Shown here: positions 1-64,000 of the stretch, one piece after another
How positions within the stretch are numbered: position 1 is the stretch's first letter
Layout of the letters: each line of letters opens with the position of its first letter
IMG/VR virus record: IMGVR_UViG_3300025030_000054
Coordinates: 32,001 to 96,000 of that record
From: a virus
DNA length: 64,000 nucleotides
Strand: one strand, 5' to 3'
Notes under the pieces: generated by a model
Told to the model about the DNA's origin: nothing
The model's input: the letters and a program-made list of their open reading frames with translations, nothing else
Databases searched by the model: none
Program-made: the position numbers and the translations under genes

Positions 1-334
1 TAGAGCTGAATTAGTAAGACGTAATGAAGAAGTTAAGGTTACTATACTAGAGAAAGTTGCGGAGCCTAGTAAATTTAGTAAGATAGGAATGTCTCACCCA
101 AGTCACCATTCAGGAGTATTTAGGCATGAAGATGTGCTTTTGATATCTTTAGATTGGTTGCAAAAATCTAGGTACACTGGATTTAAGTGGAATACTGGAT
201 TTGGAATTAACATGCACTATTTCGAGATAGGCCATACTCCTACTTTAACTCTCCCAATAAAAGTATGGCCAAAGATAAAAAAGGCTATCGAAGCGTACAA
301 CGAATGGGGTGCTGAAAATCCTATAGAGGAGTGA
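1..334 (+). CDS. Paralogue-family member 1 (5'-truncated by window edge)
   Basis: Frame is open from nt 2 (RAELVRRNEEVKVTILEK...) into the listed 89..334 ORF; ends WPKIKKAIEAYNEWG like the other family members. Confidence 0.85.
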   Translation, partial: RAELVRRNEEVKVTILEKVAEPSKFSKIGMSHPSHHSGVFRHEDVLLISLDWLQKSRYTGFKWNTGFGINMHYFEIGHTPTLTLPIKVWPKIKKAIEAYNEWGAENPIEE

Positions 335-340
335 TAATGA

Positions 341-631
341 ATGAAACATTTAAAACTAAGAGCCAGACTCGTTCCAAACTCCAAAGAAGCAATTGTTACT
401 GTAGTTGAGCAGACACATGGATACTACGAGTTTGGGAATAGTGCAGGTAAGTCACACTTCAGATGTTCAGAAGGAGCTATAAGTTCACACCCGATGACTG
501 TGCCACTAATGGGTTCTAATTTATGGCTAGGAACAGGGCCTGGAATAGAATTCATAATACAACAATCACGGTGGCCTAAAATCAAAAAGTTAGTAGAAGC
601 ATACAATGAATGGGGAGCAACTCAACCTTAA
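341..631 (+). CDS. Paralogue-family member 2
   Basis: MKHLKLRARL..VTVVEQTH..EFGN ... WPKIKKLVEAYNEWG. Confidence 0.9.
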   Translation: MKHLKLRARLVPNSKEAIVTVVEQTHGYYEFGNSAGKSHFRCSEGAISSHPMTVPLMGSNLWLGTGPGIEFIIQQSRWPKIKKLVEAYNEWGATQP

Positions 632-648
632 CCGAGGAGGAACTTATT

Positions 649-1380
649 ATGCCAGTTGGAGAATTTGATTACGCAAAAGCTTTAATACCCGTCTACGATA
701 GCTTGTATAACCGAGCCGTAGCACTCATGGACAGGTTCAACCCATGCAATGTCTGCGATGGAGTTTGTGAGAGGCACCGGAGGCAAGGGGGTAGGAATTT
801 CTGCTGTGACGGTTGCTTGTATTTAGGTAAAGAGGGTTGTAGCGTAAAGGCTCTACAATGTAAACTCTGGATTTGCCGCTATGACCTTGTAGCACCAGTC
901 AATAAGAGAGCCTTCGATTCAATCATGTGGGGTCTTATGATAGAGGCTGCTGGGTTTAATCTCTTGTACGCCAGAGGAAGTATGGAAGACGCTATAGCAC
1001 AGGCTTGCCGGTACTACATAGAACATAAAGATGAAAGGGACAAACTCATGAAGGCTGCTGTAGAGTTTCAACCCAAGCCTATCTTCTTTGCCCCTCCCGT
1101 TTCTTCGTCGGGGGCTATGAAGGCAGCTTTTCCGGCTGCTTACGGTAGGCATGTTGGAGGCATGGATAGCACTTATACAGGTGCTTACAAAGCATCTAAG
1201 CCTATCTTATCCAGAGAAGAACCTGTGGTTAAAAAAGAGGAACCAATAAGACACAATTCTTTCGCTTCCACCTACAAAAGCCTTTATGGAAAAACCTTAT
1301 TTGAAGACTTCGAACCGTCCCCAAAGTTCTTTAAAGAAGAGGAGCCTATGGTTGAAGTAGCAACTGGGGATCACGTATGA
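649..1380 (+). CDS. Hypothetical protein, Cys-rich N-terminal domain (possible Zn/Fe-S binding) and low-complexity C-terminus
   Basis: GAGGAGG RBS before ATG 649; CNVC..C..CCDGC..C..C..C cluster. Confidence 0.75.
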   Translation: MPVGEFDYAKALIPVYDSLYNRAVALMDRFNPCNVCDGVCERHRRQGGRNFCCDGCLYLGKEGCSVKALQCKLWICRYDLVAPVNKRAFDSIMWGLMIEAAGFNLLYARGSMEDAIAQACRYYIEHKDERDKLMKAAVEFQPKPIFFAPPVSSSGAMKAAFPAAYGRHVGGMDSTYTGAYKASKPILSREEPVVKKEEPIRHNSFASTYKSLYGKTLFEDFEPSPKFFKEEEPMVEVATGDHV

Positions 1381-1640
1381 AATTAATTACTCCTGAAACT
1401 ACTTTCGATATGGTTACGTTTGACCTAGAAAATCCTGCCATAGACCCCTTCGTAGAAAGGTTGAATGAACGGGAAAGGCTAGAAAGTGGGCACTGCTGGG
1501 TTTGTTGCAATGAGTTTGACAAGGGATCTGGAAAATTACTTAGAGAATCAGACCCTAACTGTTACGAAATAGCCAACCGTTTAGATGTTTGTCCAAGTTG
1601 TTGTGGAGTTGTTAACCCAGACGCCTTTAATTTCTACTGA
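1377..1640 (+). CDS. Small zinc-ribbon hypothetical protein
   Basis: ATGA overlap; CWVC...CPSC. Confidence 0.7.
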   Translation: MKLITPETTFDMVTFDLENPAIDPFVERLNERERLESGHCWVCCNEFDKGSGKLLRESDPNCYEIANRLDVCPSCCGVVNPDAFNFY

Positions 1641-1646
1641 GCTAAG

Positions 1647-1666
1647 AAATTGGTAATTACCTATTT
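1647..1666. promoter_or_regulatory. Palindromic operator-like site (variant)
   Basis: AAATTGGTAATTACCTATTT, immediately before the RBS of paralogue 3. Confidence 0.7.
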
Positions 1667-1677
1667 AGGAGGAACTG

Positions 1678-2016
1678 ATGCCAGATAGTAAAGAAAGGAG
1701 GTGGGAAGGTGAAAAGAAATGGATCAAGTATCGTGCTAAATTAACCACAGATAAGAAATCAGTAGCTGTTACTATTTTAGAGCAGAGTCATAGGAGCTAT
1801 AACTTTGGAGTGGGAGGTGAGGATGAGTTTAGGTATCTCGGCTACGGCATAGGCAGTATCGCTTATCCAGATACGACTTCTGTGTTCACGTACCTACGAG
1901 GCAGCGAAACCAGCCGAGACGACACAACCATATACATGCCACTAGAAATGTACCAGAAGTTCAAAGCTACAGTTCTAGCTTATAACAAGTATTTTAAAGG
2001 CGACTCAGAAGACTAA
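1678..2016 (+). CDS. Paralogue-family member 3
   Basis: KWIKYRAKL..VTILEQSH..NFG ... KFKATVLAYNKYFK; AGGAGG RBS. Confidence 0.9.
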   Translation: MPDSKERRWEGEKKWIKYRAKLTTDKKSVAVTILEQSHRSYNFGVGGEDEFRYLGYGIGSIAYPDTTSVFTYLRGSETSRDDTTIYMPLEMYQKFKATVLAYNKYFKGDSED

Positions 2017-2090
2017 CCAATTAATTTATCTGAGTCTAACTTCCACCCCCAGCCTAACTACAGGCTGTACAAGACTAAGGAGAATACAAA

Positions 2091-2483
2091 ATGAAACACA
2101 TTAAACTCGAAGTAGCAGCTAACCCGGAATTCAGCCAGACACTTATCCGCGTAGTTAGCCAGACCAACGTAGGCAAAAAGTTCGGCAACATGAAAGGCGA
2201 CCTGCGTAAATTCAAAGCGGCCAACGGTCTTACAATCGCTAGCAACCTGTTCCCCGCTAAAGATGAGGACTTCAGGAACACTCAGACGATTTGGCTTCAG
2301 GGTCTTGGCTCTGCATCTCAAAATGCTACTTGCCTTGCCCTCCCCAATGACGTGGCAGTTAAACTTTGCGAGGCTGTTGAGGAGTATAATGAGTACTATA
2401 CCCAAGCTAACGTTAACCGCCGCGTGCAAGCCAAGCGTGAAGCTGCGGCACTTCGTAGTGGCCGTGTCGAGTACGTTGGGTAA
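2091..2483 (+). CDS. Paralogue-family member 4 (C-terminally extended)
   Basis: MKHIKL..VVSQTN..KFGN..IWLQG..AVEEYNEYY; TAAGGAG RBS. Confidence 0.9.
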   Translation: MKHIKLEVAANPEFSQTLIRVVSQTNVGKKFGNMKGDLRKFKAANGLTIASNLFPAKDEDFRNTQTIWLQGLGSASQNATCLALPNDVAVKLCEAVEEYNEYYTQANVNRRVQAKREAAALRSGRVEYVG

Positions 2484-2602
2484 GTAATTTTAGGAGCTGC
2501 ATGTTCAAGTAATGTGCAGCTTCATTTTCACAGTCACTATTTACGGTAACCCGCTCAACTTCTAAAAGAGGTTGATACAAACATCCATAAGGAGAATACA
2601 AA

Positions 2603-3064
2603 ATGAAACACATCAACGCTAAAGTAATGATTCTTCCGAGCTTTTCCAAGGGACTCATCAAGATCACCGGCCAGACCCACATCAACACTGCTTTCGGTAA
2701 CTCTGATGACGGCAAAACCTTCACAGCTACTAACGGTATTACTCTCGGAAGTAACCGCCGAGTCGCTAGGGATGCTGACGAGGTAAACACCATCTGGCTT
2801 CGTGGCACGGATACTTCTAAAAATTACACTTCGCTTGCTATTCCGGTGAAACGTCTTGGTAAAGTTGTCGATGCTATTAAGGAGTATAACGAGTACTACT
2901 CCGTAGCTAGCATTAACCAGCGAGTCAGGACTAAACGCGCAGCAGAAGCCGAAGCAGCTCGTCAGGCACTTATCGAAGCAGCTCGTCAGGCAGAACTCGC
3001 AAGGCAGGCTGAACTTGCTCGCCGTGCTGTTACTTTCTCTTCCTGCACGTTCATCGTAGGTTAA
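2603..3064 (+). CDS. Paralogue-family member 5 (coiled-coil C-terminal extension)
   Basis: MKHINAK..GQTH..AFGN..IWLRG..AIKEYNEYY; ARQAELARQAELAR tail. Confidence 0.9.
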   Translation: MKHINAKVMILPSFSKGLIKITGQTHINTAFGNSDDGKTFTATNGITLGSNRRVARDADEVNTIWLRGTDTSKNYTSLAIPVKRLGKVVDAIKEYNEYYSVASINQRVRTKRAAEAEAARQALIEAARQAELARQAELARRAVTFSSCTFIVG

Positions 3065-3071
3065 TCAAAAA

Positions 3072-3407
3072 GTGCCCCCGCGAGAGCATAGGCACATAAA
3101 GTATAGAGCTGAATTGTTGAGTTGTAGGAGTCGGGTTAAAGTCATGGTCCTTGAGCAAACCCACAGGGGCCGTGACTTTGCTTTACCAGAGGATGGGAGT
3201 GCTCTATACTCAGGTGGTCAGAGTTTTGAGCATGAGAACACAATATTGGGAAGCTGGTCTTACCCAGAGTTTTTAGATGGCCGTGACTGGGTGGCCTTGC
3301 GGGGAGACAACCCAGCAAGAGACTTATACCCCATAACATTCCCAACTCTGCAATCTTACTACGATTTTAAAGCTGCTGTGCTTGCCTACAATGAGAGGTA
3401 TAAGTAA
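3072..3407 (+). CDS. Paralogue-family member 6
   Basis: RHIKYRAEL..VMVLEQTH..DF ... FKAAVLAYNERYK. Confidence 0.85.
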   Translation: MPPREHRHIKYRAELLSCRSRVKVMVLEQTHRGRDFALPEDGSALYSGGQSFEHENTILGSWSYPEFLDGRDWVALRGDNPARDLYPITFPTLQSYYDFKAAVLAYNERYK

Positions 3408-3463
3408 CTAAAATTAACAATCTGGCTCCAAACTGAGTCATACAAACTAAAGGAGGATTCTTT

Positions 3464-3652
3464 ATGAAACGACAGAATTTTGACGCACGGGTAACTGTAA
3501 AGAGAGAAGCCGCCGTAGAGAGGGCCGCTGAAAGGTCTAAAAGGACTCCACAGGAGCAGCTAGATATTCTTGACAGTAGACTTGGAAAGGGAATTGGTGC
3601 AATAAAAGAGAGGGCTAAACTGCTATCAATCATCAACAAGCAGGAGGGTTAA
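3464..3652 (+). CDS. Small basic hypothetical protein
   Basis: AGGAGG RBS; packed between neighbours. Confidence 0.7.
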   Translation: MKRQNFDARVTVKREAAVERAAERSKRTPQEQLDILDSRLGKGIGAIKERAKLLSIINKQEG

Positions 3653-3653
3653 T

Positions 3654-4046
3654 ATGAGAGAAATCCAAGAAGGGGATATTGTTAAAAGTAGTTACCAAAG
3701 TATCTCAGTGGGAATTGTTGAAAGAATTTTTGAGGAAGACGGAGATAGGGTTGCTAAAATAAGGTATAAATATTGCGGAAGTATTCACGCAGACGAGTAC
3801 AGTATAGAAGACTTCACTCTGTATGAAACTCTCCCAACCTTTGAGGCCGAAATAACAGGACTCGGTTGTGGGAGACATGTAGCTAGAACCAATGCTGACA
3901 CTGAAGAGGGAGCTGTCTGCTGGTTTAACAAATTTATCAAAGGGGACGTGACAGATGTACTCGGTAGACATATCTCAGAAATTGTTAAAGTGTCAAGTAA
4001 GTCAGACACTTCCTCACTTATTATAACTTATATCAAAGCAGTTTAG
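3654..4046 (+). CDS. Hypothetical protein, SH3/KOW-like start; paralogue of 7456..7869
   Basis: IQEGDIV..GIV; FEAEITGLGCG..NADTEEGA resembles FKATFVSLGRG..NQPTEAAA. Confidence 0.75.
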   Translation: MREIQEGDIVKSSYQSISVGIVERIFEEDGDRVAKIRYKYCGSIHADEYSIEDFTLYETLPTFEAEITGLGCGRHVARTNADTEEGAVCWFNKFIKGDVTDVLGRHISEIVKVSSKSDTSSLIITYIKAV

Positions 4047-4090
4047 CTACTAACCACATCGTAGTGCCTAGATAGTCCTTGGAGGGAAAA

Positions 4091-4354
4091 ATGAGCAACA
4101 AAGTGTTTTGCCACGATTGTGGGTTGCAGTATGGCGGAGATGCTTGGATAGAAGCTGTGGTGCCGGACCAGATATGGGATCAAATACGCCCGACAGGTAG
4201 TAGTAAGGGTTGTGGCATACTCTGTGTTTCATGCATTGCCCGGAGGCTGCGGATATTGGGAATGAAAGATGTTCCAGTATGGTTCTGTGGGACTGAGCCT
4301 TTAATTGCTGTCGGAGGAGACCCTTCGGACCGGTTAGACCTTTTGAGAGGATAG
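4091..4354 (+). CDS. Small zinc-finger protein
   Basis: GGAGG RBS; CHDC...W...LCVSC. Confidence 0.7.
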   Translation: MSNKVFCHDCGLQYGGDAWIEAVVPDQIWDQIRPTGSSKGCGILCVSCIARRLRILGMKDVPVWFCGTEPLIAVGGDPSDRLDLLRG

Positions 4355-4454
4355 GCTGTCTGTTACGGGCACAGTCTTATAGGGTAGCCCCGCACTTGTT
4401 TGCTAGAAAAATACTAGAAGGTAAATTTAACCAACCTTAAACCAACAACTAACC

Positions 4455-4474
4455 AAATAGGTAATTACCTAAAT
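4455..4474. promoter_or_regulatory. Palindromic operator-like site
   Basis: AAATAGGTAATTACCTAAAT (14-bp perfect palindrome core), just before the RBS of 4491. Confidence 0.8.
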
Positions 4475-4490
4475 CAACGGAGGGAACAAA

Positions 4491-6074
4491 ATGAAAGATT
4501 TGTTGAAAACTACTGGCACGGTTTTGAGAAAACATGGTCTTCCTGATACAATGCTTGAGAAACTGCACGATCAGATGCGTGATGCAAAGAGCAGCCTTGA
4601 CTCCACTCTCGGTCTTACAGAATCCACTCTTTTCCGTAAGTCTATCCCGCTTGCTAGGAAAGAGGCAGATGTGCGTAAAGATTATCCGCAGACCTATTCG
4701 GTAATTGCTCATGTTCTTCATCAGGCAATTCAGGCAGGTTCTCCGATTGACTTGGGTTCTGTTTCTCTGATTGAAAATACCGTGAAAGTCAAGAATCAGG
4801 AAAGTAAACTGTCTAGGGTACTGGCCAAGCAACTTAAAGGACAAGAGGAAGTGCTCAAGTATTGTATGCCTGAACTCGGTATCAGCAAACCTGAGCAGTT
4901 TCTTCCTAAACTTGGCGATATAGTAAAGTCTGGAAGGCAACTTTGGGTTTCGACCAACATACTTGATTTCATTTATGCGTCGGAACATGCCTCCTTTACT
5001 TCTTGCCATTCCCTCAGCGGGTGCCACTTCAACGGTAACTTGGCATACGCTAGGGATGGTCTGACCTTGATAACCTTCGTTTCTGACGAAAAGGCAACCG
5101 CAGCGCAGCATGAAATTTATAAGCTGGGAAGGAGCTGGATGTTTGTCGTGGATAATACAATCATACAGCCCAAGTCTTATGGCGCTTACTACGATTTTGA
5201 AAGGGACACTGCGAGGCTGTTTGTAGAAGAGAAGATCGCGGAGTCTCTAGGGGTAGAAAACAAGTGGAAGATCAAACGCGGCGGTAGCATTGGCGAGGTA
5301 TATTTTGAGGAGCCTAAAGATAAGTATGCCAGCTCTGGTAGTGGTGCGCTCTACCTTGACAACTATGATCTGGATATCTCCTACATGGGTTCGTATAATT
5401 CTCCTAGCGTAGAGTTTTCTGCAGCAATGTGCTTGGAGTGTGGCCAGACCACTGATTATACTCAGAAGGGAGTTTGCACAGAACATGACGGCAAAGTTAA
5501 AGCAACCTGCCCGATCTGCGGAGAAAGGCACATCACTCACAATATGTACAACGTTGGTGGGGAAGAAGGTACTGTCTGTTCAACGTGCTTTACCCTAGAG
5601 TTTGGTCAGTGCAATCAGTGTGGAAACTATCATCGTAAGGGTGCTTTGGAAACTATCGACGGTAGGTTTGTTTGTGCTCCCTGCAAACAAAACCACTACA
5701 CAACCTGCGATTGCTGCGGAACTTTTAGCAAAAAAGACAAACTGGCTAATCTGAAAGGTGTTGGAAATGCTTGCCTTTCGTGCCAAGATAAGTACATGCT
5801 CTGCTCAATCTGTGGCGACTATCATCTTAAATCTGACGTTGAGTATTACAAGTATGTCGGTCGGGTGTGCAAAGTCTGCGTCGAATTTAGCACCTTCCCT
5901 TGCATTTCCTGCGGAGAAGTTCACCCTATGTCTGACAGAAAGGTAACTGGAAAGGAATCTCTCTGTACTGCTTGTGAGGCTCGTAGGGAAGGAAAAGAAG
6001 TTACACTTAAGTTTAAGCCTAAGTACGCTGATCTTCCTGAAGGTTGGGACGACTATGTAGAAGAAGTCGGCTAA
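4491..6074 (+). CDS. Large protein with tandem CxxC zinc-ribbon repeats
   Basis: About 11 CxxC motifs in ~32-aa repeats (CxxCGxxH...VCxxC) in the C-terminal 200 aa. Confidence 0.85.
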   Translation: MKDLLKTTGTVLRKHGLPDTMLEKLHDQMRDAKSSLDSTLGLTESTLFRKSIPLARKEADVRKDYPQTYSVIAHVLHQAIQAGSPIDLGSVSLIENTVKVKNQESKLSRVLAKQLKGQEEVLKYCMPELGISKPEQFLPKLGDIVKSGRQLWVSTNILDFIYASEHASFTSCHSLSGCHFNGNLAYARDGLTLITFVSDEKATAAQHEIYKLGRSWMFVVDNTIIQPKSYGAYYDFERDTARLFVEEKIAESLGVENKWKIKRGGSIGEVYFEEPKDKYASSGSGALYLDNYDLDISYMGSYNSPSVEFSAAMCLECGQTTDYTQKGVCTEHDGKVKATCPICGERHITHNMYNVGGEEGTVCSTCFTLEFGQCNQCGNYHRKGALETIDGRFVCAPCKQNHYTTCDCCGTFSKKDKLANLKGVGNACLSCQDKYMLCSICGDYHLKSDVEYYKYVGRVCKVCVEFSTFPCISCGEVHPMSDRKVTGKESLCTACEARREGKEVTLKFKPKYADLPEGWDDYVEEVG

Positions 6075-6085
6075 ATCTTCTTCAA

Positions 6086-6124
6086 GGCTGTCTAGTTTTG
6101 CTTTTGTTAGGGGACTAGACAGCC
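6086..6124 (+). other. Intergenic stem-loop (processing site or weak terminator)
   Basis: GGCTGTCTAGT...ACTAGACAGCC 11-bp inverted repeat without a U-tract. Confidence 0.45.
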
Positions 6125-6164
6125 ACTGTAAGTAAACTTGGAAGAACCTAAAGGGGGACATAGA

Positions 6165-7463
6165 ATGGGTTATAAATTAAACACAATTCAAGAAGTGCTG
6201 GAAATGCCTACTGACGAAATGCTCCCAGCGTGTACAGATTACCTACTAGACTACTTTGAAGCTGACCCGAAGTCTGATCCGAAGGTTTACGTTTTGGAGG
6301 ATGATTTTGTATATGCCATCGGAGAAAGTCCTATCACTATCGTAGCGCACGTTGATACGGTTCGTGATAGATACATGCAAAAAGTGCCTACAAAAAATAC
6401 AGCCAACATAGTTCTAGCGAGTAGCAAGAAAGATGATTCGATGGTTCTTTGTCAAGACAGAAATGTTATCACAAACCTCAACGGAGTTCTGGGGGCCGAT
6501 GACAGAGCGGGAGTCTTCGGGTGCCTTGAGATAGTCAGACGTTGTAGTGAAGCTGGCTTACCTTTGCCAAGTGTCATTCTTACTAACGGGGAAGAGAGCG
6601 GGGGAATTGGTGTTGGGGCTTTTTGCAGATCTAAAATCTTTGAAGAACATGACAAAGGAAGGACCAAACTCTTTGTAGAAATGGACCGCTGCAACGCTAC
6701 AGAATGGGTTACTTACGGTGCTAAACTGCCTTCGGAAGTAGTTTCGTATGTTGAGTCGTTCGGATTCCATAAAGGTCATGGGTCATATTCTGATATAGCA
6801 GACTTGCAGGAGGAATATTTAATTCCTGCTGTAAACGTAAGTATCGGATATTACTCACAGCATTCGGCTTGTGAAAAACTTCATGTGGATGAGATGTACT
6901 TAACCATTGAGAGAGTTTTTCAAATGGTTAAAGATCCTATTGACAAACTCTATAAAGTAGATGCTGATGTTAAGGGCTATGGGTGGGATGAAGATTGGTA
7001 CAACCATTATAACCACAAAAACTATGTCAGTACTAACCACAACAAACCAAAAACAGAAACTCCTAAAACAACTACTAACAAGACTACCAAAGGAGTTACT
7101 TCATTTCCACAAGGCAAGCCTGGAAAAACTTCTGTTGATAATGCTCTGGATGCTATTACGAGGGGTGGATTTTGTATCAGTTGTGGGCATATCTGGAGTG
7201 ATTGCGAATGCGGCGAAATGCTTAAGGACATTGCAGCATACATGTACAAGGAAGAGATAGAGTTCCTCTTAGAGAACTACCTGTTTCCGGAAGATTCTAT
7301 GCATATTCTTCTCACTGCGTTTTTGGAAATGGAAAATGACCAGATTGCTGCAATAGACGTTGCTGTTGTGGCTGACGAAGGGACCAAGCTGCTAATTCAA
7401 AATAATGCTGTTGAGCAGTTTGCTAAAGAATCTGAGAATAACGAGGGGGTAGGAAATGCCTAA
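6165..7463 (+). CDS. M20/M28-family zinc peptidase-like protein
   Basis: AHVDTV, LGADDRAG, GEESGG, EMD, SDI, YYSQH metal-ligand pattern. Confidence 0.85.
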   Translation: MGYKLNTIQEVLEMPTDEMLPACTDYLLDYFEADPKSDPKVYVLEDDFVYAIGESPITIVAHVDTVRDRYMQKVPTKNTANIVLASSKKDDSMVLCQDRNVITNLNGVLGADDRAGVFGCLEIVRRCSEAGLPLPSVILTNGEESGGIGVGAFCRSKIFEEHDKGRTKLFVEMDRCNATEWVTYGAKLPSEVVSYVESFGFHKGHGSYSDIADLQEEYLIPAVNVSIGYYSQHSACEKLHVDEMYLTIERVFQMVKDPIDKLYKVDADVKGYGWDEDWYNHYNHKNYVSTNHNKPKTETPKTTTNKTTKGVTSFPQGKPGKTSVDNALDAITRGGFCISCGHIWSDCECGEMLKDIAAYMYKEEIEFLLENYLFPEDSMHILLTAFLEMENDQIAAIDVAVVADEGTKLLIQNNAVEQFAKESENNEGVGNA

Positions 7464-7869
7464 GTTTAAGAGAGGAGATTTTGTACTAGATACCTACTAT
7501 GCTAGGCTAGGAATTGTTGCTGACACTGGCCAACACCGAATCAGAATATACCTACCTGACACTGATAGGTACCAAAATGAGAGCCCTAGCTACCTGAAAC
7601 CTCTAAAACGATCTTTCAAAGCTACCTTCGTGTCACTTGGCAGGGGTTCGGTAACAGCCATTATAAACCAACCCACAGAAGCTGCTGCTAGAGCTAGAGC
7701 TGCTAAACTAATTTCTAATTCTAGTCTAAGGGATAGCTGTGGGAATAGGCTTGAATCTTTAGGCTGGACTTATCCTTCATGTGAGGGGGCGAAAGAACTT
7801 AAGCCGATTCTAGTTCACTTAGAAGACTTAACCCCTATGCTTGAAGAAGGGCTGACTCATTTAACTTGA
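7456..7869 (+). CDS. Hypothetical protein, paralogue of 3654..4046
   Basis: FKRGDFV..LGIV; shared LGxG..NxxTExxA motif. Confidence 0.75.
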   Translation: MPKFKRGDFVLDTYYARLGIVADTGQHRIRIYLPDTDRYQNESPSYLKPLKRSFKATFVSLGRGSVTAIINQPTEAAARARAAKLISNSSLRDSCGNRLESLGWTYPSCEGAKELKPILVHLEDLTPMLEEGLTHLT

Positions 7870-7879
7870 GGAGGTACCT

Positions 7880-8434
7880 ATGGGGCATCATAAAGAGCTA
7901 CCTGAATCTGTGAAACAACATGCAGATAGGGTAGGTAGATTGGCCAGACTATCTGCAAGAGCTACTGGCAAAGACGAGAGAGCAGCTTATCTTGCGGGTA
8001 TTTTTCACGATGACGGGAAAGCTACCTTGCCTCCTGAACTGTTTGACGGCAGGGAGATAACCTTAGAAGAGTACTTGCTAATCAAAGAACACGCTATAAG
8101 AGGCTACCTTGATCTAAAAGAGAGGATGCCCTTCACCGGACTATGCTCTGGTTTACACCATGAAATGTCTGTGGTGGACGGCTATGGAATTACTTTGGAG
8201 GATATCCCTAAAGAATTATCTTTCGCAGACCTTAAAAAGATTTTAGACATTGCCACCATAGTTTCCATCGCAGACTTCATAGATGCTTATAATACTAGGA
8301 AGACTTCAATAGGACTTGGTGGTGCTAAAAAATTGGGGCTGAAAGAACTTCTCTGTAATAGGTACCCCTCAGAAATCCCTTTAGTGACTGTGATGTTGGA
8401 ATTGAGCGAAGAATTGTACAAACAAACCACCTGA
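7880..8434 (+). CDS. Stand-alone HD-GYP-like phosphohydrolase
   Basis: H..RV..LA, AGIFHDDGK, IKEH..GY, HHE...DGYG, IVSIADFIDA. Confidence 0.8.
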   Translation: MGHHKELPESVKQHADRVGRLARLSARATGKDERAAYLAGIFHDDGKATLPPELFDGREITLEEYLLIKEHAIRGYLDLKERMPFTGLCSGLHHEMSVVDGYGITLEDIPKELSFADLKKILDIATIVSIADFIDAYNTRKTSIGLGGAKKLGLKELLCNRYPSEIPLVTVMLELSEELYKQTT

Positions 8435-8455
8435 GAAACCAAAAGGAGAAATAAT

Positions 8456-9274
8456 ATGGATGAGAATAGCAAGCAGGGAGGTGAGGTGATTGAGAGTGTG
8501 GATTTAGGTAATACCAATTTAGAGCCTAAGCACAGGGAAAATTCATCTAAAGAATTATTTCAAAAAGATCCGGCAAGGTATTGGTACATTGAAGGAATGA
8601 GAGACGAAATAGAGTTACTGTACGAAGAGGCGGCTACTAAATACACCGCTGCGTACACTCAGGCAATTAGGGAAGGTAGATCTTCCGCGTTGCCTTACAA
8701 GTGGGAAGCCATGCGGTGTATTGAATTTGCAGCGATTTATAAAGGTTTAATGGATGAATGGGCAGCTACTAAAAATACTGGCCGAATGATTGACGAGCAT
8801 CAGCACATGGTTCACTGGTATGATGAGAAATCAGTGGTACCAAAAGAATTACTCGACGTGTACAAGAAAAAGGTTCCTGCGGGATTTCTATATAACGTAG
8901 TAATATATAACAGAGAAAATAAACAATGCCGGTTTGTCCACTCACTAGATTATCATAAGGACTCTGACCCTCTTATGGATAGAGAGTATGTTGCATATCC
9001 TGGAGGGTTTGTTCAGGCAAATGTGTATATCAAAGACCCTGAAGTTATCTTTCACAAGTGGATGTTAACCTCTAATAAACTTAATGACACACACGATTTC
9101 AGGAATGCGGTTAAGAGAAGCATCAGACTGAGGTACTTGCAAATGCCTGATTCGCTTAGACAAGAAATGCACAAGAGTAGTGTGTACAAAAAGTATGTGG
9201 CTCCCGCTATTGGAAATCGTAGTGTGGGTAGTTTGTTCGATGACTTTGTTGCCTACAAGGCTGGGTTAGTATGA
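8456..9274 (+). CDS. Hypothetical protein
   Basis: 272-aa ORF with AGGAG RBS; no recognisable motif. Confidence 0.75.
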   Translation: MDENSKQGGEVIESVDLGNTNLEPKHRENSSKELFQKDPARYWYIEGMRDEIELLYEEAATKYTAAYTQAIREGRSSALPYKWEAMRCIEFAAIYKGLMDEWAATKNTGRMIDEHQHMVHWYDEKSVVPKELLDVYKKKVPAGFLYNVVIYNRENKQCRFVHSLDYHKDSDPLMDREYVAYPGGFVQANVYIKDPEVIFHKWMLTSNKLNDTHDFRNAVKRSIRLRYLQMPDSLRQEMHKSSVYKKYVAPAIGNRSVGSLFDDFVAYKAGLV

Positions 9275-9600
9275 AAAAATATCTTAAAGTTCGTGGAGAG
9301 TTGGTCTACCCAGATAACAAATTCGTTCGTATGACAGTGCTAGAAAATAGTCATGATGGTTATGAGTTTGGTGGGAACTCTGATGGCAGGCTTGGTGGTT
9401 ATGTATTTGTAACTGGAAGAATCAGACTTAGGGCCACTAAAACAGCACTTCCAAGTTTTTATGTAGCTCCTGCAGGCACATATTATGTATGGGTAACTCT
9501 AGGAAACCCAATAGGCGGCTCTATCCTAATACCCATAGAGTACTGGAAAGAAGTTAAAGAAGCTGTTCTAACCTACAACGAATGGGGGAAATCTCAATGA
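9271..9600 (+). CDS. Paralogue-family member 7
   Basis: KYLKVRGEL..TVLENSH..EFGG ... WKEVKEAVLTYNEWG. Confidence 0.9.
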   Translation: MKKYLKVRGELVYPDNKFVRMTVLENSHDGYEFGGNSDGRLGGYVFVTGRIRLRATKTALPSFYVAPAGTYYVWVTLGNPIGGSILIPIEYWKEVKEAVLTYNEWGKSQ

Positions 9601-10211
9601 AACATTTAAAACTACGTGCTGAATTGGATAAGATAGATAAAAATTTCTGTTTTGTGGAGGTAGTTGAGCAGACACATAGGAGGTTAGATTTTGGGGTTAC
9701 TTTTAGTGGAGCCGGTTCTTTTGCTCATGGAGAGATTATGCTAGTGTCTTATGGAGAACCTCAGTGGGTTAACCACGGATTTGGCCGGGGTGGACATTCA
9801 GGGGTAGCCTTCCGGTTGTATGTACGGGGTCATCAAGAACAAAGAGATAAAGATAAAGTGAGAGTACCTACAAACATGTGGCCTAAAATAAAAGCTGCTG
9901 TTTTGGCTTATAATGAATTTTATTCTGGTAATAAAGAGGTGAAGAAAGAGAGTAAGGTAGAACCAGTAGTTAAAGCGACTGTTAAAAGTAAGGCTGATAA
10001 AGAATCTGACTGGGGCAGAATAACCAAAGAGTCTTTTGAGAAGTGCCTTGCTCAATATACTTCCACACTGGACACTGAATTTATTTATAGTGACTCAGTA
10101 GTAGAAGCGCCGCCAAGTCCACGGTGGCAAGCTACAAGGCGTACCTTTAACACTGATTTAAGGGGCTACATTACTTCTGCCTATTTTTTGGATGACCTTA
10201 ATGGCGACTAA
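9597..10211 (+). CDS. Paralogue-family member 8 (C-terminally extended)
   Basis: ATGA overlap at 9597; MKHLKLRAEL..VVEQTH..DFG ... WPKIKAAVLAYNEFY plus ~95-aa tail. Confidence 0.9.
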   Translation: MKHLKLRAELDKIDKNFCFVEVVEQTHRRLDFGVTFSGAGSFAHGEIMLVSYGEPQWVNHGFGRGGHSGVAFRLYVRGHQEQRDKDKVRVPTNMWPKIKAAVLAYNEFYSGNKEVKKESKVEPVVKATVKSKADKESDWGRITKESFEKCLAQYTSTLDTEFIYSDSVVEAPPSPRWQATRRTFNTDLRGYITSAYFLDDLNGD

Positions 10212-10398
10212 AAAACTTATCAGCCTGAGTCTAACAAAAGATGAAATAGCTCTGCTAGACACTCTTGTAATTATTGCAGAAAATAGAGCTATAAACCCCA
10301 AGCAAGTGAACAGAAGTACAGTTATCCGCGACCTTATGGTAAACTCCATGAGAGAGATACAGAGTACTAAAACTTCTCAAGGAGGTAACAATGAGTAA
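10201..10398 (+). CDS. Ribbon-helix-helix (CopG/Arc-like) DNA-binding protein
   Basis: KLISLSLTKDEIALLD ... NRSTVIRDLM: beta-strand/helix/helix pattern. Confidence 0.7.
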   Translation: MATKKLISLSLTKDEIALLDTLVIIAENRAINPKQVNRSTVIRDLMVNSMREIQSTKTSQGGNNE

Positions 10399-10723
10399 AG
10401 AAAATGGGGCAGAAAGGGTGACTGTAACTATTGAAGCACCGCCTAGCTTTTCTGTTGTTGAATACATTGAGTTGGTAAAGCAGGAAGGCTACAAAAATGA
10501 TTACATGAATTTCAACTTCGACCAACTTCTTGAAGATCTTCCTAAAGCCATGAAATCGTTTACAAATGACATAGTAGCCAAAGCAATACTTTCGCATAGT
10601 TATGGAGAGATGCTGGCAAAACATTTTAGAAATTGGGTCAGGGGAAACATGGACGAGACCTTAGAGTACGCTTGTGGTGGGGCTAGCATCGGAGAAGACG
10701 AGGAGGGACTTGCTGAATGTTAA
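10391..10723 (+). CDS. Hypothetical protein
   Basis: AGGAGG RBS; overlapping neighbours. Confidence 0.7.
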   Translation: MSKENGAERVTVTIEAPPSFSVVEYIELVKQEGYKNDYMNFNFDQLLEDLPKAMKSFTNDIVAKAILSHSYGEMLAKHFRNWVRGNMDETLEYACGGASIGEDEEGLAEC

Positions 10724-11310
10724 AAGTAGAAAACATCGGAGTGTTTAATATTGAAGGTGCTTTCAGGGGCATGAGAAATCCTTTGGAAAGTTGGGATAAG
10801 TCGGACAATGGAGGACCGAAAGATTTAGCTCTGGCAAAGAAACTAGTAGCTGCTGGAACGGATCATAGTAAATTCATGAGGCAGATTTTTGTAAGCATGG
10901 ATATCACTACCTCTATGAGTCTTTGGAGTGAACTTGACACATACAAGGTAAGCACAGTAAGAAACAGCACCAGCCGTATGCACCGTCTCGGCTCCAGACT
11001 TTTAACTGCTGAGGATTTTAGTTGGGACAATGAAGAAGGTATTGTAGAATTGACTCCTTACAGAGAATCTTTTCTAAAGGAAATAAATACCCGTATAACA
11101 GTTTGGCAGGAAACTAAGGATAAGAATCTTTGGAGGCAGATAGTTCTTGACCTACCTGCTAGTTATAATTTTCTAAGTACTTGGACAGGTAACTATCAGG
11201 TACTGAGAGCAATTTATCATGCCCGTAAGAACCATAAGCAAAGAGAATTTAGAGAGTTATGTGGCGAGGTAATTGCTAAATTGCCTTACAGTGAACTTAT
11301 TACAGATTAA
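10717..11310 (+). CDS. ThyX/Thy1-like protein (phage type)
   Basis: GMRNP..SWDKSD, HSKFMRQIFV, WSELDTYKV, NSTSRMH, RKNHK; canonical RHR motif absent. Confidence 0.65.
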   Translation: MLKVENIGVFNIEGAFRGMRNPLESWDKSDNGGPKDLALAKKLVAAGTDHSKFMRQIFVSMDITTSMSLWSELDTYKVSTVRNSTSRMHRLGSRLLTAEDFSWDNEEGIVELTPYRESFLKEINTRITVWQETKDKNLWRQIVLDLPASYNFLSTWTGNYQVLRAIYHARKNHKQREFRELCGEVIAKLPYSELITD

Positions 11311-11320
11311 GGAGGAGTCT

Positions 11321-11743
11321 ATGAAAGTCGGTGACATTATAGGGGCTGGAGACGGAACTTTGATAGGCTTAACATGCAGTATTGAAAGTATACAAGGTAA
11401 GCAAATAGATGCTTGGGTTATTAATGGAGAATGGAATATTACTTTCTTTTTAGATAATAGAGCCACTATATGTCACTCTCCAGAAGGTCCAAGAGAGTTG
11501 CCTAGACAGAAAATTATGACAACATTCCCGATTCCTAAAGGACTAAATTATAATGAGCAGTTAGAGTATATGAATAAGCAATTTAGCAGCAGCCCTATAA
11601 TTAGGTATACTACCGGCAAACTCTTAATGGTTAGGATGTGGGCATCTAAAATTCAAGATTCTTTAGCAGCAGCCTCAGTAGCATTTAAAAAGACATGGAA
11701 AGGAGAACCAGAAGATATCTCTGATAGCGATATCCCATTCTAA
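11321..11743 (+). CDS. Hypothetical protein
   Basis: AAGGAGG RBS; ends SDSDIPF. Confidence 0.7.
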   Translation: MKVGDIIGAGDGTLIGLTCSIESIQGKQIDAWVINGEWNITFFLDNRATICHSPEGPRELPRQKIMTTFPIPKGLNYNEQLEYMNKQFSSSPIIRYTTGKLLMVRMWASKIQDSLAAASVAFKKTWKGEPEDISDSDIPF

Positions 11744-11760
11744 AAATTAAAGGAGACTAA

Positions 11761-13119
11761 ATGAAAGAATTTCAAGTGCTTAAAGATATTCAAAATACTA
11801 CCTCCAAAAAAGAAAAAGAGGCCATCTTGTATTGTAATGATTCAGAGACTCTTAGAAAGATGCTTCTGTACTGTTACTCTCCGCTTCTCACGTACAGAGT
11901 TAAACAGATTGATTTTCCAGATAAATATAACACTGTCCAGCCAGATATTTCTGATGAACTGTTCCGACTACTTGACCTACTAGCTACACACACGGTCGGG
12001 ACAAATGACGCTAAAGCTATGATTAAAAGATTGCTAGCTAAGTGTACGGAAGATGGTGCTAATTGGGTTTGTAAAATAATTAGTAAAGACCTTAAGATAG
12101 GGATTTCTGAGTCAACCATCAACAAAGCTTTTCCTGACCTTGTGCCTACTTTTAAGGTTCAATTAGCACTTCCGATGACTGAGCCTAAATCTGGGGAAAC
12201 TAGGTGGGACACAATTACTTACCCTAACTCTTGGATTCAGGAAGTTAAGCTAGACGCTCTTAGGTGCGTTGCTCTGTGTGATGGTGAAAAAGTTATATTT
12301 AGTAGCCGTGAAGGGTTTGAATTTGAGTCTTTAGATTTCCTGGCCAGCGAAGTTTTGAAGTTAGCTCAAGGTCGTGCTATAGTTTTAGACGGTGAAATTG
12401 TAGCGACTACTTACAATCCAAACTGTAAGGTTGCTAAAAAGAACTTTGAAGCAGGAACTAAATGGGTATTTCCTCAATCAAGTAGCATGGTCCGTTCAAG
12501 CAAAGGTTCATACACTGAAGAGGAAATGAAAAGGTGCCTTACCTACGTAGTTTGGGATGTTGTTAGTTACGACTACTTTCTGAGCCAAGGGAAAGAAGGA
12601 ACTTGCAAGCCTCTAAGGTACCGTAAAACTGAACTGGCGGGTATGTTTGAGGCGACTTCTGAACTTTCTAACATAAAGCGGATTTCAAGTAGACCTGTAG
12701 AATCTAAGGAAGGGGCTGTCGAATATCACAAAGAAATGATTGACCGAGACGAAGAAGGCACGATGCTGAAAGATCTTGATGCTGTTTATGAGTTTAAAAG
12801 GTCGCCTACTGTGTTGAAATTAAAAGACTTTTTTACAAGTGACCTGAGAATCATAGGAGCAGTAGAAGGTACTAAAGGTTCTAAGTATGAAATGTCTTTG
12901 GGCACTTTGGTAGTCAGTGACGATGCAGATTTGGTTAGTGAGGTGGGAACTGGAATTGACGACGATCTTAGGTTAAACATGTGGTTCAGGCATAAACGAG
13001 GAGAACTTGTTGGGGGAATTGTTGAAGTAATTTTTCAGGAACGCACGGCAGATAATAGTTTGAGACTCCCTGTGTTCGTTAGAGAGCGTCCTGAAAAAAT
13101 GGAAGTTTCGTGGGGCTGA
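11761..13119 (+). CDS. ATP-dependent DNA ligase
   Basis: Motif I EVKLDALR, III VLDGEI, IIIa YVVWD, IV EGTMLK, V LKLK, OB-fold EVGTG..LRLPVF. Confidence 0.95.
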   Translation: MKEFQVLKDIQNTTSKKEKEAILYCNDSETLRKMLLYCYSPLLTYRVKQIDFPDKYNTVQPDISDELFRLLDLLATHTVGTNDAKAMIKRLLAKCTEDGANWVCKIISKDLKIGISESTINKAFPDLVPTFKVQLALPMTEPKSGETRWDTITYPNSWIQEVKLDALRCVALCDGEKVIFSSREGFEFESLDFLASEVLKLAQGRAIVLDGEIVATTYNPNCKVAKKNFEAGTKWVFPQSSSMVRSSKGSYTEEEMKRCLTYVVWDVVSYDYFLSQGKEGTCKPLRYRKTELAGMFEATSELSNIKRISSRPVESKEGAVEYHKEMIDRDEEGTMLKDLDAVYEFKRSPTVLKLKDFFTSDLRIIGAVEGTKGSKYEMSLGTLVVSDDADLVSEVGTGIDDDLRLNMWFRHKRGELVGGIVEVIFQERTADNSLRLPVFVRERPEKMEVSWG

Positions 13120-13128
13120 TTGGTAGCA

Positions 13129-13148
13129 AAATAGGTAATTACCTAAAT
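13129..13148. promoter_or_regulatory. Palindromic operator-like site
   Basis: AAATAGGTAATTACCTAAAT, before the RBS of paralogue 9. Confidence 0.8.
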
Positions 13149-13165
13149 CTTAAGGAGGGGGTACA

Positions 13166-13540
13166 ATGAAGCACCTTAAAATACGGGCAGAGTACAGACC
13201 TGCCACAAAAGACGTAGAAGTAACTTTATTAGAGCAGTCGCATTTTGGTACTGATTTCGGTAGGATAGAAGATGCTTTTAAGATTGATCCAAAAAATAAT
13301 TGTGTGTTTAAACATAATGGTGTGGCGATTTATAGCCATATCACTTACAATAGAACCCCAATCTATTTTCACAAAAACAAGTACTCAAACGAAGTAAACA
13401 AAATTACCACTTGGATTTGCTTAGGAGATAGTTCCTCAATATTCAAACAAACTAAAGTAGAAAACACAGTGCCGATTGCTGAATGGCCAGCCTTGAAAGC
13501 AGCTATTGAAGCCTACAACGAATGGGGAGTTATCCAATGA
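13166..13540 (+). CDS. Paralogue-family member 9
   Basis: MKHLKIRAEY..VTLLEQSH..DFG ... WPALKAAIEAYNEWG. Confidence 0.9.
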   Translation: MKHLKIRAEYRPATKDVEVTLLEQSHFGTDFGRIEDAFKIDPKNNCVFKHNGVAIYSHITYNRTPIYFHKNKYSNEVNKITTWICLGDSSSIFKQTKVENTVPIAEWPALKAAIEAYNEWGVIQ

Positions 13541-13887
13541 AACATTTAAAAATTAGAGGGGAACTTGTAAAAGAAGCTAAGGATAAAGTTAAAGTAACCA
13601 TTCTGGAACAGACGCATTTCTTTAGAGAGTTCGGTAATGTTACAGATAAAATGGCTGGCTCTGCCTTTATTCATGGAGAAGGGATTTTGCACAGCGACGG
13701 AGAAGAGCCTTTATACAGCGGCAAAAATTCATACGCCGGACCTGACGCAAAGTACTACCACTGGCTATTTGTTAATGGGCAATCACACCACAAAGGCGAT
13801 GTTGTGGAACCTATAACACTAGAGGCTTGGGCAGTTTTGAAAGAAACTGTGAAGGCTTACAACGAATGGGGAGCAGATCAACCTTAG
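13537..13887 (+). CDS. Paralogue-family member 10
   Basis: ATGA overlap; MKHLKIRGEL..VTILEQTH..EFGN ... WAVLKETVKAYNEWG. Confidence 0.9.
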   Translation: MKHLKIRGELVKEAKDKVKVTILEQTHFFREFGNVTDKMAGSAFIHGEGILHSDGEEPLYSGKNSYAGPDAKYYHWLFVNGQSHHKGDVVEPITLEAWAVLKETVKAYNEWGADQP

Positions 13888-13900
13888 AGGAGAAACTACT

Positions 13901-15004
13901 ATGTCGATTTTAGATAAATTTGCCTCACTTATTCCACTTGAAGATTTAGAAGAAGGAGCTAAACAACAAATTTACAACATCCTGAAACTTGACTGTTTAA
14001 AGAAACTTGCATTGATGCCAGATGCCCACCAAGGCTATGATATGCCTATTGGTGGAGTGGCTTTGCTAGACGGATTTATCTCAGCTAGCTTCGTGGGCTA
14101 TGATTTGGGATGCGGCGTATGCCATATAGCTACTGAAGAAAACGCAGAAGACTACTCAAAAGATGATTTACAACACATTTATAAGACTATCCACAAGACT
14201 ATTCCGACAGGGTTTTCTTCACATTATCATTCTAAAGACTATCTTCCTAAGTTTAAGTCTGCGATTCTTGATAAACAGACCACTGACAGAATAGCAGAGA
14301 AGGTTGACTTTCAGCTTGGTACACTAGGCGGTGGAAACCACTTCATAGAAATTGGAAGCAATAGGAAAGGTAAACTGGCGGTAACTATCCATTCTGGCTC
14401 TAGGAATGTGGGACATACTATCGGCGGGGCTTATATGAAGATGGGTCGTATGTTTGAACTTTCTTCGGAACTAGGTCAGTCTTACCTGAGAGACATGAAC
14501 TACGCACTTGACTGGGCTTTGGAAAACAGAATGCAAATGATGCGGAAGGTTTTAGAAGCAATTGGGATTAATAATAAAAATATAACGGTAGTCTTGAAGG
14601 ACGTTATAAACGAGAACCATAATCATGCTGTAGTTACTTCTGAAGGTGTTTTGCACCGTAAGGGAGCTACTCCTGCTGATTTAGATCAACTTGGTATTAT
14701 TCCGGCTAACATGCGAGACGGAGTTTATATTACTAGGGGTTTAGGTAATACCGAATTTTTGTCATCAGCTAGTCACGGTTGCGGTAGGCTTATGGGAAGG
14801 AACGTAGCTAAGAAATCTCTAGACTACGATGAATTCGTAACTCAGATGGAAGGTATTGTATGCTCCACCGACAGAAGCATTTTAGATGAGGCTCCAAATG
14901 CCTATAAAGATGTTAACTATGTGCTTGATGCTCAAGTTGGTAGGACTGTGGAAGTTGTTGATTTTATTAAGCCTTTGCTAAATATTAAAGCAGGAGGAGA
15001 CTAA
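13901..15004 (+). CDS. rtcB: RtcB-family RNA ligase
   Basis: MPDAHQG..PIGG, VGYDLGCG, QLGTLGGGNHFIE, HSGSR, HRKGAT, SASHGCGR, DEAPNAYK. Confidence 0.95.
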   Translation: MSILDKFASLIPLEDLEEGAKQQIYNILKLDCLKKLALMPDAHQGYDMPIGGVALLDGFISASFVGYDLGCGVCHIATEENAEDYSKDDLQHIYKTIHKTIPTGFSSHYHSKDYLPKFKSAILDKQTTDRIAEKVDFQLGTLGGGNHFIEIGSNRKGKLAVTIHSGSRNVGHTIGGAYMKMGRMFELSSELGQSYLRDMNYALDWALENRMQMMRKVLEAIGINNKNITVVLKDVINENHNHAVVTSEGVLHRKGATPADLDQLGIIPANMRDGVYITRGLGNTEFLSSASHGCGRLMGRNVAKKSLDYDEFVTQMEGIVCSTDRSILDEAPNAYKDVNYVLDAQVGRTVEVVDFIKPLLNIKAGGD

Positions 15005-15007
15005 CCA

Positions 15008-15352
15008 ATGAGCAGACACCTAAAAATAAAAGCACAATTAAATCTAGATAAAAAGACAGCAACTCTCACGTGGATTTCTCAAACTCATTTTGGAAGTAAT
15101 TTTGGAAATAGTAGGCCGGTTGGTAGTTATATGTTTGACAGTAGCTCCTTCAATATTGGCAACTTTAGTCTTGTAAGTCATCCTGACAACGAGTTCAGAA
15201 AAGCGAGGTTAAGCCTGCCTAGTAATAAAAATAATAAATGGTTTTTGGTACCTTGTCGAATCAATCCGTGGAATCCAACCACTACAATAGAAGTAGAAGA
15301 CTGGCCTTGGATTAAAAAACTGGTGGAATCTTACAATGAATTTTACAAATAA
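15008..15352 (+). CDS. Paralogue-family member 11
   Basis: RHLKIKAQL..WISQTH..NFGN ... WPWIKKLVESYNEFYK. Confidence 0.9.
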   Translation: MSRHLKIKAQLNLDKKTATLTWISQTHFGSNFGNSRPVGSYMFDSSSFNIGNFSLVSHPDNEFRKARLSLPSNKNNKWFLVPCRINPWNPTTTIEVEDWPWIKKLVESYNEFYK

Positions 15353-15366
15353 GGAGGTACCTAAAA

Positions 15367-15684
15367 ATGATAATTGACTACTGCAAAGATGGAGAAGCTG
15401 TTGGGGATCTTAGTGCTAAAGATTACCTAAGAAAGAAATATGCAGAATACCCAGATTGGCACATTCACACTTCTTCAGAATGTGTTGTTGATGCAGCTAG
15501 GGCCATGGTGGCCGAAGGTGAACTTCCGGCTGATAAAATAAAGATTTGGCATGAGCACAAGTTCGTTAGTAAGATAGATAAATACGGTAAACTGACTCAG
15601 TGGCCTAAAGGACTTTGCGACTTTTCCTTTGATTGCAATGTGAGAATTCTAAAAGCGGCTTCTGTCAATAGGAAAACACCATGA
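15367..15684 (+). CDS. Hypothetical protein
   Basis: AAGGAGG RBS; IDKYGKLTQWPKG. Confidence 0.7.
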   Translation: MIIDYCKDGEAVGDLSAKDYLRKKYAEYPDWHIHTSSECVVDAARAMVAEGELPADKIKIWHEHKFVSKIDKYGKLTQWPKGLCDFSFDCNVRILKAASVNRKTP

Positions 15685-15989
15685 AAATGCAATCTACCAG
15701 AGAAAAATACTTAGTAACTAAAATGGGAATCCAATACAAACACTGCACAGATAACTACGTATTTACTGGTCAGGGTATGTGGACCGAAGGAGAGTATTTT
15801 TACAAACTATTTAAATGGGCACAGAACAGTTCTTGGTGGGGTTATTTGAAAAGGGATTATATAGGCGACGAGGGGGATGGTATTTTAGGCCCGCTTTACT
15901 ATCCTATTGACGAATCCTACATAGACGCTGAGATGCTGGCTAATGCAATCTACTCCTATTTTCTTAAGAAAGAGGAGGTTCCATTTTGA
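15681..15989 (+). CDS. Hypothetical protein
   Basis: ATGA overlap with upstream gene. Confidence 0.65.
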   Translation: MKMQSTREKYLVTKMGIQYKHCTDNYVFTGQGMWTEGEYFYKLFKWAQNSSWWGYLKRDYIGDEGDGILGPLYYPIDESYIDAEMLANAIYSYFLKKEEVPF

Positions 15990-17302
15990 TAGAGGTTAGG
16001 CATGTCGCTCGCGTCCAACTACCTGAAGATGAAAATGTAAAAGCCCTGATTTTAAACCTATTTGCGTACACTTCCAGAAATGGAGAATCTTTTCACAACT
16101 ACTCTTACAAAGATGGAGTAGCATATTTTCCCCCTTGTCTTCCAAAATTAGAGGTAGTTGCTAGTCTGTTAAATGAAACGGTAGTGGATAACAGGAGCCA
16201 TGGGCAGACTATATCCTCGCCTTTCATACTAAATCCAGAATTCACTTTAAGGGATTATCAAGTTGAACCTGCCAGACAACTTTTCGACGACACAAGAGAT
16301 AATAAATCAGCAACTTTAAGTGCAGGCTGTGGAACTGGAAAAACTATAGTGGTATCTCACGCGGCTGGTCGCTTAAATAAGAAGATCCTAGGAATTTTAG
16401 ATCAGTCGAACTTATTCCAAAATTGGGCGATTGCTTTTGATCTTATCTACGGCAAAAAAATTCAGCAACTAAAATCAACGGACATTGTATTCTCAGACGT
16501 ATGCATAACAACGTTTCAGATGCTACACAGGAACCCTGAGTTACTTTCTAGGATTAGGAAAGAATTCGGCTGTCTAATTTTAGATGAGTGCCATGTTGTA
16601 AAGGCTACTACCTTCAAACAAGTTTTATCCAGACTAGATACGCAATACCGTGTAGCATGTACGGCCACTTTCTTCAACAAAAACCTACCTTTAGGGATTC
16701 TTGAGGACTGGCTTGCTCCGGTGTCTGTTAAGATGGTAGATCAATATGCCTTAACTCCAGAGATACGTTGGATAGACACAGGAGTCATTTGGTCTTCAGA
16801 AGAACCTATGGACTATGCTTCCTACGTTCTTCCAGCACTTGCAGCAGATGCCAAAAGAAACGCTGTTATATTTAGTATACTAAAACAATGCCTAGAAGAG
16901 AAACGTAGAACTATAGTTTGCTGCATCACAGTAAAACAGGCTAACTTTCTACATGAGATTATGGTCAAATCTGGCGCACGATCTACCGTGTACACTGGAA
17001 GTACTACTGCTAAGAGGGACTTGGAAGTCAAAACTAAAATGAATTCTGGAGAGTTAGACTTCATTTTTGCTTCCATGAAATTTAATAAGGGAACAGATAT
17101 AGATACAGCGGATTGCATGGTTTTGGTAAGACCCAACAACAATCTTAAAGACACTCAACAATTAACTGGGCGAGTAGTTCGGAAGGTTGAAGGGAAACCA
17201 AAGCCCATAGTTTATGATTTTGCTGATGTAGGTTACTTGGCAGAAATCTTCGTAAGAAACCGTAAAAAGTTCTATAGGAGCCTTAACTACGAAGAAGGGT
17301 AG
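15986..17302 (+). CDS. Superfamily 2 (DExH) helicase, T5 D10/UvsW-like
   Basis: LRDYQ, GCGTGKT, LDECH, TAT, KGTD, QLTGRVVR. Confidence 0.93.
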   Translation: MIEVRHVARVQLPEDENVKALILNLFAYTSRNGESFHNYSYKDGVAYFPPCLPKLEVVASLLNETVVDNRSHGQTISSPFILNPEFTLRDYQVEPARQLFDDTRDNKSATLSAGCGTGKTIVVSHAAGRLNKKILGILDQSNLFQNWAIAFDLIYGKKIQQLKSTDIVFSDVCITTFQMLHRNPELLSRIRKEFGCLILDECHVVKATTFKQVLSRLDTQYRVACTATFFNKNLPLGILEDWLAPVSVKMVDQYALTPEIRWIDTGVIWSSEEPMDYASYVLPALAADAKRNAVIFSILKQCLEEKRRTIVCCITVKQANFLHEIMVKSGARSTVYTGSTTAKRDLEVKTKMNSGELDFIFASMKFNKGTDIDTADCMVLVRPNNNLKDTQQLTGRVVRKVEGKPKPIVYDFADVGYLAEIFVRNRKKFYRSLNYEEG

Positions 17303-17394
17303 GCTAGGGTATGGGGGAGTTAAAAAGTCCCTCTACAAGCAATCCTCGTTCGTTTTAGAGGTGGTTGTGGAGGATAATATGGAGGAGTTTTATT

Positions 17395-17598
17395 ATGAGA
17401 AATATTGTGACTGAAGAAGAGGCAGCTACGAAACGGTGCCCTCAACTCATGGGTAGGTCTGATCTTGTAAATCGGTATTGCAAAGGATCTGACTGCATGG
17501 CTTGGCGGTGGCATTCTGAGGAGACACTAGAGAAGGGCTATGGAGAGAAAACTGTGGTACTAAAATATGGGTACTGTGGTAAGGTGCCTTTAACATGA
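17395..17598 (+). CDS. Small Cys-rich hypothetical protein
   Basis: GGAGGAG RBS; CP..C..SDCMAWRW..GYCG. Confidence 0.7.
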   Translation: MRNIVTEEEAATKRCPQLMGRSDLVNRYCKGSDCMAWRWHSEETLEKGYGEKTVVLKYGYCGKVPLT

Positions 17599-17617
17599 AA
17601 TTGGTAATTACCTAAAA
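17598..17617. promoter_or_regulatory. Palindromic operator-like site (variant)
   Basis: AAATTGGTAATTACCTAAAA before the RBS of 17631. Confidence 0.7.
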
Positions 17618-17630
17618 AGGAGAAAATAAT

Positions 17631-18380
17631 ATGGCATTAGTTTCGGGCGACAGCCATGGTAACCTCAACCGCTTAAAAGCATTCCTGAGATACAAACCTG
17701 AAGAGGAACACATTCTAACAGGAGACCTAATGGACTCCTACATAGCGTCCGACACAGGTATTATAGAGACCTTTCAGTTGTTTCAAAAATCAGATGCATT
17801 AGCAACATGGTCGAACCATGATACGGTTTACCTAAAAAACTGTCCTGGACAACTGATGTGCTCAGGTCATCGTACTAACCCAATTTTCGGTCATCTGATA
17901 AACGGCAGCAAGGATAAATACAGAGGGTCGTTTGTAAGAGATGGCTACCTGATAACACATGCAGGAGTTGTGGAAGAGATTGGTAGTAGGTTCTCTGACC
18001 TAGAATCTTTAAGCGAGTATATAAACACTGAGATAGATAAGATTGTCTATAACGAGGAAATTTGGGTAGATAGTCCTTTGTCGGATGTGTTTAATATCTC
18101 TGTTGTGAGAGGAGGTTACCATAAGTACGGCGGACCTCTATGGGCTGATTACAGAAGAGAAAAATATGATTGCACCAAGAATCAAATCTTTGGACACTCT
18201 CATTCGGAAACTTTGAAAATCTTTAACTACGGAGATGATGAAAACGAGAGGAAGCATGTCGCTGTAGATTGTAGTGAGTTTAGCTGTTTTAACACCAAGA
18301 CTGGCGCAGCAGAGGATTTCATGTTTCCTGCTTTTAAAGATGGTCCTGCGGTAAGAAAACTGTTGGAGGTCGGGTACTAA
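17631..18380 (+). CDS. Calcineurin-like metallophosphoesterase
   Basis: GDSHG, GDLMD, SNHD, THAG, GGPLW, FGHSH. Confidence 0.9.
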   Translation: MALVSGDSHGNLNRLKAFLRYKPEEEHILTGDLMDSYIASDTGIIETFQLFQKSDALATWSNHDTVYLKNCPGQLMCSGHRTNPIFGHLINGSKDKYRGSFVRDGYLITHAGVVEEIGSRFSDLESLSEYINTEIDKIVYNEEIWVDSPLSDVFNISVVRGGYHKYGGPLWADYRREKYDCTKNQIFGHSHSETLKIFNYGDDENERKHVAVDCSEFSCFNTKTGAAEDFMFPAFKDGPAVRKLLEVGY

Positions 18381-18553
18381 TGGTCAGAAAACAATTTACT
18401 TTGTTGGATTCTTTAAGATATCCAGAGAGCTACAATTCAAATTATCTTGAAGGCTCATATACAGAGGACGGTTCATTACATTTTTATGGGTATTGGGATG
18501 AACGTAAGAAATGTTGGATACCTCTGAGCGAGCTGAAATACTATTCGGAATAG
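18380..18553 (+). CDS. Small hypothetical protein (57 aa; below ORF-track cutoff)
   Basis: TAATG overlap; GGAGG upstream; MVRKQFTLLDSLRYP...YYSE. Confidence 0.55.
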   Translation: MVRKQFTLLDSLRYPESYNSNYLEGSYTEDGSLHFYGYWDERKKCWIPLSELKYYSE

Positions 18554-18562
18554 GGGAGGGTT

Positions 18563-18775
18563 ATGATACGTGTAGAAGTAGACTTATCTGACATTCCTAA
18601 ATGGGCACAGACTAATGATACCGACGCCTTCTCGTGCTATATTGCTGGAGAACTCAGTGCAGCAGGTATTCCTATAGTTGGAAGTCCTCTGCTGTCTAGG
18701 GTAGATTTTACTAAAGGAACGTTACTAACTTGGTACGACTATGAAAATGATAGGAATATTTACTTATGGAAGTAG
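18563..18775 (+). CDS. Hypothetical protein
   Basis: GGAGG RBS. Confidence 0.65.
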   Translation: MIRVEVDLSDIPKWAQTNDTDAFSCYIAGELSAAGIPIVGSPLLSRVDFTKGTLLTWYDYENDRNIYLWK

Positions 18776-19005
18776 AGGAGGACAAAATGAAATGGAAAAA
18801 GAAAGAGAAGATTTATCCTAAGGAATACTCGACTAGACAAAGATATATTTTTACTTGGTATCCTGTAACAATAAGCGGAGAAACTCGTTGGCTATGGTTT
18901 TACAAAGTGGAGGAGATACATTATTACGGTACGTGCAGGCTTCTTGGAGATGAGAAATTCTATCCCGAGTTTGGATTTTGGAGCTACAGCCGGTGGATTG
19001 ACTAA
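18766..19005 (+). CDS. Hypothetical protein (start may be 18787)
   Basis: GAGGAGG precedes MKWK; aromatic-rich. Confidence 0.6.
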   Translation: MEVEEDKMKWKKKEKIYPKEYSTRQRYIFTWYPVTISGETRWLWFYKVEEIHYYGTCRLLGDEKFYPEFGFWSYSRWID

Positions 19006-19016
19006 AGGAGGGTAAA

Positions 19017-19259
19017 ATGAATTCTAAAAAAGAGATTTGGATAACTAATAGCGGTGAAGTTCTAGATGTTGATGAGATGACCGAAGATCATGTTAGAAAT
19101 ACCCTGAAGATGTTGATAAAGCAAATTAGGGAAGGCAAGCTTGGTTGTCTGGGGTACCATCAGGATAGGATAAATATGGAGAGGCGTATGGAAGAACTGA
19201 GGGAGATTCATCCTAGTCTTACTACTGGGATTAGGGAGTATGGTGTGGATGGTGGGTAG
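19017..19259 (+). CDS. Hypothetical protein
   Basis: AGGAGG RBS; W.T..G...V.EM...H..N motif seen in small phage proteins. Confidence 0.65.
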   Translation: MNSKKEIWITNSGEVLDVDEMTEDHVRNTLKMLIKQIREGKLGCLGYHQDRINMERRMEELREIHPSLTTGIREYGVDGG

Positions 19260-19350
19260 GGGTTGTGTTAGGGAGTGGGTAGGGACTAAGGCAGTTGTTA
19301 GGTAAACCTTATAGTCTATATTATATATCTCGTCCGAAACGGACGACCTT

Positions 19351-19379
19351 ATTATACCACAGAAATGGCTTTTTGTCAA
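19351..19379 (-). promoter_or_regulatory. Consensus sigma70 promoter, leftward
   Basis: TTGACA-17-TATAAT with extended -10 TG on the minus strand. Confidence 0.8.
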
Positions 19380-19421
19380 GCTTTTTCTTCAATGAAATGA
19401 TTATTTTATTTTAATGTTCTG

Positions 19422-19441
19422 ATTTTGGTAACTACCTAAAA
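19422..19441. promoter_or_regulatory. Palindromic operator-like site (degenerate)
   Basis: ATTTTGGTAACTACCTAAAA. Confidence 0.55.
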
Positions 19442-19456
19442 TTTAAGGAATAAGGA

Positions 19457-19502
19457 CTGTCAAGAGAATTATATTTAGTGATTTGTATAATTCTCTTGAC
19501 AG
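19457..19502. repeat. Perfect 17-bp inverted repeat, 12-nt loop
   Basis: CTGTCAAGAGAATTATA / TATAATTCTCTTGACAG; each arm carries an outward-facing TTGACA. Confidence 0.85.
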
Positions 19503-19525
19503 AATTGGGTTTGGTGTGCTATAGT
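19496..19525 (+). promoter_or_regulatory. Probable sigma70 promoter, rightward
   Basis: TTGACA-18-TATAGT with TG extended -10. Confidence 0.55.
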
Positions 19526-20841
19526 GGATTATTGGTTGTGTTGTTTTGTCGGTTTCTTACTACATGCCCATTACGTCTGACTGCATCTACGACAACACCC
19601 CCTCCGACATTGAAATCCTTGGAGATAGATAAAGCCGATTCTCCTGCCAAGTACCTCGTCACAGCAACGGCTTCTTGTTCCTTAGTTAGTGCAAATTTAC
19701 ACATAAGCGGGCGCATAGGTGTGTTCTTTTTGGCTAAAATTACATGCACAGAGGAGGATGATATACCAAACTTAGCAGCTATGCTCTCTGCATTGGCCCC
19801 TTCTAGGTATAATTTAACAATTTCATCGCCGTATAAGTCTATTAATTTTGGCTTAGGTTCTTTCTTGGGTTTTGGTGTGCACTCAGGTCTGCCATATACG
19901 TCATATAGGTAGTTACGAACCCTTTTAGCATTTAGTCGCAATAAGTCGCCAATAGCTCCTGCGGTAAGTCCTTCGGTATATTTTGTTCGAATTTGACTTA
20001 GTAACTGCTCGTCCCAATTGTGATCGCGAATAATTCCACGTGACCTTAGAAGTTTTGCTGTAGCTGCTTTAGGCACTTTGTACTTTCGTACGATAGCTTC
20101 AACTGACATACGATTTTCGTAATCTTTTATGATATTTTCTTTATTGTGCTCAAGGCGTTTATCACAAGCTCTAAGTCTTTTAGCTCCTTTCAGAATACTG
20201 CTGACTCTGGATTGGTTTACTTTAGTATGGGTTGATATTTCTTTTCTAGACATACCGCCATCGTGTAAAGTTTTAATGTAATTTATTGTTTCGTCTGGTA
20301 TAGCACTATAAAATGAGTTTGATCGAGGCTGAATTCCCTCACGGTCTAAAATGTTTCGCACAGTTTTGTGAGACACTTTATATTTTTTACCTAGAGTAAC
20401 CGTAGAGGCTCCATTTAGATATTCTTTAACTATTTCAAGTTCGTCTTCAGGAGAGTATTTGTGAGGCTTCAGCTTCCCTCCAGCGCCTCCATGGTGTACA
20501 TTTAGAAGTGGGTTACTTTTGTCTATTATCTTCCTTCCGATACTCTTTATTGCCTTAGTCTCTAATAGGTAAGCTTCATCTTCGGGCATATTGTCTTTCA
20601 ATTTAATTATATAATCTCTTAGATCGAAGCCACTATCAATGATTTTCAGTATTAGCTTGTGCTTGGCTGTCTTATTTTTATTCTTAGCCTCAGAAATATG
20701 ATTGTACATTCTGATCTTACTGCCCTTTCCGACATAAAATGGTTCATACTCTGTAACTAGACCTATATCTGGATACACAAAATTTCCTTCCACCAGCGGA
20801 TTGAGGTACACATAAATATAGAAATTACGTTTTTGTTTCAT
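19519..20841 (-). CDS. GIY-YIG (LEM-3-like) homing-type endonuclease with tandem HTH repeats
   Basis: YIYVYLNP...FYVGKG..RM..H...E..AI..N; about 6 repeats of I...Y..G.S...I...F.V. Confidence 0.8.
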   Translation of the reverse strand: MKQKRNFYIYVYLNPLVEGNFVYPDIGLVTEYEPFYVGKGSKIRMYNHISEAKNKNKTAKHKLILKIIDSGFDLRDYIIKLKDNMPEDEAYLLETKAIKSIGRKIIDKSNPLLNVHHGGAGGKLKPHKYSPEDELEIVKEYLNGASTVTLGKKYKVSHKTVRNILDREGIQPRSNSFYSAIPDETINYIKTLHDGGMSRKEISTHTKVNQSRVSSILKGAKRLRACDKRLEHNKENIIKDYENRMSVEAIVRKYKVPKAATAKLLRSRGIIRDHNWDEQLLSQIRTKYTEGLTAGAIGDLLRLNAKRVRNYLYDVYGRPECTPKPKKEPKPKLIDLYGDEIVKLYLEGANAESIAAKFGISSSSVHVILAKKNTPMRPLMCKFALTKEQEAVAVTRYLAGESALSISKDFNVGGGVVVDAVRRNGHVVRNRQNNTTNNPL

Positions 20842-20905
20842 AACTACTCCTTATAAAATATGATCTGGCTACCAATGTTTACCCCTCACAACTCTTCCTT
20901 ACCTT

Positions 20906-20937
20906 ATTATATACGTAAATGGGTAATAACTTATCAC
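20906..20937 (-). promoter_or_regulatory. Phage-type (putative late) promoter
   Basis: GTGATA-N17-GTATATAAT upstream of the GIY-YIG gene. Confidence 0.6.
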
Positions 20938-20953
20938 TTAAAGGAGAAACAAA

Positions 20954-22324
20954 TTGTCAAAGATAGCTAACGTGCAGTATGAAATACTATCTCTCAAAAA
21001 ACTTCTAGACTCTAGAGATCCAGAGCTACTTAATAGACTACATTTTGATCTGTACTCTAACGCTGAACTAGCAAATATTTTGAAGATATCTAGTATACTG
21101 TATATGGACACTGGAAGACTGCCTAGCTGGGACCATCTTAAAGCGGAGATAGTAAACAGGGTATTACAGACTGACAAGCAAAACTTTTACCTAGGGCTGC
21201 TTCAAGATATCAAGGACAAGGACGCGGCAGACATAAGCACGGAAGACATAATTAAGAACTTGAAGACTCAAAGACAGTTCAGGCAGATACTGGACTCTGC
21301 TGGCAAACTAGTAGGGTCTGTGGAAAGTAGAGATGCTAACGCAGCAGTAGATATTATGAAAGAATTGTACCAAGACATGTTTTATCAAGACTCTCAAGAA
21401 TCCCTTGAATCTTCTGACTTAGTGAATATGGCAGGTAAGACAACGAGTATAGATTGGGAGACGACTGGCTACGACTCTATAGATGAGAGAGGTGGGATTT
21501 GTAAGGGTGGTTTATGGTACTGCTTAGGTGCAGCTAAGAGAGGTAAAAGCACATTAGCTCAAGGAATGCTGACCCATGCACATGAAAAGTACGGTGGAAG
21601 TTCTTGCTACATGTCATTTGAAATGTCAAAAATCGAGGTAAAGTCTAGGATACTGGCTGCCAAAAGCTCGACAGATATCGGCCTTGTAATAAGTGGATTG
21701 CTAAGTCAAACTGAGAGACTGAATCTAAGAAAAGCTGAGGTGGATCTTCTGATAGGACTTACTCCAAACGCAGAAGACTTTTGCGAGTACACTAGTCAGT
21801 TAAACGATGCAGAGTTTTGGGCAGAGGCTTGGCAGAATTTTGCGCCAAAGGATGATAGGGTCTACATTATCGACGATGCAGGCGATTGGGCTGATACGTT
21901 TACTAAGATGAGATTGTTGGCTACACTCAAAGGAGTCAAGCGATTTGTCATAGATTATCCGATGCTCATCCCTAGGGCATCGGGACCAGAATTCTCTAAA
22001 TTATCCACGTGGGAATATCATTTGGAAATGTCAAAGCAGTTAAAAAGTTTTGCTAGAAATACTGGCACTAGGATCATAGCCCCTGCGCAGTACAAAGAGG
22101 GGGAGGATAAAATTTCTTTTGCTAGTAATATTATCAACGATTGCGACGGAATGATTGCTTTGTATGAAGATGACGGAGACAAAGATTATGGCGAAATGGG
22201 TTGCGTGTCAGTTAAATTTAAAGCATACAGGAACTATATCACAATACCAAGTCAGCCGACACTTCAGCCTTTCAAACTACTTAAAGAATTAAACTACTCT
22301 AGATTTGCTAATTTCAACTTCTAA
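20954..22324 (+). CDS. dnaB: DnaB-like replicative helicase
   Basis: Walker A GAAKRGKST, SFEMS, FVIDY, LKSFAR..IIAPAQ; TTG start after AGGAG. Confidence 0.88.
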   Translation: MSKIANVQYEILSLKKLLDSRDPELLNRLHFDLYSNAELANILKISSILYMDTGRLPSWDHLKAEIVNRVLQTDKQNFYLGLLQDIKDKDAADISTEDIIKNLKTQRQFRQILDSAGKLVGSVESRDANAAVDIMKELYQDMFYQDSQESLESSDLVNMAGKTTSIDWETTGYDSIDERGGICKGGLWYCLGAAKRGKSTLAQGMLTHAHEKYGGSSCYMSFEMSKIEVKSRILAAKSSTDIGLVISGLLSQTERLNLRKAEVDLLIGLTPNAEDFCEYTSQLNDAEFWAEAWQNFAPKDDRVYIIDDAGDWADTFTKMRLLATLKGVKRFVIDYPMLIPRASGPEFSKLSTWEYHLEMSKQLKSFARNTGTRIIAPAQYKEGEDKISFASNIINDCDGMIALYEDDGDKDYGEMGCVSVKFKAYRNYITIPSQPTLQPFKLLKELNYSRFANFNF

Positions 22325-22337
22325 GGAGACCAAAACA

Positions 22338-22715
22338 ATGCCTAAAACAATGACTAAACAAATCCCCAAAACCCATTCCCCAATCTTCACCAAACCAGAC
22401 CTATCAACCCTCTACCACAAAGACGACTGCCGATACTACTACGATCCTGAATTTTGTACGTGCGGTGCAGATGCTTTTGCGGAGCTAGAATTTTACAAAA
22501 CTGCTTACAAGGAGTTAGAAACAGCACTCCAAAAACAACAAGAAGAACATGAACAGCTCAACGAAACTAATAAGAAATATAAACAGGCGTTGGGGAAGAT
22601 AGCCATTGAGGAAGCTAACTTGATTAACACCGATGGAGGGCATTACCGTTACGAATACTGTGAGGTTTGTACAGTTATTATCAAACTAGCCGCAGAAGCA
22701 CTTAGTACAAAGTAA
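22338..22715 (+). CDS. Hypothetical protein (coiled coil)
   Basis: AAGGAG RBS; HxxDC..CTCG. Confidence 0.65.
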   Translation: MPKTMTKQIPKTHSPIFTKPDLSTLYHKDDCRYYYDPEFCTCGADAFAELEFYKTAYKELETALQKQQEEHEQLNETNKKYKQALGKIAIEEANLINTDGGHYRYEYCEVCTVIIKLAAEALSTK

Positions 22716-22727
22716 AGGAGCCAAAAA

Positions 22728-22910
22728 ATGATCTATGAAAATTCCCAAGAAGGCAAATGTCCAAAATGTTCTAACCCACATCTAGATTCATCAGACGTAG
22801 AATTTGGTTCAGATTGGGTATCTCACTCAGTATTCTGTGACATTTGCCATTGGTATGGTTCTGAGGTTTATTCTACAAAATTTCTAAGAATGGAGGATGG
22901 AGAGAAATGA
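22728..22910 (+). CDS. Small zinc-ribbon protein
   Basis: CPKC...CDIC; AGGAG RBS. Confidence 0.65.
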   Translation: MIYENSQEGKCPKCSNPHLDSSDVEFGSDWVSHSVFCDICHWYGSEVYSTKFLRMEDGEK

Positions 22911-23296
22911 TCCTAAGATGCCCACTGAACGCACAAATTAATGCACTAATCTGCATATACACCTGCACAAAAAGTGTGAAAGAAGTATGCAAGGTTTACG
23001 AACAGAACTATGACAAGATTACCAAGCTGCTTATCGAACAGAAGTACCTTGATAAGTATGGTATTCCAGGGCACGTTCTACCAAAATCTAGGCAACCTAA
23101 AAAAGAATCTAAGAGGAAACCAAAGGAAACTACAGCTACAGTTAAGCCAGCTAAAGAAACTAACCCAAAGACTGCTAAACCTGCTAAAGACAAAGAGGCA
23201 GTTCCAGCAGCTTCGGTAAAACCTAAAAGGAAACGTAGAACGAAAGCTGAGATGGCTTTGGCTAGGAATAAGGAGTACCGTAAGGGGGCAGCCTGA
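22907..23296 (+). CDS. Cys-rich N-terminus with Lys/Pro/Ala-rich basic tail (possible DNA binding)
   Basis: ATGA overlap; KPAK repeats, KRKRRTKAEM. Confidence 0.7.
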   Translation: MILRCPLNAQINALICIYTCTKSVKEVCKVYEQNYDKITKLLIEQKYLDKYGIPGHVLPKSRQPKKESKRKPKETTATVKPAKETNPKTAKPAKDKEAVPAASVKPKRKRRTKAEMALARNKEYRKGAA

Positions 23297-23385
23297 ATAA
23301 GTTCAATCACAAAAAGAACTACATAAGACCTTTAAGTAAAGAGTACACAGACCTTGACGCAGCAATATTCAAGAAGTACCTTCAC

Positions 23386-24111
23386 ATGCCTAAAGTATAC
23401 TTGAGAGGCATTATAAGAAGGTATCCTAAGAATCTTAACGAAGTCCCTTTGGTGCTTCACAAGCTGCTTGAACAATGTGACTCTTATATTTGGAAAGGAG
23501 TTAAGATGGAACGTAGTAAAGAAGAAATGATTGCGGCTGTTAAGATGAAAATCTCCGGCGTTCCTCCTGCATATTTACTTAGAACAGAACTTCCAAGCAC
23601 TTGTGGAACTAACCTTAAAGTCTATCACAGCATATTGGAAGCACCAGAGTCACTTTCTAAATTAGGTAGGTTGTTGTATTTTCACAGTGGGTTTGAGGAC
23701 AATTCTCTTCTAGCAGCGTCTAACATAATTAAGTCAGGTGTCACAAAAGGCTTAAAGTGCAAGATGACTTCTATGCCTCAGTTCATGGAGGAGCTAAAGA
23801 CCTTTGAAGCCTCTAAGATATTGACCTCCCTAGCCGAAGCAGATATCTCTTGTCTGTATATGTTGGGAACTGTTTATGTTAAAGCTGAATCAGGGTTCAC
23901 AGAGTCTTCTTTATTGACCTTCATAGACCAAAGGAGGGTGAACAAGAAGGCAACTATTTTGTCATCCCACCTAACACCCGCTGAGTTCAAGACGAGATTC
24001 AAAATAGACCTTGATAAGCTAGGGGCAATTTGTTTCAAGATGGAAGATGATGGTGTGGTAAATACTGTGTCGCAGTTAGCTAAAGAACTTGCAGCGTTGA
24101 GAGGGGACTGA
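23386..24111 (+). CDS. Degenerate DnaC/IstB-like helicase loader (start uncertain: 23293 CTG, 23386 or 23506)
   Basis: LLTFIDQRRVNKKATILSSHL resembles the DnaC C-terminal motif; Walker A not recognisable; between helicase and primase. Confidence 0.6.
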   Translation: MPKVYLRGIIRRYPKNLNEVPLVLHKLLEQCDSYIWKGVKMERSKEEMIAAVKMKISGVPPAYLLRTELPSTCGTNLKVYHSILEAPESLSKLGRLLYFHSGFEDNSLLAASNIIKSGVTKGLKCKMTSMPQFMEELKTFEASKILTSLAEADISCLYMLGTVYVKAESGFTESSLLTFIDQRRVNKKATILSSHLTPAEFKTRFKIDLDKLGAICFKMEDDGVVNTVSQLAKELAALRGD

Positions 24112-24320
24112 AAATGGGCGTAAGTATTAACTGCAAATCAAACGATAGAGGCACTTGGTGTGTAAACAGAAATGTAAAGCGAAGTCTGTTTGGCCTCGGT
24201 GCCCGCTGCTGTGTACTGTTCGATAATTGTTCCAGTAGCTGTCCCTTTCAGGAGAAAGTACTTAGGCCAGAATGTCCACCTCCCCGCCCCTAGAAAACTA
24301 AATTATTGAGGAGAACAACT

Positions 24321-24566
24321 ATGCCAACAATTTTCATAAAACCTGTAGACTACCTAGTAAGCACCAAAGGAATTGGTATTGACGTTTACAACCAAGATGA
24401 TTACAAGTTGGTTGGGTGTACTTACTTATCAGTGAGTGATGCAAGGAATTTGGCTTGTGAGATTTTAAAGCAGTGTGAGCGGTTTGACAGTGAGTTAGCT
24501 AAGAATAAAGAAGTTGATGGCAAAACTTTTAGCGAGCTTGACTTTAAAAAAGACATGTTGTTTTAA
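24321..24566 (+). CDS. Hypothetical protein
   Basis: GAGGAG RBS. Confidence 0.65.
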   Translation: MPTIFIKPVDYLVSTKGIGIDVYNQDDYKLVGCTYLSVSDARNLACEILKQCERFDSELAKNKEVDGKTFSELDFKKDMLF

Positions 24567-24591
24567 AAATAATTTAAATAGGAGGTTATAA

Positions 24592-25005
24592 ATGAGCCAA
24601 GAAATTATAGAAGGCATTAAAGTGCTAAGTGATATGATTAAGAAGTGTCAAGAAGAACTGAAGGTTATTTTGACTGACACTGAAACACCACTGGCAGAGC
24701 GTTGGGAGATTTATAAGCAGACGGTAGAAGAAGATATTATTAGTGAGGTTGATAATTACGGTCCAAGCCTTAGAATCTTAGATAAGATGGGTATTGACAG
24801 CCCTTACGACTACCTATACTGCGATAGATATGCTACTAAGGATTATCTAGATATAGTGGACACTCTGAGAGATAAAATTGCGACAGAGCCTAATAAACGA
24901 GGAAGTTTATGGAAAAGCGTAGATCTTACTAGAGAAAACATCAACAAGGTAAAAGAAGAAATCCTCAGCAAATTCCCTGAAAGGGGCTTTACCTATGACT
25001 GGTAG
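24592..25005 (+). CDS. Hypothetical protein
   Basis: AGGAGG RBS. Confidence 0.7.
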   Translation: MSQEIIEGIKVLSDMIKKCQEELKVILTDTETPLAERWEIYKQTVEEDIISEVDNYGPSLRILDKMGIDSPYDYLYCDRYATKDYLDIVDTLRDKIATEPNKRGSLWKSVDLTRENINKVKEEILSKFPERGFTYDW

Positions 25006-25014
25006 GTAATAACT

Positions 25015-25953
25015 ATGGAAGTCCTAGAAATCTTAGACAGCAGGGGTATCCCCTATGTTCACCGAGGAGACAATGAATACGCTATAGTCTGTCTCAACGC
25101 AGCAAATCATCAAGGAGGTTTTGATAGCAAGCCTAGTTTAAACATCAATGTGGAGAAACTTCAAGCCTTCTGTTTTAGCTGCGGATTCTCAATGTCAGAA
25201 ACAGGATTGACTCGCTGGCTTATTGGAGGGGAACTAGAAGATTTATCCTTGCAGACTATGGCTCTAAGGGCTAAGATAAATCGCCTGAAATTGGAAGAGA
25301 CTAAAGATCTTTCAGAAGCTAGGCAGATATTCATTCCACCTGGAGAACCTTGGGCCGAAGATGGGTATAGGGGGATCAGTTTAGACACCTACCAAAAACT
25401 TGGGGCTATAAAATGTACAAGAGGTTTTTACAGTGACCGGATAGTGTTTCCTATTTATCTGCGTGGGGAATTAATTGGAGTGGATGCTAGGGCGCTGCTG
25501 GAAGGGATGCAGCCTAAGTACCAGAGAAATAAAGGATCGCTAGTAAAATCTACTTGGCTGTATCCTTACGATTTGGTTTGCGAGAATAAGCCTGAGTATG
25601 TAATTCTTTGTGAAGGAATATTCGACGCTATAAATTTAGTGGATAAGGGCTTTGATGGGCTATGTTTCTTCGGCACAAACAACTTCGGGTTAACCAAACT
25701 TAGGCTCTTACTAGCTACTGGTTGCGGTGAGGTCATATTATTTTTAGATAAAGACGAGGCTGGCCAGGAAGCGCAGAAACGGATAGGTAGTATGTTAAGC
25801 GACTGGTTACACGTTACTGAGGCTTATACAGGTCACCTGAAAATAAAACCGATAGACTCTTTAGCGAAAGGAAAGTTAGTTTATCAGGACTGTGGCGAAT
25901 TGACTAGAGAAGAGATTTTAGAGGCTGTGGAAAATAGAACTAAATTTAAGTAG
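25015..25953 (+). CDS. dnaG: DNA primase (zinc finger + TOPRIM)
   Basis: C..H..D..PS..CFSCG, RIVFPI, LCEGIFDA, FLDKDEAG, DCGEL. Confidence 0.93.
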   Translation: MEVLEILDSRGIPYVHRGDNEYAIVCLNAANHQGGFDSKPSLNINVEKLQAFCFSCGFSMSETGLTRWLIGGELEDLSLQTMALRAKINRLKLEETKDLSEARQIFIPPGEPWAEDGYRGISLDTYQKLGAIKCTRGFYSDRIVFPIYLRGELIGVDARALLEGMQPKYQRNKGSLVKSTWLYPYDLVCENKPEYVILCEGIFDAINLVDKGFDGLCFFGTNNFGLTKLRLLLATGCGEVILFLDKDEAGQEAQKRIGSMLSDWLHVTEAYTGHLKIKPIDSLAKGKLVYQDCGELTREEILEAVENRTKFK

Positions 25954-26037
25954 TTAAGGTATCTGAGAATTAAACTATAAGGAGGTACAGAATGAAGATG
26001 CAGCAAAATCGGTATTTACCAATTTCTAGGAGCATCA

Positions 26038-26424
26038 ATGGCATTAACGGAACAAGAAACGAGGCAAGAGGCGGAAAAGTTCTTAGCTTGGCTGCGACGA
26101 AAATATCCGGCGTATGGGGCACAGGTAAAGGTGATGTACATAAACAAACCGGAGTTGCAGCCAAAAGTGGAGGCAATGGTTTACCAGTACGGAAACGTGT
26201 TTAAGGTTCATGTCGCTACTAGAAGAGACTTTAAGTTTGTTCTACGTGGTGTTGCACATGAATTTGAACATGTTCGGCAGGTTGTAAATGAAGGGGTACC
26301 TATAAATAAAATTAGGGTTAATCAAGAAAAAGCAGCTTGGTTTTTTGCATTACAAGCCCTCAGAGAATACAAGAAAGAAGACCTTAAAAGATGGACTAGA
26401 ATTACTGGTGAGGAAGTTACTTAA
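26038..26424 (+). CDS. Small HExxH metallopeptidase-like protein
   Basis: VAHEFEHVRQ..E..A. Confidence 0.6.
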   Translation: MALTEQETRQEAEKFLAWLRRKYPAYGAQVKVMYINKPELQPKVEAMVYQYGNVFKVHVATRRDFKFVLRGVAHEFEHVRQVVNEGVPINKIRVNQEKAAWFFALQALREYKKEDLKRWTRITGEEVT

Positions 26425-26443
26425 AGGATAAAAGGAGAAAATT

Positions 26444-26752
26444 ATGTCAGAGAATTATTACGGAGTAGGGACTAGTATGCCGGGCGGGAGTTGGCTCTTT
26501 GAGGGTATATTTAGTTCAGAAAAATTGGCGGTAGAGGCTATTGAAGAATTACGTAATATGGTGGGAGTCTCACCTAACGGAGAAATAGCGCCTGAAGACA
26601 TGTTTGTAGCCTACCCAGTTGTGGTGGATGATTTTTATGGCAGCTATGACATATATAATTTTGAGGTGTACTACAGACCTTTGAGAGAGACTAAGGAAGA
26701 AGGACTTAAAGGTTTGATGGAGTATAAGAAATCTGTGGAAGAGGCTTACTAA
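26444..26752 (+). CDS. Hypothetical protein
   Basis: AGGAG RBS; GIFSSEKLA. Confidence 0.65.
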   Translation: MSENYYGVGTSMPGGSWLFEGIFSSEKLAVEAIEELRNMVGVSPNGEIAPEDMFVAYPVVVDDFYGSYDIYNFEVYYRPLRETKEEGLKGLMEYKKSVEEAY

Positions 26753-26794
26753 GGGAATTAAAATAAGCATAACCGTTATAAAACGATTATTGAT

Positions 26795-26826
26795 GGAATA
26801 AAAAGTTGGGTGACCTGGTATATAAT
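26795..26826 (+). promoter_or_regulatory. Phage-type (putative late) promoter
   Basis: GGAATA-N17-GTATATAAT. Confidence 0.6.
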
Positions 26827-26866
26827 AAGATAGAGAAGTACAAAACTATCTTAGGAGAAGTATACC

Positions 26867-27043
26867 ATGTTAATTTCGTCAGGCACCGTATGGAAAAAAT
26901 TTGAAATTTCGAGAGTAAGTTTAGAAGACTGGTTTAATAAAGGACTCATAAGACGCTTCCCGACTCCGGGGGGACATTATAGGTACCTTGAAAAAGAAAT
27001 AATGGCTGTCCTCAATGTTACCGCTGAGGACTTACAGAAGTGA
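26867..27043 (+). CDS. MerR/Xis-type HTH protein (58 aa; not in ORF track)
   Basis: AGGAG RBS; MLISSGTVWKKFEISRVSLEDWFNKGLIRRFPTPGGHYRYLEKEI, with the TPGGHxRY wing motif. Confidence 0.75.
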   Translation: MLISSGTVWKKFEISRVSLEDWFNKGLIRRFPTPGGHYRYLEKEIMAVLNVTAEDLQK

Positions 27044-28101
27044 TAGTTGATGAGTGGGTTGACGTGATTTGGAACTCTAGCACTAAAGACTACTACATTA
27101 ATTTAGGGTATAAATACACCAAGCTGAGAGGTCCGTTAAAAGTACGAGTAGAACACCTTACTCAGGGGTCCAGCCAACTAGTGACTGTTCAGTGTGATTT
27201 TTGCGGCAAAGTGATTAAAAGACCTATGTACAGATACAACCAAGTAACTAAAAACCAAACTACTGGCTATAGATGCAGAGATTGTTTTGAAGGGAACTTT
27301 GAAAAGGTACACTCCGAATTCTTAGCAAGAGGGCTCACTCCGCTATTCACTGAGTATGTAAACTGTAAAGAGACTTTAGAGTATGTCTGTAAAAAGCATC
27401 CAGATAAAGTACAACGGACCAACTACGATAATTTTTCTTCAGGGCGTGGTTGTATGTTATGCGGTTGGGAATCTACAAGGTACTTTAAATTATCCAAGAT
27501 TGAAGACATCAAAGAAGAATTTGCTAAAGACCCTAGAGGCTACATTCTTTTGAGTGAAAGTTACACGTCGCTAAAAGACAAGCTGCTGTATATTTGCCCT
27601 AAGCACCCCCAGGAAGTTATGAAAATTTCTTTAAACAATTATCGAAGAGGTAAAGGTTGCAGACTGTGTGCCTTTGACCGCCAAAGAGGTGCTGGGAATG
27701 GGAATTATAAAGGACTTTCCACTATTACTAAGAGTTTAAGGTTACACATAATACCGTGGGTCTTGACAGCCTTGAAAGAAAGTAACTTTACATGCTCTCT
27801 GACTGGCGTTAGGGGAGTGCCTTTGGAAGTTCACCATGAGTACTCCTTCTCGGCTAGTAGAGACTCAGCACTAAGGGCAACCGGATTTAGAAAAAATGCA
27901 GTCAGAAATGAACTTTCTGAAGAGCAGTACAGTGAGCTGGTAAAGGTATTTGAGAATATTCATAACAGACACGCACCTAAAGTTATACAAAAGCCTTTAC
28001 ACAAATTATTTCACAAGTACTACGGAAACCGCAATAACACACAACAACAGTTTGAAGAATTTGCGTCTGATTTCTCAAAAGGTTGGTTACTATTTAGCTA
28101 A
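27040..28101 (+). CDS. HNH-type homing endonuclease with repeated zinc-ribbon DNA-binding modules
   Basis: Repeats Y.C.KHP....GRGC..C; C-terminal FTCSLTG..LEVHH...LHKLFHKYYG; GTGA overlap. Confidence 0.8.
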   Translation: MIVDEWVDVIWNSSTKDYYINLGYKYTKLRGPLKVRVEHLTQGSSQLVTVQCDFCGKVIKRPMYRYNQVTKNQTTGYRCRDCFEGNFEKVHSEFLARGLTPLFTEYVNCKETLEYVCKKHPDKVQRTNYDNFSSGRGCMLCGWESTRYFKLSKIEDIKEEFAKDPRGYILLSESYTSLKDKLLYICPKHPQEVMKISLNNYRRGKGCRLCAFDRQRGAGNGNYKGLSTITKSLRLHIIPWVLTALKESNFTCSLTGVRGVPLEVHHEYSFSASRDSALRATGFRKNAVRNELSEEQYSELVKVFENIHNRHAPKVIQKPLHKLFHKYYGNRNNTQQQFEEFASDFSKGWLLFS

Positions 28102-28111
28102 GGAGGTTAAA

Positions 28112-30631
28112 TTGATTGTAGCAAAGATAGGCAGCAAAGTAAACTTGTTGATACTTTACGATTCTCCGCAACACCAAAACTGGATAACTAAAGGAGAAGT
28201 TACCTCAGACGGACTTGGAAAATTCTATACAGACGCAACTACACAAGCTGGTATAGATTTTAACGAGGTTGCTATTTGCTGCCTATCTGACGAGAAGGAC
28301 GGAAAGGCAGCAGGGTTCAAAGCTAAAGAAGCATACATCCAAGAGCTGATAGAAGTCTATGCCCCCAACTTGATCTTGCTGCCTTCCTCAAAAGCATTTG
28401 AAATATTTATGGGAATGAAAGGAGCAAGTAAATTTTACGGGAGAGTTCTGTACAACGAGAAACATAACTGTAAAGTAATAACTATGCCTCCTCACTCTAT
28501 GCTTGTTTACAAACCAGACATTCAGCCTCTGATAACTTCCTCTCTGAGAACCGTTAAAGTAGAAATGGACTTTCCTGAGTTAAGAGAAGAAGAACGGCCC
28601 GACAAGCAGTATGTAATGATTGACACTATAGCCAAATTTAGATCAATGTTTAGGTTCTACAAAGAAAACGTATTTAGCTTCGCTATAGATACTGAAACAA
28701 CGAGCCTTAGATTTAACAGCGGAAAAGTTATCCTCATTCAGTTGAGCCACAAAGATCATTTTGGGGCAGCGATACCAACTCCCGATTACGGAGCTAAGTG
28801 GGCTGATGAAGAGTGGGCCGAAATAGTTGCAGGGCTTAAAGAACTTATAGAAGACGTTAGGAGGGAGAAACTCGTAGCTAATGGTTACTTTGACTTTAAG
28901 TTTTTGGAACACTGTTACGATATTAAACTTCCGAAGGAAAATGTCTTCTGTGTGTTAATTGCGAGTTTTCTCTGTGATGAAAATCGGGAATCTCATTCTC
29001 TAAAATTCTGTGCGTCAACTCTCTTAGACGACAAAACCGCTGTCAACTATGAAGCCCCTTTAGATGACTTCAAAGACAAGTATTGCAAAGAACATAAAAT
29101 CAAGAAGAGTGAGTTCACTTACGATTTAGTTCCACCGGATACCTTGTTTACTTATTCTTGCATGGATGTTGATTTCACATTTCAATTGGCAAGGTACTTT
29201 AAAGAAGAACTTAAAAAAGAAGAACAAGAACAGGTCTTTAAAGATGTAAGTTCTTATGCTTGGGCTTTGGCTAGGATTGAGCAAAATGGCTGGAAGATTG
29301 ACATGGAAGAAGCCCAAAGGTATAAAGAAGAACTAACCGGCAGGATAGCGGAGCTGGAAGAAAAAATTCAAGACCTAAATGAAATCAAAGCTGCTACTAA
29401 GGTCTTGTCTGCGGCAAAGTTAGTAGCTGAAAATGCTAAAAGAAAAACCAAATTAAAAGCACTTAAAGAGCCTCTCAAGTTTCTGGTAAGCAGTCCTAAC
29501 CATAAACGTGTGCTTTTTAAAGACGTGCTTAGGTTCCCTGAAGTAAAGAAAACTAAGAAAGGTTCTTACGCAGTAGATAAAGAATGCTTTGCTATTTGGT
29601 GTGAAAAGTATCCTACAGTTCCTTCTATAAAAGTTATTAGAGAGTTGGAGGAACTTACTAAAATGCGTAATACATATGTGAACGCATTGTTAGAAAAATC
29701 TGTAGACGGAAGAATTCACTGCTCCTACCGAGTAGCTTTTCCTAAAACGGGACGTATTTCAGCACTTTCGCCCAATCTCCAGAACATTACAATGCACTCA
29801 GAAGAGAGTAAAAAACTCAGGAGATGTTTCACTGTAGACAAAGGAAACATGCTGGTACTTTCGGACCTCTCAAACGCGGAGCTGAGACAGGTCGCTGCCA
29901 TAAGCGGTGATGCAGTAATGAGCGAAGGCTTTAAAAATGGACAAGATCCCCACTCTACCACAGCAAAAAGTATTTTTAATCTTGAAGCGCCTGTTGAGGA
30001 AATTAAAGAAAAGTTCAACGAGTATAGACAGCTAGGTAAAGTCCTAGGCTTCTCTGCACTTTACGGCGGAGGTGGTTCTCTGATTGCTAAACGGGCTAAC
30101 ATTGAGGTCGAGGAAGCAGAAAGGCATCTGTCGGAATACTTTAGAAAACATTCTGGAATTGCCCAACTCTTTAAAGACAACACAGCTTTCGCCAAAGAAC
30201 ACGGTTACGCGGTTGCAATCTCAGGTAGACGTAGAAGGGTTCCGTACATCAATTCGGAAGATAAATATTTGGTTCTGAGAGCAGAAAGACAAGCCAACAA
30301 CTTCTTAATCCAGTCTGTTGCCTCGGACTGCATGTTAAAATCCATTGTAAATATGATTACCGAGATTGATGAACTCAACCTCCCTATTAAACTCATCAAC
30401 GTGATCCACGACAGCGTTGAAACGGAAGTGCCTGAGTACTACGTCAACGAAGCCGCAGCATTCATAAAGAGGCATCTGGAAGTCTGGCATTTTGGGTTGA
30501 ACCCAGGATTTGACATGAAGTGTGACGTTGAGGTAGGTTATACGTGGGCCGATCTTGGTGCTTACAAAGAAGAGAGTTATGCTGAACTTGCTGTAGAAAT
30601 CGACCCAGAACAAGAGGAGGAAGAAGAATGA
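28112..30631 (+). CDS. polA: Family A DNA polymerase with N-terminal UDG-like domain and 3'-5' exonuclease
   Basis: AIDTETT (ExoI), NGYFD, YSCMD; TGRIS..PNLQN; motif A SDLSNAELR; B RQLGKVLGFSALYG; C IHDSV; TTG after AGGAGG. Confidence 0.95.
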   Translation: MIVAKIGSKVNLLILYDSPQHQNWITKGEVTSDGLGKFYTDATTQAGIDFNEVAICCLSDEKDGKAAGFKAKEAYIQELIEVYAPNLILLPSSKAFEIFMGMKGASKFYGRVLYNEKHNCKVITMPPHSMLVYKPDIQPLITSSLRTVKVEMDFPELREEERPDKQYVMIDTIAKFRSMFRFYKENVFSFAIDTETTSLRFNSGKVILIQLSHKDHFGAAIPTPDYGAKWADEEWAEIVAGLKELIEDVRREKLVANGYFDFKFLEHCYDIKLPKENVFCVLIASFLCDENRESHSLKFCASTLLDDKTAVNYEAPLDDFKDKYCKEHKIKKSEFTYDLVPPDTLFTYSCMDVDFTFQLARYFKEELKKEEQEQVFKDVSSYAWALARIEQNGWKIDMEEAQRYKEELTGRIAELEEKIQDLNEIKAATKVLSAAKLVAENAKRKTKLKALKEPLKFLVSSPNHKRVLFKDVLRFPEVKKTKKGSYAVDKECFAIWCEKYPTVPSIKVIRELEELTKMRNTYVNALLEKSVDGRIHCSYRVAFPKTGRISALSPNLQNITMHSEESKKLRRCFTVDKGNMLVLSDLSNAELRQVAAISGDAVMSEGFKNGQDPHSTTAKSIFNLEAPVEEIKEKFNEYRQLGKVLGFSALYGGGGSLIAKRANIEVEEAERHLSEYFRKHSGIAQLFKDNTAFAKEHGYAVAISGRRRRVPYINSEDKYLVLRAERQANNFLIQSVASDCMLKSIVNMITEIDELNLPIKLINVIHDSVETEVPEYYVNEAAAFIKRHLEVWHFGLNPGFDMKCDVEVGYTWADLGAYKEESYAELAVEIDPEQEEEEE

Positions 30632-31008
30632 TATTTTGTGAAAATTGTAAGCATCTCCTGTACCCAAATTACCTTAATTATTATCCACCAGCAAATGTAA
30701 AGACAGTCTTTGTAGACCCGACTTATAAAGAAGATCCTGATCGTCATTTGCTACAAGAACGGAGAGAAGGTTATACCATTTCACCAATCTGCAACCACTC
30801 ACAGTGCTTTGAAACATCAACCAAAATAACTCCTGTAACTAAACTTATCACCAAAACTAGAATCAAAGGACAAGCGCAGCTAAACAGGCATAACAACTGT
30901 AGGTTCTTTGAGGCTAAAGAGACTAAGCCTATCAGCTATTCGGAAGGCGGTTCAGCAGCAATAGTAGAAGCGCCTAAGCAAAAGCCGCGGTACAAATTCT
31001 GGCTCTAA
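30628..31008 (+). CDS. Cys-rich hypothetical protein
   Basis: ATGA overlap; CENCKH..C..NCRFF. Confidence 0.65.
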   Translation: MIFCENCKHLLYPNYLNYYPPANVKTVFVDPTYKEDPDRHLLQERREGYTISPICNHSQCFETSTKITPVTKLITKTRIKGQAQLNRHNNCRFFEAKETKPISYSEGGSAAIVEAPKQKPRYKFWL

Positions 31009-31347
31009 TTCAAGGGCACTATGAGGAGAACTAAACATGAGTAAAGTATTCGATATCTCAAAAACATGCATAGTGAAACCTATATTTGACGGCAGTAGCT
31101 TGTACGAATTTTCATGCGGACACTGTGTATTCATCGAAGGGAAATCAATTCTTTCCTTAGATAAGTGCCCTTTCTGTGATAAGCCAGTCAACTCGTTAAC
31201 CTAGTATCATAAACTTAATTAACTCTTACTCAAAAGGTGGTGATAAAGTGTCAACAGTAGTACGGTGTGATAAGGAACGTTGTAAATATAACGACGAAGG
31301 AGAATGTGTGGCTCAGGTTATTGAACTAGACGAGGAGGGAACTTGCC

Positions 31348-31668
31348 TTGATTTCGAAAAATTTATCGGATAGCCGGGGTTCTTTTTTAAGGTCTGACAC
31401 TAAATGCTGGATTAGTTCTAGTCTATTCTTCATGTGTATCGAGAAGCTTGGCCTCAATGAAAAGATCTATTATATTCCGTCTGGTATTGAGTGTACCAAC
31501 GAAGAACTTACATACTACGTGGATCATTTATTTGACGAACTAGGCCACTTAGAAATGCGTAAGGACTACTGGACAGAGACCGAAAAGGATGCTAGAAACT
31601 ATGTGACTAAGATCGGCTTTGCATTGAGAAACTGGTCTAAGGAGGGATTCGGAGTGAAACTAATCTGA
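31348..31668 (+). CDS. Hypothetical protein
   Basis: GAGGAGG before TTG. Confidence 0.55.
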   Translation: MISKNLSDSRGSFLRSDTKCWISSSLFFMCIEKLGLNEKIYYIPSGIECTNEELTYYVDHLFDELGHLEMRKDYWTETEKDARNYVTKIGFALRNWSKEGFGVKLI

Positions 31669-31892
31669 TGGTATACTTAAATAGGTATTGTGTAGGTTGC
31701 CGAAGGTTAATTCCAGAAGACACCAATAGCCCTATCTTAGTTATAGGACAGGCTACCGTAAAGTGGAATAAAAAACAACATAAACACTCCGCTAAAACTG
31801 ACGGAGAATACGACTGCTTCTGTGAAATCTGCGCAGGTAGAATGATGGAGCTTATTAAGGCTCAACGGGAAAAGGGAGTGAAGGTACTATGA
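31668..31892 (+). CDS. Small zinc-finger protein
   Basis: CVGC...CEIC; TGATG overlap. Confidence 0.6.
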   Translation: MVYLNRYCVGCRRLIPEDTNSPILVIGQATVKWNKKQHKHSAKTDGEYDCFCEICAGRMMELIKAQREKGVKVL

Positions 31893-32851
31893 CAAATGTG
31901 TTAGTCCTAGACGTACTTAACTGCGCGTTTACTTTGAAGCATGTTAAAGAGAAAGACCCTCTGTGGCGATTCATAACAGACATTAGAAACATTATCAGTG
32001 CTAACAAAATTCAGAAATGTATCCTAGCAACTGATACAGGGCAGAGTCAGTTCCGTCTGTCAATGTATCCTCAGTATAAAGAAACAAGGCGGGCTAGAAG
32101 AGCATCTGCGACAGATGACGAGAAGAAGGAATTGCAGGAGTTCTTTGAGGTAGTTAATCAATTCAAAGATATGGCTCCTCTGTTTGGTATGGAAGTTGCT
32201 ACTGTAGATAAAACTGAAGCAGATGACATTGTGGCTTACTTTGCAATTAATTCTGAGGTTGGCAACTACAAGGCTCATATTCTAAGTTCAGATACTGACC
32301 TCTTTCAGCTGCTCAGGCCAACAGTTGTTCAAAGGTCTTACGCAGAGAAAATGAAGCTGGGCGATACTGACATTCCGCCTCAGATATGGATCACAGAAGA
32401 CAGGTTTAAGGAAGTATTTCAAATGACTCCTGCACAATACATGGAAGCTAAATCTATCTCAGGCGATACAGGCGATAGTATTTATTCCCCTGAAGGCGTT
32501 GGGAAGGAGACTGGCTTCAAACTTATCAGGAAATATGGAAGCATCTCTGAGGTTGAAAAGAACGTAGACGAACTGGAAATTCCTAGGTTCTCTTCAAAAG
32601 GCAGGGAAGCACTTAAGAAAGATTTCTGGATGGTTCACCGGAATGTAGAACTGGTAAGCCTTCTCCACACACCTGAAACATTCCAGAAGATTTTTGGAGA
32701 GGGGTTATCTAAGCTAGAAGACATACTAGCTAGGGTAGATGAACCGCCAAAAGTTAACGAAGAAGCGTTGAAGGAATATTTGTTTGCGACTGGTAGGGTT
32801 AACGTCTACTACGATTTCGACAATTGGGTAAGGCCATTTTATGGGAGATAA
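31889..32851 (+). CDS. 5'-3' exonuclease / flap endonuclease (T5 D15-like)
   Basis: LVLD, FR..YPQYK, EADD, SSDTDL, GDTGDSI..GVG. Confidence 0.93.
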   Translation: MTNVLVLDVLNCAFTLKHVKEKDPLWRFITDIRNIISANKIQKCILATDTGQSQFRLSMYPQYKETRRARRASATDDEKKELQEFFEVVNQFKDMAPLFGMEVATVDKTEADDIVAYFAINSEVGNYKAHILSSDTDLFQLLRPTVVQRSYAEKMKLGDTDIPPQIWITEDRFKEVFQMTPAQYMEAKSISGDTGDSIYSPEGVGKETGFKLIRKYGSISEVEKNVDELEIPRFSSKGREALKKDFWMVHRNVELVSLLHTPETFQKIFGEGLSKLEDILARVDEPPKVNEEALKEYLFATGRVNVYYDFDNWVRPFYGR

Positions 32852-33046
32852 GATGATTCCTGAACCACCACAACCGCCACCTATGCGTATCATTATAGAA
32901 GGAGTTGACCCAAGAATAACCAACCCACGAAAGTGCAGTAAGTGTGGGTCAAAGATGAAATGGCGAGGAATTTTTAAGAAAAGATGGGAATGTGGGTGTG
33001 GCAACGTAGAAGCATCTTAACTTCTAAATTAAAGGAGAATACTAAA

Positions 33047-33259
33047 ATGCAGCTAGTTATTGATTGGAATTACGACGAGTACGATTGTGAGGATTGTGGA
33101 ATTACTGACTCTACGGGAGCCTATGCTACATTGGACGGAGAAATGGTTTTTAATAATCGAGCTTCAGCGAGTTGTTTTGGCGCTGTTTACGTTACCAGGG
33201 AAGAAGTTTTGGAAGCTGCTTTGAAGAAGTTGGGTGTGGAAATTATCGACAACTATTAG
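33047..33259 (+). CDS. Hypothetical protein
   Basis: AAGGAG RBS; DCEDCG. Confidence 0.65.
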   Translation: MQLVIDWNYDEYDCEDCGITDSTGAYATLDGEMVFNNRASASCFGAVYVTREEVLEAALKKLGVEIIDNY

Positions 33260-33268
33260 GAGGGCTAA

Positions 33269-33472
33269 ATGAACTGGCAAACTAGAGTGCTGGAAGACGG
33301 AAAAATAAAATTAGAAGGCTCTTCCTACGATGGAGCTGGGGCTGTGATATACACCAAAGCAGATAAAACGTGTGACCTATTTGAAATAACTCAGTATGGT
33401 ACAGCAGAACTCTTCTATAATAACTACCCATACCTTGTAGAAGCTGTTCAAGTAGCTGAATCTTGGACTTAA
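33269..33472 (+). CDS. Hypothetical protein
   Basis: AGGAGG RBS. Confidence 0.65.
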   Translation: MNWQTRVLEDGKIKLEGSSYDGAGAVIYTKADKTCDLFEITQYGTAELFYNNYPYLVEAVQVAESWT

Positions 33473-33491
33473 AAATAATTTAAAATAAAGC

Positions 33492-33520
33492 TTGACAAAC
33501 TACCGACCATGTGATATACT
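33492..33520 (+). promoter_or_regulatory. Strong sigma70 promoter
   Basis: TTGACA-17-TATACT with TG extended -10 and AT-rich UP region. Confidence 0.85.
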
Positions 33521-33642
33521 GGGTCTTCAAATTGAGAAAAGGAGGTGATGCTTGTTGCTTGCTCGTTAAACCACTCCCAAAATAACTCTAACTTAACACT
33601 CTAACAATTACTCAAAACATTACTCTAAGGAGAATCACTCAA

Positions 33643-34515
33643 ATGGCTAAAACTACTAATGACAAAATTACCGCTGCATACGAAGAAATGATGAACCTGC
33701 TTTCCCCCGAAGAACGTGCTGCGCTTAAGCAGATGACTGGTCAGGATCAGGGAGGCGGTGGTAGCAAAACTCCTATCGTCAAAATCAACTATAGGGAGAA
33801 GACTGCACAGGACGGCACCAAGATCGCTAAAGGCAACTTCTGTGTTGGTCAGAAAAATGCTACGGTAGACGGTAAGACTGTCATGCTTACAGCTGGTACT
33901 GACTTGGGTTCTGAACTCACAGCCGTAATTCTTAAGAAAGGGCAACAGTTCAGTTTCTGGGATAATGATGCCAAGAAGCGTTGCAGCTCGCAGGTTATTT
34001 GTGAGCGTGGTGAGGTGCCTACCGGATATAATCTTAAAAATGTCTGCAACGATAAAAGCTGTCCTCGTCGTAAAGATGGAATTGACAAAGGTGATAAATG
34101 CACCTGTCAGTACGTGGTTTATCTTCGTCTCCCTGCTGGTACTAAACTGCCTGACGGGACACCTTGCGAAGTTGCTATGATGTACATCAAGGGTAACTCT
34201 TACATGCCTTTCCAGACTTACATGGAAACTGAACTGAAGAGTATCCCGTCCATCGCTGTCAACACTATTCTGTCTACCGAAGAGTGCGAGCAGGGAGCCA
34301 CTCTGTTTTACGAACTGAAATTTGCTAAAGGCGCTCCGGTTACTAAGGAAGTGTTCACTGAGAATTTTCAGATGGTAAGTGGCATTAACAAGCAGCTCGT
34401 CGAATACAAAGAAGAGCAGGCTAAAAAGATGCTGGAAGGTCCGAAAGATTCTTCTGGCGGTAATTCTTACGGCAATGCTACTGTTGTTAATGACGAGGAT
34501 AACATTGTCTGGTAG
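33643..34515 (+). CDS. Probable ssDNA-binding/annealing protein (T5 D11-like position)
   Basis: Own promoter and terminator, strongly biased codons, acidic/aromatic C-terminus (NDEDNIVW), upstream of SbcCD. Confidence 0.6.
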   Translation: MAKTTNDKITAAYEEMMNLLSPEERAALKQMTGQDQGGGGSKTPIVKINYREKTAQDGTKIAKGNFCVGQKNATVDGKTVMLTAGTDLGSELTAVILKKGQQFSFWDNDAKKRCSSQVICERGEVPTGYNLKNVCNDKSCPRRKDGIDKGDKCTCQYVVYLRLPAGTKLPDGTPCEVAMMYIKGNSYMPFQTYMETELKSIPSIAVNTILSTEECEQGATLFYELKFAKGAPVTKEVFTENFQMVSGINKQLVEYKEEQAKKMLEGPKDSSGGNSYGNATVVNDEDNIVW

Positions 34516-34522
34516 ACTGGTA

Positions 34523-34542
34523 ATTTAGGTAATTACCTATTT
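34523..34542. promoter_or_regulatory. Palindromic operator-like site (reverse orientation)
   Basis: ATTTAGGTAATTACCTATTT, exact reverse complement of the 20-mer. Confidence 0.8.
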
Positions 34543-34570
34543 AGGAGGGTTTCGGCCCTCCTTACTTTTT
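34543..34570 (+). terminator. Rho-independent terminator
   Basis: AGGAGGGT-TTCG-GCCCTCCT followed by TACTTTTT. Confidence 0.8.
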
Positions 34571-34591
34571 AACTGATAAGGAGACTATAAA

Positions 34592-34921
34592 ATGTTTAGC
34601 ATTTTCAACCGTAAGGTAGATAAGAAATTCAATGATGCTATTTTGGGGATTGGTAAGTACGTAACTAAATTTGAAGAAGCTGCTAAAGCCGCCGAGAAGG
34701 AGATTCAGGCAGAAGAAGATAAGCTAGGTAAAATCGTAGACCGCGCCGACGAAGCTACTGAAAAGGCTTACGAGTTGTACCGTCAACTTGAAATCAAAGC
34801 GATTGAGAAAGTTGACGAAGCGACAGCTAAAGCAGAAGCCCGTAAAGCAGAACTTCTGGCTATTGTAAATAACGCTAAGGTAGTAGCAGAAAGTTATAAG
34901 AAAGTTTACCTGTCTAACTAA
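34592..34921 (+). CDS. Coiled-coil hypothetical protein
   Basis: E/K/A-rich helix; AAGGAG RBS. Confidence 0.75.
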   Translation: MFSIFNRKVDKKFNDAILGIGKYVTKFEEAAKAAEKEIQAEEDKLGKIVDRADEATEKAYELYRQLEIKAIEKVDEATAKAEARKAELLAIVNNAKVVAESYKKVYLSN

Positions 34922-34933
34922 CCGGATAACTAC

Positions 34934-35905
34934 ATGAATAGTAAATTCTTAGCTGTAGCAGATTGTCATTTCAAGTTTATCAACGGGGTAAACAAGACAT
35001 GGCAACGAGCCAGATACAAAAAGTTCATAGATGATATAGTTGCTAAGTGTGTCGAAGAAGGCCTTATCCTCATAATTGCCGGAGACACATTTGAGTCAAT
35101 AAACCCTAAGAGAGACGAGCTAAAGACTTTTCTGTACTTCCTGCACTCCTTAGAAAAGAACAAGATAACTACTCTCTTAGTAAGTGGCAACCATGAGACG
35201 ATTTCATCAGGCTGTAGTATTTTGGACTACTTAGAGCTGTCTAGGTTCTCTAACTTATACTACAGGAAAAATTACATAGCAAATGACACGACATATCATC
35301 TGGTAAATCACGATAGCATCCATTCTTACAAGCCAACTCTGAACAAGCACAACGTACTCATCTCACATTTCCGTTGCACAGTAAACAAATTTATAACCGA
35401 AGAAATTAACGTAGCTGAATTTACTAACCCCTATGATCTATGTATTGTAGGGGATATTCATTCTCCGTTTGATTTTGGCAATGTATGGTACTGCAACAAT
35501 CCAATCAACAAAGAATTTGAAGCAGAACCTAACTGCGGTTATTTAGAAGTCAGAAGGAAACTTACAGGATGGGACGTTCAGCGAGTACCTACATACTATC
35601 CTGCTTTGGTGTTTAAGAAGTGCAACGCTAAGGAGTATGATACGTTAGCTATTAAGGACACTGAAAACTTCTACAAAATAGAAGTGGCAGGTAGTCCTCA
35701 AGAGCTGCGTTTGGTACAACCTATTCCTAACTCCATTCTTCATAAAATTCCTTTAGTACCAGCTTCACTAAAGGTCGAAGAGGGAGACTCCGAAATAGTT
35801 GGGAGCACTGGCGGGGAAGAAGGACTTATCAGCTACATGAAATCAATGAAATATTCAGATCAACTTGTGTCAGATATGCTAACTGAATTGGGGAGGGAAC
35901 TGTGA
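34934..35905 (+). CDS. sbcD: SbcD/Mre11-like nuclease
   Basis: ADCH, IAGDTF, SGNHE, SH, GDIH. Confidence 0.9.
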   Translation: MNSKFLAVADCHFKFINGVNKTWQRARYKKFIDDIVAKCVEEGLILIIAGDTFESINPKRDELKTFLYFLHSLEKNKITTLLVSGNHETISSGCSILDYLELSRFSNLYYRKNYIANDTTYHLVNHDSIHSYKPTLNKHNVLISHFRCTVNKFITEEINVAEFTNPYDLCIVGDIHSPFDFGNVWYCNNPINKEFEAEPNCGYLEVRRKLTGWDVQRVPTYYPALVFKKCNAKEYDTLAIKDTENFYKIEVAGSPQELRLVQPIPNSILHKIPLVPASLKVEEGDSEIVGSTGGEEGLISYMKSMKYSDQLVSDMLTELGREL

Positions 35906-37776
35906 TAGTATTCAAAAAGATAATCGCTAAGGACTGCTTTGCTTTTGAGTACTTGGAGTTCGATTTTATATCTGGAATTCATAGCATTGTAGGAGTTAAC
36001 GGAGCAAGTAAGACAAGTCTGCTTCTAGCACTGTCGCAAGGATTATTTAACAAGAACCCTAAGAACACAAGGATAGATGATGTATCGAATTACATTACAG
36101 GCCAGCCTTATGAAATTAAAATCTTCTTCGATAAAGACGGGGATCAATTTGAAATCACTAACTCCAGAAAAAGTGGAAGCATCAATGTCAAGGTTAATGG
36201 AAAGGACATTTCCCTCAAAACCATTCCACAAAATCTAGAGCTGATTAAAAGGATTATTGGAGACGAGTATTCGACGTTTATTAATGTAACTTACCAAGCC
36301 TCTGATTCAGCACTTGACTTGCTGGAGGAATCTAGTGATGCAGCTAGAAAGAACTTCATCAACAAGATTCTTAAGTTTGACGAGTTAGACGAGAAGCTGG
36401 CCAACTGTAAAGAGAAACTGAAAAGACTGAAACTGATCCACAAAGATAAGCAGGACCAGCTAAGTCAATGGCAAGGTAATTTGCTGCCAATGCGGGAAGT
36501 AGTTGAGAAGGTTGATACCACTAAGTTAATTGAAGAAGTAACTCTCAGACTAAAGGCAAGGGACTCAGCAGACTGGTACAGAAACGACAGGTCTATTGCT
36601 AAGGTTGAAGAAGCCGCTAAAAGAAAAGCCTACAACGAGTACAAAAATGCAGTAGCTCAGATAGATATTGTAAGGGCTAAGTTAAGTGCTATTGAGGTGC
36701 CTTCTAGGAGTTCTGAGGTAGTTGAGAAAGAGCTTGCAAAATCAAATGAAGAATTAGCTAGGGTTAGATCTTCTTACAACGAGGCAGAAAATAAGCTAAG
36801 TGAACTTCAAGAGCCTGAGCTAACTTGTTCTAGATGTGGCCAGTCAGTAGCCGCAGAGCAAGCCCTCACGATGTATCAAGAAGATGTGGCTAAGTTTACT
36901 TCTCAGCTAAACGAAGCAAAGCAGGAAAAGATTAGGCTGTTAAATACCTTAAATGAACTCTTAGAACAAAAGAGAGTGTGGTCTGCTATATCTGAGTTAA
37001 GCAGCAGGAAAGATATTCTAGAAAGTGCTTTGGTAGTTGTCGAAGAGGCTGATGAAACAAGTTATAACAAGGCTTGTGCTGACCATGATTATGCTGTACA
37101 GAATTATCAAGAAGCCGTAGAAGCGCACACCAAAGCTACGAATGATCTGAATGCAGCAATTAGGCACAACGACATGTCAGCTATGATGGAAAAGCTAAAC
37201 AAGGAAGCGGCTGAGTCTAACAAACAAGCTACGGTAAGGATTAATAAACTCACTGAAGAACTACAAGAAGTAGAAAAGAGAATGGACCTACTAGACAACT
37301 GGACGAGAATCCTTGGGCCTAATGGTTACAGAGTCCATAGCATGAGCCGGTTCCTTAAAGTGCTAAATCAGACTATGGATAAGTACGCAGATATCATTTC
37401 AGGTGGGAGGATTAAATGTACCTTCTATGTTACTGAAGAGGGTAAGGTAGACTTCTCCGTAGTGGACCCTGATAAGAAGGTGCCGTTTGCTAATTGGAGT
37501 AAGGGAGAGCAAGCTAGGGTTAAACTTGCATGTCTCTTTTCGGTCATTGAATTGTTGGAAGTTATGGGTTCTGCGAGTTACAATGTGTTAGTGCTTGATG
37601 AAATATTTAGTGCGCTGGACGATGAAGGAAAGGAGGGATTATTTGAGGTACTTTCTTATTTACGATCTAATGGTAAGTGCATCTACACTATCAGTCACAC
37701 ACCTTTGGTCAATCCTGTGGTGTTCGACAGTGCTATTCAAGTGGTGAAGGAAAATGGATTGGCTAGGATAATTTAG
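35902..37776 (+). CDS. sbcC: SbcC/Rad50-like ATPase
   Basis: GVNGASKT, coiled coil with CSRCGQ hook, WSKGEQ, LVLDE, ISH. Confidence 0.93.
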   Translation: MIVFKKIIAKDCFAFEYLEFDFISGIHSIVGVNGASKTSLLLALSQGLFNKNPKNTRIDDVSNYITGQPYEIKIFFDKDGDQFEITNSRKSGSINVKVNGKDISLKTIPQNLELIKRIIGDEYSTFINVTYQASDSALDLLEESSDAARKNFINKILKFDELDEKLANCKEKLKRLKLIHKDKQDQLSQWQGNLLPMREVVEKVDTTKLIEEVTLRLKARDSADWYRNDRSIAKVEEAAKRKAYNEYKNAVAQIDIVRAKLSAIEVPSRSSEVVEKELAKSNEELARVRSSYNEAENKLSELQEPELTCSRCGQSVAAEQALTMYQEDVAKFTSQLNEAKQEKIRLLNTLNELLEQKRVWSAISELSSRKDILESALVVVEEADETSYNKACADHDYAVQNYQEAVEAHTKATNDLNAAIRHNDMSAMMEKLNKEAAESNKQATVRINKLTEELQEVEKRMDLLDNWTRILGPNGYRVHSMSRFLKVLNQTMDKYADIISGGRIKCTFYVTEEGKVDFSVVDPDKKVPFANWSKGEQARVKLACLFSVIELLEVMGSASYNVLVLDEIFSALDDEGKEGLFEVLSYLRSNGKCIYTISHTPLVNPVVFDSAIQVVKENGLARII

Positions 37777-37785
37777 GAGGAAATT

Positions 37786-38040
37786 ATGTGTGAGAAACAA
37801 TATGGCGGCAGAAGTCCTTACGATGACCGCCCCTTTGGGGTACGAGAGACGGGTAGTAAAAAATCAACTAACTTGCTCAAAAAGACTTTTGGTTGGACAA
37901 TGATAAGCATAGCAATTTCAATGTATGTGGTGACAGTTATCGTAGGACTTGGGGGAGGTTTTCTGGCAGTACTGATGGCTTTTGGGGTAGTTGTCTTCTT
38001 AGGGCTAATCTTCTGGGGCACTCACCTACTAACCAGCTAA
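37786..38040 (+). CDS. Small two-TM membrane protein
   Basis: Two hydrophobic stretches; AGGAGG RBS. Confidence 0.65.
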   Translation: MCEKQYGGRSPYDDRPFGVRETGSKKSTNLLKKTFGWTMISIAISMYVVTVIVGLGGGFLAVLMAFGVVVFLGLIFWGTHLLTS

Positions 38041-38041
38041 C

Positions 38042-39547
38042 ATGCTAGAAATAAAAGAAACAGACGTAGGCAAAATCATAGAGCTAACCATAGAGATGCA
38101 GCAAGCTAAATTTTATCCTGCTAAAAGAAAAATTCTCATATCATCTTTAACGTCACTAAAAGAATCTGAGAAATGGTTGCTCAATTTTTGTTGTTGGCAG
38201 TGCTTGTTCAACTCAAGGTTCAAGGCTATAGATGCAGATAAACTCTGTCTGTATGAACCAGCAAAAACCAACAAAACTACCTTTCAAGACTTCCTGAAAA
38301 TAGTTAAAAAGTTTGATAGTAAAAGAGTTTCACCGTCGCGTTTAAAACCACTGCTACAATTCCTAGCAAACTGTGACGAGAAGCACCGAAACTTTTACCT
38401 AGCACTCTTTACCAAGGACTTTATAAACTATTTTCCGGCACTTGAAATACAAACCCTATTAGACTTAGACAGCATCAGTGGGGAGAAAGTGTACGGAGAA
38501 CCTGAATATCTCAAGACTAGTTTTTCTGAGCTACGTTACCCCGTATCTCTACGTAGAATATCATCTAAAAAACTGACTCCTTATATCATTGCTAAAGAGC
38601 CTCTGTCAACGATGCTGCTAACAAAAACAGAAGAAGGGTACAAAAGAGTTGTCAAATCGCCTCATATAAAGATTGACATAAAACTTTCAACAACTCCTAG
38701 ATTCGCTGTTGCTGGTTTCTATGATTCCGACACGTATTATCCTACGGACTGTTTTAGTTATTGGGAAAGTTGTGCTGTGTATCTTAAGGGGATTGATCTT
38801 GACCAGCACCTTTATAGCAACAGAATAAGTGACCTAAATAACTTCGTAGATAGGAGCATGTTGGTACACACAGATTCTTCTAAGTCATATTTTGCAACGT
38901 CTGAACAGGAAGTCATAGATGCAATTGCAGACTTGGCTAAAGGGTCAATGATTTCAGATATCTTGGTTTTGGATTCTGAAAGCACTCGTACAGGGGAAGC
39001 CTACCGAATTATTTGCAGAACTGCTTCAGGTATTATTGAGAGTGTGTCTGAGAATTACATTTCTGTGTGGGCTAATGGTGAGCTAGTAAATTGCTACTAT
39101 AAGTTTGAAGGTAAAGAACAGGCTCTGCTGACTGCTCCTGAATTACTTAAAGACCGTGTGATGGAATTCTATTACGTCAAAATAGGTAATACCGAATACT
39201 CCATCGGTAAGGGGGTGTGCTGGCATCGTGAAAGGTGGAGGGAGATGAGGCTGAGAGGGACTAACATATGGATTGATAAATGTGCGTTGTGTGGCTCCAC
39301 CCAACACAAACACGCTAACAGAGGTGTCTGCATTTCCTGCGAAGCCAACCTCCATTACTACTATGATACTTACGGCGTGGGAAACTGGATACAGCCTAGC
39401 CAGCAAATGATTAAGAAACGGTACGAGTCAGTGTGGAAGCCTAGTGCTTTGAATTTGGTTAAGTACAGATATAAAGGGACAACCCTAGAAGCTAATGAAA
39501 CGGGTGAGTGGAGATTCACCCAAGGAGATTTGAATGAGCAAGACTAA
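38042..39547 (+). CDS. Large hypothetical protein; N-terminus resembles the DNA-binding domain of the ligase; C-terminal zinc finger
   Basis: LLQFLANCDEKHRNFYLALFTKDF vs ligase IKRLLAKCTEDGANWVCKIISKDL; CALC..CISC. Confidence 0.7.
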   Translation: MLEIKETDVGKIIELTIEMQQAKFYPAKRKILISSLTSLKESEKWLLNFCCWQCLFNSRFKAIDADKLCLYEPAKTNKTTFQDFLKIVKKFDSKRVSPSRLKPLLQFLANCDEKHRNFYLALFTKDFINYFPALEIQTLLDLDSISGEKVYGEPEYLKTSFSELRYPVSLRRISSKKLTPYIIAKEPLSTMLLTKTEEGYKRVVKSPHIKIDIKLSTTPRFAVAGFYDSDTYYPTDCFSYWESCAVYLKGIDLDQHLYSNRISDLNNFVDRSMLVHTDSSKSYFATSEQEVIDAIADLAKGSMISDILVLDSESTRTGEAYRIICRTASGIIESVSENYISVWANGELVNCYYKFEGKEQALLTAPELLKDRVMEFYYVKIGNTEYSIGKGVCWHRERWREMRLRGTNIWIDKCALCGSTQHKHANRGVCISCEANLHYYYDTYGVGNWIQPSQQMIKKRYESVWKPSALNLVKYRYKGTTLEANETGEWRFTQGDLNEQD

Positions 39548-39890
39548 AGAAACCAAAGAAGAACTTTACAACATGTCTCAAGAAGACCTGATCGAATTGC
39601 ATAGAAGTACAACTGCTAAATGTCTGGAAGTTATGATGAAGAAGAACAATGACTATACTTCTGGAGGTAGCGTCTTTGCTAATTTTAACGGGTCAACTGC
39701 CTTAGGAGTTCATCCTGTAATTGGGATTCTGCTAAGGTCTCTGGACAAGTTTAAAAGGATTCAGACCTTCGTAACTACTGGAGGGTTGGCTGTAGAAGGT
39801 GAGGGAGTTTTGGACGCTATAGATGACGTGGTAAATTACATGATACTTGCTAAAGGGATTATTATTGAACAGCAGCGCAGAGGTAAGTAA
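39534..39890 (+). CDS. DUF1599/nucleotide-modification-associated (Nmad1-like) all-alpha protein
   Basis: KKNNDY...NF...DKFKR...EGVLDAIDDVVNY. Confidence 0.7.
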   Translation: MSKTKETKEELYNMSQEDLIELHRSTTAKCLEVMMKKNNDYTSGGSVFANFNGSTALGVHPVIGILLRSLDKFKRIQTFVTTGGLAVEGEGVLDAIDDVVNYMILAKGIIIEQQRRGK

Positions 39891-40065
39891 TGACTAAAAA
39901 TGACTGTAGTGTTATCTCGTACATAGATGAAGAATGTTCCTGTGTAAGGACTTTTAAGTATTGGTACCTAGGCGCAGCACAGCAGAAAGTAGAGGCTCTG
40001 AAGAAACTTGGCTATAAGTATGTATGGTGTTTTAAAGGTAGCCGTCAGATATAAAAGGAAAACTA

Positions 40066-40599
40066 ATGATTATAGGCATAGATCAATCAAAGCGAAGCAC
40101 GGCTGTTGTCTGTATGGATTTGGCAGGTAGGGTAGTTGACTTCCTTTTGATAAACCCTTCTAAAGAACTTGACGGAGAAATTTTAATAGCTTATCAATGG
40201 GATCTTATAGATAGTTTTGTAAGTGCTTACCGAAGTGATTTGAAGGGTATCGCTCTAGAAGGACTCAGCTTTAATTCTGTAGGCTCTGGGAAAGATTTGC
40301 TTGCAGGGATATTTTGGGCAGTTCGGCTAAACTTGTATAAGAAGTTTCCTGAAATACCTGTCGGAGTTATTCCCTCTGCAAGTTGGCGTAGCGCGTTAAT
40401 TGACAAAGAGAAGCGGAAGAAGATTAAAGAGTTAGGTATAAAAGATGGTCTTAAAAGGGCTACTGTAGATGAACTTCCTTTTGAGGTGCGTGTTAGATTT
40501 GAGAATTATATTCGTGAGAATGGAATTAAGAAAGAGGCGTTGTGGGATTTGGCTGATGCATTTGGGATAGCGAAGTATAGACTGGGTTTGGAGAGCTAG
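40066..40599 (+). CDS. ruvC: RuvC-like Holliday junction resolvase
   Basis: IIGIDQS, IALEGL, SWR, DLADAFGIA. Confidence 0.85.
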   Translation: MIIGIDQSKRSTAVVCMDLAGRVVDFLLINPSKELDGEILIAYQWDLIDSFVSAYRSDLKGIALEGLSFNSVGSGKDLLAGIFWAVRLNLYKKFPEIPVGVIPSASWRSALIDKEKRKKIKELGIKDGLKRATVDELPFEVRVRFENYIRENGIKKEALWDLADAFGIAKYRLGLES

Positions 40600-40628
40600 A
40601 AATTAGAATTTTGGTAGGAAGGTGTTTT

Positions 40629-41540
40629 ATGGGCGGTAAAGTAAAAGATTTGGTGGGAAAGACTTTTGGCCTGTGGACCGTAAAGTACATGACCAAAAAG
40701 ATCACAGGATACGGAGCCTATTGGCATTGTGTTTGTGAGTGTGGTACTGAGAGGGAAATTAGAGGGTCTGCACTAAAGAATAGATCGGTCTATTCTTGCG
40801 GTTGTAAGAATCGCAGGATACTAGCCGCTGAGAGGTTTCCAGAAACGGGATCTAAGGAGTACTACTCAGAGGTCATAGCAAAAGCAGCAGACCCTTCGGG
40901 GCTAAGGATAGGATCACTTACAATATTAAACTTAGTGCCCAAAGAACAAAGAATGCGTAGCAGGGATAGAGACGTAATTTGCAAATGTGACTGCGGTAAG
41001 ATTATTCAGAGAAGTGTGCACAGTTTGAAGAGAACCCACTCCTGCGGGTGTCTTCGCACTCCTAACTTAAAAGGCAAAACGTTTGGGCGTATCACAGTAA
41101 CGTCAGAACCCTATAAGCTAGATGGAGTTTTGGTGGCGGATTACTTATGCATTTGTGGCAATACAGGGTCTGCTCCAAACACCGTGCTACATAGGGGCGG
41201 AACTACCTCATGCGGTGTAGGTATTTGTCACTACAGTTATAACCCGACGCTAACCGAAGAGGATAGAGTTAGAGGTAGGAAATACGAAGAGTATTATGAA
41301 TGGAGAAGAGGAGTATACGCTAGGGATAATTATGTGTGTGTTGTTTGTGGTACTAAAGGGGATATACAGGCACATCACATACTAGCGTATAAAGCCTACC
41401 CAGAACATCAGACTGTATTACCTAACGGCATAACTCTTTGCAGACCCTGCCACGAATCTTTTCACGATGTGTATGGTAAGGGAGATAACAACCTAATGCA
41501 GTTAATAGAATGGAACCCACTAAAAGGAGTATTGACTTAA
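40629..41540 (+). CDS. HNH homing endonuclease with three N-terminal zinc repeats
   Basis: Repeats DL.GKTFG..W.C.C.CG...SCGC; C-terminal RDNYVCVVCG..AHH..NGITLCRPCH. Confidence 0.88.
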   Translation: MGGKVKDLVGKTFGLWTVKYMTKKITGYGAYWHCVCECGTEREIRGSALKNRSVYSCGCKNRRILAAERFPETGSKEYYSEVIAKAADPSGLRIGSLTILNLVPKEQRMRSRDRDVICKCDCGKIIQRSVHSLKRTHSCGCLRTPNLKGKTFGRITVTSEPYKLDGVLVADYLCICGNTGSAPNTVLHRGGTTSCGVGICHYSYNPTLTEEDRVRGRKYEEYYEWRRGVYARDNYVCVVCGTKGDIQAHHILAYKAYPEHQTVLPNGITLCRPCHESFHDVYGKGDNNLMQLIEWNPLKGVLT

Positions 41541-42130
41541 TGACCAGTATAGCAGAAACATTCTTCAGTCAGGAGTTAAATGATATGACTGATGATTCAA
41601 TTCGTAATTTTTCGACTTATGTTTTAGATAATGCTCCACACTATTTTTCGTTGTGCCCTGCGTCTTCTTCAAAACGATATCACTCTAAGCAGTCTAATCA
41701 GATGCCTGGAGGACTAATAAACCACACAAGGGCGGTGGCTTATTTTATCGGAATACTTTGTAGAGGTTATAACATTGAGGGTAAAGCTAAAGATAAGATA
41801 GTAGCATCTGGACTTTTCCACGATGAACTTAAGCTTGGTTTGCCTATGCAGCGTTACACAGACCCTCACCACCCACGTAAAGGTGCAGACTTTGTATACT
41901 CCCTTTACAAACAATATACAGCAGAAGGGGGTGTAGTTGACAAAGATGATGTTATAGAAATTTGTAGAGCTTTGAATTTTCATCATGGCAGGTGGACCGA
42001 AGAAAAGTATCGTAAAAAATTTCCTGAAGAATATACTACACCAGAACTTATACTTCACCTAGCAGACTTAATCTCAGCGGGTAAAGAAGTAAACCTAGAG
42101 TTCCTAGAGCAGGCTTCTCTAATAGGCTAA
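41540..42130 (+). CDS. HD-domain phosphohydrolase
   Basis: PAS..YH..GGL..HT..V, LFHDELK, HP, FHHGRW, LHLAD. Confidence 0.85.
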   Translation: MTSIAETFFSQELNDMTDDSIRNFSTYVLDNAPHYFSLCPASSSKRYHSKQSNQMPGGLINHTRAVAYFIGILCRGYNIEGKAKDKIVASGLFHDELKLGLPMQRYTDPHHPRKGADFVYSLYKQYTAEGGVVDKDDVIEICRALNFHHGRWTEEKYRKKFPEEYTTPELILHLADLISAGKEVNLEFLEQASLIG

Positions 42131-42330
42131 AAAATTCTCCAGCAAGGAGGCAAACAAAATGGTTAATAAAAATGATAACACAATTAACAACCAAAGCAAC
42201 AAACTAAAAGACCTTTACCAGCAAGCCAAGGAGGTTGAGGAGCGGCTGACTTCTCTGTCTAAAAATCAAAAGTACCTTCTTAAGAAACATGAAAGGCTGT
42301 GTAAAGAAATTATAAGGGAGGAAAAGAAAC

Positions 42331-42777
42331 GTGGGTAAGATTAATGTTAAGATCAAACAAATGAAAGATGGTAGGCATCCCCTCCCTAAATATGCTCATA
42401 AAGGTGACGCAGGAGTTGACTTCTATGCTTACCTTGATGAACCCCTCAGACTGTTTGCAGGGGACCGAGCACTCATCCCTTTGGGCGTCGCTGTGAGTTT
42501 GCCTGACGGGTACGAACTTCAGTTGCGCCCTAGGTCTGGGTTGGCACTTAAGAAAGGAATTTCGCTCTGCAATGCGCCAGGCACTGTGGATTGCGGATTT
42601 TTGAACGAAGTTGGCGCTATTATTATCAATCACGGCTCTGAGATGGTAGTCATCAACGACGGCGAACGGATCTGTCAAGGAGTTTTTAATGAATATTCAG
42701 AAGCAACATTCGAAGAAGTCGATGAACTGGATGACACCGAAAGAGGCACTAACGGTTTCGGAAGCACAGGGGTCTAA
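42331..42777 (+). CDS. dut: Trimeric dUTPase
   Basis: AGVD, RPRSGLA, GTVD, GERICQ, RGTNGFGSTG. Confidence 0.96.
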   Translation: MGKINVKIKQMKDGRHPLPKYAHKGDAGVDFYAYLDEPLRLFAGDRALIPLGVAVSLPDGYELQLRPRSGLALKKGISLCNAPGTVDCGFLNEVGAIIINHGSEMVVINDGERICQGVFNEYSEATFEEVDELDDTERGTNGFGSTGV

Positions 42778-43525
42778 TATTTATACTCCTAAATTTATTG
42801 GCAGGAAAACCTCTTGGACAACTAAACAAACTACCGAAACAAATAACTGCAATCACCGACCAGAGACTACTGGAGATTTGATTCAGGACATTTACAGAGA
42901 ACACCTTCAACATAGGCAAATTATAATCAACGAAGTAATTACCGACCAGTCCGTTAGCACGGTAGCCCTTCAGATTATGAAATTCAATGAAGAAGATGAC
43001 GAAAGAACTATGTGTGAGGTAGGATATGATAGAATGTCCAATCCTATAACTTTGAAAATCTCTTCTGATGGTGGGCATGTTGATGCTGGTTTAGCTATTA
43101 TTTCCCAGATCGTTTCAAGTAATACTCCTGTGATTGGCGTGGCGGTTGGTGCTTGTTCCTCTATGAGTGCTTTGATTCTTGTAAGTTGTCATGCCAGATT
43201 TTGTGGGAAATATAGCAGAATTATGCTACATAGCCTGTTCGGTGGCAATGCAGATAAATTTAGAGGACTAACTGAGCACGCCGACGAGGTAACTAAACTC
43301 CAAGCGGTTCTGGATTCTATCGTTACAGATCGCACTCTAATTACCCAAAAAGAGCTGGATGAACTGCATGACAGAAAACGTGACTGGTTCTTGAACAGCA
43401 GTGAAGCTGTTGATTTGGGGGTAGTTGATGAAGTAATTGGGGTAGGAATTCAGATGAGTCCTATGAAAGCACGTAAAAAGAATGTGAAGGCTGCTGGTAA
43501 AGGGAAGGGTAGGGTTGTGGGTTAA
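42689..43525 (+). CDS. clpP: ClpP-family serine protease (start uncertain)
   Basis: ISSDGG, CSSMS (Ser), SRIMLH (His), RDWFL (Asp), EAVDLGVVD. Confidence 0.85.
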   Translation: MNIQKQHSKKSMNWMTPKEALTVSEAQGSNIYTPKFIGRKTSWTTKQTTETNNCNHRPETTGDLIQDIYREHLQHRQIIINEVITDQSVSTVALQIMKFNEEDDERTMCEVGYDRMSNPITLKISSDGGHVDAGLAIISQIVSSNTPVIGVAVGACSSMSALILVSCHARFCGKYSRIMLHSLFGGNADKFRGLTEHADEVTKLQAVLDSIVTDRTLITQKELDELHDRKRDWFLNSSEAVDLGVVDEVIGVGIQMSPMKARKKNVKAAGKGKGRVVG

Positions 43526-43537
43526 TAGTATTTTAAG

Positions 43538-43569
43538 GTAATAAAAAGATAGTGTTTTAGGTATATAAT
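43538..43569 (+). promoter_or_regulatory. Phage-type promoter
   Basis: GTAATA-N17-GTATATAAT upstream of nrdD. Confidence 0.65.
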
Positions 43570-43638
43570 TAAGTGTCACTAAAAGGGGTGGGTCAAACCG
43601 CCCCTTTAATTTTAACTTTAGCAAGAGGAGTTTTAAAA

Positions 43639-46572
43639 ATGTACTATGTCCCGATAAGTTACACAAGAGAATTTGTAGACCTGATGATGTACCTAAAAAC
43701 AAAGTATGGCCAGAAGTTGTTTGATCTGGAAGGTATAGGCAAGCAACTTGATATGTGCAAATTCTCTAAGGATTTTTTCTCAGCTACTACTACGGCAGAT
43801 GCCAGTGTAGACGCAAATGCCAACGTCACAGACACTTCCAATATTGCTTACGGTATTGAACTACCTAAACCTTATTTCAAACTCAATAGCTATTTCATGT
43901 TGTGGAAGCATATGAGAAAACTATATGGCATGGAGGTTGCCAACTCTACTATAGAGCAGCAGCTTACAGGGTCGGTATACGTAAATGATTTTCTTGGAAT
44001 CGCTGCTGGAAGTCCGTACTGCTTTAATTACAGTACCTACGATATCATGCTTCTGGGCCTACCTATGGTGGATAAAATTAAGTCGGTAGCCCCCAAATAC
44101 CTGTATAGTTTCAAAAGCCAACTTGAGCAGTTTGTTGTAATTGCTTCTAACTCTACCCTCGGTGCTGCTGGGCTGGCTGATCTTCTGATTGTAATGAGCT
44201 ACTATGTCAAAAATATTCTAAGTACTAAATCAGATGCTGGATTTTCTTTCAAGGATGAGGCGGCTTGCTGGAACTACGTTAAAGAAACTTTGGTGAGTTT
44301 TATCTACACTATTAACCAGCCAATGCGAGGCAATCAGTCACCGTTTACTAATGTATCTATTTATGACTCAGAGTTTTTGAATTCTCTTTGCCCCCAATAC
44401 GTGTTTCCTGACGGCAGCACTCCAGATATATACTTAGTTCAGCGGATTCAGGAACTCTTCTTGGATGTTATGAACTCAGAAATGAAACGCACTCCTGTGA
44501 CTTTCCCAATTACCACAGCTTGCTTCTCTGTAAATGACGATAAGAAAATTACGGACGAAGCATTCATTGAGTTCATCGCTGAAAAGAACACAGAGTTTGG
44601 CTTTATCAATATGTACATAGGTAAGAGTTCAACGCTCTCAAGTTGCTGTTTCACTGGCGATCAAAAAGTTCTCGTGAGGGATAGCTATGCGGGTGTGAGG
44701 TTAATGCCTATTGAGAAATACGCCACCACCCCCTTTGAAGAAAAACCTAACGCAACCGTATACCATGATGGGTCTTGGGTTAAAGGCAAAACGGTAAAAA
44801 CTAAATACACCGGCAAACTGTACACTATCAAAACTGCTAATAAAAAAGAAGTCACTGTGACTGCCGACCATATTTTTCCCACACAGAATGGGGATAAGAA
44901 TGCTGCGGATATCACTTTAGATGAAATGTTACTTTTTAATAGTTCTCCACTCACACCAGCTATGAGGGGAACCCAAGAGTTAACCTACGAAGACGGTCTG
45001 TTGATAGGTGCTTACTTAGGAGATGGAAGTATTTATTACAGAAACAATGGGGCATCTGTTGAAGTTACTATGTCGGTAACTGAGGTGAAACTTGAAAGAC
45101 TGCCCTTCTTGAAGTCTTGGAATATTTACCCTAGCAAAAATAATGTGGTATTTGCTAAGAGCTATTCTTTAGAAACAGCAGCTAAGATTGAAGAGTGGGT
45201 TACTGTGGGTAGAGCGCCAGATAAGCGTTTGTCTATGCAGGTACTAGACCAACCTTACGAGTTTAGAGAAGGAATTTTAGACGGACTTTACGCCACTGAC
45301 GGAGGCAATAGCAACCGAATTTATACCACATCAGAAGGTCTGGCAGAGGACTTGGAAGTCCTTCTTACCAGCCTCGGAAGACAGAGTATAATGGACGTGT
45401 CTGACAGGACTGACGAGCCTGTAGTGATTAGGGGAGAAGAGTTCAACAGAAACTACCCGCTACATTGTGTGAGATGGTACGCCCCTAAAAATTCAAGAAA
45501 ACAGGAAGGTATATATCTTAAGAGAAATGGTAATACCTATTTCAAGGCAACTGAGATAGCCGTGAGGGAGGTTGTTGAAGAAGAAGTTTACTGCTTTGAG
45601 GTTCTAAATACAGATGAGCCGTATTTCACGCTACCTAATGGAATTATAACCCACAATTGTCGCCTCAGAAGTGATACAGATAACGAGTACTTCAATAGTT
45701 TTGGTTCTGGTAGCTCTAAGATTGGCTCATTGGGTGTTACTACAATTAATCTTCCGAGGCTTGCTTTTAAAACAGCAGGGCTATCAAAAGATACTGCCGA
45801 ACGAGAAGCCTATTTCTGGAGTGAGCTTAAAGAGTTGGTAGGCATTGCCGCTAGAGTCAACCACACTAAGCGAGATATCGTAAAGAGCAGAATTGACAGT
45901 AATAATCTGCCGCTGTACTCTTTAGGTTTTATGGACCTATCTAAACAATACTCAACGCTAGGGGTAAACGGTCTTAATGAGTGCCTAGAAATTTTAGGGC
46001 TTAACATTTTGGCGAGTGATGGGCAAGAATTTGTTGTTCGAATACTCGAAACCATAAACTCTGAAAATGATAAATTCCAAAAGGCTTACAAAACTCCCCA
46101 TAACTGCGAGCAAATTCCAGGAGAAAATGTCTCTATTAAACTTGCAGATAAAGATAGGTTTATGGGGTATAACGATAGGTACGAACTTTATAGCAATCAG
46201 TTTATACCCCTCACAACTAAAGCTGACCTGCTAGACCGTATTCATCTTCAAGGTTTGTTTGACAGTCATTTTTCGGGTGGCGCTATTTGTCACTTGAATA
46301 TTGAAGAGAAGGTAGAAGATACTAAGAAAGTAGTAGAACTTATCAAGATGTGTGCAGAGAAGGGTGTAATTTATTTTGCCTTAAACTACAATCTGCAACG
46401 TTGTTCTGAAGGCCACATGTCTGTAGGTAAGAAGGAAACTTGTGGGGTATGTGGCGGGGAAGTGATAGATAACTATACAAGGGTTGTTGGGTTCCTGACC
46501 AATGTAAAGAACTGGCATAAGGTAAGACGCGAGCAAGATTATCCTGAAAGACAGTTTTATAAAGAGGCTTAG
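43639..46572 (+). CDS. nrdD: Anaerobic (class III) ribonucleotide reductase large subunit, intein-containing
   Basis: PYC, QSPFTN, SSC|CRL, TINLPR, EQIPGE, glycyl loop TRVVGFL, Zn site C..H..CGVCG. Confidence 0.95.
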   Translation: MYYVPISYTREFVDLMMYLKTKYGQKLFDLEGIGKQLDMCKFSKDFFSATTTADASVDANANVTDTSNIAYGIELPKPYFKLNSYFMLWKHMRKLYGMEVANSTIEQQLTGSVYVNDFLGIAAGSPYCFNYSTYDIMLLGLPMVDKIKSVAPKYLYSFKSQLEQFVVIASNSTLGAAGLADLLIVMSYYVKNILSTKSDAGFSFKDEAACWNYVKETLVSFIYTINQPMRGNQSPFTNVSIYDSEFLNSLCPQYVFPDGSTPDIYLVQRIQELFLDVMNSEMKRTPVTFPITTACFSVNDDKKITDEAFIEFIAEKNTEFGFINMYIGKSSTLSSCCFTGDQKVLVRDSYAGVRLMPIEKYATTPFEEKPNATVYHDGSWVKGKTVKTKYTGKLYTIKTANKKEVTVTADHIFPTQNGDKNAADITLDEMLLFNSSPLTPAMRGTQELTYEDGLLIGAYLGDGSIYYRNNGASVEVTMSVTEVKLERLPFLKSWNIYPSKNNVVFAKSYSLETAAKIEEWVTVGRAPDKRLSMQVLDQPYEFREGILDGLYATDGGNSNRIYTTSEGLAEDLEVLLTSLGRQSIMDVSDRTDEPVVIRGEEFNRNYPLHCVRWYAPKNSRKQEGIYLKRNGNTYFKATEIAVREVVEEEVYCFEVLNTDEPYFTLPNGIITHNCRLRSDTDNEYFNSFGSGSSKIGSLGVTTINLPRLAFKTAGLSKDTAEREAYFWSELKELVGIAARVNHTKRDIVKSRIDSNNLPLYSLGFMDLSKQYSTLGVNGLNECLEILGLNILASDGQEFVVRILETINSENDKFQKAYKTPHNCEQIPGENVSIKLADKDRFMGYNDRYELYSNQFIPLTTKADLLDRIHLQGLFDSHFSGGAICHLNIEEKVEDTKKVVELIKMCAEKGVIYFALNYNLQRCSEGHMSVGKKETCGVCGGEVIDNYTRVVGFLTNVKNWHKVRREQDYPERQFYKEA
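44647..45657 (+). mobile_element. Intein (337 aa) with LAGLIDADG homing endonuclease
   Basis: Starts CFTGDQKV, block B TADH, LIGAYLGDG and LDGLYATDG, ends ITHN followed by Cys. Confidence 0.93.
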
Positions 46573-46579
46573 AGTATAA

Positions 46580-47038
46580 GTGAGATTCTTAACTACACAG
46601 TATACTCTTTCTAAAGGTGCATTAGAAATTTACTTTTCAGGTTGTAAAGGACCGCATTGTAGGGGTTGCCATAACCCCGAAACTCAGTCTTTTAGTTTAG
46701 GTACAGAAGTAGGTGCTAAAGAACTATCTAGCATTATTAAGGCTAAGGTGCAGTCTTTTGGTACGCTTATAGAAAGTATAATGATCTTAGGGGGCGAGCC
46801 TCTAGACCAACCACAGAAAGAACTAGAAGAGTTTATTCAAGCACTGTCAGATCTTAACCTACCTATCTGGCTGTTTACTAGGTATGAACTTTCACAAGTA
46901 CCTTTTAGTTTGCGTATAAAGTTCAGTTATATTAAGACTGGAAGGTACCTCGAAGAGTTCAAGGGCGAAAAGACTCAGTACGGCATTACGTTAGCAACTA
47001 GCAATCAAAAAATTCATAAAAGAGGTTTAGACTACTAA
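46580..47038 (+). CDS. nrdG: Class III RNR activase (radical SAM)
   Basis: FSGCKGPHCRGCHN, LGGEPL, KTGRY, SNQ. Confidence 0.93.
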   Translation: MRFLTTQYTLSKGALEIYFSGCKGPHCRGCHNPETQSFSLGTEVGAKELSSIIKAKVQSFGTLIESIMILGGEPLDQPQKELEEFIQALSDLNLPIWLFTRYELSQVPFSLRIKFSYIKTGRYLEEFKGEKTQYGITLATSNQKIHKRGLDY

Positions 47039-47043
47039 CAAAC

Positions 47044-47077
47044 AAAAGCCCCTACAAACTATCTTGTAGGGGCTTTT
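47044..47077. terminator. Bidirectional Rho-independent terminator at arm convergence
   Basis: AAAAGCCCCTACAA-actatc-TTGTAGGGGCTTTT. Confidence 0.9.
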
Positions 47078-47100
47078 CTCATTCATCCGAAAAATCATCT

Positions 47101-47120
47101 AAATAGGTAATTACCTAAAT
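47101..47120. promoter_or_regulatory. Palindromic operator-like site
   Basis: AAATAGGTAATTACCTAAAT between convergent genes. Confidence 0.8.
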
Positions 47121-47142
47121 CATCGTAAAGTCATTAACCCAC

Positions 47143-47721
47143 CTAAAACTTCCTACCAACAAACTTGTTGTAGTAGCTAATAGAGTGATCGCCAACATCC
47201 ACCAACTCCTCACCACTATCCCCGTCTGCAATACCTACCCCTTCACATTTATGTTCAAAAAGAAATTTAGGTATCATCGCCACCGGATCGTCCTTCATGA
47301 AAATTCTAACATGATCTACAGAGGACTCGAAAGACCAGTATTTAAAGTACACTCTAGGCGACCCGAAGGTAATGCAACCAACTCCTAATTTCTCAGCGAA
47401 TAAAGTAGCAACAGCACCTCCCAAAGAATGACCTGTAAAAATTATCTTCCGGTTATCTCCCAGCTCCTTTAGAATCTTAGGGCTAAGTTTATTAAAAGCT
47501 CTGACGAAGCCCCACGTACTAAAGAAACTTCCAAACTTCCAAGGGATAACGTTAATGTCCCTAGCAGCATTTCTAGCATTTGAGGTTCCTCTTATAGATA
47601 CTAAAGTTAAGTCTGCTAAGTGTGTGATGGAATAGCCTAAGTCTTTAACCTCTGTGCAGTTATCATAGACCTCTTCAGATAGTTTGCCGCACAGTTTTAT
47701 TAGTTCGTTTGTAATTGGCAT
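47143..47721 (-). CDS. Class 3 lipase / alpha-beta hydrolase
   Basis: IRGT, TGHSLGGAVA nucleophile elbow, TFGSPRV, DPV..IP, DHSI..Y. Confidence 0.9.
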   Translation of the reverse strand: MPITNELIKLCGKLSEEVYDNCTEVKDLGYSITHLADLTLVSIRGTSNARNAARDINVIPWKFGSFFSTWGFVRAFNKLSPKILKELGDNRKIIFTGHSLGGAVATLFAEKLGVGCITFGSPRVYFKYWSFESSVDHVRIFMKDDPVAMIPKFLFEHKCEGVGIADGDSGEELVDVGDHSISYYNKFVGRKF

Positions 47722-47767
47722 GGTGGGTACCTTTAAAATTATTTTTTACTAATAGTGCATTTTTTAC

Positions 47768-47796
47768 TTGACTTTTTGCCGAAAATGTGCTATAAT
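47768..47796 (+). promoter_or_regulatory. sigma70 promoter facing a non-coding region, antisense to late genes
   Basis: TTGACT-17-TATAAT with TG extended -10. Confidence 0.75.
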
Positions 47797-48109
47797 AAAA
47801 CCATGTTGACTTGAAAGGTTAACAAGAAAGATTTTTATCTTTCTAAGTAATTTAAATATTACTAAACAGAAAAACTAATTACTACTTAGTATCTCAACGA
47901 AGCGTAGCGGAGTTGAGCAACAAATTAAACCTTCTAAGTCTTAAACAAGTTGTTAGCTAAGTTATCTAAAGGCAAATTCTATACCTAAAATCTAACAGCC
48001 TTCAGGCTTACTTGAAAGTAGACTTTGCTTTGTTCAGTCGCACAAGTGCTCCTGAACTTATTATAGAAATAGTAAATATTTGAAAGGCTACTACAGGTTA
48101 GTAACTATA

Positions 48110-48199
48110 CTTCAGAAGGCTTTCCATACTACTTGTCTCAGACCTTCAGAAGACTTTCCATACTACTTGCCTCAGACCTTCAGAAGACTTTCCATACTA
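48110..48199. repeat. 34-bp tandem repeat, ~2.6 copies
   Basis: CTTCAGAAG(G/A)CTTTCCATACTACTTG(T/C)CTCAGAC starting at 48110, 48144, 48178. Confidence 0.9.
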
Positions 48200-48220
48200 T
48201 CTCCCGTCCCGCCCAAATAA

Positions 48221-48646
48221 TCACTCAACCTTCAGCTTCCCAGCTCGCCACAATTCCCTCTGGCGCCGCCAACTCGGGTCCTCAATATGCGGTAAATCCA
48301 AGAAGCTCTTAAAATAGAACCCAGCAGTCAGACCTAACTTAACTGCTATATCAGCCATTATTTTAAACAGTTTTTTATTTGCAGACCAGTCGAAGTTTTT
48401 ACCGTCCGCTGTCAAAGGCCATAGATCAACAGCTAGTCCGTAGTTATGAGCGGAACTTCCCGGAGGCGCGTTACTAACTACTTTTCCTGGAGTCGTCCTG
48501 CCTTGGGCGTAGATAGCTTTCTGATGTGCCATTGTTCGTCGCCCATCACTAATTCCCCACTTCCTTCCAGTAGCCTTCTCAGTCTGCTTTATAAGTTCCT
48601 CTACCTTTGCCTTAAATGCTGGTTCAAGGGTATCTATCTTCCTCAT
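48221..48646 (-). CDS. Endolysin, M15 (L-Ala-D-Glu peptidase) family
   Basis: R....Q..Y.QGR, SAHNYGLAVD, DLPHIE; start MRKID after GGAG. Confidence 0.9.
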   Translation of the reverse strand: MRKIDTLEPAFKAKVEELIKQTEKATGRKWGISDGRRTMAHQKAIYAQGRTTPGKVVSNAPPGSSAHNYGLAVDLWPLTADGKNFDWSANKKLFKIMADIAVKLGLTAGFYFKSFLDLPHIEDPSWRRQRELWRAGKLKVE

Positions 48647-48656
48647 TTTAAATCTC

Positions 48657-50321
48657 CTAAAATAATCCCAACTCTTTATAATCGCCCCAGTACTCTTCCA
48701 CGCTAACATAGTTCTTGCTATAAAGGTCGCAGTGGTTTGTAAAGTTCTTTCCGTGGTTAATATGAACACTAGAATTAATACAATGCCAAGGGTTTCTCAC
48801 TAAATCAGGCTCAAGCATTACCTGACCTCTTAGCAAAGCCTCTTTAACTTTACTCTCAAAATGACCTATAGCATCACTAAAAAGCATGGTCATCTGGTGC
48901 AAAGGAATAGAGTCATGCACATGCTCATAGCTCTGAAAGCCCTCAGAACATACTCCTTTTAAGTTAGTATTATAAATCACCCCACTATCAAAGTTAGGGT
49001 AATCGAAGTAGCCCTCTGGATAAAGTACGTCATGTTCTAAGAAACTCACATATTTGTAAGACCCAGTGGCTTCCGCTCGGTAAAGTAACTGAAGGATCTG
49101 CAAAGTAATGTTTAGATGGTTGCTACTCTGGGTCTGCGCTATGAGTTCTGGGAAAGGATTATTTTCAATAGTTTTCCAAGTGCTTGTTAAAATGTCTGCC
49201 TTGCCCTTAGATATCCTCTCCAAATTACCTAAAACATTACTCACAACACTATCGTCATTATTATTTGTATAGAATATTCCAAGCCTGTTACAAGTGCCTT
49301 CTGGGATAATTAGATAGTCATTTTCAGGGATTACTTTAGAGTACTCAACGTCATCCAGTTTGTACTTAACCACTAGGTGCTTTAGTATGCCTTCTTGGGG
49401 GTCCCACCCGGCTAGGCTATTATTCACGCAAACATTAAGGCCACTACCTCTAACCAACCGCCTAAGATTAGCTGTTACGTTAGCCCCACCGTATGATGCT
49501 TCTATAATCTCTAATTTCACAGTCTTATCCTTTGCAGCGGTTATTTGAGCAGCTATTGAGTTAACCCTATCAGCACCAAAATGTTCTTCGATAGGCTTTA
49601 AATCAAGTCCGAGTTCGTTGAAACCTATGATATAATTCCTAATCCTATCGTCGTAAATCATAGGGTAAGGTATATCTCCCATACCAGTTTTGAAGAGATG
49701 CACCCAAGACAGGAATGGAAGGCAGATAGTTTTATGCCCTGCCTTTCTATACTTACTGTGAATGTAACCCTCTTCCCCACCAAAGCCTGCAAAGTCTGGG
49801 TTAAATCCTAGCCAAGCATCTTTCCTACAAGCAAATAGACCAAGACCCTGCATAGGAATTTCGTAGGGTTCTGAGTTAGGGTCTATTGAAGCAGCTCGCC
49901 AAGTCCCCCACATACCACTTGCCCACTCATCGTTGAAAGCGTCTGCATAATTAACTAGATCGTCGTATCTCAACGGACCTTGCAGAAGATCTTTACAGTC
50001 AGGATTTTTAGAAGTCCAATCTTTAAAGCTAGCCATAGCACCTTCTGTAAGTAAAACATGGGTATCAATGCACATAACCCAGTCACCTAGAGCCTCTCTA
50101 AATACAAGGTCTCTAGGTGCCGAAGTTCCTGTTTTTTCTGTGTAAAGAATGTAGCGAGTTCCGTAGGTACCGTCTATAAAACTTTTTAGACGCTTATCAC
50201 CATAGTTGTCTATCACTAAAATCTCAGTGTCTGTCATATCTTGGTACATTAAGAGAGATTGGACAGTGAACCAAACTTCAGTAAAATTATTATAACTCGC
50301 CATTCCTATAGTTAGTTTCAT
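48657..50321 (-). CDS. Multi-domain glycosyltransferase (GT-A/GT2 + lectin-like beta domain + second GT-A-like domain)
   Basis: LTIGMASYN, EILVIDN, R...A.GDWVMCIDTH, FGGEEG, H; IIEASYG..DP..G..KHLVVKY; YVSFLEHDVLYP. Confidence 0.85.
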   Translation of the reverse strand: MKLTIGMASYNNFTEVWFTVQSLLMYQDMTDTEILVIDNYGDKRLKSFIDGTYGTRYILYTEKTGTSAPRDLVFREALGDWVMCIDTHVLLTEGAMASFKDWTSKNPDCKDLLQGPLRYDDLVNYADAFNDEWASGMWGTWRAASIDPNSEPYEIPMQGLGLFACRKDAWLGFNPDFAGFGGEEGYIHSKYRKAGHKTICLPFLSWVHLFKTGMGDIPYPMIYDDRIRNYIIGFNELGLDLKPIEEHFGADRVNSIAAQITAAKDKTVKLEIIEASYGGANVTANLRRLVRGSGLNVCVNNSLAGWDPQEGILKHLVVKYKLDDVEYSKVIPENDYLIIPEGTCNRLGIFYTNNNDDSVVSNVLGNLERISKGKADILTSTWKTIENNPFPELIAQTQSSNHLNITLQILQLLYRAEATGSYKYVSFLEHDVLYPEGYFDYPNFDSGVIYNTNLKGVCSEGFQSYEHVHDSIPLHQMTMLFSDAIGHFESKVKEALLRGQVMLEPDLVRNPWHCINSSVHINHGKNFTNHCDLYSKNYVSVEEYWGDYKELGLF

Positions 50322-51556
50322 ATTAGACTCTTAGTTCCCACGCTTGTTTTAATTCTAACTGCTCCCTCATTTGAATACAACGCAAATGATAGAATACCGT
50401 TAGATGTTTTAATTCTTAAAGGCCCGTTTTGAGATGTTTGAACAGGCACTTTAGTTGACCCTGCGAGTAATGTTATAAATGGTATGAAAGGTGCTGCTGT
50501 AGTGGTTGTAGTTGGATTACTTGTTGTCGTAGCTTGTATAGTTGTAGTTGTCGGTTGAACTGTTGTAGTAGCCGCCAAAGTTGTTGTAGGAACTAAGGTA
50601 GTTGTGGTAGTTGGAGCTACGGTTGTTGTAGGGGCAGCTGTTGTGGTAGCCAGCGTAATCACCACCGTATCGCTCACCCCTGCGCTCACATTCCCCGCCG
50701 CGTCCTTGGCCCACGCCCAGAGCGTCTTGATCCCTGCTTCCGCAAACGTGTGCGTCTCAGGTGCCGTCGCGCTCCATCCTGAGTCTCCTGCAAGCGGTGG
50801 GGTTGCTGACTCGGTGAGCTTGTAACCTGTTACTGCTACATCGTCCGTTGCGAGTAGAGATGTGATCGGGACGGTGAGGGTGGTTGAGGTTGCGGGGATA
50901 GTGAAGTAGGTAACGGCCGGGAAAACTATCGCACCATCTGCCGCCAAAAACGGTGTGAGTGCAGACATGATGCCAGTGACCAAAACATCCTTCGCCGCCG
51001 CGTTGACATGTACGCCGTCAACCAGATAATCAGCTTTCCAGTTGGCGTTGACGGTCATCGCCGTCTGCCAATTGACAAACGGCAGACCCCATTCTGTCGC
51101 CAGAGATTGCAGCCTATTGCGTAGCGGATCGGTATCGGTCAGATTTCTGTGGTAGGTGAAGCCATCTGTTGATTCCGCATGTGCGGGCGCAGCCACAAGC
51201 AACATGAGGGGATAGCTTGCCATCCCGTCCAAGAGTGCGCGATAATCCCTCACCCTCTGTTCGTAGGCGTCAGGGTTATAGCGTGTCGGATTTCCAGAGA
51301 TAAAGTTGTAGTATCCGTCATTGGTCCCGCCGTGAAGGAACACAACCAAGTCAGGCGCAAACGGTGTTACTTGAGTCGAGAAGTTGTTCAGCGCATCGTA
51401 AGAAGTAGACCCCCCAACCCCACTGTTGGTAATAGTGTATGTTGCTGCCGGATATGAATCATTGAGCGCGGCCTGTAGCTTAGCCGCTAAATCCCCAAAG
51501 GTTGCGTCGTTGTATTCGGTGTTGCTGTCGCCTACTAGGGTTATTTTGGTTGTCAT
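50318..51556 (-). CDS. SGNH/GDSL esterase + Ig-like domain + mucin-like Thr/Pro linker (probable virion accessory protein)
   Basis: GDSNT, NSGVGG, GGTND, DGVH; AWAKDAAGNVS; TTTAAPTTTVAP repeats. Confidence 0.85.
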   Translation of the reverse strand: MTTKITLVGDSNTEYNDATFGDLAAKLQAALNDSYPAATYTITNSGVGGSTSYDALNNFSTQVTPFAPDLVVFLHGGTNDGYYNFISGNPTRYNPDAYEQRVRDYRALLDGMASYPLMLLVAAPAHAESTDGFTYHRNLTDTDPLRNRLQSLATEWGLPFVNWQTAMTVNANWKADYLVDGVHVNAAAKDVLVTGIMSALTPFLAADGAIVFPAVTYFTIPATSTTLTVPITSLLATDDVAVTGYKLTESATPPLAGDSGWSATAPETHTFAEAGIKTLWAWAKDAAGNVSAGVSDTVVITLATTTAAPTTTVAPTTTTTLVPTTTLAATTTVQPTTTTIQATTTSNPTTTTTAAPFIPFITLLAGSTKVPVQTSQNGPLRIKTSNGILSFALYSNEGAVRIKTSVGTKSLI

Positions 51557-51564
51557 TTTGTCCC

Positions 51565-54102
51565 CTAGTACTCTTTGTAATTCGTTACTGTGAAATCTGA
51601 AGCATTACTATCTGTATAAAAGTCCATACCTAAACACTCATAAAAAGTTGACCCTGCGTCTTTTATGTCTATGCCAAAAGTTAGCCAACCTGTAGTTGCT
51701 AGCTGAGTACGGCTTGAATTTAAGACTGACAGCTTTGCCGTAGTGCCGCTAACTTCCAGTTTCGCAATATAGGTTGTCCCTGCCGTTACTGTAGGGGTGT
51801 CAATGACACCTGAATATGTATCAGATGGTGTGTACCACCTCAGCCTAAGAACATTAGTACTTCCCGTACCAGCCGGTGATGCATACACCCATAATCTACG
51901 TGTAGATGCGATAGTCGCACCATCCCCAACGACCGGAGCGGAAGATTTTTCAACAAGGCCGAATATATCACCGCCTCCTTCCGTGAATACAGAAGCAGCA
52001 ACAGAAAATGTTACTTCGTAACTCCTCACATTGGCTTTGCTGAAATTCTTAGAATACATAAAAGCAGCTTCCCATCCCAATGAAAGGATTCTTAAGCTGG
52101 ATGTTTCCGAAACCGACCCCCCATCCCCGGTGACTACTTGCCACTTAGCTGTATCAAGTGACGAATTGTTAAAATTATCGGAGTATAACGGCGGAGTCCC
52201 GCTAACCTCCGCCGACTCCGTACTCCCCGCCCCGTTGATAGCCGCGAGGCTGTAATAGTACGTGGTCCCGTTGGTGCGCCCTGTGTGAGTGTACGGGAGG
52301 GTGACGCCGGTTATCGTATTGCTACGGGTGCCTGCTACTGTGCCCCATTTGAGGTCGTAGCTGGTCGCGCCGGTGCCGCCGGATGTTAGGGCGATGACGT
52401 TTTGAGTGTCGCCGGGGGTGACGCTGATGACCGGCTGAGTGGGAGCGGCTGCGGTTGTGACAGTAAACGTATCGCTAACCCCACCAATGGTAAGTGTGGT
52501 ATTTACTGCTGTACTAGCACTGCCAGAACTTGTCACCTTGACCTTGACAGTATCACCATTGATGACCGTTCCCGATGTGCTTGTGTACGCTCCACCATTC
52601 TTGCTGTATTCGCCACCTGTTATCGAAATAGTAGCAGCATCATTTATTCCTGCTACAGTGATCGTGTTGGACTCTGTAGCTGTACTCACCGCAACGCCTG
52701 TCTGATCGGTAAAGGTGAAAGCATCGGGAGTCGTATCTGCCACTACAGTAACGACAGAGAAAGTATCAGTCACATCACCTATGGTTAAGAACGCTGTCGC
52801 TGAACTGTTATACCCAGTAGAGCTGTAAAGCTGTACCCTTACGCTGTCGCCGTTTACTACAGTTCCGTCCACATTTGTGAATGCACCCTCATTGACAGAA
52901 TACCAGCCACTGAGTACGTGAATGGCAGCAGGTGCATTTATACCAGAGACAGTTATCGGAGCCGAGGTAATCAGGGTGTTTAGTGCTACGCTTGATTGAT
53001 CCACGAAGACGAATCCATCGGGCGTCGTATCTGGTGCTACTGTAGTTGTCGGACTTGCTGTAGTTGTCGGTGCTACTGTAGTTGTCGGTGCTACTGTTGT
53101 GGTAGTAGTTGTTGTAGGCACTGCAGTAGTTGTAGCTGCTAAAGTTGTAGTCGTAGGGTTAGCCGTAGTTGTCGGACTTGCTGTAGTTGTCGGTGCTACG
53201 GTAGTCGTAGTTTCTATTAACGTAGTGACGGTGAAAGAGTCTGTAACTCCGCCTATGGTTAAATACCCAGTCGTTACAGTCCCATAGTCAGGAGAACTGT
53301 AAAGTTGTACTTTTACGGTATCCCCATTCACCACTGTACCATCCGCATTTGTAAACGGGCCGTCATTGATAGAATAATTAGCGCCAGTTATACTTATCGG
53401 AGTTGCCGTATTAATACCATCCACAGTTATACCAAAGAACAGTGTAATTAAGCTATTCCGGGCTACATTCGTTTCATTGATAAAATTAAATGTATTAGGA
53501 GTGGTATCTGGTACTGCTGTAGTTGTTGGAGCCACTGTTGTAGGTACTGCTGTAGTTGTGGCTGCTACTGTAGTAGTAGTTGGTGCTATAGTTGTAGTAG
53601 TAGGTACTGCCGTAGTAGTAGGTGCTACAGTAGTCGTAGGTGCTACCGTAGTTGTAGGTGTTACAGTAGTTGTTCCTAACAAATCGGTCCTAATAACAAA
53701 CGTATAGCCTTGTGCAAACAACGCATCTTCCTGCACTTGTGTAGAAGCCTCTCCTACAAGTATGCCGGACTGACCAATCCTAGCATCCAGTTTCCGAATT
53801 ACTTCTTGGGTTAAATGAAAGGCAAACTCGCTGTCACCTGCATAAATTTCTGCAAGCCCCAAGTTAGGAGTCCAGTCAGTAGTTATCTGGTAAGAAGAAC
53901 CAGCTACGGAAATTCCAGCGTAGTTAGGGCTGATCTGAATTTGGGTGTTACTATCCACAGATATAATACCGTAAATAGCGGCTACTCCGTAAACTTTAAA
54001 AGTATCCCCAACACCAACCTTACTGAGCCAAGAAGTTCCCACCCCAGTCACTATATTTGTACCTTGATCTACTGATACTGTACCAACCTGATACTGTGCC
54101 AT
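51565..54102 (-). CDS. Tail fibre/adhesin with mucin-like linkers, three DTTP beta-repeats, FN3 and C-terminal lectin-like domain
   Basis: N-terminal Y..GTVSV....VTG.GTSW fibre start; TTTVAPTTT tracts; 3x (P/A)DTTP..F.F...LTIG.V.D.F.V; HTGRTNGTTYYY. Confidence 0.85.
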   Translation of the reverse strand: MAQYQVGTVSVDQGTNIVTGVGTSWLSKVGVGDTFKVYGVAAIYGIISVDSNTQIQISPNYAGISVAGSSYQITTDWTPNLGLAEIYAGDSEFAFHLTQEVIRKLDARIGQSGILVGEASTQVQEDALFAQGYTFVIRTDLLGTTTVTPTTTVAPTTTVAPTTTAVPTTTTIAPTTTTVAATTTAVPTTVAPTTTAVPDTTPNTFNFINETNVARNSLITLFFGITVDGINTATPISITGANYSINDGPFTNADGTVVNGDTVKVQLYSSPDYGTVTTGYLTIGGVTDSFTVTTLIETTTTVAPTTTASPTTTANPTTTTLAATTTAVPTTTTTTTVAPTTTVAPTTTASPTTTVAPDTTPDGFVFVDQSSVALNTLITSAPITVSGINAPAAIHVLSGWYSVNEGAFTNVDGTVVNGDSVRVQLYSSTGYNSSATAFLTIGDVTDTFSVVTVVADTTPDAFTFTDQTGVAVSTATESNTITVAGINDAATISITGGEYSKNGGAYTSTSGTVINGDTVKVKVTSSGSASTAVNTTLTIGGVSDTFTVTTAAAPTQPVISVTPGDTQNVIALTSGGTGATSYDLKWGTVAGTRSNTITGVTLPYTHTGRTNGTTYYYSLAAINGAGSTESAEVSGTPPLYSDNFNNSSLDTAKWQVVTGDGGSVSETSSLRILSLGWEAAFMYSKNFSKANVRSYEVTFSVAASVFTEGGGDIFGLVEKSSAPVVGDGATIASTRRLWVYASPAGTGSTNVLRLRWYTPSDTYSGVIDTPTVTAGTTYIAKLEVSGTTAKLSVLNSSRTQLATTGWLTFGIDIKDAGSTFYECLGMDFYTDSNASDFTVTNYKEY

Positions 54103-54162
54103 ACAAGTCTCCTAACAAACTATCTAATAAATTGTCCTAAAACAAATAAATCATTTCATACT

Positions 54163-54194
54163 ATTATATACCCTCTAGGCATAATAAATATTAC
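54163..54194 (-). promoter_or_regulatory. Phage-type late promoter
   Basis: GTAATA-N17-GTATATAAT upstream of the fibre/SGNH/GT/endolysin unit. Confidence 0.65.
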
Positions 54195-54214
54195 TTTGGC
54201 AAGTACATTTAATA

Positions 54215-54745
54215 CTAGACCCACTTAATTGCTTCTACTTCCTCTACTGTCTCAGCTAATTCTATTTGAGTTTTTAATGCTCTGGCCTTTTGATGTATAG
54301 CATTACCTCTCAAGGCCATAGTTATGGGAATCTGAACCATCTGAGATTTATCCATAGTTACTGTAGAGCTGTCCTGGCAAGTCCACTCAATAGAAAACTC
54401 TGGAACAACTTGAGCTGCCTGAACTGCTATACTAATTCTTCGGATAGCTGCTAAGTCTGAATCAAAACGTTTGTCTAGGTAATCAAAGCCAGAGAGTTCT
54501 TCTACATCTCTGGCTTTTTTGATTTCATCCCATTTTATTTCTTTGGCTCTAAGCAAAGTCAGTGTAGACTGCACCACAGGAACTCCATTAATTATGTGGG
54601 TAGCCTTCTCCATCTCCAATAGATTTTCTGGGCTGGCTTTAAAGTGCAGAAATTTATGGATGGCGGGGTCACTGTTATAGTCTGCTGAATCATCATCATA
54701 AATTCCCACTTTCTTTCCAGTTATTATTTCATATACACAAATCAT
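54215..54745 (-). CDS. Tail fibre assembly chaperone (DUF4376-like)
   Basis: KWDEIKKARD..FDSD..IEWT.QD...KARALK.QI..AETVEEVEAIKW. Confidence 0.8.
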   Translation of the reverse strand: MICVYEIITGKKVGIYDDDSADYNSDPAIHKFLHFKASPENLLEMEKATHIINGVPVVQSTLTLLRAKEIKWDEIKKARDVEELSGFDYLDKRFDSDLAAIRRISIAVQAAQVVPEFSIEWTCQDSSTVTMDKSQMVQIPITMALRGNAIHQKARALKTQIELAETVEEVEAIKWV

Positions 54746-57700
54746 CTGACAACTCCCTCTATAGAAAACACAACTTTCGTTATTTCCTTTATCCCAGAAA
54801 ATCCTGCTATATTAGCGTGCAAGGCTACGGTATGAGAACCTGAATTAAGGTAAACCCTATTGCTAACCGCATTGCCTCCTAAGTACGCTCCAGCACCACC
54901 ATATTGATGTGAATCTATAGTTACGCCGTCTACTTTTATTTCGTAGTAGTAGTGCTCATCGCCAGACACTGCCCCGTCTTTGGTAACGTAAGTCATAAGG
55001 TTATAATAAGCCGAATGTCTTACTGTAAAATTATAAGAAGCAACCAAGGCTGGGTTTATGTTGTTGTTTATACCATTGTAAAAATTTGTGTCTATAGAGG
55101 CGTACCGCTGCACTGAAACAGCTTCTCCGGCAATTTGCAAGGTATCTACATAGGCATCTCCAGTGTATATCTTGTTACCGTCTATGGTAGTTGTGCCTGG
55201 CCTTGTCCACTCTGATACTGTTGTAGCCGCACTAGCCGCATTATCCCTTACAGTAGCTGCCAAGGTTCCGCCCACTTTAGCTACGTCACTGGCGTATACC
55301 ATGTTGTCTGTATCAGTTACTTGAATAGTTCCGAAAGAAGTTACGACAGAAACGTCCCAGCCTGCTTTCCAAGTATCTATATCGTAGTTAGAATAACCCG
55401 CGATAAAATTCTTTACGACTACTTTAGGGTGTGCCCAAGAAGCATTAGTCTCCCCAATCCAAACACACGCCTTGGTTCCATCGTGTCCGAAACGTATAGC
55501 ATGAGATGCACTAGACTGTCCTATAATAGACGCAGAAGTGTTTACCCAGTAACCTCCTGAGTAATTATACCCGCCAATCAATGCGGTAAAGTATTGGTTG
55601 GTGGTGTAATTGTAAACATCTACAGAAAACTGAAGCATCGTACCAGACCATAATACCGGCAATGATATCTTAATAGCTCCAGTCGCACTACCAGTAATAC
55701 TGTAAGTTCCACCTACTGGTCTTGCTATGGTGGTTAAGCTATCTTCAGTGGAGTTTGCCATAGAAGCTGCTTTAACAGCTACCGCGTTAAGTAAGGCAGT
55801 TCTAGCATCGTAGTAAGCCTTCCAGCTTGCCCTAAAGGTTGACCCTACGATTACAGTAGTAGTACTTGCACTAGCGTCTGAAATCCAAGAGGGTATTCCA
55901 CTAGTCCAAGTTACTCCTGCATTTAAGTAATCGGCTAAACTCTGAAAAGCGGCTGTGTAAGTAGCCTTTTCTGTAGGTAATCCAAATGAGGTAGCTTGGG
56001 TTTCTATTCCAGCCTTTTCAGCAGATATTACCTCCCACTCTCTCCTAACCGTGTACTTTTCATTGGGCGTTAGTTTACTGTCAGAGGCGATATCTGATAC
56101 TAAACTATTAACTGTGTTTGCTGTGTTCACTGCGTTGGTTGCATTTTGAGAGGCAGTTGCAGCAGCTCCCGCAGCAGTATTTGCAGTACTATTTGCCGTG
56201 TCTGCTACAGTCTTTGCTTTGGTAGATATGGCATTTAATAAGATAGTTCGATTGTAATAATAGGTGCTCCATTTTGACCTAAAAGTTGCTCCTACAATAG
56301 TCGTGGTGGTTGGTATGTTAGCGTCAGTTATCCAAGAAGGAACTCCACTACTCCATGCCGCGCCATTGTTAAGGTAGTTTGCAAGAGCCTGAAAAGCATT
56401 TATGTAGTTAGCCTTTTCTGTAGTTATTCCGAAGTTCTCTGCCTGAGTATTTATCCCACCCCACTCGCTAGCAACAACATCCCACTCTAGTCTTACAGAC
56501 TGCTTTTCGGTAGCCGTTAGTTTGCCATCAGACGCTATTTCAGCAATTAGTGCATTAGCTGTTTCGGCTTCGTTTAGAGCATCTGCTATAGACTCATTTA
56601 TATCTTCCACTGCGGGAGTCCATGCAGTAGCCGTGTTACCTATTTCTACTTTTAATAACTTGACTATAGGTTTTACTCCAGTACCGTAAGTACCGTAGAA
56701 CGAAAGATGGCAGATATCTCCATTATATCCAGCAGGGTCATATGAGAAACTTCCAGTTAAGGAGAAATACTGATACTCTGTTGTAGCATTCACAACTAAA
56801 GAAGTGTTTATAAGGTATTTTCCCAAACTATAGACTACTACCTGACCAGGGATGGTAGATTTTAACAAACCAGAAATAGTTACAGGCTTCCCTAAGTTGG
56901 CTATTGCAATACTGTTAAGATCCACTGGTAGGTACTCTGTAACAGAAGTTCTTTCTACGTCACTGCCTGCTAATAGGTTTCTCCCACCAACCACAATAGC
57001 ACTGTTATCTACTTCAATTGTTTGTCCGGCAGCATTTTTAGGGTTTGAAGTGAAATGAACTGTCCCATAGAAATCACCGCCCATGAGCTGAAAAGTGCCT
57101 GTCTTATCAAACTTCCAGCCAGCCTGTCCAGCAACATAGTTAGTGCTTTGAATATAGTTGCCTATCTTTGCATTGTCTATGTCCCCCTCTTTTATTGCAG
57201 CTTTGGCTATATAAACTGTTCCTTGGTCAACTATGAAAGGAACTAAAGGCGTAGCTCCCGGACCTGCATCCACAATAGAAAATCTGTCAGCAAGAATTTC
57301 TACATTGCTAGTTACTCCATCACTCCACAGACCTATTCCAGCGATCTTACCGTTAGCATCCACCTTCAACATCATCTTAGCCTCTACCGCAGAGGTTATA
57401 GCTCCGTCAATTGCTGTAGTAGTTTCGACAGTAGTAGAGTAGTTGATTAGTGCAGAAGCTGTGTTATTGTTTGCCGTAGCTACCGCGCCAGAAGTAGCAG
57501 TAGCTATAGCTGAGTCCGCGTCTACTTTTGTATAGTAGCTTGCTAACGAAGTTGCCAGCGAACCAGTACTAACTAGAGAAGAGGTAGCCCCAGTTATTGC
57601 CGTAGCAGTTGCAGAGTCCGCTTCGGTTTTTGTGTAGTAACCAGAAAGCGCCGTAGCAAGTGTACCGTTAGTGACTGACTCAGAGGTCGCGCCAATTACT

Positions 57701-58212
57701 GCTTCAGAGATTGCAGTGTCGGCTTCCACCTTAGTATAGTAGTAGTCCAATGCTGCGGCTCTGGCTTGGGCTTCTCCAGATACCGCAGCAGCTCTATCTA
57801 AAATCTCTTGGGCTAGTCTATCTAACAAACCAACTTCAGGGGAATCTATCAGGTCTATTCTGCTACTAAGTTCCGAATGCAATTCGCTTTCAGTAATCTG
57901 CCCCGAAATCATTTCTATAATATCTGGGATAGATCTTACCGTGACACTCTTCTCTTCTGAATAGTTTAAACTTAGAAAATCAATGTTTTCTGGATCTTCA
58001 AAACTATCGTAAGCAGCTACCTTAATGTAGTACACCCCGTCATCTGAAGGTATAGTTACAGAAGTATCAGGCCCAACACTAACCATATTACTTTCAGAAG
58101 GCGTAAAGCCGCTCTCTAAAGATGCATTGATTACGTAACCTACCACGTCAAGGTCAGGTGCCGGATTAAATGTTACTACATAATTTTTTATTCCAGCTTC
58201 TAAGTTTATCAT
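54742..58212 (-). CDS. Tail fibre/host-specificity protein (gpJ C-terminal-like half)
   Basis: YYTKxEAD repeats, LKVDANGKIAGIGL..ADRF..PFIV..VYI (DUF1983-like), IQSTNY..GW, GGRNLL..EIGN.AT.WTPA CBM-like block, duplicated IASD.KLT domain. Confidence 0.85.
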   Translation of the reverse strand: MINLEAGIKNYVVTFNPAPDLDVVGYVINASLESGFTPSESNMVSVGPDTSVTIPSDDGVYYIKVAAYDSFEDPENIDFLSLNYSEEKSVTVRSIPDIIEMISGQITESELHSELSSRIDLIDSPEVGLLDRLAQEILDRAAAVSGEAQARAAALDYYYTKVEADTAISEAVIGATSESVTNGTLATALSGYYTKTEADSATATAITGATSSLVSTGSLATSLASYYTKVDADSAIATATSGAVATANNNTASALINYSTTVETTTAIDGAITSAVEAKMMLKVDANGKIAGIGLWSDGVTSNVEILADRFSIVDAGPGATPLVPFIVDQGTVYIAKAAIKEGDIDNAKIGNYIQSTNYVAGQAGWKFDKTGTFQLMGGDFYGTVHFTSNPKNAAGQTIEVDNSAIVVGGRNLLAGSDVERTSVTEYLPVDLNSIAIANLGKPVTISGLLKSTIPGQVVVYSLGKYLINTSLVVNATTEYQYFSLTGSFSYDPAGYNGDICHLSFYGTYGTGVKPIVKLLKVEIGNTATAWTPAVEDINESIADALNEAETANALIAEIASDGKLTATEKQSVRLEWDVVASEWGGINTQAENFGITTEKANYINAFQALANYLNNGAAWSSGVPSWITDANIPTTTTIVGATFRSKWSTYYYNRTILLNAISTKAKTVADTANSTANTAAGAAATASQNATNAVNTANTVNSLVSDIASDSKLTPNEKYTVRREWEVISAEKAGIETQATSFGLPTEKATYTAAFQSLADYLNAGVTWTSGIPSWISDASASTTTVIVGSTFRASWKAYYDARTALLNAVAVKAASMANSTEDSLTTIARPVGGTYSITGSATGAIKISLPVLWSGTMLQFSVDVYNYTTNQYFTALIGGYNYSGGYWVNTSASIIGQSSASHAIRFGHDGTKACVWIGETNASWAHPKVVVKNFIAGYSNYDIDTWKAGWDVSVVTSFGTIQVTDTDNMVYASDVAKVGGTLAATVRDNAASAATTVSEWTRPGTTTIDGNKIYTGDAYVDTLQIAGEAVSVQRYASIDTNFYNGINNNINPALVASYNFTVRHSAYYNLMTYVTKDGAVSGDEHYYYEIKVDGVTIDSHQYGGAGAYLGGNAVSNRVYLNSGSHTVALHANIAGFSGIKEITKVVFSIEGVVR

Positions 58213-58221
58213 AAATTATCC

Positions 58222-61200
58222 TTAAGTTAGTCTAGCAGGTACTGGGTTAGTCACTTGCAAGGTTTTTGGTGCAGACTCTCTTCCCAACCTATCTACTGCA
58301 ATTACAGTAATACTGAAAGTTCTAACTGGCCTACCTGCACCGTCTACATAATTTTGCTCATATTTATAGTCGTAATGCTCATCATAGACCTTAGTACTAT
58401 GCCTCACAGAACCATCAGCATTTTTAATGGTTATCTGATATTCCTTCAACCAAGAATCTGCTGTGGCTGTTGCTAGGGCACTGTCGGTAGCTAGATCGTT
58501 GAGATTAAAGTCAACTACGGCAGGTTTTCGCCAAGTGAATTTAGCATCCTTCCCAGCAAACTCCGTAGTATTTCCCTGACCTACTAACTGAAGCCCAGAC
58601 ACGCCCTTTATAAACTCAGTGTTATCTATGTAAGGAGTTATGTAGAGAGTGTAGTAAGGAGTCAGGTCAGTATCGCCCAAAGCCTCTGCTATACTCTGCC
58701 TAGTTCCATCTGTGTAAACCGAGATGCAGATAAACTGGTATTCTCCTTCTACTGTTATCTCCGGAATATTAACTACTCCAGTTTTGTCTATAGGAGTCTC
58801 AGCATAAACTCCGTTAATTCCGTAGTAGACAATAACACCAGCCCAGCCTAATTGAACAGGCTTAGAGTAGTAAACCCTAGCACCAGTCTTTAAGTTACCC
58901 GTAGAATCAACATACACAGTAGACTCTGCGAACACATTCTTAACTGACCTCTTAATGGCGTCTAAGCTGCTGTAGTTCGGCATCACTATAATTGGCAGGT
59001 CGGTAATATCGTCAGCGTCTGTATAAATCTCATCTAAGTATTCTACACAAGTAACTTCTATAACTTCGTCTTTATCTCTCTTTAGTGAAACAAATTTAAA
59101 GGGCTTTACGGTGTTTGTAATGTCGCCTACAATGTACAAATCATCCTTCGCTGGGGTATTTACAGGAATCTCGTCTAAGGTAAATTCTCTACAGATGCCC
59201 ATATTACTTGGTGTAACCGCAACTATCTCTGGAGACTTGCCTTTACAAACTAACTGCATAGAATGTAAAACAGAAACATCTGAACTAATTTCTACATCGT
59301 CACTTACAGTTATTAGTCTAGTCTCTGCATCATAACTTACTACCCTTCCCCCAAACCCCCATTGAGGAACATCGTGCTGTACACCTATCACGTCCCCTAC
59401 CGTAGATAGTAATCCATAAGTAGAAGTCTTGAAAGAAACCGAGGTAGTTAAAAGCTGACCAACCCTGAGAGCGTATTTAGCAAGTGACTTAGCTTGGTCC
59501 TCTCCGGTAACGCCTATCAACTGCAAGGTCTTTTTGCTCTCTTCCTTAGTAATGTCTAACTGATAATCTGGATCTTCCAAAATCAAAGTATCCTGATCGT
59601 AATCCTTCTCTTTATTATTGAACTGTACTTCATATACGTTAGGAAGTTGCTTGAAAGACATACCTGTTTCGACATACTCTTTGATGTTGCTCATGTTAAA
59701 GAGTTGGCTTATGGGTTTGGGTCTATCAATATCAATGAAAACAACCCCTTCAGTGTAATACAAGGTGGCTCTCATCGAAGCGCATATAATAGTCAACCAT
59801 TCGATAGCTGTCTTAGACTGGTCTATTACTATGTTGAGGCTGAATCTAGGTCTAGCAGATTCGTAGTCGTCACTGGTAGGGTCCGTTACTAGCGTGCCGT
59901 CAGGTGTTATCCTCTCGTCACAGTACTGAGCCATTTGAAAGAAGTTGGCCTTCATCAACCCAAGTTTGGAGGATGAAATTTTAAAGTAGTCTTTTAAGCC
60001 ATACCTCTCGTTCATTATCAAATCATACAGACACCAAACTGGATTATCGGTCCATTCTTTATCTGCTTTGAATAGTCCGTTATAGGCATCTGACATGTAC
60101 CTGCGAGTTCCGTTATAGAACTGTGGTAGTTGAACCTTAGTACCTTGTATGACAGATGTTATTGTAGGCAACCCGCCGGATATAAACTCAGTCGCTTTGA
60201 TACTCAACCCTAGAAGTGCTGTGTGGGGGTATATAAGCTGTTCTTGAATCTCCTCAATAACATCCTTAACATAAACGTTATCTACTATCAAGAGATTATC
60301 TGAGTTACTAGGAGTGACCCTAATAAGTTTTACATCGTATGCGCCATTTTCCCGTATAGGCACTACGAAGGTTTGCTCAGACTCTGATTTAGTTTTTCCT
60401 CTTATGCTGACTATAGTGTGTTTTTTTGTAATACCGTCTGAGTAAAATTCTGAGTACGAATCTCCTGTGCTTAATTTCCAGTATACTTTTATATCGACTG
60501 TGGTGTCTAACAGTTCGCCCTTTTCACTCTTATATATTGCTGGGGCCGCCAAGTTTATTTTAAGCGCATCGACTGGTGTTGAAGTAGATACAACCACACC
60601 GTCAGAGGTTGGGTCTATCGTAGAGTCTTCAGTGTTGGTTACTAAAAGATTATACGAAAAAGAGTTCTTAACTCTGTTGAAGTACTCCATTGACGAGGTA
60701 ACGTCCGTATTTAATGCGCCAGAGTTTCTTATGACGTACTTATCCACGTAACCGTCTAAGGTAGCAGCCGAACTAGGTACTGGGTATCTGGACACTTCAA
60801 AGCGCGGGTCTGCCGCAAGCGTGTCATACCACACCTCAGTAAACCCACCAGCCCAAGACTTAGGCGTTACTACTTTAATTTTATACATCCCAGTGGTGGG
60901 GAATACTACATTAGCTTTTGTGGGTTCTAGGTAAGCGCGTAAGTTATTAAAAGGTTTTCTTGGAATAGCAACTGGACCTACTCTATTGGAATAGTCATCC
61001 GAACTTGAAGCCTCCTTCCAGTAAATATAACATACCTCATCTGTCTGATCTGGGTACGTACCACTAAATGCACCTATATAAACATCTACGCTAGTAGCTG
61101 CGCTTTCTAATGTGTACTCTAATTCTAAATGAAAACCTGTAGGTGCTTCTAGTCTGTCAAAGGTTCTAATTACAGGTACAACTGTGCTAGTTGCGTCGTC

Positions 61201-61959
61201 GGCTATCACCAACTGCGAATCTGGGGCAGTTTGAAATTTAGTACCTAACCGGTATGAAGCACCGATATCTGACTCAGGAAACGTATTGACACTTCTGTTA
61301 TTAATCTCTATAGACTTAGGATCTATGGCTTGAATTTCTCCCTCACATAGACCTATTTGTACGCGCAGCCAACTTGAGTTTCCAGTAGTACCTACCCCTA
61401 TTACGTCATTATAGGCGTTGAGTATGTGTCCGCCTATCCTGTGAGTTCCGTACACAATCCCTATCGGGGTGCCTAATACGGTAGTATTTTTAATGCCTGA
61501 GAAGGTATAAGTAGCTGAGGTATTAGAGCCAGAGTCGAAAGTAGGTAAAAGAGGCTGGCCTGCTATTAACTCTCCGACACCGCCCAAAGCCAAAGAGATA
61601 CCAAAACCTACTACATAAGGGTTCCACCCCGAAAGATACCCGCCTACAACAGCTATAACCACCCCGGCTATAATCTTCCCTACCCCATTCTCCCCGTAAG
61701 GTACGTCACAACCTACTTCAAGTATATCTTCAGAACTAACCTTCCGGTGTATTTCCTTTACATCTGTTATGTATTCTCCGTTTAATTTAAAAGAAGTTTT
61801 ATCGGCTTCCTTACCATTATCTGCTACCAAAAATACATGCAGTTGAGGATAATCATTTAAAAGACTCTCTAACACAGCACGCAGAGAATCACCTTTGACC
61901 TCTATAGTCTCCTGAAAACTTGTATATTTAAAAAAGTATGGATCAAATTTAATTATCAT
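58222..61959 (-). CDS. Tail tip hub protein: gpI-like ubiquitin fold fused to gpJ N-terminal half
   Basis: YTFSG..NT..GTPIGIVYG..RIGG, GLCEGEI, YPHTALLG, WTDNPVWCLYD..NERYG, VGDVIGVQ. Confidence 0.9.
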   Translation of the reverse strand: MIIKFDPYFFKYTSFQETIEVKGDSLRAVLESLLNDYPQLHVFLVADNGKEADKTSFKLNGEYITDVKEIHRKVSSEDILEVGCDVPYGENGVGKIIAGVVIAVVGGYLSGWNPYVVGFGISLALGGVGELIAGQPLLPTFDSGSNTSATYTFSGIKNTTVLGTPIGIVYGTHRIGGHILNAYNDVIGVGTTGNSSWLRVQIGLCEGEIQAIDPKSIEINNRSVNTFPESDIGASYRLGTKFQTAPDSQLVIADDATSTVVPVIRTFDRLEAPTGFHLELEYTLESAATSVDVYIGAFSGTYPDQTDEVCYIYWKEASSSDDYSNRVGPVAIPRKPFNNLRAYLEPTKANVVFPTTGMYKIKVVTPKSWAGGFTEVWYDTLAADPRFEVSRYPVPSSAATLDGYVDKYVIRNSGALNTDVTSSMEYFNRVKNSFSYNLLVTNTEDSTIDPTSDGVVVSTSTPVDALKINLAAPAIYKSEKGELLDTTVDIKVYWKLSTGDSYSEFYSDGITKKHTIVSIRGKTKSESEQTFVVPIRENGAYDVKLIRVTPSNSDNLLIVDNVYVKDVIEEIQEQLIYPHTALLGLSIKATEFISGGLPTITSVIQGTKVQLPQFYNGTRRYMSDAYNGLFKADKEWTDNPVWCLYDLIMNERYGLKDYFKISSSKLGLMKANFFQMAQYCDERITPDGTLVTDPTSDDYESARPRFSLNIVIDQSKTAIEWLTIICASMRATLYYTEGVVFIDIDRPKPISQLFNMSNIKEYVETGMSFKQLPNVYEVQFNNKEKDYDQDTLILEDPDYQLDITKEESKKTLQLIGVTGEDQAKSLAKYALRVGQLLTTSVSFKTSTYGLLSTVGDVIGVQHDVPQWGFGGRVVSYDAETRLITVSDDVEISSDVSVLHSMQLVCKGKSPEIVAVTPSNMGICREFTLDEIPVNTPAKDDLYIVGDITNTVKPFKFVSLKRDKDEVIEVTCVEYLDEIYTDADDITDLPIIVMPNYSSLDAIKRSVKNVFAESTVYVDSTGNLKTGARVYYSKPVQLGWAGVIVYYGINGVYAETPIDKTGVVNIPEITVEGEYQFICISVYTDGTRQSIAEALGDTDLTPYYTLYITPYIDNTEFIKGVSGLQLVGQGNTTEFAGKDAKFTWRKPAVVDFNLNDLATDSALATATADSWLKEYQITIKNADGSVRHSTKVYDEHYDYKYEQNYVDGAGRPVRTFSITVIAVDRLGRESAPKTLQVTNPVPARLT

Positions 61960-62353
61960 TTTGATTATCCTTGTGCCTAAGTATGCAATGTACTTTGCCA
62001 TGCCACTGACCACTTCTGTAAGAATGAACTGCTGTGCCTACTTTAGTGGTATGTACAAAATACTCAGAATCTATTATTACACCTAAATGCTTAGGGATTC
62101 TGTGTTCGATTAAAACTACTACGTCGCCGGTTCTAGGAGAGTCGGTTATTTTATAGAAACCTTCAGACTCATAGCGGTCAAGTATCAGGTTGTCTTTTAG
62201 ATTAAACCAATCCTCAACATAATCAGCGTCTGGAAGGTCTATTCCGAATTCCTTAGAGTAAATGAGTTTGACCAGTCTGTAGCAATCGGCACCTTCTCCG
62301 ATACCTGAGCCTCTAAACTTATATGGAATTTTCAAATACTCTAAGTAATTCAT
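61949..62353 (-). CDS. NlpC/P60 tail-tip protein (gpK C-terminal-like)
   Basis: IPY..G...GADCY.LV, GDVV, HLGV, FVH. Confidence 0.88.
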   Translation of the reverse strand: MNYLEYLKIPYKFRGSGIGEGADCYRLVKLIYSKEFGIDLPDADYVEDWFNLKDNLILDRYESEGFYKITDSPRTGDVVVLIEHRIPKHLGVIIDSEYFVHTTKVGTAVHSYRSGQWHGKVHCILRHKDNQNDN

Positions 62354-62354
62354 G

Positions 62355-62996
62355 TTAGAAATTTATCCTTCTGGTTTGTGTAGGAATCCCAGGGAAGCCG
62401 CCGAACCTAGCCTCATTACCTTTCTGCCTACAACTATCTAAGTCTTTAGTGCAGGTACTCTCTGCCCCCGCGTACATACAAGTTTCTGGATCTTTAAATC
62501 TCCAATAACACATGTGAGTAAACCTTCGTCTAGGAATTTTTATACTAAAGTCACACACAGGGTCTAACTGAAACTGTATAGTCTGGTCTGTTGCTGTGTA
62601 GCTGTCGATTATAAAAGAATCTTCTACGCAAGACAAAGGATCGGGAGACTCACCAGAATCCAGAAAACGCTCAAAGACAGTTTTAACTTCTACCCGAATT
62701 CCCCTTAGCCCTTTAAACTGTTGTAAGTAAGCCTGAAAGGTTCTCTCTGGGTTTGCTACAACAAGGCTTGCCTTATTTATCTCTCCAGTCCCTGTCATCT
62801 CTATGCCATTAAAAATGACTGGAAATTTTATGTAGGTAACTCCATCGTAAATTACATCTTCGTTAGCATCTACTATACTTACGCTAGTAGGCTCGGGAGT
62901 CGTAGGAATATCAACGAAAGTAATTAGATGGTAGAGTTGGCCTTGTTCTGTTTTAGTTGTTTCTTCTCTAAATAATGCGCTTAAGTCTCTAGCCAT
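62355..62996 (-). CDS. Minor tail protein L-like
   Basis: C-terminal CYW...CMY...CTK...C...FGGFPG Fe-S motif. Confidence 0.88.
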   Translation of the reverse strand: MARDLSALFREETTKTEQGQLYHLITFVDIPTTPEPTSVSIVDANEDVIYDGVTYIKFPVIFNGIEMTGTGEINKASLVVANPERTFQAYLQQFKGLRGIRVEVKTVFERFLDSGESPDPLSCVEDSFIIDSYTATDQTIQFQLDPVCDFSIKIPRRRFTHMCYWRFKDPETCMYAGAESTCTKDLDSCRQKGNEARFGGFPGIPTQTRRINF

Positions 62997-63286
62997 AAAT
63001 AATCATCCTTTGTTACTATCAGAAATTTGTAAGGGAATCTTCTGGCAGCTTCTAGGTCTGCCTCAGAAGGTTTGCAATCATAGGGATGTGTGTGCCATAT
63101 AGCAACCACCTTAGCACCTGAATTCAAAAGACTAAACCAACTGAACTTATCAAACACAAATGCATCTTTATTTCTGGACACATTCGCAATCTCAATCGTG
63201 GTTTCGTCTTCTAAAATTACCCCACACCTTTCACTTACTAAATTTGATAGTGCTTGTAATTTTCTAAGTGATTCCTCAGAAAGCAT
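62981..63286 (-). CDS. JAB/MPN-domain tail protein (gpK N-terminal-like)
   Basis: ERCGVI, N, IWHTHP...PSEAD. Confidence 0.85.
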   Translation of the reverse strand: MLSEESLRKLQALSNLVSERCGVILEDETTIEIANVSRNKDAFVFDKFSWFSLLNSGAKVVAIWHTHPYDCKPSEADLEAARRFPYKFLIVTKDDYLWLET

Positions 63287-63663
63287 TACAGAACCTCTTC
63301 TAGTTGAACGTCCAAGGAGTACAGAGGAGTCTTGAAGTTATGTGCGAAACTCTTGGCAGCAAAGGCTTCCATTTTAAACCTGACAGTGAACTCTTCTTTA
63401 CTTACGGGATCAGTCCATTTAAACGCTGAGTAAGAACCTTTCCTAGCTATGTAAAAGTCCTTCAAAGTTTTGTACTGTGTGTCTGTTAGCGCCTTGTAGG
63501 AGAAATCAAAGGTCTGTTTAAGCCTACCTTTGGGCCTGACTTCCTCAATCCCACTGTCAGACATAAATGAAATATTATTACTCTTGATTCCGTATGAAAT
63601 AGGAAGCGAACAATTAGGCATAGGCTTTCCTGTGGTTGTGTCGGTAGTCGGGTACGTTTCCAT
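63286..63663 (-). CDS. Distal tail protein (gpM/DUF2460-like)
   Basis: FYIARKGSYSAFKWTDP..VRF; position after tape measure. Confidence 0.8.
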   Translation of the reverse strand: METYPTTDTTTGKPMPNCSLPISYGIKSNNISFMSDSGIEEVRPKGRLKQTFDFSYKALTDTQYKTLKDFYIARKGSYSAFKWTDPVSKEEFTVRFKMEAFAAKSFAHNFKTPLYSLDVQLEEVL

Positions 63664-63693
63664 TACTCTCTCCTGTCTATGTCTTTCTACTCT

Positions 63694-63725
63694 ATTATAT
63701 ACAAACTGGTTACGTATTTTATTAC
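63694..63725 (-). promoter_or_regulatory. Phage-type late promoter
   Basis: GTAATA-N17-GTATATAAT upstream of the tail-tip operon. Confidence 0.65.
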
Positions 63726-63735
63726 TTGAGCAAAG

Positions 63736-63769
63736 AAAAACCCTACTAAATTTTTGTTTAGTAGGGTTT
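63736..63769 (-). terminator. Rho-independent terminator after tape measure
   Basis: AAACCCTACTAAA / TTTAGTAGGGTTT stem ending in a T-run on the minus strand. Confidence 0.7.
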
Positions 63770-63776
63770 ATTTAAT

Positions 63777-64000
63777 TTAACCTAAAGCCATTTTTATAGT
63801 CTTTAACGTAGAACCCCTCTTTATAATATCCAAGTTGATTACGTTAATTATTTGAGCATCGGTGGTCTGAGGAATGTCATCAGGATTTACTACGTTAACT
63901 ATCTGAATGGTTCCGTTTAACCCCCCGCCAGAAGAACTTCCACTGTTATTAGAAGAACCGCCTACCAAACCGCCTGTAGCCATTTTTCTAATCTTGCCCA
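63777..64000 (-). CDS. Tape measure protein, C-terminal end (truncated by window)
   Basis: MATGGLVG...IQIVNV...IINVI: typical TMP C-terminus, upstream of the distal tail gene. Confidence 0.7.
   Translation of the reverse strand, partial: GKIRKMATGGLVGGSSNNSGSSSGGGLNGTIQIVNVVNPDDIPQTTDAQIINVINLDIIKRGSTLKTIKMALG

What the first reader, a model, noticed from the sequence alone, without database searches (positions are those of the whole stretch)
1..15352. Eleven-copy family of small proteins with fixed ends and a variable core: a candidate diversified effector/anti-defence repertoire
Seen: ORFs at <1-334, 341, 1678, 2091, 2603, 3072, 9271, 9597, 13166, 13537 and 15008 share an N-terminal KH(L/I)K(L/I/Y)R(A/G)EL..V(T/V)(I/V)(L/V)EQ(T/S)H....FG (member 1 keeps only part of it) and a C-terminal (W)..(I/V/F)K.A(V/I).AYNE(WG/xY). 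The ~40-60 aa between are unalignable by eye, apart from an occasional L(R/Q)G. They lie in several clusters among RtcB, HD-GYP-like, peptidase and ligase genes, and the family may continue left of the window. I do not recognise the family. Inference: one scaffold whose variable surface binds many different targets (host defence proteins, signalling molecules or receptors), expanded by duplication and shuffled via the conserved ends.
Basis: partly seen in the sequence, partly recalled or inferred. Interest (0 to 1): 0.9.

Follow-up and report, generated by a model that had tools for sequence, protein, structure and literature searches.

The report
New expanded phage small-protein family
An uncultured 106-kb tailed phage carries 15 copies (a relative carries 30) of a previously undescribed ~110-residue protein domain whose scaffold is fixed and whose loops vary; it looks like a set of diversified binding proteins, but what they bind is unknown.

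Summary
All 11 ORFs match one profile (E 1e-33 to 1e-47). The whole 105.7-kb virus record holds 15 domains in 14 ORFs. The family has no match in Pfam, PHROGs, NCBIfam, PADLOC, PDB sequences, GenBank phages or GTDB genomes. It does have 537 metagenomic cluster representatives, some with 2-5 tandem domains.

AlphaFold gives a confident model (pLDDT 93): a beta sandwich capped by a C-terminal helix, PH-like in outline. No solved structure matches convincingly (best Z 5.1).

The "fixed ends" are the first hairpin and the helix. The "variable core" still has conserved anchors, separated by loops that vary in length.

Copy number per record runs from 1 to 30. Copies fill conserved slots between syntenic genes. 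Against a close relative, three orthologue pairs are 69-75% identical, while the flanking ligase and helicase are 94-96%. Their omega is 0.23-0.44 against a genome median of 0.12. That relative also has an extra, very divergent copy.

About 14% of members end in a linker plus a C-x-hydrophobic(3)-G tail.

The diversified-binder reading is plausible but untested. Recent shuffling through the conserved ends is not supported. Earlier scan notes cover this same genome only.

The parts
1..334 (+). Family member 1. The ORF begins 20 nt left of the window at genome 31981 (117 aa). The Q-T-H motif is degenerate (EKVA).
   Evidence: profile E 5.9e-26
341..631 (+). Family member 2, the shortest (96 aa).
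   Evidence: E 1.2e-24
1678..2016 (+). Family member 3 (112 aa, with a 12-aa N-terminal extension). The palindrome GGTAATTACC lies 17 nt upstream.
2091..2483 (+). Family member 4 (130 aa): domain plus a basic C-terminal tail ending RVEYVG, a degenerate form of the tail motif. H27 is replaced by N.
2603..3064 (+). Family member 5 (153 aa): domain, then an Ala/Arg/Gln-rich linker, then the C-terminal hexapeptide CTFIVG. It is the closest paralogue of member 4 (45% identity).
3072..3407 (+). Family member 6 (111 aa, GTG start).
9271..9600 (+). Family member 7 (109 aa). Its stop overlaps the start of member 8 (ATGA).
9597..10211 (+). Family member 8 (204 aa): domain (about residues 1-117) plus an 85-90-aa C-terminal extension with no family match. 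The E-W-G codons of member 7 supply a GGGGG Shine-Dalgarno-like run 8-12 nt upstream.
13166..13540 (+). Family member 9 (124 aa), preceded by the palindrome at 13134-13143. It is the first of a pair directly upstream of rtcB. Its orthologue in relative G008 is 69% identical.
13537..13887 (+). Family member 10 (116 aa), the protein that was modelled (pLDDT 93). Its orthologue in G008 is 75% identical.
15008..15352 (+). Family member 11 (114 aa), directly downstream of rtcB. Its orthologue in G008 is 69% identical.

Best explanation
SHOWN. This is a real, previously undescribed, phage-restricted domain family of about 110 residues.
- The N-terminal beta hairpin (K-H-I/L-K ... V.V.I.E-Q-T/S-H ... 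F-G) and the C-terminal helix (W..K.AV.AYNE) form a fixed scaffold. That scaffold carries a conserved basic/polar set of residues: K2, H3, K5, Q25, H27, S53, K102, Y108 and N109.
- Three stretches (about residues 11-17, 34-43 and 54-92) vary in sequence and length.
- The copies sit in the early/middle, replication-side gene block. They are tightly packed and often translationally coupled.
- They are kept as old, deeply diverged paralogues that are gained and lost in fixed genomic slots.

INFERRED. Each copy is a soluble binding module. The variable loops recognise a different macromolecule, most likely of the host, during early infection. This would make the family a host-takeover or counter-defence repertoire.
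- Multi-domain forms would give multivalency.
- The roughly 14% of members with a flexible Ala/Pro-rich linker and a terminal C-x-hydrophobic(3)-G peptide would dock onto a shared partner.
- The targets and the partner are unknown.
For: Family and extent:
- Profile matches run from E 1e-13 to 1e-47 for 15 domains in this genome.
- A full search found 537 metagenomic representatives at E<=1e-3. Among the retrieved hits, 29 have 2-5 tandem domains and 129 have one.

Fold:
- AlphaFold2 with 109 sequences gave pLDDT 93 and pTM 0.87: six to seven strands plus a helix at residues 95-112.

Conservation:
- The ends carry about 2.05-2.09 bits per column and the middle 1.02. The middle is 42-80 aa long.

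Expansion and turnover:
- There are 14 ORFs here (5.7% of the genome), 29 ORFs with 30 domains (9.8%) in G001, and 14 ORFs in G004.
- Fragmentary records hold 1 to 4 copies.
- Syntenic slots hold 1-7 copies.
- The tree is star-like and genome labels are not clustered.

Rate against the close relative G008:
- Family pairs are 69, 75 and 69% identical, with dN 0.15-0.22 and omega 0.23-0.44.
- The flanking ligase is 94% identical and the helicase 96%, each with omega 0.06. The genome medians are 88% identity, dN 0.073 and omega 0.12.
- Changes concentrate in the middle: 61% identity there against 84% and 94% at the ends.
- G008 has an extra copy only 42% identical to any copy here.

Genes are intact and expressed-looking:
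- All ORFs are intact, with Shine-Dalgarno sequences and 4-nt overlaps.

Tail:
- The tail motif occurs in 23 of 160 retrieved proteins. In three genomes it occurs only in family members, 8 of 8.

Context:
- The genes run in the same direction as the polymerase, helicases, SbcC and NrdD genes, and the tail genes lie on the opposite strand.
Against: - No binding, target or defence link was shown by any tool.
- Omega is below 1 in every region (0.16-0.31).
- The family is not an outlier. About a third of non-family genes have dN as high, and about a fifth have omega as high. Only three orthologue pairs were available.
- Conserved polar residues (N109 100%, Y108 97%, Q25 91%, H27 87%) are not typical of pure protein-binder scaffolds. 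They could mark a shared ligand or a catalytic site.
- Most members are basic (median pI 9.1), which fits nucleic-acid binding equally well.
- I could not obtain model coordinates, so the placement of the variable loops on one face is inferred from strand topology only.
Confidence: 0.4

Rival explanations
1. The copies are nucleic-acid-binding modules for RNA, tRNA or DNA. The conserved basic patch (K2, H3, K5, R7, H27, K100, K102) would hold the phosphate backbone and conserved aromatics (F32, F44, Y108) would stack on bases. The variable loops would give each copy its own sequence or structure preference, for example shielding or sorting particular tRNAs or transcripts in a phage that invests heavily in RNA repair.
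For: - Median pI is 9.1, and 41 of 57 family ORFs in three genomes have a pI of 7.7 or higher.
- Conserved basic and aromatic columns are present.
- Tandem arrays of 2-5 domains resemble the way KH, RRM or S1 modules are used.
- The copies are interleaved with RtcB, DNA ligase, an HD protein and, to the left of the window, RNA-ligase-like, CCA-adding-enzyme-like and GluRS-like genes.
- No tRNA genes were found in the window.
Against: - Some members are acidic (pI 4.6-6.5).
- No known nucleic-acid-binding fold appears convincingly in the structure searches.
- RtcB adjacency is not conserved. It is absent at this site in G008 and from G001.
- No binding data exist.
Confidence: 0.25
2. The family is a set of small enzymes. 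The conserved H3/K5/Q25/H27/S53/Y108/N109 residues would form an active site, for example a phosphoesterase or transferase acting on nucleotides, RNA ends or signalling molecules, and the loops would set substrate choice.
For: - The polar columns are near invariant. N109 is present in 100% of 215 domains, Y108 in 97%, Q25 in 91%, and position 26 is T or S in 97%.
- The genes lie among nucleotide and RNA-repair enzymes.
Against: - H3, K5 and H27 are missing in about 13-17% of domains. Member 1 here lacks Q-T-H and member 4 has N in place of H27.
- Having 15-30 copies, and strings of 2-5 domains in one chain, is unusual for enzymes.
- No enzyme fold or family matched.
Confidence: 0.12
3. The copies are proteins loaded into the virion and injected with the DNA. 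The conserved part or the C-terminal tail would serve as a packaging signal and the variable part as the payload, in the manner of T4 internal proteins or encapsulin cargo peptides.
For: - A flexible linker followed by a short conserved C-terminal peptide has the same design as encapsulin cargo-loading peptides (my own knowledge). The tail motif is family-specific.
Against: - The genes lie in the replication-side block, on the opposite strand to the tail genes and far from them.
- Only about 14% of members have the tail.
- The conserved N-terminus is an integral strand of the fold, not a detachable leader.
Confidence: 0.06
4. The expansion is functionless or selfish: leftover duplicates that drift.
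For: - Paralogues are only 14-45% identical, and copy number varies freely.
Against: - Every copy is an intact ORF with a ribosome-binding site.
- Omega is 0.16-0.31 in all regions, which indicates purifying selection.
- The scaffold residues are held across 215 domains.
- The paralogues are old rather than recent debris.
Confidence: 0.05

Closest known systems
Virus multigene families and 'genomic accordions' (poxvirus and ASFV multigene families; segmental amplification of counter-defence genes in T4 and T6, PMC9391042 and PMC13096335 as listed)
   Same: Many paralogues of one small protein are clustered in the non-structural part of a viral genome. Copy number differs between relatives, and the sequences evolve faster than average.
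   Different: - Here the copies are ancient (14-45% identical, longest shared nucleotide run 21 nt). They are not recent high-identity amplifications.
- No selective agent is known.
- The domain itself is new.
Pleckstrin-homology-like domains, including bacterial PH domains (PF08000, PF03703, PF14470; Xu et al. 2010, PMC2817789)
   Same: - The size is about 110 aa, and the outline is an antiparallel beta sandwich closed by a C-terminal helix.
- PH-type chains recur among the weak structural hits: FERM C-lobe Z 5.1, Akt PH Z 4.2, Avo1, Brag2 and ASAP1.
- bPH clusters are neighbours in the ESM Atlas.
- Like PH domains, the family has basic residues on the first strands.
   Different: - Only about 50 of 116 residues align, and Z is at most 5.1, which is below the tool's stated noise level.
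- Foldseek found nothing at E<0.4.
- There is no Pfam hit for 109 members even at E<=10.
- hhalign against three bPH_2 domains gave a probability of 0.04%.
- PF08000 was not found in the genome.
Tethered adaptor proteins such as SspB (substrate-binding domain, flexible linker, short C-terminal docking peptide); my own knowledge
   Same: The tailed subfamily has the same three-part layout: a folded ~110-aa domain, an Ala/Pro/Lys-rich linker, and a conserved terminal hexapeptide.
   Different: - There is no sequence or fold match to SspB.
- The docking partner is unknown.
- Most family members lack the tail.
Arrays of immunity proteins in bacterial polymorphic-toxin loci (PMC3482391, listed)
   Same: Tandem arrays of small, divergent paralogues are thought to neutralise different protein toxins. 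One immunity protein (DddI, 6u08_B) appears among the weak structural hits at Z 4.0.
   Different: - No toxin genes are adjacent.
- There is no match to any immunity family in Pfam.
- The family was found only on phage-like contigs.

Membership tests
Any curated protein family (Pfam-A, PHROGs v4, NCBIfam 20, PADLOC 2.0, PDB sequences) | Profile match at or near the curated threshold | tested here: not met
   - The 10 full-length members have no hit above noise in any of the four libraries.
- Of 109 members scanned at E<=10, no Pfam family is hit by more than 2.
- The PDB sequence profile search gave a best E of 0.53.
PH-like / bacterial PH domains | Seven-stranded antiparallel beta sandwich capped by a C-terminal helix, superposable on solved PH domains | tested here: inconclusive
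   - The model has six to seven strands plus a C-terminal helix.
- PH-type chains recur, but at Z 3-5.1 with about 50 aligned residues.
- Foldseek found nothing.
PH-like / bacterial PH domains | Sequence or profile relationship to PF08000, PF03703 or PF14470 | tested here: not met
   - There are no Pfam hits.
- PF08000 is absent from the genome.
- hhalign of A2 against three Nocardia bPH_2 domains gave a probability of 0.04%. That template was thin.
Recent viral gene amplification ('accordion') | Tandem copies with high nucleotide identity | tested here: not met
   - The highest paralogue identity is 45% at the amino-acid level.
- The longest exact nucleotide match is 21 nt.
- The repeats at the conserved ends are 65-80% identical.
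Diversified viral multigene family (birth-and-death) | Copy number differs between relatives, and copies are not one-to-one orthologues | tested here: met
   - Copy number is 14, 29 and 14 ORFs in three syntenic genomes, with 1-7 copies per slot.
- G008 has an extra 42%-identical copy.
- Genome labels need 14 changes on the tree, against a shuffled mean of 12.7.
Diversified viral multigene family (birth-and-death) | Evolution faster than the rest of the genome | tested here: inconclusive
   - Omega is 0.23-0.44 against a median of 0.12, and dN is 2-3 times the median. However, there are only 3 pairs, and about a third of other genes are as diverged.
- Against G001 and G004, family best-reciprocal identity is 36-37%, compared with 48-51% for other genes.
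Diversity-generating retroelement targets | A near-identical template/variable repeat pair next to the variable region | tested here: not met
   No such repeat lies in 1-16000. The only repeat of 90% identity or more that is 25 nt or longer is the 29-nt ribosome-binding-site/start region of members 4 and 5, plus the short palindrome sites. A reverse transcriptase was not searched for specifically.
T4-type internal proteins with a capsid-targeting leader | The conserved N-terminal segment is a detachable leader, and the genes lie with the late/structural genes | tested here: not met
   The conserved N-terminus forms strands 1-2 of the fold at pLDDT 96-97. The genes lie in the replication-side block, on the strand opposite the tail genes.

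The most novel reading that the evidence does not exclude
The family would be a phage-encoded adaptor repertoire, the functional analogue of F-box or SspB-type adaptors.
- The invariant basic/polar end of the scaffold would dock every paralogue onto one common hub. In the tailed subfamily, the terminal C-x-hydrophobic(3)-G peptide on its flexible linker would do this job.
- The hub would be a host machine such as a protease, a polymerase or the membrane, or a phage protein.
- The hypervariable loops would each capture a different host protein or RNA.
- One lineage of phages could then redirect or neutralise dozens of host factors, including defence proteins, with a single new fold.
Probability: 0.15. 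Interest if true: 0.9.

Novelty: new variant of a known kind. Interest (0 to 1): 0.66.

Why it matters
- The family makes up about 9-17% of the genes, and up to a tenth of the DNA, in a deep-branching lineage of ~110-kb siphoviruses. These phages have DNA polymerases only about 25% identical to any cultured phage.
- It has at least 537 sequence clusters in metagenomes and a confidently predicted fold with no convincing solved counterpart. Yet it is absent from every curated library.
- A phage that keeps 15-30 old, intact, divergent versions of one small scaffold is presumably using them against many different partners.
- Identifying those partners could reveal new host-takeover or counter-defence mechanisms, a new compact binding scaffold, and a new terminal docking peptide.
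- If the copies turn out to bind RNA or a small ligand instead, that would be a new class of phage nucleic-acid or ligand binders.

Tried and rejected
Tools that did not run or gave no verdict:
- Complex prediction on the adjacent pair 13166 + 13537 gave no verdict (score 0.07). I do not use it either way.
As a result I have no context for the closest metagenomic proteins (P0008 at 81%, P0153 at 65%), no environment or host, and no RNA evidence.

Searches that found nothing:
- tblastn of two members against 50,697 GenBank phage records found nothing, even at E<=1.
- Peptide-pattern and degenerate-motif scans of 185,579 prokaryote genomes gave only chance hits. None matched the profile.
- Fusobacterium phage Fnu1 had two weak BFVD structural neighbours but no profile match at E<=1.
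- The ESM Atlas found nothing by features. Its structure neighbours come from poor models.
- A search for fused forms with known domains found only family repeats and unknown extensions.

Attempts to find more close relatives for rate tests:
- Scans with the 527-aa neighbour, P0006 and RtcB found none closer than G008.
- G010, L024 and L100 are 100% identical to G004, so they offer no polymorphism.

Other leads that failed:
- The two small paralogues upstream of rtcB in family-less relatives (L021) are winged-helix regulators, not remote family members.
- The model of the two-domain protein (pLDDT 73, pTM 0.47) shows no rigid packing between its domains.
- The sigma-70 promoter and terminator scans were at chance level.
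- An ATCUN (N-terminal X-X-His) metal site was considered and dropped. Internal domains of multi-domain proteins keep the His without a free N-terminus.
- A His-His-Glu metal triad was considered and dropped, because E24 is present in only 68% of domains.

Full report
WHAT IS THERE

The window is bases 32001-96000 of a 105,687-bp IMG/VR virus record estimated 93% complete. A profile built from them finds each one again at E 1e-33 to 1e-47. It also finds four further domains to the left of the window, at genome 21291, 25964 (two domains in one 366-aa ORF) and 29711.

The genome therefore holds 15 domains in 14 ORFs. That is 5.7% of its DNA and roughly 9% of its genes. Member 1 is simply cut by the window edge. 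Pairwise identity among the 15 domains ranges from 14 to 45%, with a median of 26%.

All copies are intact and have Shine-Dalgarno sequences. They are tightly packed with their neighbours, and two pairs overlap by ATGA. In those two pairs the E-W-G codons at the end of the upstream copy supply the G-rich ribosome-binding site of the next copy.

IS IT A KNOWN FAMILY?

No. The following searches all gave nothing above noise:
- Pfam, PHROGs, NCBIfam and PADLOC for the ten full-length members.
- Pfam at E<=10 for 109 family members, where no family recurs.
- A profile search of all PDB chain sequences (best E 0.53).
- tblastn against 50,697 GenBank phage records, even at E<=1.
- Peptide-pattern and degenerate-motif scans of one genome per prokaryote species, where all 20 motif hits failed the profile.

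A full HMMER search of 1.84 billion cluster representatives did find 537 relatives at E<=1e-3, of which 181 were at E<=1e-10. Those I looked up are unnamed metagenomic proteins, several of them on contigs of 64-134 kb. Among the retrieved hits, 129 have one domain and 29 have two to five in tandem.

FOLD

AlphaFold2 with a 109-sequence alignment gives a confident model of member 10, with pLDDT 93 and pTM 0.87. It has strands at residues 4-11, 14-25, 43-46, 49-53, 59-65 and 73-79, and a helix at 95-112.

The structure searches gave the following:
- Foldseek finds nothing in the PDB (best E 0.46).
- In BFVD it finds only uncharacterised phage proteins (best probability 0.97, TM 0.55).
- An exhaustive VIA-align search of 48,161 PDB representatives peaks at Z 5.1 with 50 aligned residues. 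That is below the Z 7-8 the tool says is typical even for unmatched models.
- The weak hits are enriched in PH-type domains: FERM C-lobe, Akt, Avo1, Brag2, ASAP1, Spt16 and Rtt106. The ESM Atlas lists bacterial PH clusters as structural neighbours of a poor model.

I therefore describe the fold as a beta sandwich capped by a C-terminal helix, PH-like in outline. Membership of the PH families fails at the sequence level and is inconclusive at the structure level.

WHAT THE "FIXED ENDS AND VARIABLE CORE" ARE

I aligned 215 domains to the profile.

The N-terminal block is strands 1-2 and the following turn:
- K2, H3, I/L4 and K5.
- V18, V20, I22 and E24.
- Q25 (91%), position 26 as T or S (97%), H27 (87%), F32 (99%) and G33.

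The C-terminal block is the helix: an aromatic at position 98, K102, A104, V105, Y108 (97%) and N109 (100%).

These blocks carry about 2.05-2.09 bits per column, against 1.02 for the middle. The middle varies from 42 to 80 residues. It is not featureless, since F44, L51, S53 (88%), P58, the (L/V/F)-Y-(V/L)-R-G strand and D87 are conserved.

The pattern is therefore a normal small domain with three length-variable stretches (about 11-17, 34-43 and 54-92). The conserved polar and basic residues are concentrated at the chain ends. Whether these residues form one exposed patch could not be checked, because no coordinates are returned. Most members are basic (median pI 9.1), although some are acidic.

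RELATIVES AND COPY NUMBER

Two complete, syntenic relatives with terminal repeats were found. Their core proteins are about 46-76% identical to those here.
- G001 (113,142 bp) has 30 domains in 29 ORFs, which is 9.8% of its genome.
- G004 (113,294 bp) has 15 domains in 14 ORFs.

Fragmentary records carry 4, 1 and 1 copies. More distant phages that share RtcB at 47-68% identity have none.

The backbone of the early region is conserved: CCA-adding-enzyme-like, RNA-ligase-like and GluRS-like genes, a Cys-rich 256-aa protein, a 527-aa zinc-ribbon protein, a peptidase-like protein, an HD protein, DNA ligase and a helicase. The family fills the same gaps between these genes with different numbers of copies, from 1 to 7 per gap.

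A tree of the 45 domains from this genome (G000) and G001 is star-like, with terminal branches of about one change per site. The two genomes' copies are interleaved: 14 label changes are needed, against a shuffled mean of 12.7. The paralogues therefore predate the split of these phages and are not one-to-one. Best-reciprocal identity is 36-37% for the family and 48-51% for other genes.

RATE TEST AGAINST A CLOSE RELATIVE

G008 is a 59-kb fragment that starts near this genome's ligase. It is a close relative of G000: over 46 non-family orthologue pairs, the median amino-acid identity is 88%, dN 0.073, dS 0.56 and omega 0.12.

| Gene | Identity to G008 | dN | omega |
|---|---|---|---|
| Member 9 | 69% | 0.21 | 0.44 |
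| Member 10 | 75% | 0.15 | 0.30 |
| Member 11 | 69% | 0.22 | 0.23 |
| Flanking ligase | 94% | 0.031 | 0.06 |
| Flanking helicase | 96% | 0.018 | 0.06 |

This is faster than the median and much faster than the flanking genes. It is not extreme, because about a third of the other genes have a dN as high.

Pooled by region:

| Region | Identity | dN | dS |
|---|---|---|---|
| N block | 84% | 0.09 | 0.39 |
| Middle | 61% | 0.29 | 0.94 |
| C block | 94% | 0.02 | 0.15 |

At codons where the amino acid is unchanged, silent differences occur at rates of 0.19 in the N block, 0.31 in the middle and 0.07 in the C block. The rate in the ligase plus helicase is 0.20. The middle differs from the ends at p=0.003 and from the flanking genes at p=0.005.

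This excess silent divergence in the middle could mean that middles have been exchanged with more distant alleles. It could equally reflect nucleotide-level constraint at the ends (start region, embedded ribosome-binding site) or gene-to-gene dS heterogeneity. With three pairs it is only a hint.

G008 also has a fourth copy, only 42% identical to any copy here, and it lacks rtcB at this site.

Within this genome there is no sign of recent exchange between paralogues:
- The longest exact shared run is 21 nt.
- Codon sharing at identical residues is near expectation in the N block (0.43 against 0.42) and the middle (0.35 against 0.34). It is slightly raised in the C block (0.54 against 0.45).
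- The DNA repeats at the conserved ends are 65-80% identical.

A NEW DETAIL: THE TAIL

About 14% of the retrieved family proteins (23 of 160) end in an Ala/Pro/Lys- or Ala/Arg/Gln-rich linker followed by C-(A/S/T)-(V/I/Y/F/E)-(I/V)-(I/V/L)-G at the very C-terminus. Among all ORFs of 60 aa or more in three genomes, the eight that end this way are all family members. In the window, member 5 ends CTFIVG and member 4 has a degenerate version.

This layout of domain, flexible tether and terminal peptide is that of tethered adaptors such as SspB (my own knowledge). The partner is unknown.

Other members carry unrelated extensions. Member 8 has 85-90 extra residues. The two-domain protein to the left of the window carries two small beta-rich repeats, and the model does not show its domains rigidly packed (pLDDT 73, pTM 0.47).

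INTERPRETATION

Shown:
- The family is new, phage-restricted and structurally coherent.
- It is strongly expanded and old.
- It is under purifying selection on its scaffold, with faster change in its loops.
- Copies turn over between relatives.

Inferred (about 0.4): the copies are binding modules with paralogue-specific surfaces, used early in infection for host takeover or counter-defence.

The main rival (about 0.25) is nucleic-acid binding through the conserved basic end. The basic pI, the tandem arrays and the RNA-repair neighbourhood all favour it. An enzyme reading (about 0.12) is weakened by the loss of the His residues in 13-17% of domains and by the multi-domain strings. Packaged or injected proteins, and neutral drift, are less likely.

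The claim of shuffling via the conserved ends has only the silent-site hint.

LIMITS
- No coordinates, host, expression data or population data were available.
- The complex prediction gave no verdict.
- The earlier scan notes I saw concern this same genome only.

Noticed in passing
window 1652-1661, 4460-4469, 13134-13143, 17603-17612, 34528-34537, 47106-47115: The palindrome GGTAATTACC (extended core TAGGTAATTACCTA) occurs 6 times, against 0.06 expected. In the three cases inspected it lies in an intergenic gap about 15-30 nt upstream of a gene or cluster start. Two of these precede family members 3 and 9. It is probably a phage-specific promoter or operator, or a terminator.
   Followed up: partly
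window 4491-6074 (+): A 527-aa protein whose C-terminal half is a string of about six C-x2-C ... C-x2-C zinc-ribbon-like repeats. It has no Pfam or PHROG match. It is conserved at 48% identity in the family-rich relatives G001 and G004, and was not found in five other records. This co-occurrence with the family is confounded by relatedness.
   Followed up: partly
window 13901-15004 (+) and genome 22319-29665 (left of window): The phage carries a set of RNA-repair and tRNA genes. RtcB is confirmed (PF01139, E 1.5e-75). CCA-adding-enzyme-like, RNA-ligase-like and GluRS-like ORFs are identified by eye only. An HD protein lies at window 7880-8434. RtcB is absent at the same site in the close relative G008 and from G001, so it is an accessory gene.
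   Followed up: partly
genome 25964-27064 (L013:1501-2601), C-terminal 145 residues: The two-domain family protein ends in two copies of a ~65-aa beta-rich repeat (R/K-W/Y-F-V-R-T ... G-K-V/F-V ... L-P-x-G ... W ... N-C-V-E-I). A metagenomic homologue, P0006, has three copies. The repeat matches no known family.
   Followed up: no
window 9582-9596 and 13522-13536: The last codons of the upstream family gene (GAA TGG GGx, the E-W-G of the conserved C-terminus) form the G-rich Shine-Dalgarno-like run for the next family gene, whose start overlaps the stop (ATGA). This may explain the low silent divergence of the C-terminal block.
   Followed up: partly
window 27950-30631 (+): The family-A DNA polymerase is only about 25% identical to the best of 1,671 GenBank phage records (Bacillus SP-10-like and Vibrio phages). 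This is a deep-branching, uncultured siphovirus lineage. It also carries anaerobic NrdD and SbcC-like genes and a lambda-J-like central tail fibre.
   Followed up: partly
G004 (IMGVR_UViG_3300025010_000004) against contigs from samples 3300001242 and 3300025000: Stretches of the relative G004 totalling over 30 kb are 100% identical, with no substitutions, in contigs from three differently numbered samples.
   Followed up: no

Follow-up and report, generated by a model that had tools for sequence, protein, structure and literature searches.

The 64,000-nucleotide window analyzed here belongs to an uncultivated phage (G0) whose whole record comprises 105,687 bp (106 kb). Between its genes, among them a DNA ligase gene, a lipase-like gene and the gene of a 527-aa Zn-repeat protein (ORF 4491-6074) for which no PDB homologue was found, the window carries repeated copies of a palindrome (Table 1). 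Seven of these had been listed in a sequence-only reading, as sites abutting ribosome-binding sites, near terminators, in a promoter hub or between convergent genes; all seven were found again, and their contexts are as described. The sequence AAATAGGTAATTACCTAAAT occurs exactly at 4455, 13129 and 47101 and as its reverse complement at 34523, the same search reveals variants at 1647 and 17598, and a search with the 14-mer core, allowing up to two mismatches, additionally recovers 19425. By chance, 0.05 sites would be expected in the window for the 20-mer and 0.5 for the 14-mer, and seven sites were reached in none of the shuffles. The copy at 26006 is an addition to the earlier list.

Table 1. 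Copies of the palindrome in the window (window coordinates) and variant cores found in the whole record.
Feature	Position	Strand	Context
Palindrome copy AAATTGGTAATTACCTATTT	1647..1666	.	11 nt past stop of ORF 1377-1640
Exact consensus copy	4455..4474	.	4 nt 5' of GGAGG of ORF 4491-6074
Exact consensus copy	13129..13148	.	between DNA ligase stop (13119) and RBS of paralogue 13166-13540
Copy AAATTGGTAATTACCTAAAA	17598..17617	.	first base is last base of upstream TGA stop codon (17596-17598)
Degenerate copy, core GGTAACTACC	19422..19441	.	non-coding hub, divergent consensus sigma-A promoters
Degenerate copy, core GGTATTTACC (26011-26020)	26006..26025	.	7 nt 5' of AGGAG of ORF 26038-26424
Exact copy, opposite flank orientation	34523..34542	.	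7 nt past stop of ORF 33643-34515
Exact copy, between convergent genes	47101..47120	.	24 nt past 15-bp bidirectional hairpin 47044-47077
Three variant cores	17863, 51427, 58011 (genome coordinates)		whole-genome search

The 3' flank of the copy at 1647 merges into the AGGAGG of ORF 1678-2016, which belongs to the paralogue family, and that of the copy at 17598 into the GGAG of ORF 17631-18380; the latter ORF had been taken for a phosphoesterase gene, and Pfam gave no phosphoesterase match for it. The site at 19422 is flanked by strong sigma-A-type promoters at 19351-19379(-) and 19496-19525(+). The copy at 34523 directly adjoins a terminator-like hairpin (34543-34562), and 22 nt separate that at 47101 from the stop of the lipase-like gene on the minus strand (47143-47721). 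Both are kept in the close relative G1, as are the copies at 13129 and 17598, which are followed there by a 2.5-kb PRPP-synthetase-like and NAMPT cassette and by an RNA-ligase cassette, respectively.

Over the whole record, the palindrome turned out to be more abundant than reported: the core GGTAATTACC occurs 26 times exactly, where approximately 0.1-0.2 exact occurrences are expected, together with three variants, and its family is the most over-represented k-mer family of the genome. These approximately 29 sites span 95 kb, with their greatest density in the early region that precedes the window; 25 of the 26 exact plus three variant copies lie outside ORFs or at the very end of an ORF, downstream of early promoters. 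The element is discrete, with a length of 20-21 bp, and reads (G)AAAWW-GGTAATTACC-WAWWW. Its information content is limited to positions -6 to +14, and no -35-like or -10-like element adjoins it. The core is a perfect or near-perfect dyad, polarity is found in the outer flanks only, and the 3' flank merges with the Shine-Dalgarno (SD) sequence. Nearly all copies are intergenic, usually 0-12 nt 5' of an SD; in long gaps, the site lies close against the SD that follows it or the stop codon that precedes it. Some copies sit in non-coding iteron hubs.

Five further lineages (G3 to G7) show synteny and 30-70% protein identity with G0, yet they lack GGTAATTACC. Each of them has its own inverted repeat with arms of 5-8 bp, a 4-nt centre and 10-32 copies: AACTTCCGA-YRYR-TCGGAAGT in G3 (26 copies), GGTAGAA-CWWG-TTCTACC in G4 (22 copies), ATTCA-N4-TGAAT in G5 (32 copies), AGCTAA-N4-TTAGCT in G6 (about 10 copies), and GGTGCGA-CATG-TCGCACC in G7 (28 copies). 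The motifs are common to the members within a lineage and mutually exclusive between lineages. In G0, G3, G4, G5, and G7, an SD, a start codon and an ORF lie within 45 nt of 58-72% of the sites, compared with 14-23% of random positions. Orthologous genes carry the local palindrome across lineages, and its placement is partly before the same orthologues. The G3 and G7 orthologues of the Zn-repeat protein have their own lineage's palindrome in the same place as G0, and the G3 orthologue of ORF 26038-26424 has the G3 palindrome upstream. A gene family with the motif upstream in all lineages was not found, and thus autoregulation gave no clue.

Such replacement could be explained if a transcription factor or nucleoid protein of the host used the palindrome as its operator, such that the lineage sequences reflect different hosts. 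The G+C contents of the lineages (40-50%) are compatible with different hosts, and a phage-encoded binder was not found among the proteins scanned. However, a scan of 185,579 species genomes yielded single scattered matches, with no regulon-like set among the matches listed. Moreover, metagenome 3300025030 is the source of two lineages with different palindromes, and six unrelated host factors would need identical site architecture and placement. We consider a host factor quite improbable.

Where the sequences of the four close relatives G1, G2, L290, and L291 cover G0, they contain all of its exact-core sites. At genome positions 5291, 45134, and 49603, the flanking genes are replaced in relatives and the motif is retained; for 12604 and 16218, the site in G0 and the relative's copy both fall within unaligned segments. 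The retention of exact-core sites in four relatives, even beside replaced genes, indicates purifying selection on the site itself.

A locus at genome positions 17863/18131 reveals three states. In one relative there is a single motif without a gene; in G0, two motifs enclose a 78-aa gene; and in another relative, two motifs enclose a different gene of approximately 600 nt. Indels bounded by two copies are thus present among the relatives. In addition, the NAMPT, RNA-ligase and 77-aa cassettes are inserted directly 3' of a motif. These observations, along with the like behaviour reported for the Cluster O repeat (PMC4351075), would suit a site of cassette-junction recombination, i.e., a portable short homology or the target of a recombinase that serves gain, loss or swap of single-gene cassettes. 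Against this, most insertions and cassettes have the motif at one side only, and mosaic junctions are no more common where the motif is present (8 of 19 motif-bearing gaps, as against 43 of 108 motif-free gaps; odds ratio 1.1, p = 1). The suggestion that the sites mark breakpoints of gene gain and loss therefore applies to 8 of the 19 motif gaps, the three-state locus among them, but equally often to gaps without a motif, and a dedicated recombination role is unsupported.

The gene content is in agreement with this. G0, G3, and G4 contain no tyrosine or serine recombinase, an integrase being found in G5 only; an integron-like cassette array was rejected, as G0, G3, and G4 lack an integrase and most cassettes have a one-sided motif. 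In G0, six-frame searches for RAYT, ParB, sigma-70 region 2, integrase, resolvase, and T7-type RNA polymerase (RNAP) were negative, and PF00589, PF00239, and PF02195 gave no match. A REP/RAYT system was likewise rejected, because no Y1 transposase gene is found in G0 (PF01797, IS200-like; no match at E ≤ 0.1, with matches in control genomes). Since recombination would also leave the promoter copies of G5, described next, unexplained, we assign it a low probability.

In G5, three sites fill the spacers of sigma-A promoters with the identical geometry TTGACW-N3-motif-TAnnnT, one of these promoters driving the tyrosine integrase, and four further sites precede a -35 box by 6-9 nt. Altogether, nine site-promoter pairs were found in G5, compared with 1.3 expected. 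We take these copies as direct evidence for action on DNA. They belong, however, to a distant relative; in G0 itself, no site was seen to overlap a convincing promoter, and 88-100 nt lie between the nearest sites and a start site.

On the plus strand of G0, the only strong sigma-A promoter match between 12.4 and 51.5 kb of the genome scores 11.5 and lies inside an ORF at 36.5 kb. This scarcity would be accounted for if the palindrome itself were a compact phage promoter of about 20 bp upstream of the SD, read by a phage RNAP or by a factor redirecting the host polymerase, each cassette being its own transcription unit. Copy number, length, lineage specificity, and pre-gene position resemble the promoter sets of phage RNAPs (T7-type, N4 hairpin). 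Yet a symmetric core would, as a promoter, fire both ways, and copies are located between convergent genes and directly before a terminator. In G5, the SD begins just 0-3 nt past the motif in more than half of the gene-linked sites. Neither a T7-like RNAP (PF00940) nor sigma-70 region 2 (PF04542) was detected, although the PF00940 control detected nothing in any genome, which makes the RNAP negative weak; the only proteins above 840 aa are tail proteins, NrdD, and the DNA polymerase, and all large proteins are otherwise assigned. A phage promoter is, in our judgment, very improbable.

The position close to SD and stop codons also invites a reading at the RNA level: a stem with a 4-nt loop in the mRNA, recognized by a lineage-specific phage RNA-binding protein, which would be a translational repressor or a hairpin-specific endoribonuclease separating cistrons. 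The description as stem and 4-nt loop fits all six lineages, and the motif end is 0-12 nt from the SD in most sites and hugs the SD or stop in long gaps. The phage has an unusual RNA toolkit, composed of PIN-PhoH, RtcB, a CCA-adding enzyme, and GluRS, with two kinds of RNA ligase in the group. Furthermore, the loop sequence of G3 shows a bias of approximately 14:5 to one orientation relative to transcription.

The predicted stems, however, are very weak in three lineages, with -3.3 kcal/mol in G5, -5.0 kcal/mol in G6 and -1.4 to -3.9 kcal/mol in G0, where the commonest variant folds at -1.4 kcal/mol. The half-sites of G0 vary independently (TT..TA 13, TA..AA 4, TA..TA 6, TT..AA 0), and pairing between positions 5 and 16 exists at just 6 of 23 sites. 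Compensatory or wobble-preserving changes were found nowhere; the arm variants are mismatches that are neither Watson-Crick nor wobble. The loop sequences of G4 and G5 occur in both orientations relative to the gene, and no Rfam family matched, nor were tRNA genes found. A structured RNA element (processing hairpin, 5' stabiliser, or terminator) was therefore rejected on account of its weak stem, the lack of pairing-preserving changes and of an Rfam match. Copies in G5 promoter spacers and in iteron hubs would, moreover, be senseless as mRNA elements. An RNA-level operator thus appears rather unlikely.

Among approximately 95 proteins scanned with Pfam or PHROGs, no fitting regulator (dimeric HTH, RHH, or other) was found. 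Both regulators proposed on sequence alone had to be dismissed: the 58-aa HTH_17 protein (26867-27043) is missing from G1, in which the motif is identical, and the beta-strand of the 68-aa RHH protein (10192-10398), which is its DNA-reading element, is nearly identical in lineages with completely different palindromes. The 213-aa multi-HTH product of the first early gene was rejected as well; its identity in G2 is only 38%, and it is related to the part of the GIY-YIG endonuclease that binds DNA.

All lineages conserve a 129-aa Cys4 protein (22907-23296) whose tail is rich in Lys; we regard this protein as a lead only. Its AlphaFold2 model has a pLDDT of 67. No meaningful match came from Foldseek, VIA-align or a PDB profile search, and all Atlas hits were below 0.9.

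The closest precedent for the palindrome is the 17-bp palindromic repeat TGTTCGG-NNN-CCGAACA of Cluster O mycobacteriophages, itself unexplained, with 34 copies in Corndog (PMC4351075). Both have invariant inverted arms and a short variable centre that is not clearly oriented with respect to transcription. In both cases, each genome has about 30 copies, chiefly in short gaps between the genes of a single transcription block; their positions are conserved in relatives, and indels between two copies occur occasionally. The G0 palindrome thus shows the features of this type, as a functional class and not by homology: sequence, host phylum, and phage type are unrelated. Nor has a set of six related lineages, each with a different palindrome, been reported for Cluster O.

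A second comparison is given by the stoperators of Cluster A mycobacteriophages (L5 gp71-type immunity repressor), which are asymmetric, bound by a monomer and mainly found in one orientation relative to transcription (PMC6550527, PMC9283540). They agree with the G0 sites in being 20-35 short sites dispersed in short intergenic regions within transcription units, in a motif that co-diversifies with the lineage, and in the proposed elongation block beside one or more promoter operators, overlaps with promoters having been seen in G5 and not in G0. In contrast, the G0 sites are dyad-symmetric and not asymmetric 13-17 bp sites in one orientation. As temperate phages, those of Cluster A possess an integrase or parABS, neither of which is found in G0, and a homologous repressor was not found. 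As integrase, ParB and sigma-70 region 2 are missing from the genome, G0 does not harbor a Cluster A-type immunity system.

In Bacillus prophage SPbeta, the element SPBRE of approximately 15 bp was predicted in silico and decades later recognized as the site of the master repressor MrpR (PMC10516654). The likeness lies in the recurrence of an element at numerous intergenic positions in a large phage of Firmicute type; SPBRE differs in that it serves lysogeny from the promoter regions of about 10 genes, and its binder has a recombinase fold. A protein comparable to MrpR was not detectable here, except for the integrase found in G5 only.

The conserved inverted repeats (CIRs) bound by the phiC31 repressor, which are palindromic, and the dispersed C1 operators of phage P1 are cases in which one regulator acts on more than a dozen operators across the early region; both phages are temperate with a known repressor, and their sites are not known to be positioned against ribosome-binding sites. 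Short, conserved regulatory sequences also border single-gene cassettes that are gained and lost between relatives, as in the PeSL cassettes of T4-type phages and the morons of lambdoid phages. PeSLs contain a sigma-70 early promoter and a stem-loop, while the G0 element has neither promoter hexamers nor a stable stem. Aca systems, to which the sites had been compared earlier, use one or two inverted repeats in the promoter of a single operon that contains the HTH aca gene. This does not fit 26 or more sites over 95 kb (29 with variants), and the only small HTH protein, HTH_17, is missing from a motif-bearing relative; an Aca-controlled operon was rejected.

Symmetry, lineage-specific replacement, the promoter-embedded copies of G5, and the absence of RNA-type covariation lead us to read the palindrome as a double-stranded DNA operator of a dimeric phage protein, which would act mostly as a roadblock inside early operons. 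We give this reading an even chance. The operator or roadblock regulon proposed in the sequence-only reading is accordingly the best-supported part of that proposal, while a dedicated recombination role found no support and neither of its named regulators held. The lineage pattern points to a regulator that is a phage-encoded DNA-binding protein, changing together with its own sites.

According to this operator model, a dimeric, sequence-specific phage protein would be made from host-type (sigma-A) early promoters and occupy approximately 29 sites at gene boundaries inside long plus-strand early and middle transcription units. Bound protein may then be an elongation roadblock or insulator that shuts down or meters single early-gene cassettes, resembling stoperators in function and yet symmetric in form, whereas a minority of sites would be classical promoter operators. 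Operator and protein, the latter presumably of phage origin, would diversify together, and hence each lineage would have a private palindrome within the same architecture. What speaks against a roadblock is the tight position next to SD or stop codons, for which it offers no obvious reason and which would suit an RNA-level or cassette-junction role.

In a more far-reaching version, which we put forward tentatively and hold to be doubtful, one protein family, possibly with a new DNA-binding fold, reads the dyad at the 5' edge of about 10-30 cassettes and is replaced wholesale per lineage, i.e., a private "address code". If so, co-infecting relatives could not cross-regulate and perhaps not exchange cassettes, and the group would provide a stoperator-like global roadblock in mostly integrase-free phages as well as six orthogonal operator-regulator pairs.

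Genome-wide repeated operators are known from a few temperate phages, and the palindromic kind, as in Cluster O, has been without explanation for a decade. The same architecture in six lineages with six unrelated sequences, partly before orthologues, constitutes a natural experiment on joint change of specificity. It also offers a handle on the binder, namely which small conserved protein binds the dyad of its own lineage; the G0 genome has roughly 126 ORFs of at most 270 aa, and about 15 families of small proteins are common to the lineages. Confirmation of the operator reading would yield a set of orthogonal operator/repressor pairs and explain how early-gene cassettes are shut off or insulated in large phages without lysogeny genes.

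A megablast search with 12 kb and a tblastn search with the capsid-like protein against 50,697 phage records revealed no close known relatives, and the DNA polymerase is at most 26% identical. The uncultivated phage group consists of siphoviruses of approximately 100-113 kb, most of them apparently virulent, and two of them have direct terminal repeats.

The repeated palindrome, a roughly 20-bp intergenic site with the core GGTAATTACC, is a genuine, strongly non-random feature on which selection acts. All seven window sites proposed by the sequence-only reading were recovered, six with the 20-mer and a further one with the 14-mer core (see Table), where shuffled sequences led us to expect 0.05 and 0.5, respectively, and never reached seven. 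The site contexts described there agree with those we read from the sequence, including two terminator-like hairpins and two consensus promoters. The window covers bases 32001-96000 of an IMG/VR phage record (genome position = window position + 32000). The whole record (G0, 105,687 bp) carries 26 exact cores and three intergenic one-mismatch variants, and this family ranks first by far in k-mer over-representation. The motif is densest upstream of the window, where small ORFan genes form an array; only two sites lie inside or adjoin the minus-strand structural block.

Conserved information is limited to about 21 bp, (G)AAAWW GGTAATTACC WAWWW, and no other conserved element except the Shine-Dalgarno sequence (SD) was found within 45 nt. 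Of the two flanks, the 5' one is better conserved, since the 3' one merges into the SD; the motif usually starts 0-20 nt past the upstream stop and is followed, after another 4-12 nt, by the SD and ATG. Within long gaps, copies tend to adjoin the SD or the upstream stop codon, a pattern that is unaccounted for by a pure DNA model and inflated by crude gene calls, which overlook small ORFs. Two non-coding hubs upstream of the window contain tandem iteron families (a 12-mer in eight, a 13-mer in three to four and a 26-mer in three copies). Four to five palindrome copies are clustered in these iteron-rich hubs, three of them followed by a common AGAGGCYGGCAAGAGRGG-like box. Such a hub, adjoined by a conserved 326-aa gene in G0, G3 and G4, may be a replication origin.

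Five distant lineages (G3 to G7), retrieved with a ligase profile search, are mostly syntenic with G0 at 30-70% protein identity, and for two of them the complete genome, of 113 kb and bearing direct terminal repeats, is at hand. GGTAATTACC occurs in 0/5 of these lineages; a different inverted repeat is over-represented in each. The palindromes are common to members of one lineage and mutually exclusive across lineages, while all follow one architecture of 5-8 bp arms and a 4-nt centre. An SD, a start codon and an ORF are found within 45 nt at 58-72% of sites, compared to 14-23% of random positions (G0, G3, G4, G5, G7). Orthologues preceded by their own lineage's palindrome are the 527-aa Zn-repeat protein, a multi-copy paralogue family, the tape measure, and a 96-aa and a 128-aa protein. 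To explain replacement on this scale, private to each lineage, a putative sequence-specific trans-acting factor is required that would diversify together with its sites. That this factor is supplied by the host is quite unlikely: a scan of species genomes gave only singletons among the matches listed, and one sample yields two lineages with different dyads.

Four results favour the view that the palindrome acts as double-stranded DNA. Firstly, compensatory variation is absent from the palindromes: positions flanking the G0 core are paired in only 6/23 sites, the commonest class (TT..TA, 13 sites) being a mismatch, and arm variants in G3, G6 and G7 create non-wobble mismatches. Secondly, the stems predicted for three of the lineages are very weak (-1.4 to -3.9 kcal/mol in G0). 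Thirdly, centres that are not palindromic face either way with respect to the gene in G4 and G5, with a moderate bias (about 14:5) in G3. Finally, three G5 copies fill the spacer of a sigma-A promoter with identical geometry, TTGACW-N3-motif-TAnnnT, one of these promoters driving a tyrosine integrase, and in four further copies a -35 box follows 6-9 nt downstream; nine site-promoter pairs were found where 1.3 were expected. A phage-specific promoter is highly improbable, being at odds with the symmetry, the terminator-adjoining copies and those between convergent genes. Moreover, a search of G0 for sigma-70 region 2, T7-type RNA polymerase, integrase, resolvase, ParB and RAYT detected none, so that no phage RNA polymerase or sigma factor was found; for the polymerase this negative is weak, since the control search gave no match in any genome.

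Four close relatives share the motif: G1 (59 kb) and G2 (18 kb), IMG/VR contigs from metagenome 3300025030, and L290 and L291, contigs of metagenome Ga0209518. Common genes of G1 and G2 mostly show 56-100% protein identity to G0, a few far less; L290 and L291 reach 94-96% in the one protein compared. All exact-core sites of G0 in regions covered by these relatives are kept in them. At genome positions 45134, 49603 and 5291, homology breaks off at the motif and gives way to different genes, those of G1 being a PRPP-synthetase-like and NAMPT pair and an RNA ligase; NAD salvage by such a pair is a known type of counter-defence. Both G1 insertions, missing from G0, are placed exactly between the palindrome and the SD of the next gene. 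At 12604 and 16218, both the G0 copy and the relative's copy lie within unaligned segments, and locus 17863/18131 comes in three forms: a single motif without a gene, two motifs flanking a 78-aa gene, and two motifs flanking an unrelated, roughly 600-nt gene. When the sites were tested as breakpoints of gene gain and loss, no preference emerged: 8/19 gaps with the motif and 43/108 gaps lacking it are mosaic junctions (odds ratio 1.1, p = 1). The motif is thus conserved through mosaicism and can be used as a crossover point, but is not a preferred breakpoint. A dedicated recombination site is likewise not supported: enrichment failed, and three genomes that are complete or nearly so lack a recombinase, G0 and the complete genomes G3 and G4 having neither integrase nor resolvase. 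A tyrosine integrase was found in G5 only, and a resolvase of about 230 aa once each in G5 and G7; owing to this uneven distribution, lifestyle may differ within the group.

Most likely, the motif copies are the operator set of a putative phage regulator. Among known phenomena, a 17-bp palindrome in Cluster O mycobacteriophages comes nearest. Its 34 copies have invariant arms and a variable centre, cluster in intergenic regions and are separated by indels; the authors considered a dimeric regulator likely without being able to name a function (PMC4351075). Stoperators (PMC6550527, PMC9283540) and SPBRE/MrpR (PMC10516654) resemble the proposed mechanism, although the asymmetry, orientation and temperate immunity context that define stoperators are all lacking in the G0 element. 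The element is of a known but poorly understood kind, and its six lineage-private versions make it more informative.

Among about 95 proteins scanned with Pfam or PHROGs, almost no regulators were found. Both regulators put forward from the sequence alone fall away as binders: G1 lacks a counterpart of the HTH protein, itself only weakly matched to HTH_17, and the RHH protein has orthologues in G3 and G4 with near-identical DNA-reading strands (KKLISLSL, KKLISLNL, HKLISLSL) and an identical helix B, while the three palindromes are unrelated. With its reading strand near-invariant, the RHH protein presumably has its own conserved operator. It was found in G0, G3 and G4, its acidic 110-aa partner in all lineages. 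The 213-aa multi-HTH protein was likewise rejected, since it stems from the DNA-binding part of the GIY-YIG endonuclease and shares no more than 38% identity with its G2 counterpart. Small families common to all lineages were listed; the protein whose composition looks most DNA-binding-like is a Cys4 protein of 129 aa with a Lys-rich tail, and its model (pLDDT 67) matches no solved structure and has Atlas matches at noise level.

Table. Coordinates and repeats of the phage and its relatives
Feature	Position	Remark
20-mer AAATAGGTAATTACCTAAAT	window 1647, 4455, 13129, 17598, 34523, 47101	≤3 mismatches
14-mer core, extra site	window 19425	≤2 mismatches
Terminator-like hairpins	window 34543-34562, 47044-47077	
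Consensus promoters	window 19351-19379 (-), 19496-19525 (+)	
Peak motif density	genome 12.6-21.3 kb	
Non-coding hubs	genome 9600-10200, 13000-14200	locus L001
NrdD, intein-interrupted	window 43573-46572	LAGLIDADG domain in intein
Radical-SAM activase	window 46580-47038	3' of NrdD
RNA repair/tRNA toolkit	window 13901-15004; genome 5372-6742, 22319-23683, 24291-24842, 28292-29665	
GIY-YIG homing-endonuclease-like gene with HTH-module array	window 19519-20841 (-)	in promoter hub
213-aa free-standing HTH array	genome 4041-4682 (+)	first gene after strongest early promoter
Paralogue family (96-124 aa)	window 1678-2016, 13166-13540, others; genome 21291, 29711, 31981, 32341, 41271, 45537, 47008	
527-aa protein	window 4491-6074	about seven CxxC...CxxC zinc-ribbon repeats
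432-aa protein	window 6165-7463	metallopeptidase-like motifs
RHH protein	window 10192-10398	conserved pair with 110-aa protein
Acidic 110-aa protein	window 10391-10723	
HTH protein	window 26867-27043	
G1 insertions	L059:1641-4138 and 7971-8612	PRPP-synthetase-like + NAMPT pair; extra RNA ligase
Tyrosine integrase and resolvase, G5	L155:6928-8166, G005:93645-94049	
Resolvase, G7	G007:33869-34276	
G3 repeat		AACTTCCGA-YRYR-TCGGAAGT, 26 copies
G4 repeat		GGTAGAA-CWWG-TTCTACC, 22 copies
G5 repeat		ATTCA-N4-TGAAT, 32 copies
G6 repeat		AGCTAA-N4-TTAGCT, about 10 copies
G7 repeat		GGTGCGA-CATG-TCGCACC, 28 copies

G0 has no close match among 50,697 phage records. Its G+C content is about 41%, with strong AGGAGG SDs and early promoters of perfect TTGACA-17-TGnTATAAT type. 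It is a siphovirus, as shown by a tape measure, a tip fibre and a GpJ-like protein, which are the largest proteins it encodes. Its genes for replication and nucleotide metabolism comprise a family-A DNA polymerase, a DnaB-like helicase, a primase, an ATP-dependent ligase, SbcCD-like proteins, FEN and the anaerobic ribonucleotide reductase NrdD with its activase. RtcB, an Rnl-type RNA ligase, an HD-domain CCA-adding enzyme, a PIN-PhoH fusion and a GluRS homologue make up a toolkit for RNA repair and tRNA work that is unusually complete, although the genome is without tRNA genes; this suggests a defence against host anticodon nucleases. The lineage palindrome stands upstream of four paralogue-family members in G0, and of members in G3 and G4. 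The 527-aa protein, which has a conserved N-terminal domain and no relative in PDB or Pfam, and the adjoining 432-aa protein form a pair conserved in G0, G3, G4 and G7; the lineage palindrome precedes the former gene in G0, G3 and G7 and the latter in G4 and G7.

What the first reader, a model, noticed from the sequence alone, without database searches (positions are those of the whole stretch)
48657..54194. Candidate virion O-glycosylation system: two mucin-like tail proteins co-transcribed with a multi-domain glycosyltransferase
Seen: one late promoter precedes fibre (845 aa), SGNH protein (412 aa), glycosyltransferase (ATGA-coupled) and endolysin. Both upstream proteins contain 50-65-aa tracts of TTT(V/A)(A/V)P repeats (about 53510-53675, 53030-53215, 50495-50650) encoded with varied codons, so selection is on the peptide. 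The GT has two GT-A-like domains around a lectin-like domain, reminiscent of polypeptide GalNAc-transferase logic. Knowledge: Thr/Pro tracts are classic O-glycan acceptors, and glycosylated virions are known in some mycobacteriophages. Inference: the phage builds glycosylated, stiff mucin-like stalks presenting adhesin and esterase heads, for protease shielding or biofilm/EPS penetration.
Basis: partly seen in the sequence, partly recalled or inferred. Interest (0 to 1): 0.85.

Follow-up and report, generated by a model that had tools for sequence, protein, structure and literature searches.

The report
Phage glycosyltransferase paired with threonine-rich fibres
An uncultured 106-kb tailed phage encodes two tail-region proteins with threonine/proline linkers directly followed by a soluble three-domain sugar-transferring enzyme whose first domain resembles the animal enzymes that start mucin glycosylation, so the phage most likely sugar-coats its own fibres, though no sugar has been measured.

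Summary
On the minus strand, four genes are tightly coupled: fibre (845 aa), SGNH esterase protein (412 aa), glycosyltransferase (554 aa, ATGA overlap) and M15 endolysin. The three TTTxxP tracts sit at the stated coordinates, use mixed codons, and are the only Thr-rich tracts in the 105.7-kb genome.

The enzyme is soluble and has three parts:
- an N-terminal GT-A domain closest in fold to ppGalNAc-transferases, with DxH, FGGEEG and a downstream His;
- a small beta domain (the "lectin" label is unproven);
- a second GT-A domain.

Relatives of the N-domain occur in at least 445 viral stretches. In 56 of 80 fetched loci (23 of 33 de-duplicated lineages) a Thr-rich ORF lies just upstream on the same strand. 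The figure for 80 control loci is 0. Two related phages lacking the enzyme have homologous fibres without Thr tracts; in one, Ig-like repeats occupy those positions. The pairing also recurs in bacteria.

The reverse does not hold: most viruses with such tracts lack this enzyme family. The late promoter was not verified.

Glycosylation of the fibre linkers is therefore well supported by comparative evidence but untested. This scan has noted the same kind of pairing before on other DNA. I found no publication describing it.

The parts
54103..54214 (-). 112-nt gap upstream of the fibre gene, with a TATATAATA box at 54162-54173. Candidate promoter, unproven.
   Evidence: Sequence read. No sigma-70-like site. 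The box recurs but not above chance.
53677..54102 (-). Fibre aa 1-142: conserved N-terminal anchor module.
   Evidence: 92% identical to the L002 fibre over aa 1-153; similarity then ends at the Thr tract. 75% identical to the L085 fibre. aa 6-79 match distal tail protein gp20, PDB 23gd_B, E 1.9e-5. PHROG tail-fibre hits.
53512..53676 (-). Fibre Thr/Pro tract 1 (aa 143-197, TTT[VA][AV]P-type repeats). Proposed O-glycan acceptor.
   Evidence: The L362 homologue has an Ig-like repeat here.
53215..53511 (-). Fibre Ig-like repeat A (aa 198-296).
   Evidence: Atlas structure matches with TM 0.9 to phage proteins, including Collar-domain fibres. It is one of three internal repeats.
53032..53214 (-). 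Fibre Thr/Pro tract 2 (aa 297-357). Proposed O-glycan acceptor.
   Evidence: The L362 homologue has an Ig-like repeat here.
52183..53031 (-). Fibre Ig-like repeats B and C (aa 358-550) and an Fn3-like domain (aa 551-640).
   Evidence: Internal repeats visible. Fn3 matches 1x4x_A and 3mpc_A at E 1e-4 to 5e-4. Weak PF00041 hit.
51568..52170 (-). Fibre C-terminal ConA-like beta-sandwich head (aa 645-845). Probable glycan-binding or glycan-cleaving tip.
   Evidence: Atlas structural matches, TM 0.7-0.77, to GH43_C2, DUF1349, 3-keto-disaccharide hydrolase, PL7 and GH16-like domains. The head is swapped in L002, L084 and L362.
50957..51556 (-). SGNH/GDSL esterase domain of the second protein (aa 1-200).
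   Evidence: PF13472, 63.4 bits, E 4.9e-17. GDSN, GGTND and DGVH blocks are visible. No signal peptide or TM segment.
50657..50944 (-). Ig-like domain of the SGNH protein (aa 205-300).
   Evidence: 64% identical to part of an 891-aa protein in L362. No Pfam hit.
50495..50650 (-). SGNH protein Thr/Pro tract (aa 303-354). Proposed O-glycan acceptor.
50321..50494 (-). C-terminal 58-aa module (APFIPFITL...RIKTS). Candidate docking module.
   Evidence: 76% identical to the C-terminus of the otherwise unrelated 735-aa L002 protein; similarity begins right after the Thr tract.
49527..50321 (-). GT N-terminal GT-A domain (aa 1-265), ppGalNAc-T-like. Motifs: D38, D86-x-H88, FGGEEG 180-185, H208. Proposed initiating peptide O-glycosyltransferase.
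   Evidence: PF00535, 33.8 bits. VIA Z 19-20.5 to GalNAc-T2/T4/T10/T12, against 17-18 for other GT2 enzymes. Profile alignment to GalNAc-T10. Motif conservation in 76-79 of 81 viral relatives. Neighbourhood statistics.
49302..49526 (-). GT middle beta domain (aa 266-340), DUF3395-like.
   Evidence: Six strands at pLDDT above 90. PF11875 E 0.0047, below cutoff. The same domain precedes the C-domain in standalone ~290-aa relatives.
48660..49301 (-). GT C-terminal GT-A-like domain (aa 341-554) with invariant E429-H430-D431 and Y434. Proposed extending transferase.
   Evidence: Model pLDDT 95. Foldseek E 1e-6 to SpsA, B4GALNT1 and BoGT6a. VIA Z about 14 to TarS, TarP and SpsA. Rare family: 148 representatives among 1.84 billion. 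Invariant columns.
48221..48646 (-). M15/VanY-type endolysin, translationally close to the GT.
   Evidence: PF02557 and PF13539. PHROG endolysin families, E 6e-24. Junction read.
47044..47721 (-). Class-3 lipase gene (47143-47721) and a strong terminator-like hairpin (47044-47077) that ends the minus-strand block.
   Evidence: PF01764, E 1.5e-14. 15-bp stem followed by a T-run.

Best explanation
This is a phage-encoded protein O-glycosylation module. During late infection the soluble cytoplasmic enzyme acts on the Thr/Pro tracts of the two proteins encoded just upstream: the side fibre (two tracts) and the SGNH-esterase protein (one tract).

Proposed division of labour:
- The N-terminal ppGalNAc-T-like GT-A domain (metal ligands D86, H88, H208; FGGEEG loop) uses a host nucleotide sugar to put the first sugar on Thr hydroxyls.
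- The beta-domain plus second GT-A domain (E429-H430-D431) adds a further sugar.

The tracts are linkers between a conserved docking module and exchangeable distal heads (ConA-like domain, esterase). Glycosylation would turn them into extended, protease-resistant, hydrated spacers, doing the job that Ig-like repeats do in relatives lacking the enzyme.

Shown here: gene order and coupling, tract uniqueness, folds and motifs, the family-wide adjacency to Thr-rich ORFs, and the presence/absence pattern among relatives. Inferred: that transfer occurs, which sugar is used, the roles of the two catalytic domains, the virion location of the SGNH protein, and the benefit to the phage.
For: 1. Only the two genes directly upstream of the GT carry Thr-rich tracts in the 105.7-kb genome. 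The genes are tightly coupled.
2. Relatives of the N-domain were found in at least 445 viral stretches.
 - 56 of 80 fetched loci have a Thr-rich ORF within 5 kb upstream on the same strand; 37 are directly adjacent.
 - 74 such ORFs lie upstream on the same strand, against 7 downstream and 2 on the opposite strand.
 - After clustering the GT at 70% identity, 23 of 33 evaluable lineages are positive and 16 are adjacent.
3. Controls: among 80 endolysin-anchored viral loci (1.1 Mb), none has an ORF with at least 14 Thr in 30 residues and none has the GT. Fisher p = 5e-24 on loci that are not independent.
4. Presence/absence within the clade.
 - L002 (GT 93% identical) has Thr tracts in both upstream proteins although their heads differ.
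 - The complete 113-kb relative G029/L085 has no GT2, and its homologous fibre has no Thr tract.
 - L362 has a fibre 52% identical that carries extra Ig-like repeats exactly where this fibre has Thr tracts. Its record holds no GT.
5. The N-domain is closest in fold to ppGalNAc-Ts: Z 19-20.5, rmsd 3.2-3.5 over about 235 residues spanning the whole catalytic domain, against 17-18 for RmlT, TarS and SpsA.
6. A profile alignment puts D86-x-H88 on DSH, FGGEEG on WGGEQ and WVH208 on RVGH of GalNAc-T10. These residues are kept in 76-79 of 81 viral relatives.
7. The enzyme has no hydrophobic segment (maximum KD19 of 1.03).
8. The genome has no other GT1 or GT2, no thymidylate-synthase-type hydroxymethylase and no sugar epimerase.
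9. In bacteria, 50 of 78 loci with the N-domain also have a Thr-rich ORF nearby, mostly upstream on the same strand. Bacterial relatives are fused to peptide-modifying domains such as radical SAM/SPASM, PqqD and FemAB.
Against: - No glycan has been measured, and no cultured phage carries the family (no tblastn hit in 50,697 GenBank phage records even at E 0.01).
- The reverse association is weak. Of 28 viral records with TTTxxP tracts, only 2 hold this GT and 9 hold any PF00535 GT2. Such tracts can therefore exist without it.
- About 30% of GT lineages show no Thr-rich ORF within the fetched flank.
- The margin of ppGalNAc-T over other GT-A enzymes is only 1.5-2.5 Z units, on a model with pLDDT 70.8.
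- The profile E-value to GalNAc-T10 is marginal at 0.0055. The best sequence-level PDB hit over aa 1-116 is TarP, a wall-teichoic-acid GT.
- The C-domain also resembles nucleotidyltransferases (Z about 12).
Confidence: 0.65

Rival explanations
1. The Thr/Pro tracts are plain, unglycosylated flexible linkers and recombination junctions. The GT acts on a host envelope glycopolymer (LPS, capsule or teichoic acid), for example to block superinfection or to alter the lysing cell.
For: - Most viral records with TTTxxP tracts lack this GT (26 of 28) and two thirds lack any PF00535 GT2.
- Homology between sister phages breaks exactly at the tracts, as expected of shuffling junctions.
- The best sequence-level PDB hit over aa 1-116 is phage-encoded TarP (E 1.1e-6).
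- The full-length fold resembles two-domain polysaccharide polymerases K4CP and PmHS2.
Against: - This does not explain why the GT family sits directly downstream of Thr-rich ORFs in 23 of 33 viral lineages and in many bacteria, against 0 of 80 controls.
- It does not explain why relatives without the GT lack the tracts.
- The enzyme has no membrane segment and no Gtr-like partners.
- It lies in the late structural block of a phage with no visible lysogeny context.
Confidence: 0.14
2. The GT does glycosylate the Thr-rich proteins, but one or both are not virion parts. They are soluble enzymes or decoys released at lysis; the SGNH esterase, for instance, may work with the endolysin and lipase on the host envelope.
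For: - The SGNH gene lies next to the GT, endolysin and lipase genes.
- The SGNH protein has no PHROG structural hit.
- In bacteria the Thr-rich partners are often small ORFs with signal-peptide-like starts, not structural proteins.
Against: - The fibre has tail-fibre PHROG hits and an N-terminus like a distal tail protein, and it follows the gpJ, tip and DUF4376 genes.
- The SGNH protein ends in a 58-aa module conserved on a different protein at the same position in the sister phage. That pattern fits a docking module.
Confidence: 0.1
3. The two-GT-A enzyme is a polymerase. After priming on Thr it builds a long alternating polysaccharide on the fibre, a proteoglycan-like coat rather than short O-glycans.
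For: Full-length Foldseek and VIA alignments to the bifunctional polymerases K4CP and heparosan synthase 2 span both GT-A domains.
Against: - Those alignments have rmsd 13-20 and TM 0.28-0.31, so only the domain composition is shared.
- Most family members have the N-domain alone, with no C-domain within 10 kb. The C-domain is therefore an optional addition.
Confidence: 0.06
4. The GT modifies phage DNA by base glycosylation.
For: Phage GT-A enzymes that glycosylate hydroxymethylated bases are known (bioRxiv 10.1101/2023.12.21.572611, listed).
Against: - The 93%-complete genome has no thymidylate-synthase-family hydroxymethylase.
- The gene lies in the fibre/lysis block, not the replication block.
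- This does not explain the Thr-rich pairing.
Confidence: 0.02

Closest known systems
Animal and protist polypeptide GalNAc-transferases (CAZy GT27; e.g. human GalNAc-T2 2FFU/4D0T, T10 2D7I, Toxoplasma GalNAc-T3)
   Same: - GT-A catalytic domain with the best fold match (Z 19-20.5 over aa 1-265).
- DxH plus a downstream His as metal ligands, and a (W/F)GGE(N/Q/E) loop.
- Acceptors are Thr/Pro-rich tracts.
- The catalytic domain is followed by an accessory non-catalytic beta domain.
   Different: - Soluble and cytoplasmic, with no type II membrane anchor.
- The accessory domain is a ~75-aa DUF3395-like sandwich, not a ricin-type beta-trefoil.
- It carries a second GT-A domain.
- Sequence similarity is marginal (E 0.0055).
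- Donor sugar and stereochemistry are unknown.
Mycobacteriophage virion glycosylation (Che8, Corndog, Myrna; Freeman et al. 2023, Cell Host Microbe 31:1216, as summarised in PMC12363180 and PMC12582341)
   Same: Phage-encoded glycosyltransferases glycosylate the phage's own virion proteins. This is the only experimentally shown case of the concept in tailed phages.
   Different: - The enzymes are unrelated at BLAST sensitivity: no hit to any of 50,697 GenBank phages.
- Targets there are capsid and tail-tube subunits. Here they are internal linkers of a side fibre and an esterase protein.
- The host here is unknown; the lambda-J-like tail tip and M15 endolysin suggest it is probably Gram-negative.
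Serine-rich repeat adhesin glycosylation in Gram-positive bacteria (GtfA/GtfB plus accessory GT-A enzymes)
   Same: Cytoplasmic O-glycosylation of long Ser/Thr repeat stalks that present a binding head. The dedicated GT genes lie next to the substrate gene, with stepwise initiation and extension (from established knowledge).
   Different: The initiating enzyme there is GT-B (GT4), with a dedicated SecA2/Y2 export route. None of that is present here.
Phage-encoded GT2 enzymes acting on host glycopolymers (TarP 6H1J; GtrB-type seroconversion enzymes)
   Same: Phage-borne GT2/GT-A. TarP is the best sequence-level PDB hit over the nucleotide-binding half.
   Different: TarP lacks the DxH/FGGEE/His set and the Thr-rich neighbours. 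GtrB is membrane-bound and works with GtrA and GtrC. This enzyme is soluble and sits in the fibre operon.

Membership tests
CAZy GT27 (ppGalNAc-T) | GT-A catalytic domain of the GT27 type | tested here: met
   Top 22 VIA rows are ppGalNAc-Ts: Z 18.3-20.5, rmsd 3.2-3.8, 225-240 aligned residues covering aa 1-265. Other GT2 enzymes score 17-18. Foldseek E 9e-14. The model's pLDDT is only 70.8.
CAZy GT27 (ppGalNAc-T) | DxH motif plus a downstream His as Mn2+ ligands | tested here: met
   D86-T-H88 aligns to DSH and WVH208 to RVGH of GalNAc-T10. D86, H88 and H208 are kept in 79, 79 and 76 of 81 viral relatives.
CAZy GT27 (ppGalNAc-T) | Gal/GalNAc-T motif (WGGEN-type loop) | tested here: met
   FGGEEG 180-185 aligns to WGGEQ. 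This is a variant form, and the motif was used to retrieve the loci, so its conservation there is partly circular.
CAZy GT27 (ppGalNAc-T) | C-terminal ricin-type (beta-trefoil) lectin domain | tested here: not met
   aa 266-340 form a ~75-aa beta domain with only a weak PF11875 hit, followed by a second GT-A domain. There is no PF00652 hit.
CAZy GT27 (ppGalNAc-T) | Type II membrane protein of the secretory pathway | tested here: not met
   No hydrophobic segment: maximum 19-residue Kyte-Doolittle mean of 1.03.
CAZy GT27 (ppGalNAc-T) | Significant sequence-family membership | tested here: inconclusive
   Profile of 8 homologues against the PDB: GalNAc-T10 E 0.0055, TgGalNAc-T3 E 0.24. The single sequence gives no PDB hit.
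CAZy GT27 (ppGalNAc-T) | UDP-GalNAc donor with retaining alpha-transfer to Ser/Thr | not testable with these tools
   Needs an enzyme assay.
Pfam PF00535 Glycos_transf_2 | Score above the gathering threshold | tested here: met
   33.8 bits against a cutoff of 23.3, over aa 5-98. 36.1 bits in the genome search.
Mycobacteriophage virion-glycosylation system | Homology to the Che8, Corndog or Myrna glycosyltransferases | tested here: not met
   No tblastn match of the whole GT (E 1e-5) or of the N-domain (E 0.01) in 50,697 GenBank phage records. Remote structural kinship was not tested.
Mycobacteriophage virion-glycosylation system | Glycans demonstrated on virion proteins | not testable with these tools
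   Needs mass spectrometry or a glycostain.
SGNH/GDSL hydrolase (second protein) | Pfam score and the catalytic blocks GDS, G, GxND and DxxH | tested here: met
   PF13472, 63.4 bits. VGDSN, GGTND and DGVH are seen in the translation.
GtrB-type seroconversion glucosyltransferase | Membrane-anchored GT2 with GtrA/GtrC partners | tested here: not met
   No TM segment. The neighbours are fibre, esterase and endolysin genes.

The most novel reading that the evidence does not exclude
Tailed phages and many bacteria have a cytoplasmic mucin-type O-glycosylation pathway whose initiating enzyme is a true relative of eukaryotic GT27 ppGalNAc-transferases. In this phage it is fused to a reader/extender module (beta domain plus second GT-A). 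Glycosylated poly-Thr spacers are then an interchangeable alternative to Ig-like repeats for building fibre shafts, and the prokaryotic or viral enzymes may mark the evolutionary source of animal mucin glycosylation.
Probability: 0.3. Interest if true: 0.85.

Novelty: new variant of a known kind. Interest (0 to 1): 0.72.

Why it matters
Self-glycosylation of tailed-phage particles has been shown by experiment only for mycobacteriophages, where it affects antibody recognition. The enzyme family here is unrelated to those. It is absent from all deposited cultured phages, yet present in hundreds of uncultured viral contigs and hundreds of bacterial species, almost always beside threonine-rich proteins.

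If it works as proposed:
- Glycoprotein fibres are a common and overlooked feature of environmental phages, relevant to host recognition, particle stability, and adhesion to slime or biofilm.
- It is a compact soluble enzyme with a simple TTTxxP acceptor tag that could be tested in E. coli and used for protein glyco-engineering.
- It gives a prokaryotic or viral counterpart to the enzymes that start mucin glycosylation in animals.

Tried and rejected
- Megablast and tblastn against GenBank phages found nothing for the region, the GT or its N-domain.
- NCBIfam gave no family for the fibre, SGNH protein or GT. PHROGs gave none for the SGNH protein or GT.
- A single-sequence PDB search of the GT found nothing.
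- The sigma-70 promoter scan was at chance level and gave no site before the fibre gene. The TATATAATA box was not enriched.
- Reverse test: fetching viral loci by a degenerate TTTxxPTTTxxPTTT DNA pattern showed the GT in 1 of 73 stretches and 2 of 28 whole records. The idea that Thr tracts need this GT family was therefore rejected.
- DNA glycosylation was considered and set aside: no hydroxymethylase was found.
- A seroconversion role was set aside because the enzyme has no membrane segment.
- PHROG annotation of ten Thr-rich neighbours from other loci was mostly blank. One had a pectate-lyase-like domain and there were a few Ig-like hits, so their virion role is not established.
- The DUF4376-anchored search gave only two loci, so it could not serve as a fibre-module control. 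It did yield the informative relative L362.
- Complex prediction was not used, because enzyme-substrate pairs are outside what that test resolves.


Full report
**Where the window lies.** The window is bases 32001-96000 of a 105,687-bp IMG/VR virus record estimated 93% complete. The region of the finding is the end of a minus-strand structural block:
- a lambda-J-like tip attachment protein (58222-62013; PF13550, PF24801);
- a tail-tip fibre protein (54742-58212; PF09327);
- a DUF4376 protein (54215-54745);
- the four genes of the finding;
- a class-3 lipase (47143-47721) and a strong terminator-like hairpin at 47044-47077.

No deposited phage is close. The J-like protein is at best 26% identical to Serratia siphoviruses.

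**Check of the observation.**
- The junctions are tight. The fibre TAG is followed after 8 nt by the ATG of the SGNH gene. The SGNH and GT genes overlap in ATGA. The GT TAG is followed by GGAG and the endolysin ATG at 48646.
- The three TTT[VA][AV]P-type tracts lie at fibre aa 143-197 and 297-357 and at SGNH-protein aa 303-354, which are the stated coordinates.
- They use all four Thr codons and mixed Ala, Val and Pro codons, and they share no DNA word longer than 13 nt. Selection is therefore on the peptide.
- A scan of all six frames of the whole genome finds only these two ORFs with at least 12 Thr in any 30 residues.
- The 'late promoter' could not be verified. There is no sigma-70-like site in the 112-nt gap and the region's count equals chance. 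A TATATAATA box 60 nt before the fibre ATG recurs before a few other co-oriented genes but is not enriched.

**The two upstream proteins.** The fibre reads as follows:
- an N-terminal module (aa 1-142) with weak similarity to a distal tail protein (23gd_B, E 1.9e-5) and PHROG tail-fibre hits;
- Thr tract 1;
- an Ig-like repeat;
- Thr tract 2;
- two more Ig-like repeats;
- an Fn3-like domain;
- a ConA-like beta-sandwich head (Atlas TM 0.7-0.77 to GH43_C2, DUF1349, 3-keto-disaccharide hydrolase and PL7-type domains).

The second protein has an intact SGNH esterase domain (PF13472, 63.4 bits; GDSN, GGTND and DGVH blocks). This is followed by an Ig-like domain, the Thr tract and a 58-residue C-terminal module. 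Neither protein has a signal peptide or membrane segment.

In the sister phage L002 (GT 93% identical) the same two positions hold proteins with different heads.
- Its fibre is 92% identical over aa 1-153 and unrelated after the Thr tract.
- Its second protein is a 735-aa non-esterase protein that shares only the last 58 residues (76% identical), starting right after its Thr tract.

The tracts are thus linkers between a conserved, presumably virion-docking, module and exchangeable distal domains.

**The enzyme.** Pfam sees only PF00535 over aa 5-98. An AlphaFold model from eight full-length homologues (pLDDT 70.8) and a second model of aa 266-554 from 61 homologues (pLDDT 95, pTM 0.89) show three domains.

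N-domain, aa 1-265:
- It is a GT-A domain whose best structural matches are polypeptide GalNAc-transferases. Foldseek gives E 9e-14. VIA gives Z 18.3-20.5 and rmsd 3.2-3.8 over 225-240 residues covering the whole catalytic domain.
- The next enzymes (RmlT, TarS, SpsA, WrtF) score 17-18.
- A profile of the homologues aligns to GalNAc-T10 (E 0.0055). It places D86-x-H88 on DSH, FGGEEG on WGGEQ and WVH208 on RVGH, which are the metal-binding and Gal/GalNAc-T motifs.
- D86, H88, E183, E184 and H208 are kept in 76-79 of 81 viral relatives.

Middle domain, aa 266-340: a small beta domain with only a sub-threshold DUF3395 (PF11875) hit. It is not a ricin-type lectin.

C-domain, aa 341-554:
- It is a second GT-A-like domain (Foldseek E 1e-6 to SpsA, B4GALNT1 and BoGT6a; VIA Z about 14 to TarS, TarP and SpsA; nucleotidyltransferases about 12).
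- E429-H430-D431 and Y434 are invariant.
- The C-domain family is rare: 148 representatives among 1.84 billion. It often occurs alone or preceded by the same beta domain.

The enzyme has no hydrophobic segment.

**Co-occurrence, forward direction.** Relatives of the N-domain are common in uncultured viruses: at least 445 confirmed stretches, of which 80 loci were fetched.
- In 56 of 80 loci a Thr-rich ORF lies within 5 kb upstream on the same strand. In 37 it ends within 150 nt of the GT start.
- Overall, 74 Thr-rich ORFs lie upstream on the same strand, 7 downstream on the same strand and 2 on the opposite strand.
- After clustering the enzyme at 70% identity, 23 of 33 evaluable lineages are positive and 16 are adjacent.
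- In 80 control loci anchored on the endolysin (1.1 Mb), no ORF reaches 14 Thr in 30 residues and none holds the enzyme.
- Only 9 of the 80 loci also carry the C-domain, always fused. The N-domain is therefore the constant partner of the Thr-rich genes and the C-domain an optional addition.

**Co-occurrence within the clade.**
- L085 lies in a complete 113-kb genome with terminal repeats. Its J protein is 56% identical, the endolysin 80% and the lipase 56%. Its fibre has an N-terminus 75% identical to this one but no Thr tract. There is no SGNH gene and no GT2 anywhere in the genome.
- L362 has a fibre 52% identical, alignable over aa 1-640. At exactly the two positions where this fibre has Thr tracts it carries additional Ig-like repeats. 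Its maximum is 11 Thr in 30 residues, and its 51.7-kb record holds no GT.
- L083 and L084 have Thr-tract fibres, but their contigs end before the position where the GT would lie.

**Co-occurrence in bacteria.** The N-domain occurs in 366 genome hits across Chloroflexota, Planctomycetota, Alphaproteobacteria, Desulfobulbia and others. In 50 of 78 loci a Thr-rich ORF is nearby, mostly upstream on the same strand and often small with a signal-peptide-like start. Bacterial relatives are fused to radical SAM/SPASM, PqqD, FemAB and methyltransferase domains, a setting typical of peptide modification.

**Reverse direction.** Thr/Pro tracts are far commoner than this enzyme.
- Among 80 viral stretches fetched by a degenerate TTTxxPTTTxxPTTT pattern, 73 had a Thr-rich ORF but only 1 had the enzyme.
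- Of 28 whole records, 2 had the enzyme and 9 had any PF00535 GT2, against 2 of 37 control records.
- The enzyme appears to need a Thr-rich partner; the tracts do not need this enzyme. Other transferases, or no modification at all, must apply elsewhere.

**Alternatives.**
- A host-envelope target is unlikely. The enzyme is soluble, lacks Gtr-type partners and sits in the fibre block, and this reading does not explain the adjacency pattern.
- DNA glycosylation is unlikely. The genome has no thymidylate-synthase-type hydroxymethylase, no other GT1 or GT2 and no sugar epimerase.
- It remains open whether the SGNH protein is on the virion or released at lysis.
- It also remains open whether the two catalytic domains make short glycans or a polymer.

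**Comparison with what is known.** Phage self-glycosylation is established for mycobacteriophages Che8, Corndog and Myrna (Freeman et al. 2023, as summarised in PMC12363180 and PMC12582341). Those enzymes are not detectably related to this one, and no deposited phage has this family. Full-text searches found no paper linking a ppGalNAc-T-like phage enzyme to Thr-rich fibres. The original Freeman paper is not held.

Earlier unchecked notes of this scan describe the same pairing on other genomes, both with this DxH family and with an unrelated plant-type family. My tests here are independent of them and agree. What is particular to this locus:
- the three-domain fusion;
- the use of internal linkers in a side fibre and an esterase protein;
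- the clade-level swap between Thr tracts and Ig-like repeats.

**Verdict.** I put 0.65 on phage-encoded O-glycosylation of the fibre and esterase linkers. I class it as a new variant of a known kind.

Noticed in passing
window 43573-46572 (+): The anaerobic ribonucleotide reductase NrdD (999 aa) is interrupted by an intein with a LAGLIDADG endonuclease (PF13597, PF14890, PF14528). Its activase (PF13353) follows at 46580-47038.
   Followed up: no
window 47143-48646 (-): The M15 endolysin is followed, after about 500 nt, by a class-3 lipase as the last gene before the terminator. I looked for no holin or spanin. The endolysin-lipase pair is conserved in relatives L085 and L087-L090.
   Followed up: partly
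L362:10553-13171 versus window 51565-54102: In a GT-less relative the homologous fibre has five Ig-like repeats. In this phage two of them are replaced by Thr/Pro tracts, with short DTTP junctions kept at the repeat borders.
   Followed up: yes
window 50321-50494 (-); L002:9831-10004: A 58-residue C-terminal module (APFIPFITL...RIKTS) is shared by two otherwise unrelated proteins at the same gene position. It is a candidate virion-docking module with no family assignment.
   Followed up: partly
L285, L339, L340, L350 and other bacterial loci: Bacterial relatives of the N-domain lie just downstream of small poly-Thr ORFs with signal-peptide-like starts (for example ...AHAAASAPATTTT...), sometimes in tandem copies. 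They are fused to radical SAM/SPASM, FemAB, methyltransferase, DoxX/MauE or DUF7164 domains.
   Followed up: partly
window 20905-20916, 26816-26827, 43559-43570, 54162-54173, 63693-63704: A (G)TATATAATA box lies shortly upstream of several co-oriented genes. It may be a phage promoter element, but it is not enriched over shuffled sequence.
   Followed up: partly
record of L098 (G036), 92533-95165: A control phage carries two other GT2 genes, one in a 557-aa open frame. They are unrelated to this family at BLAST level and have no Thr-rich neighbour. The Thr-rich pairing is therefore specific to the DxH family, not to GT2 in general.
   Followed up: partly
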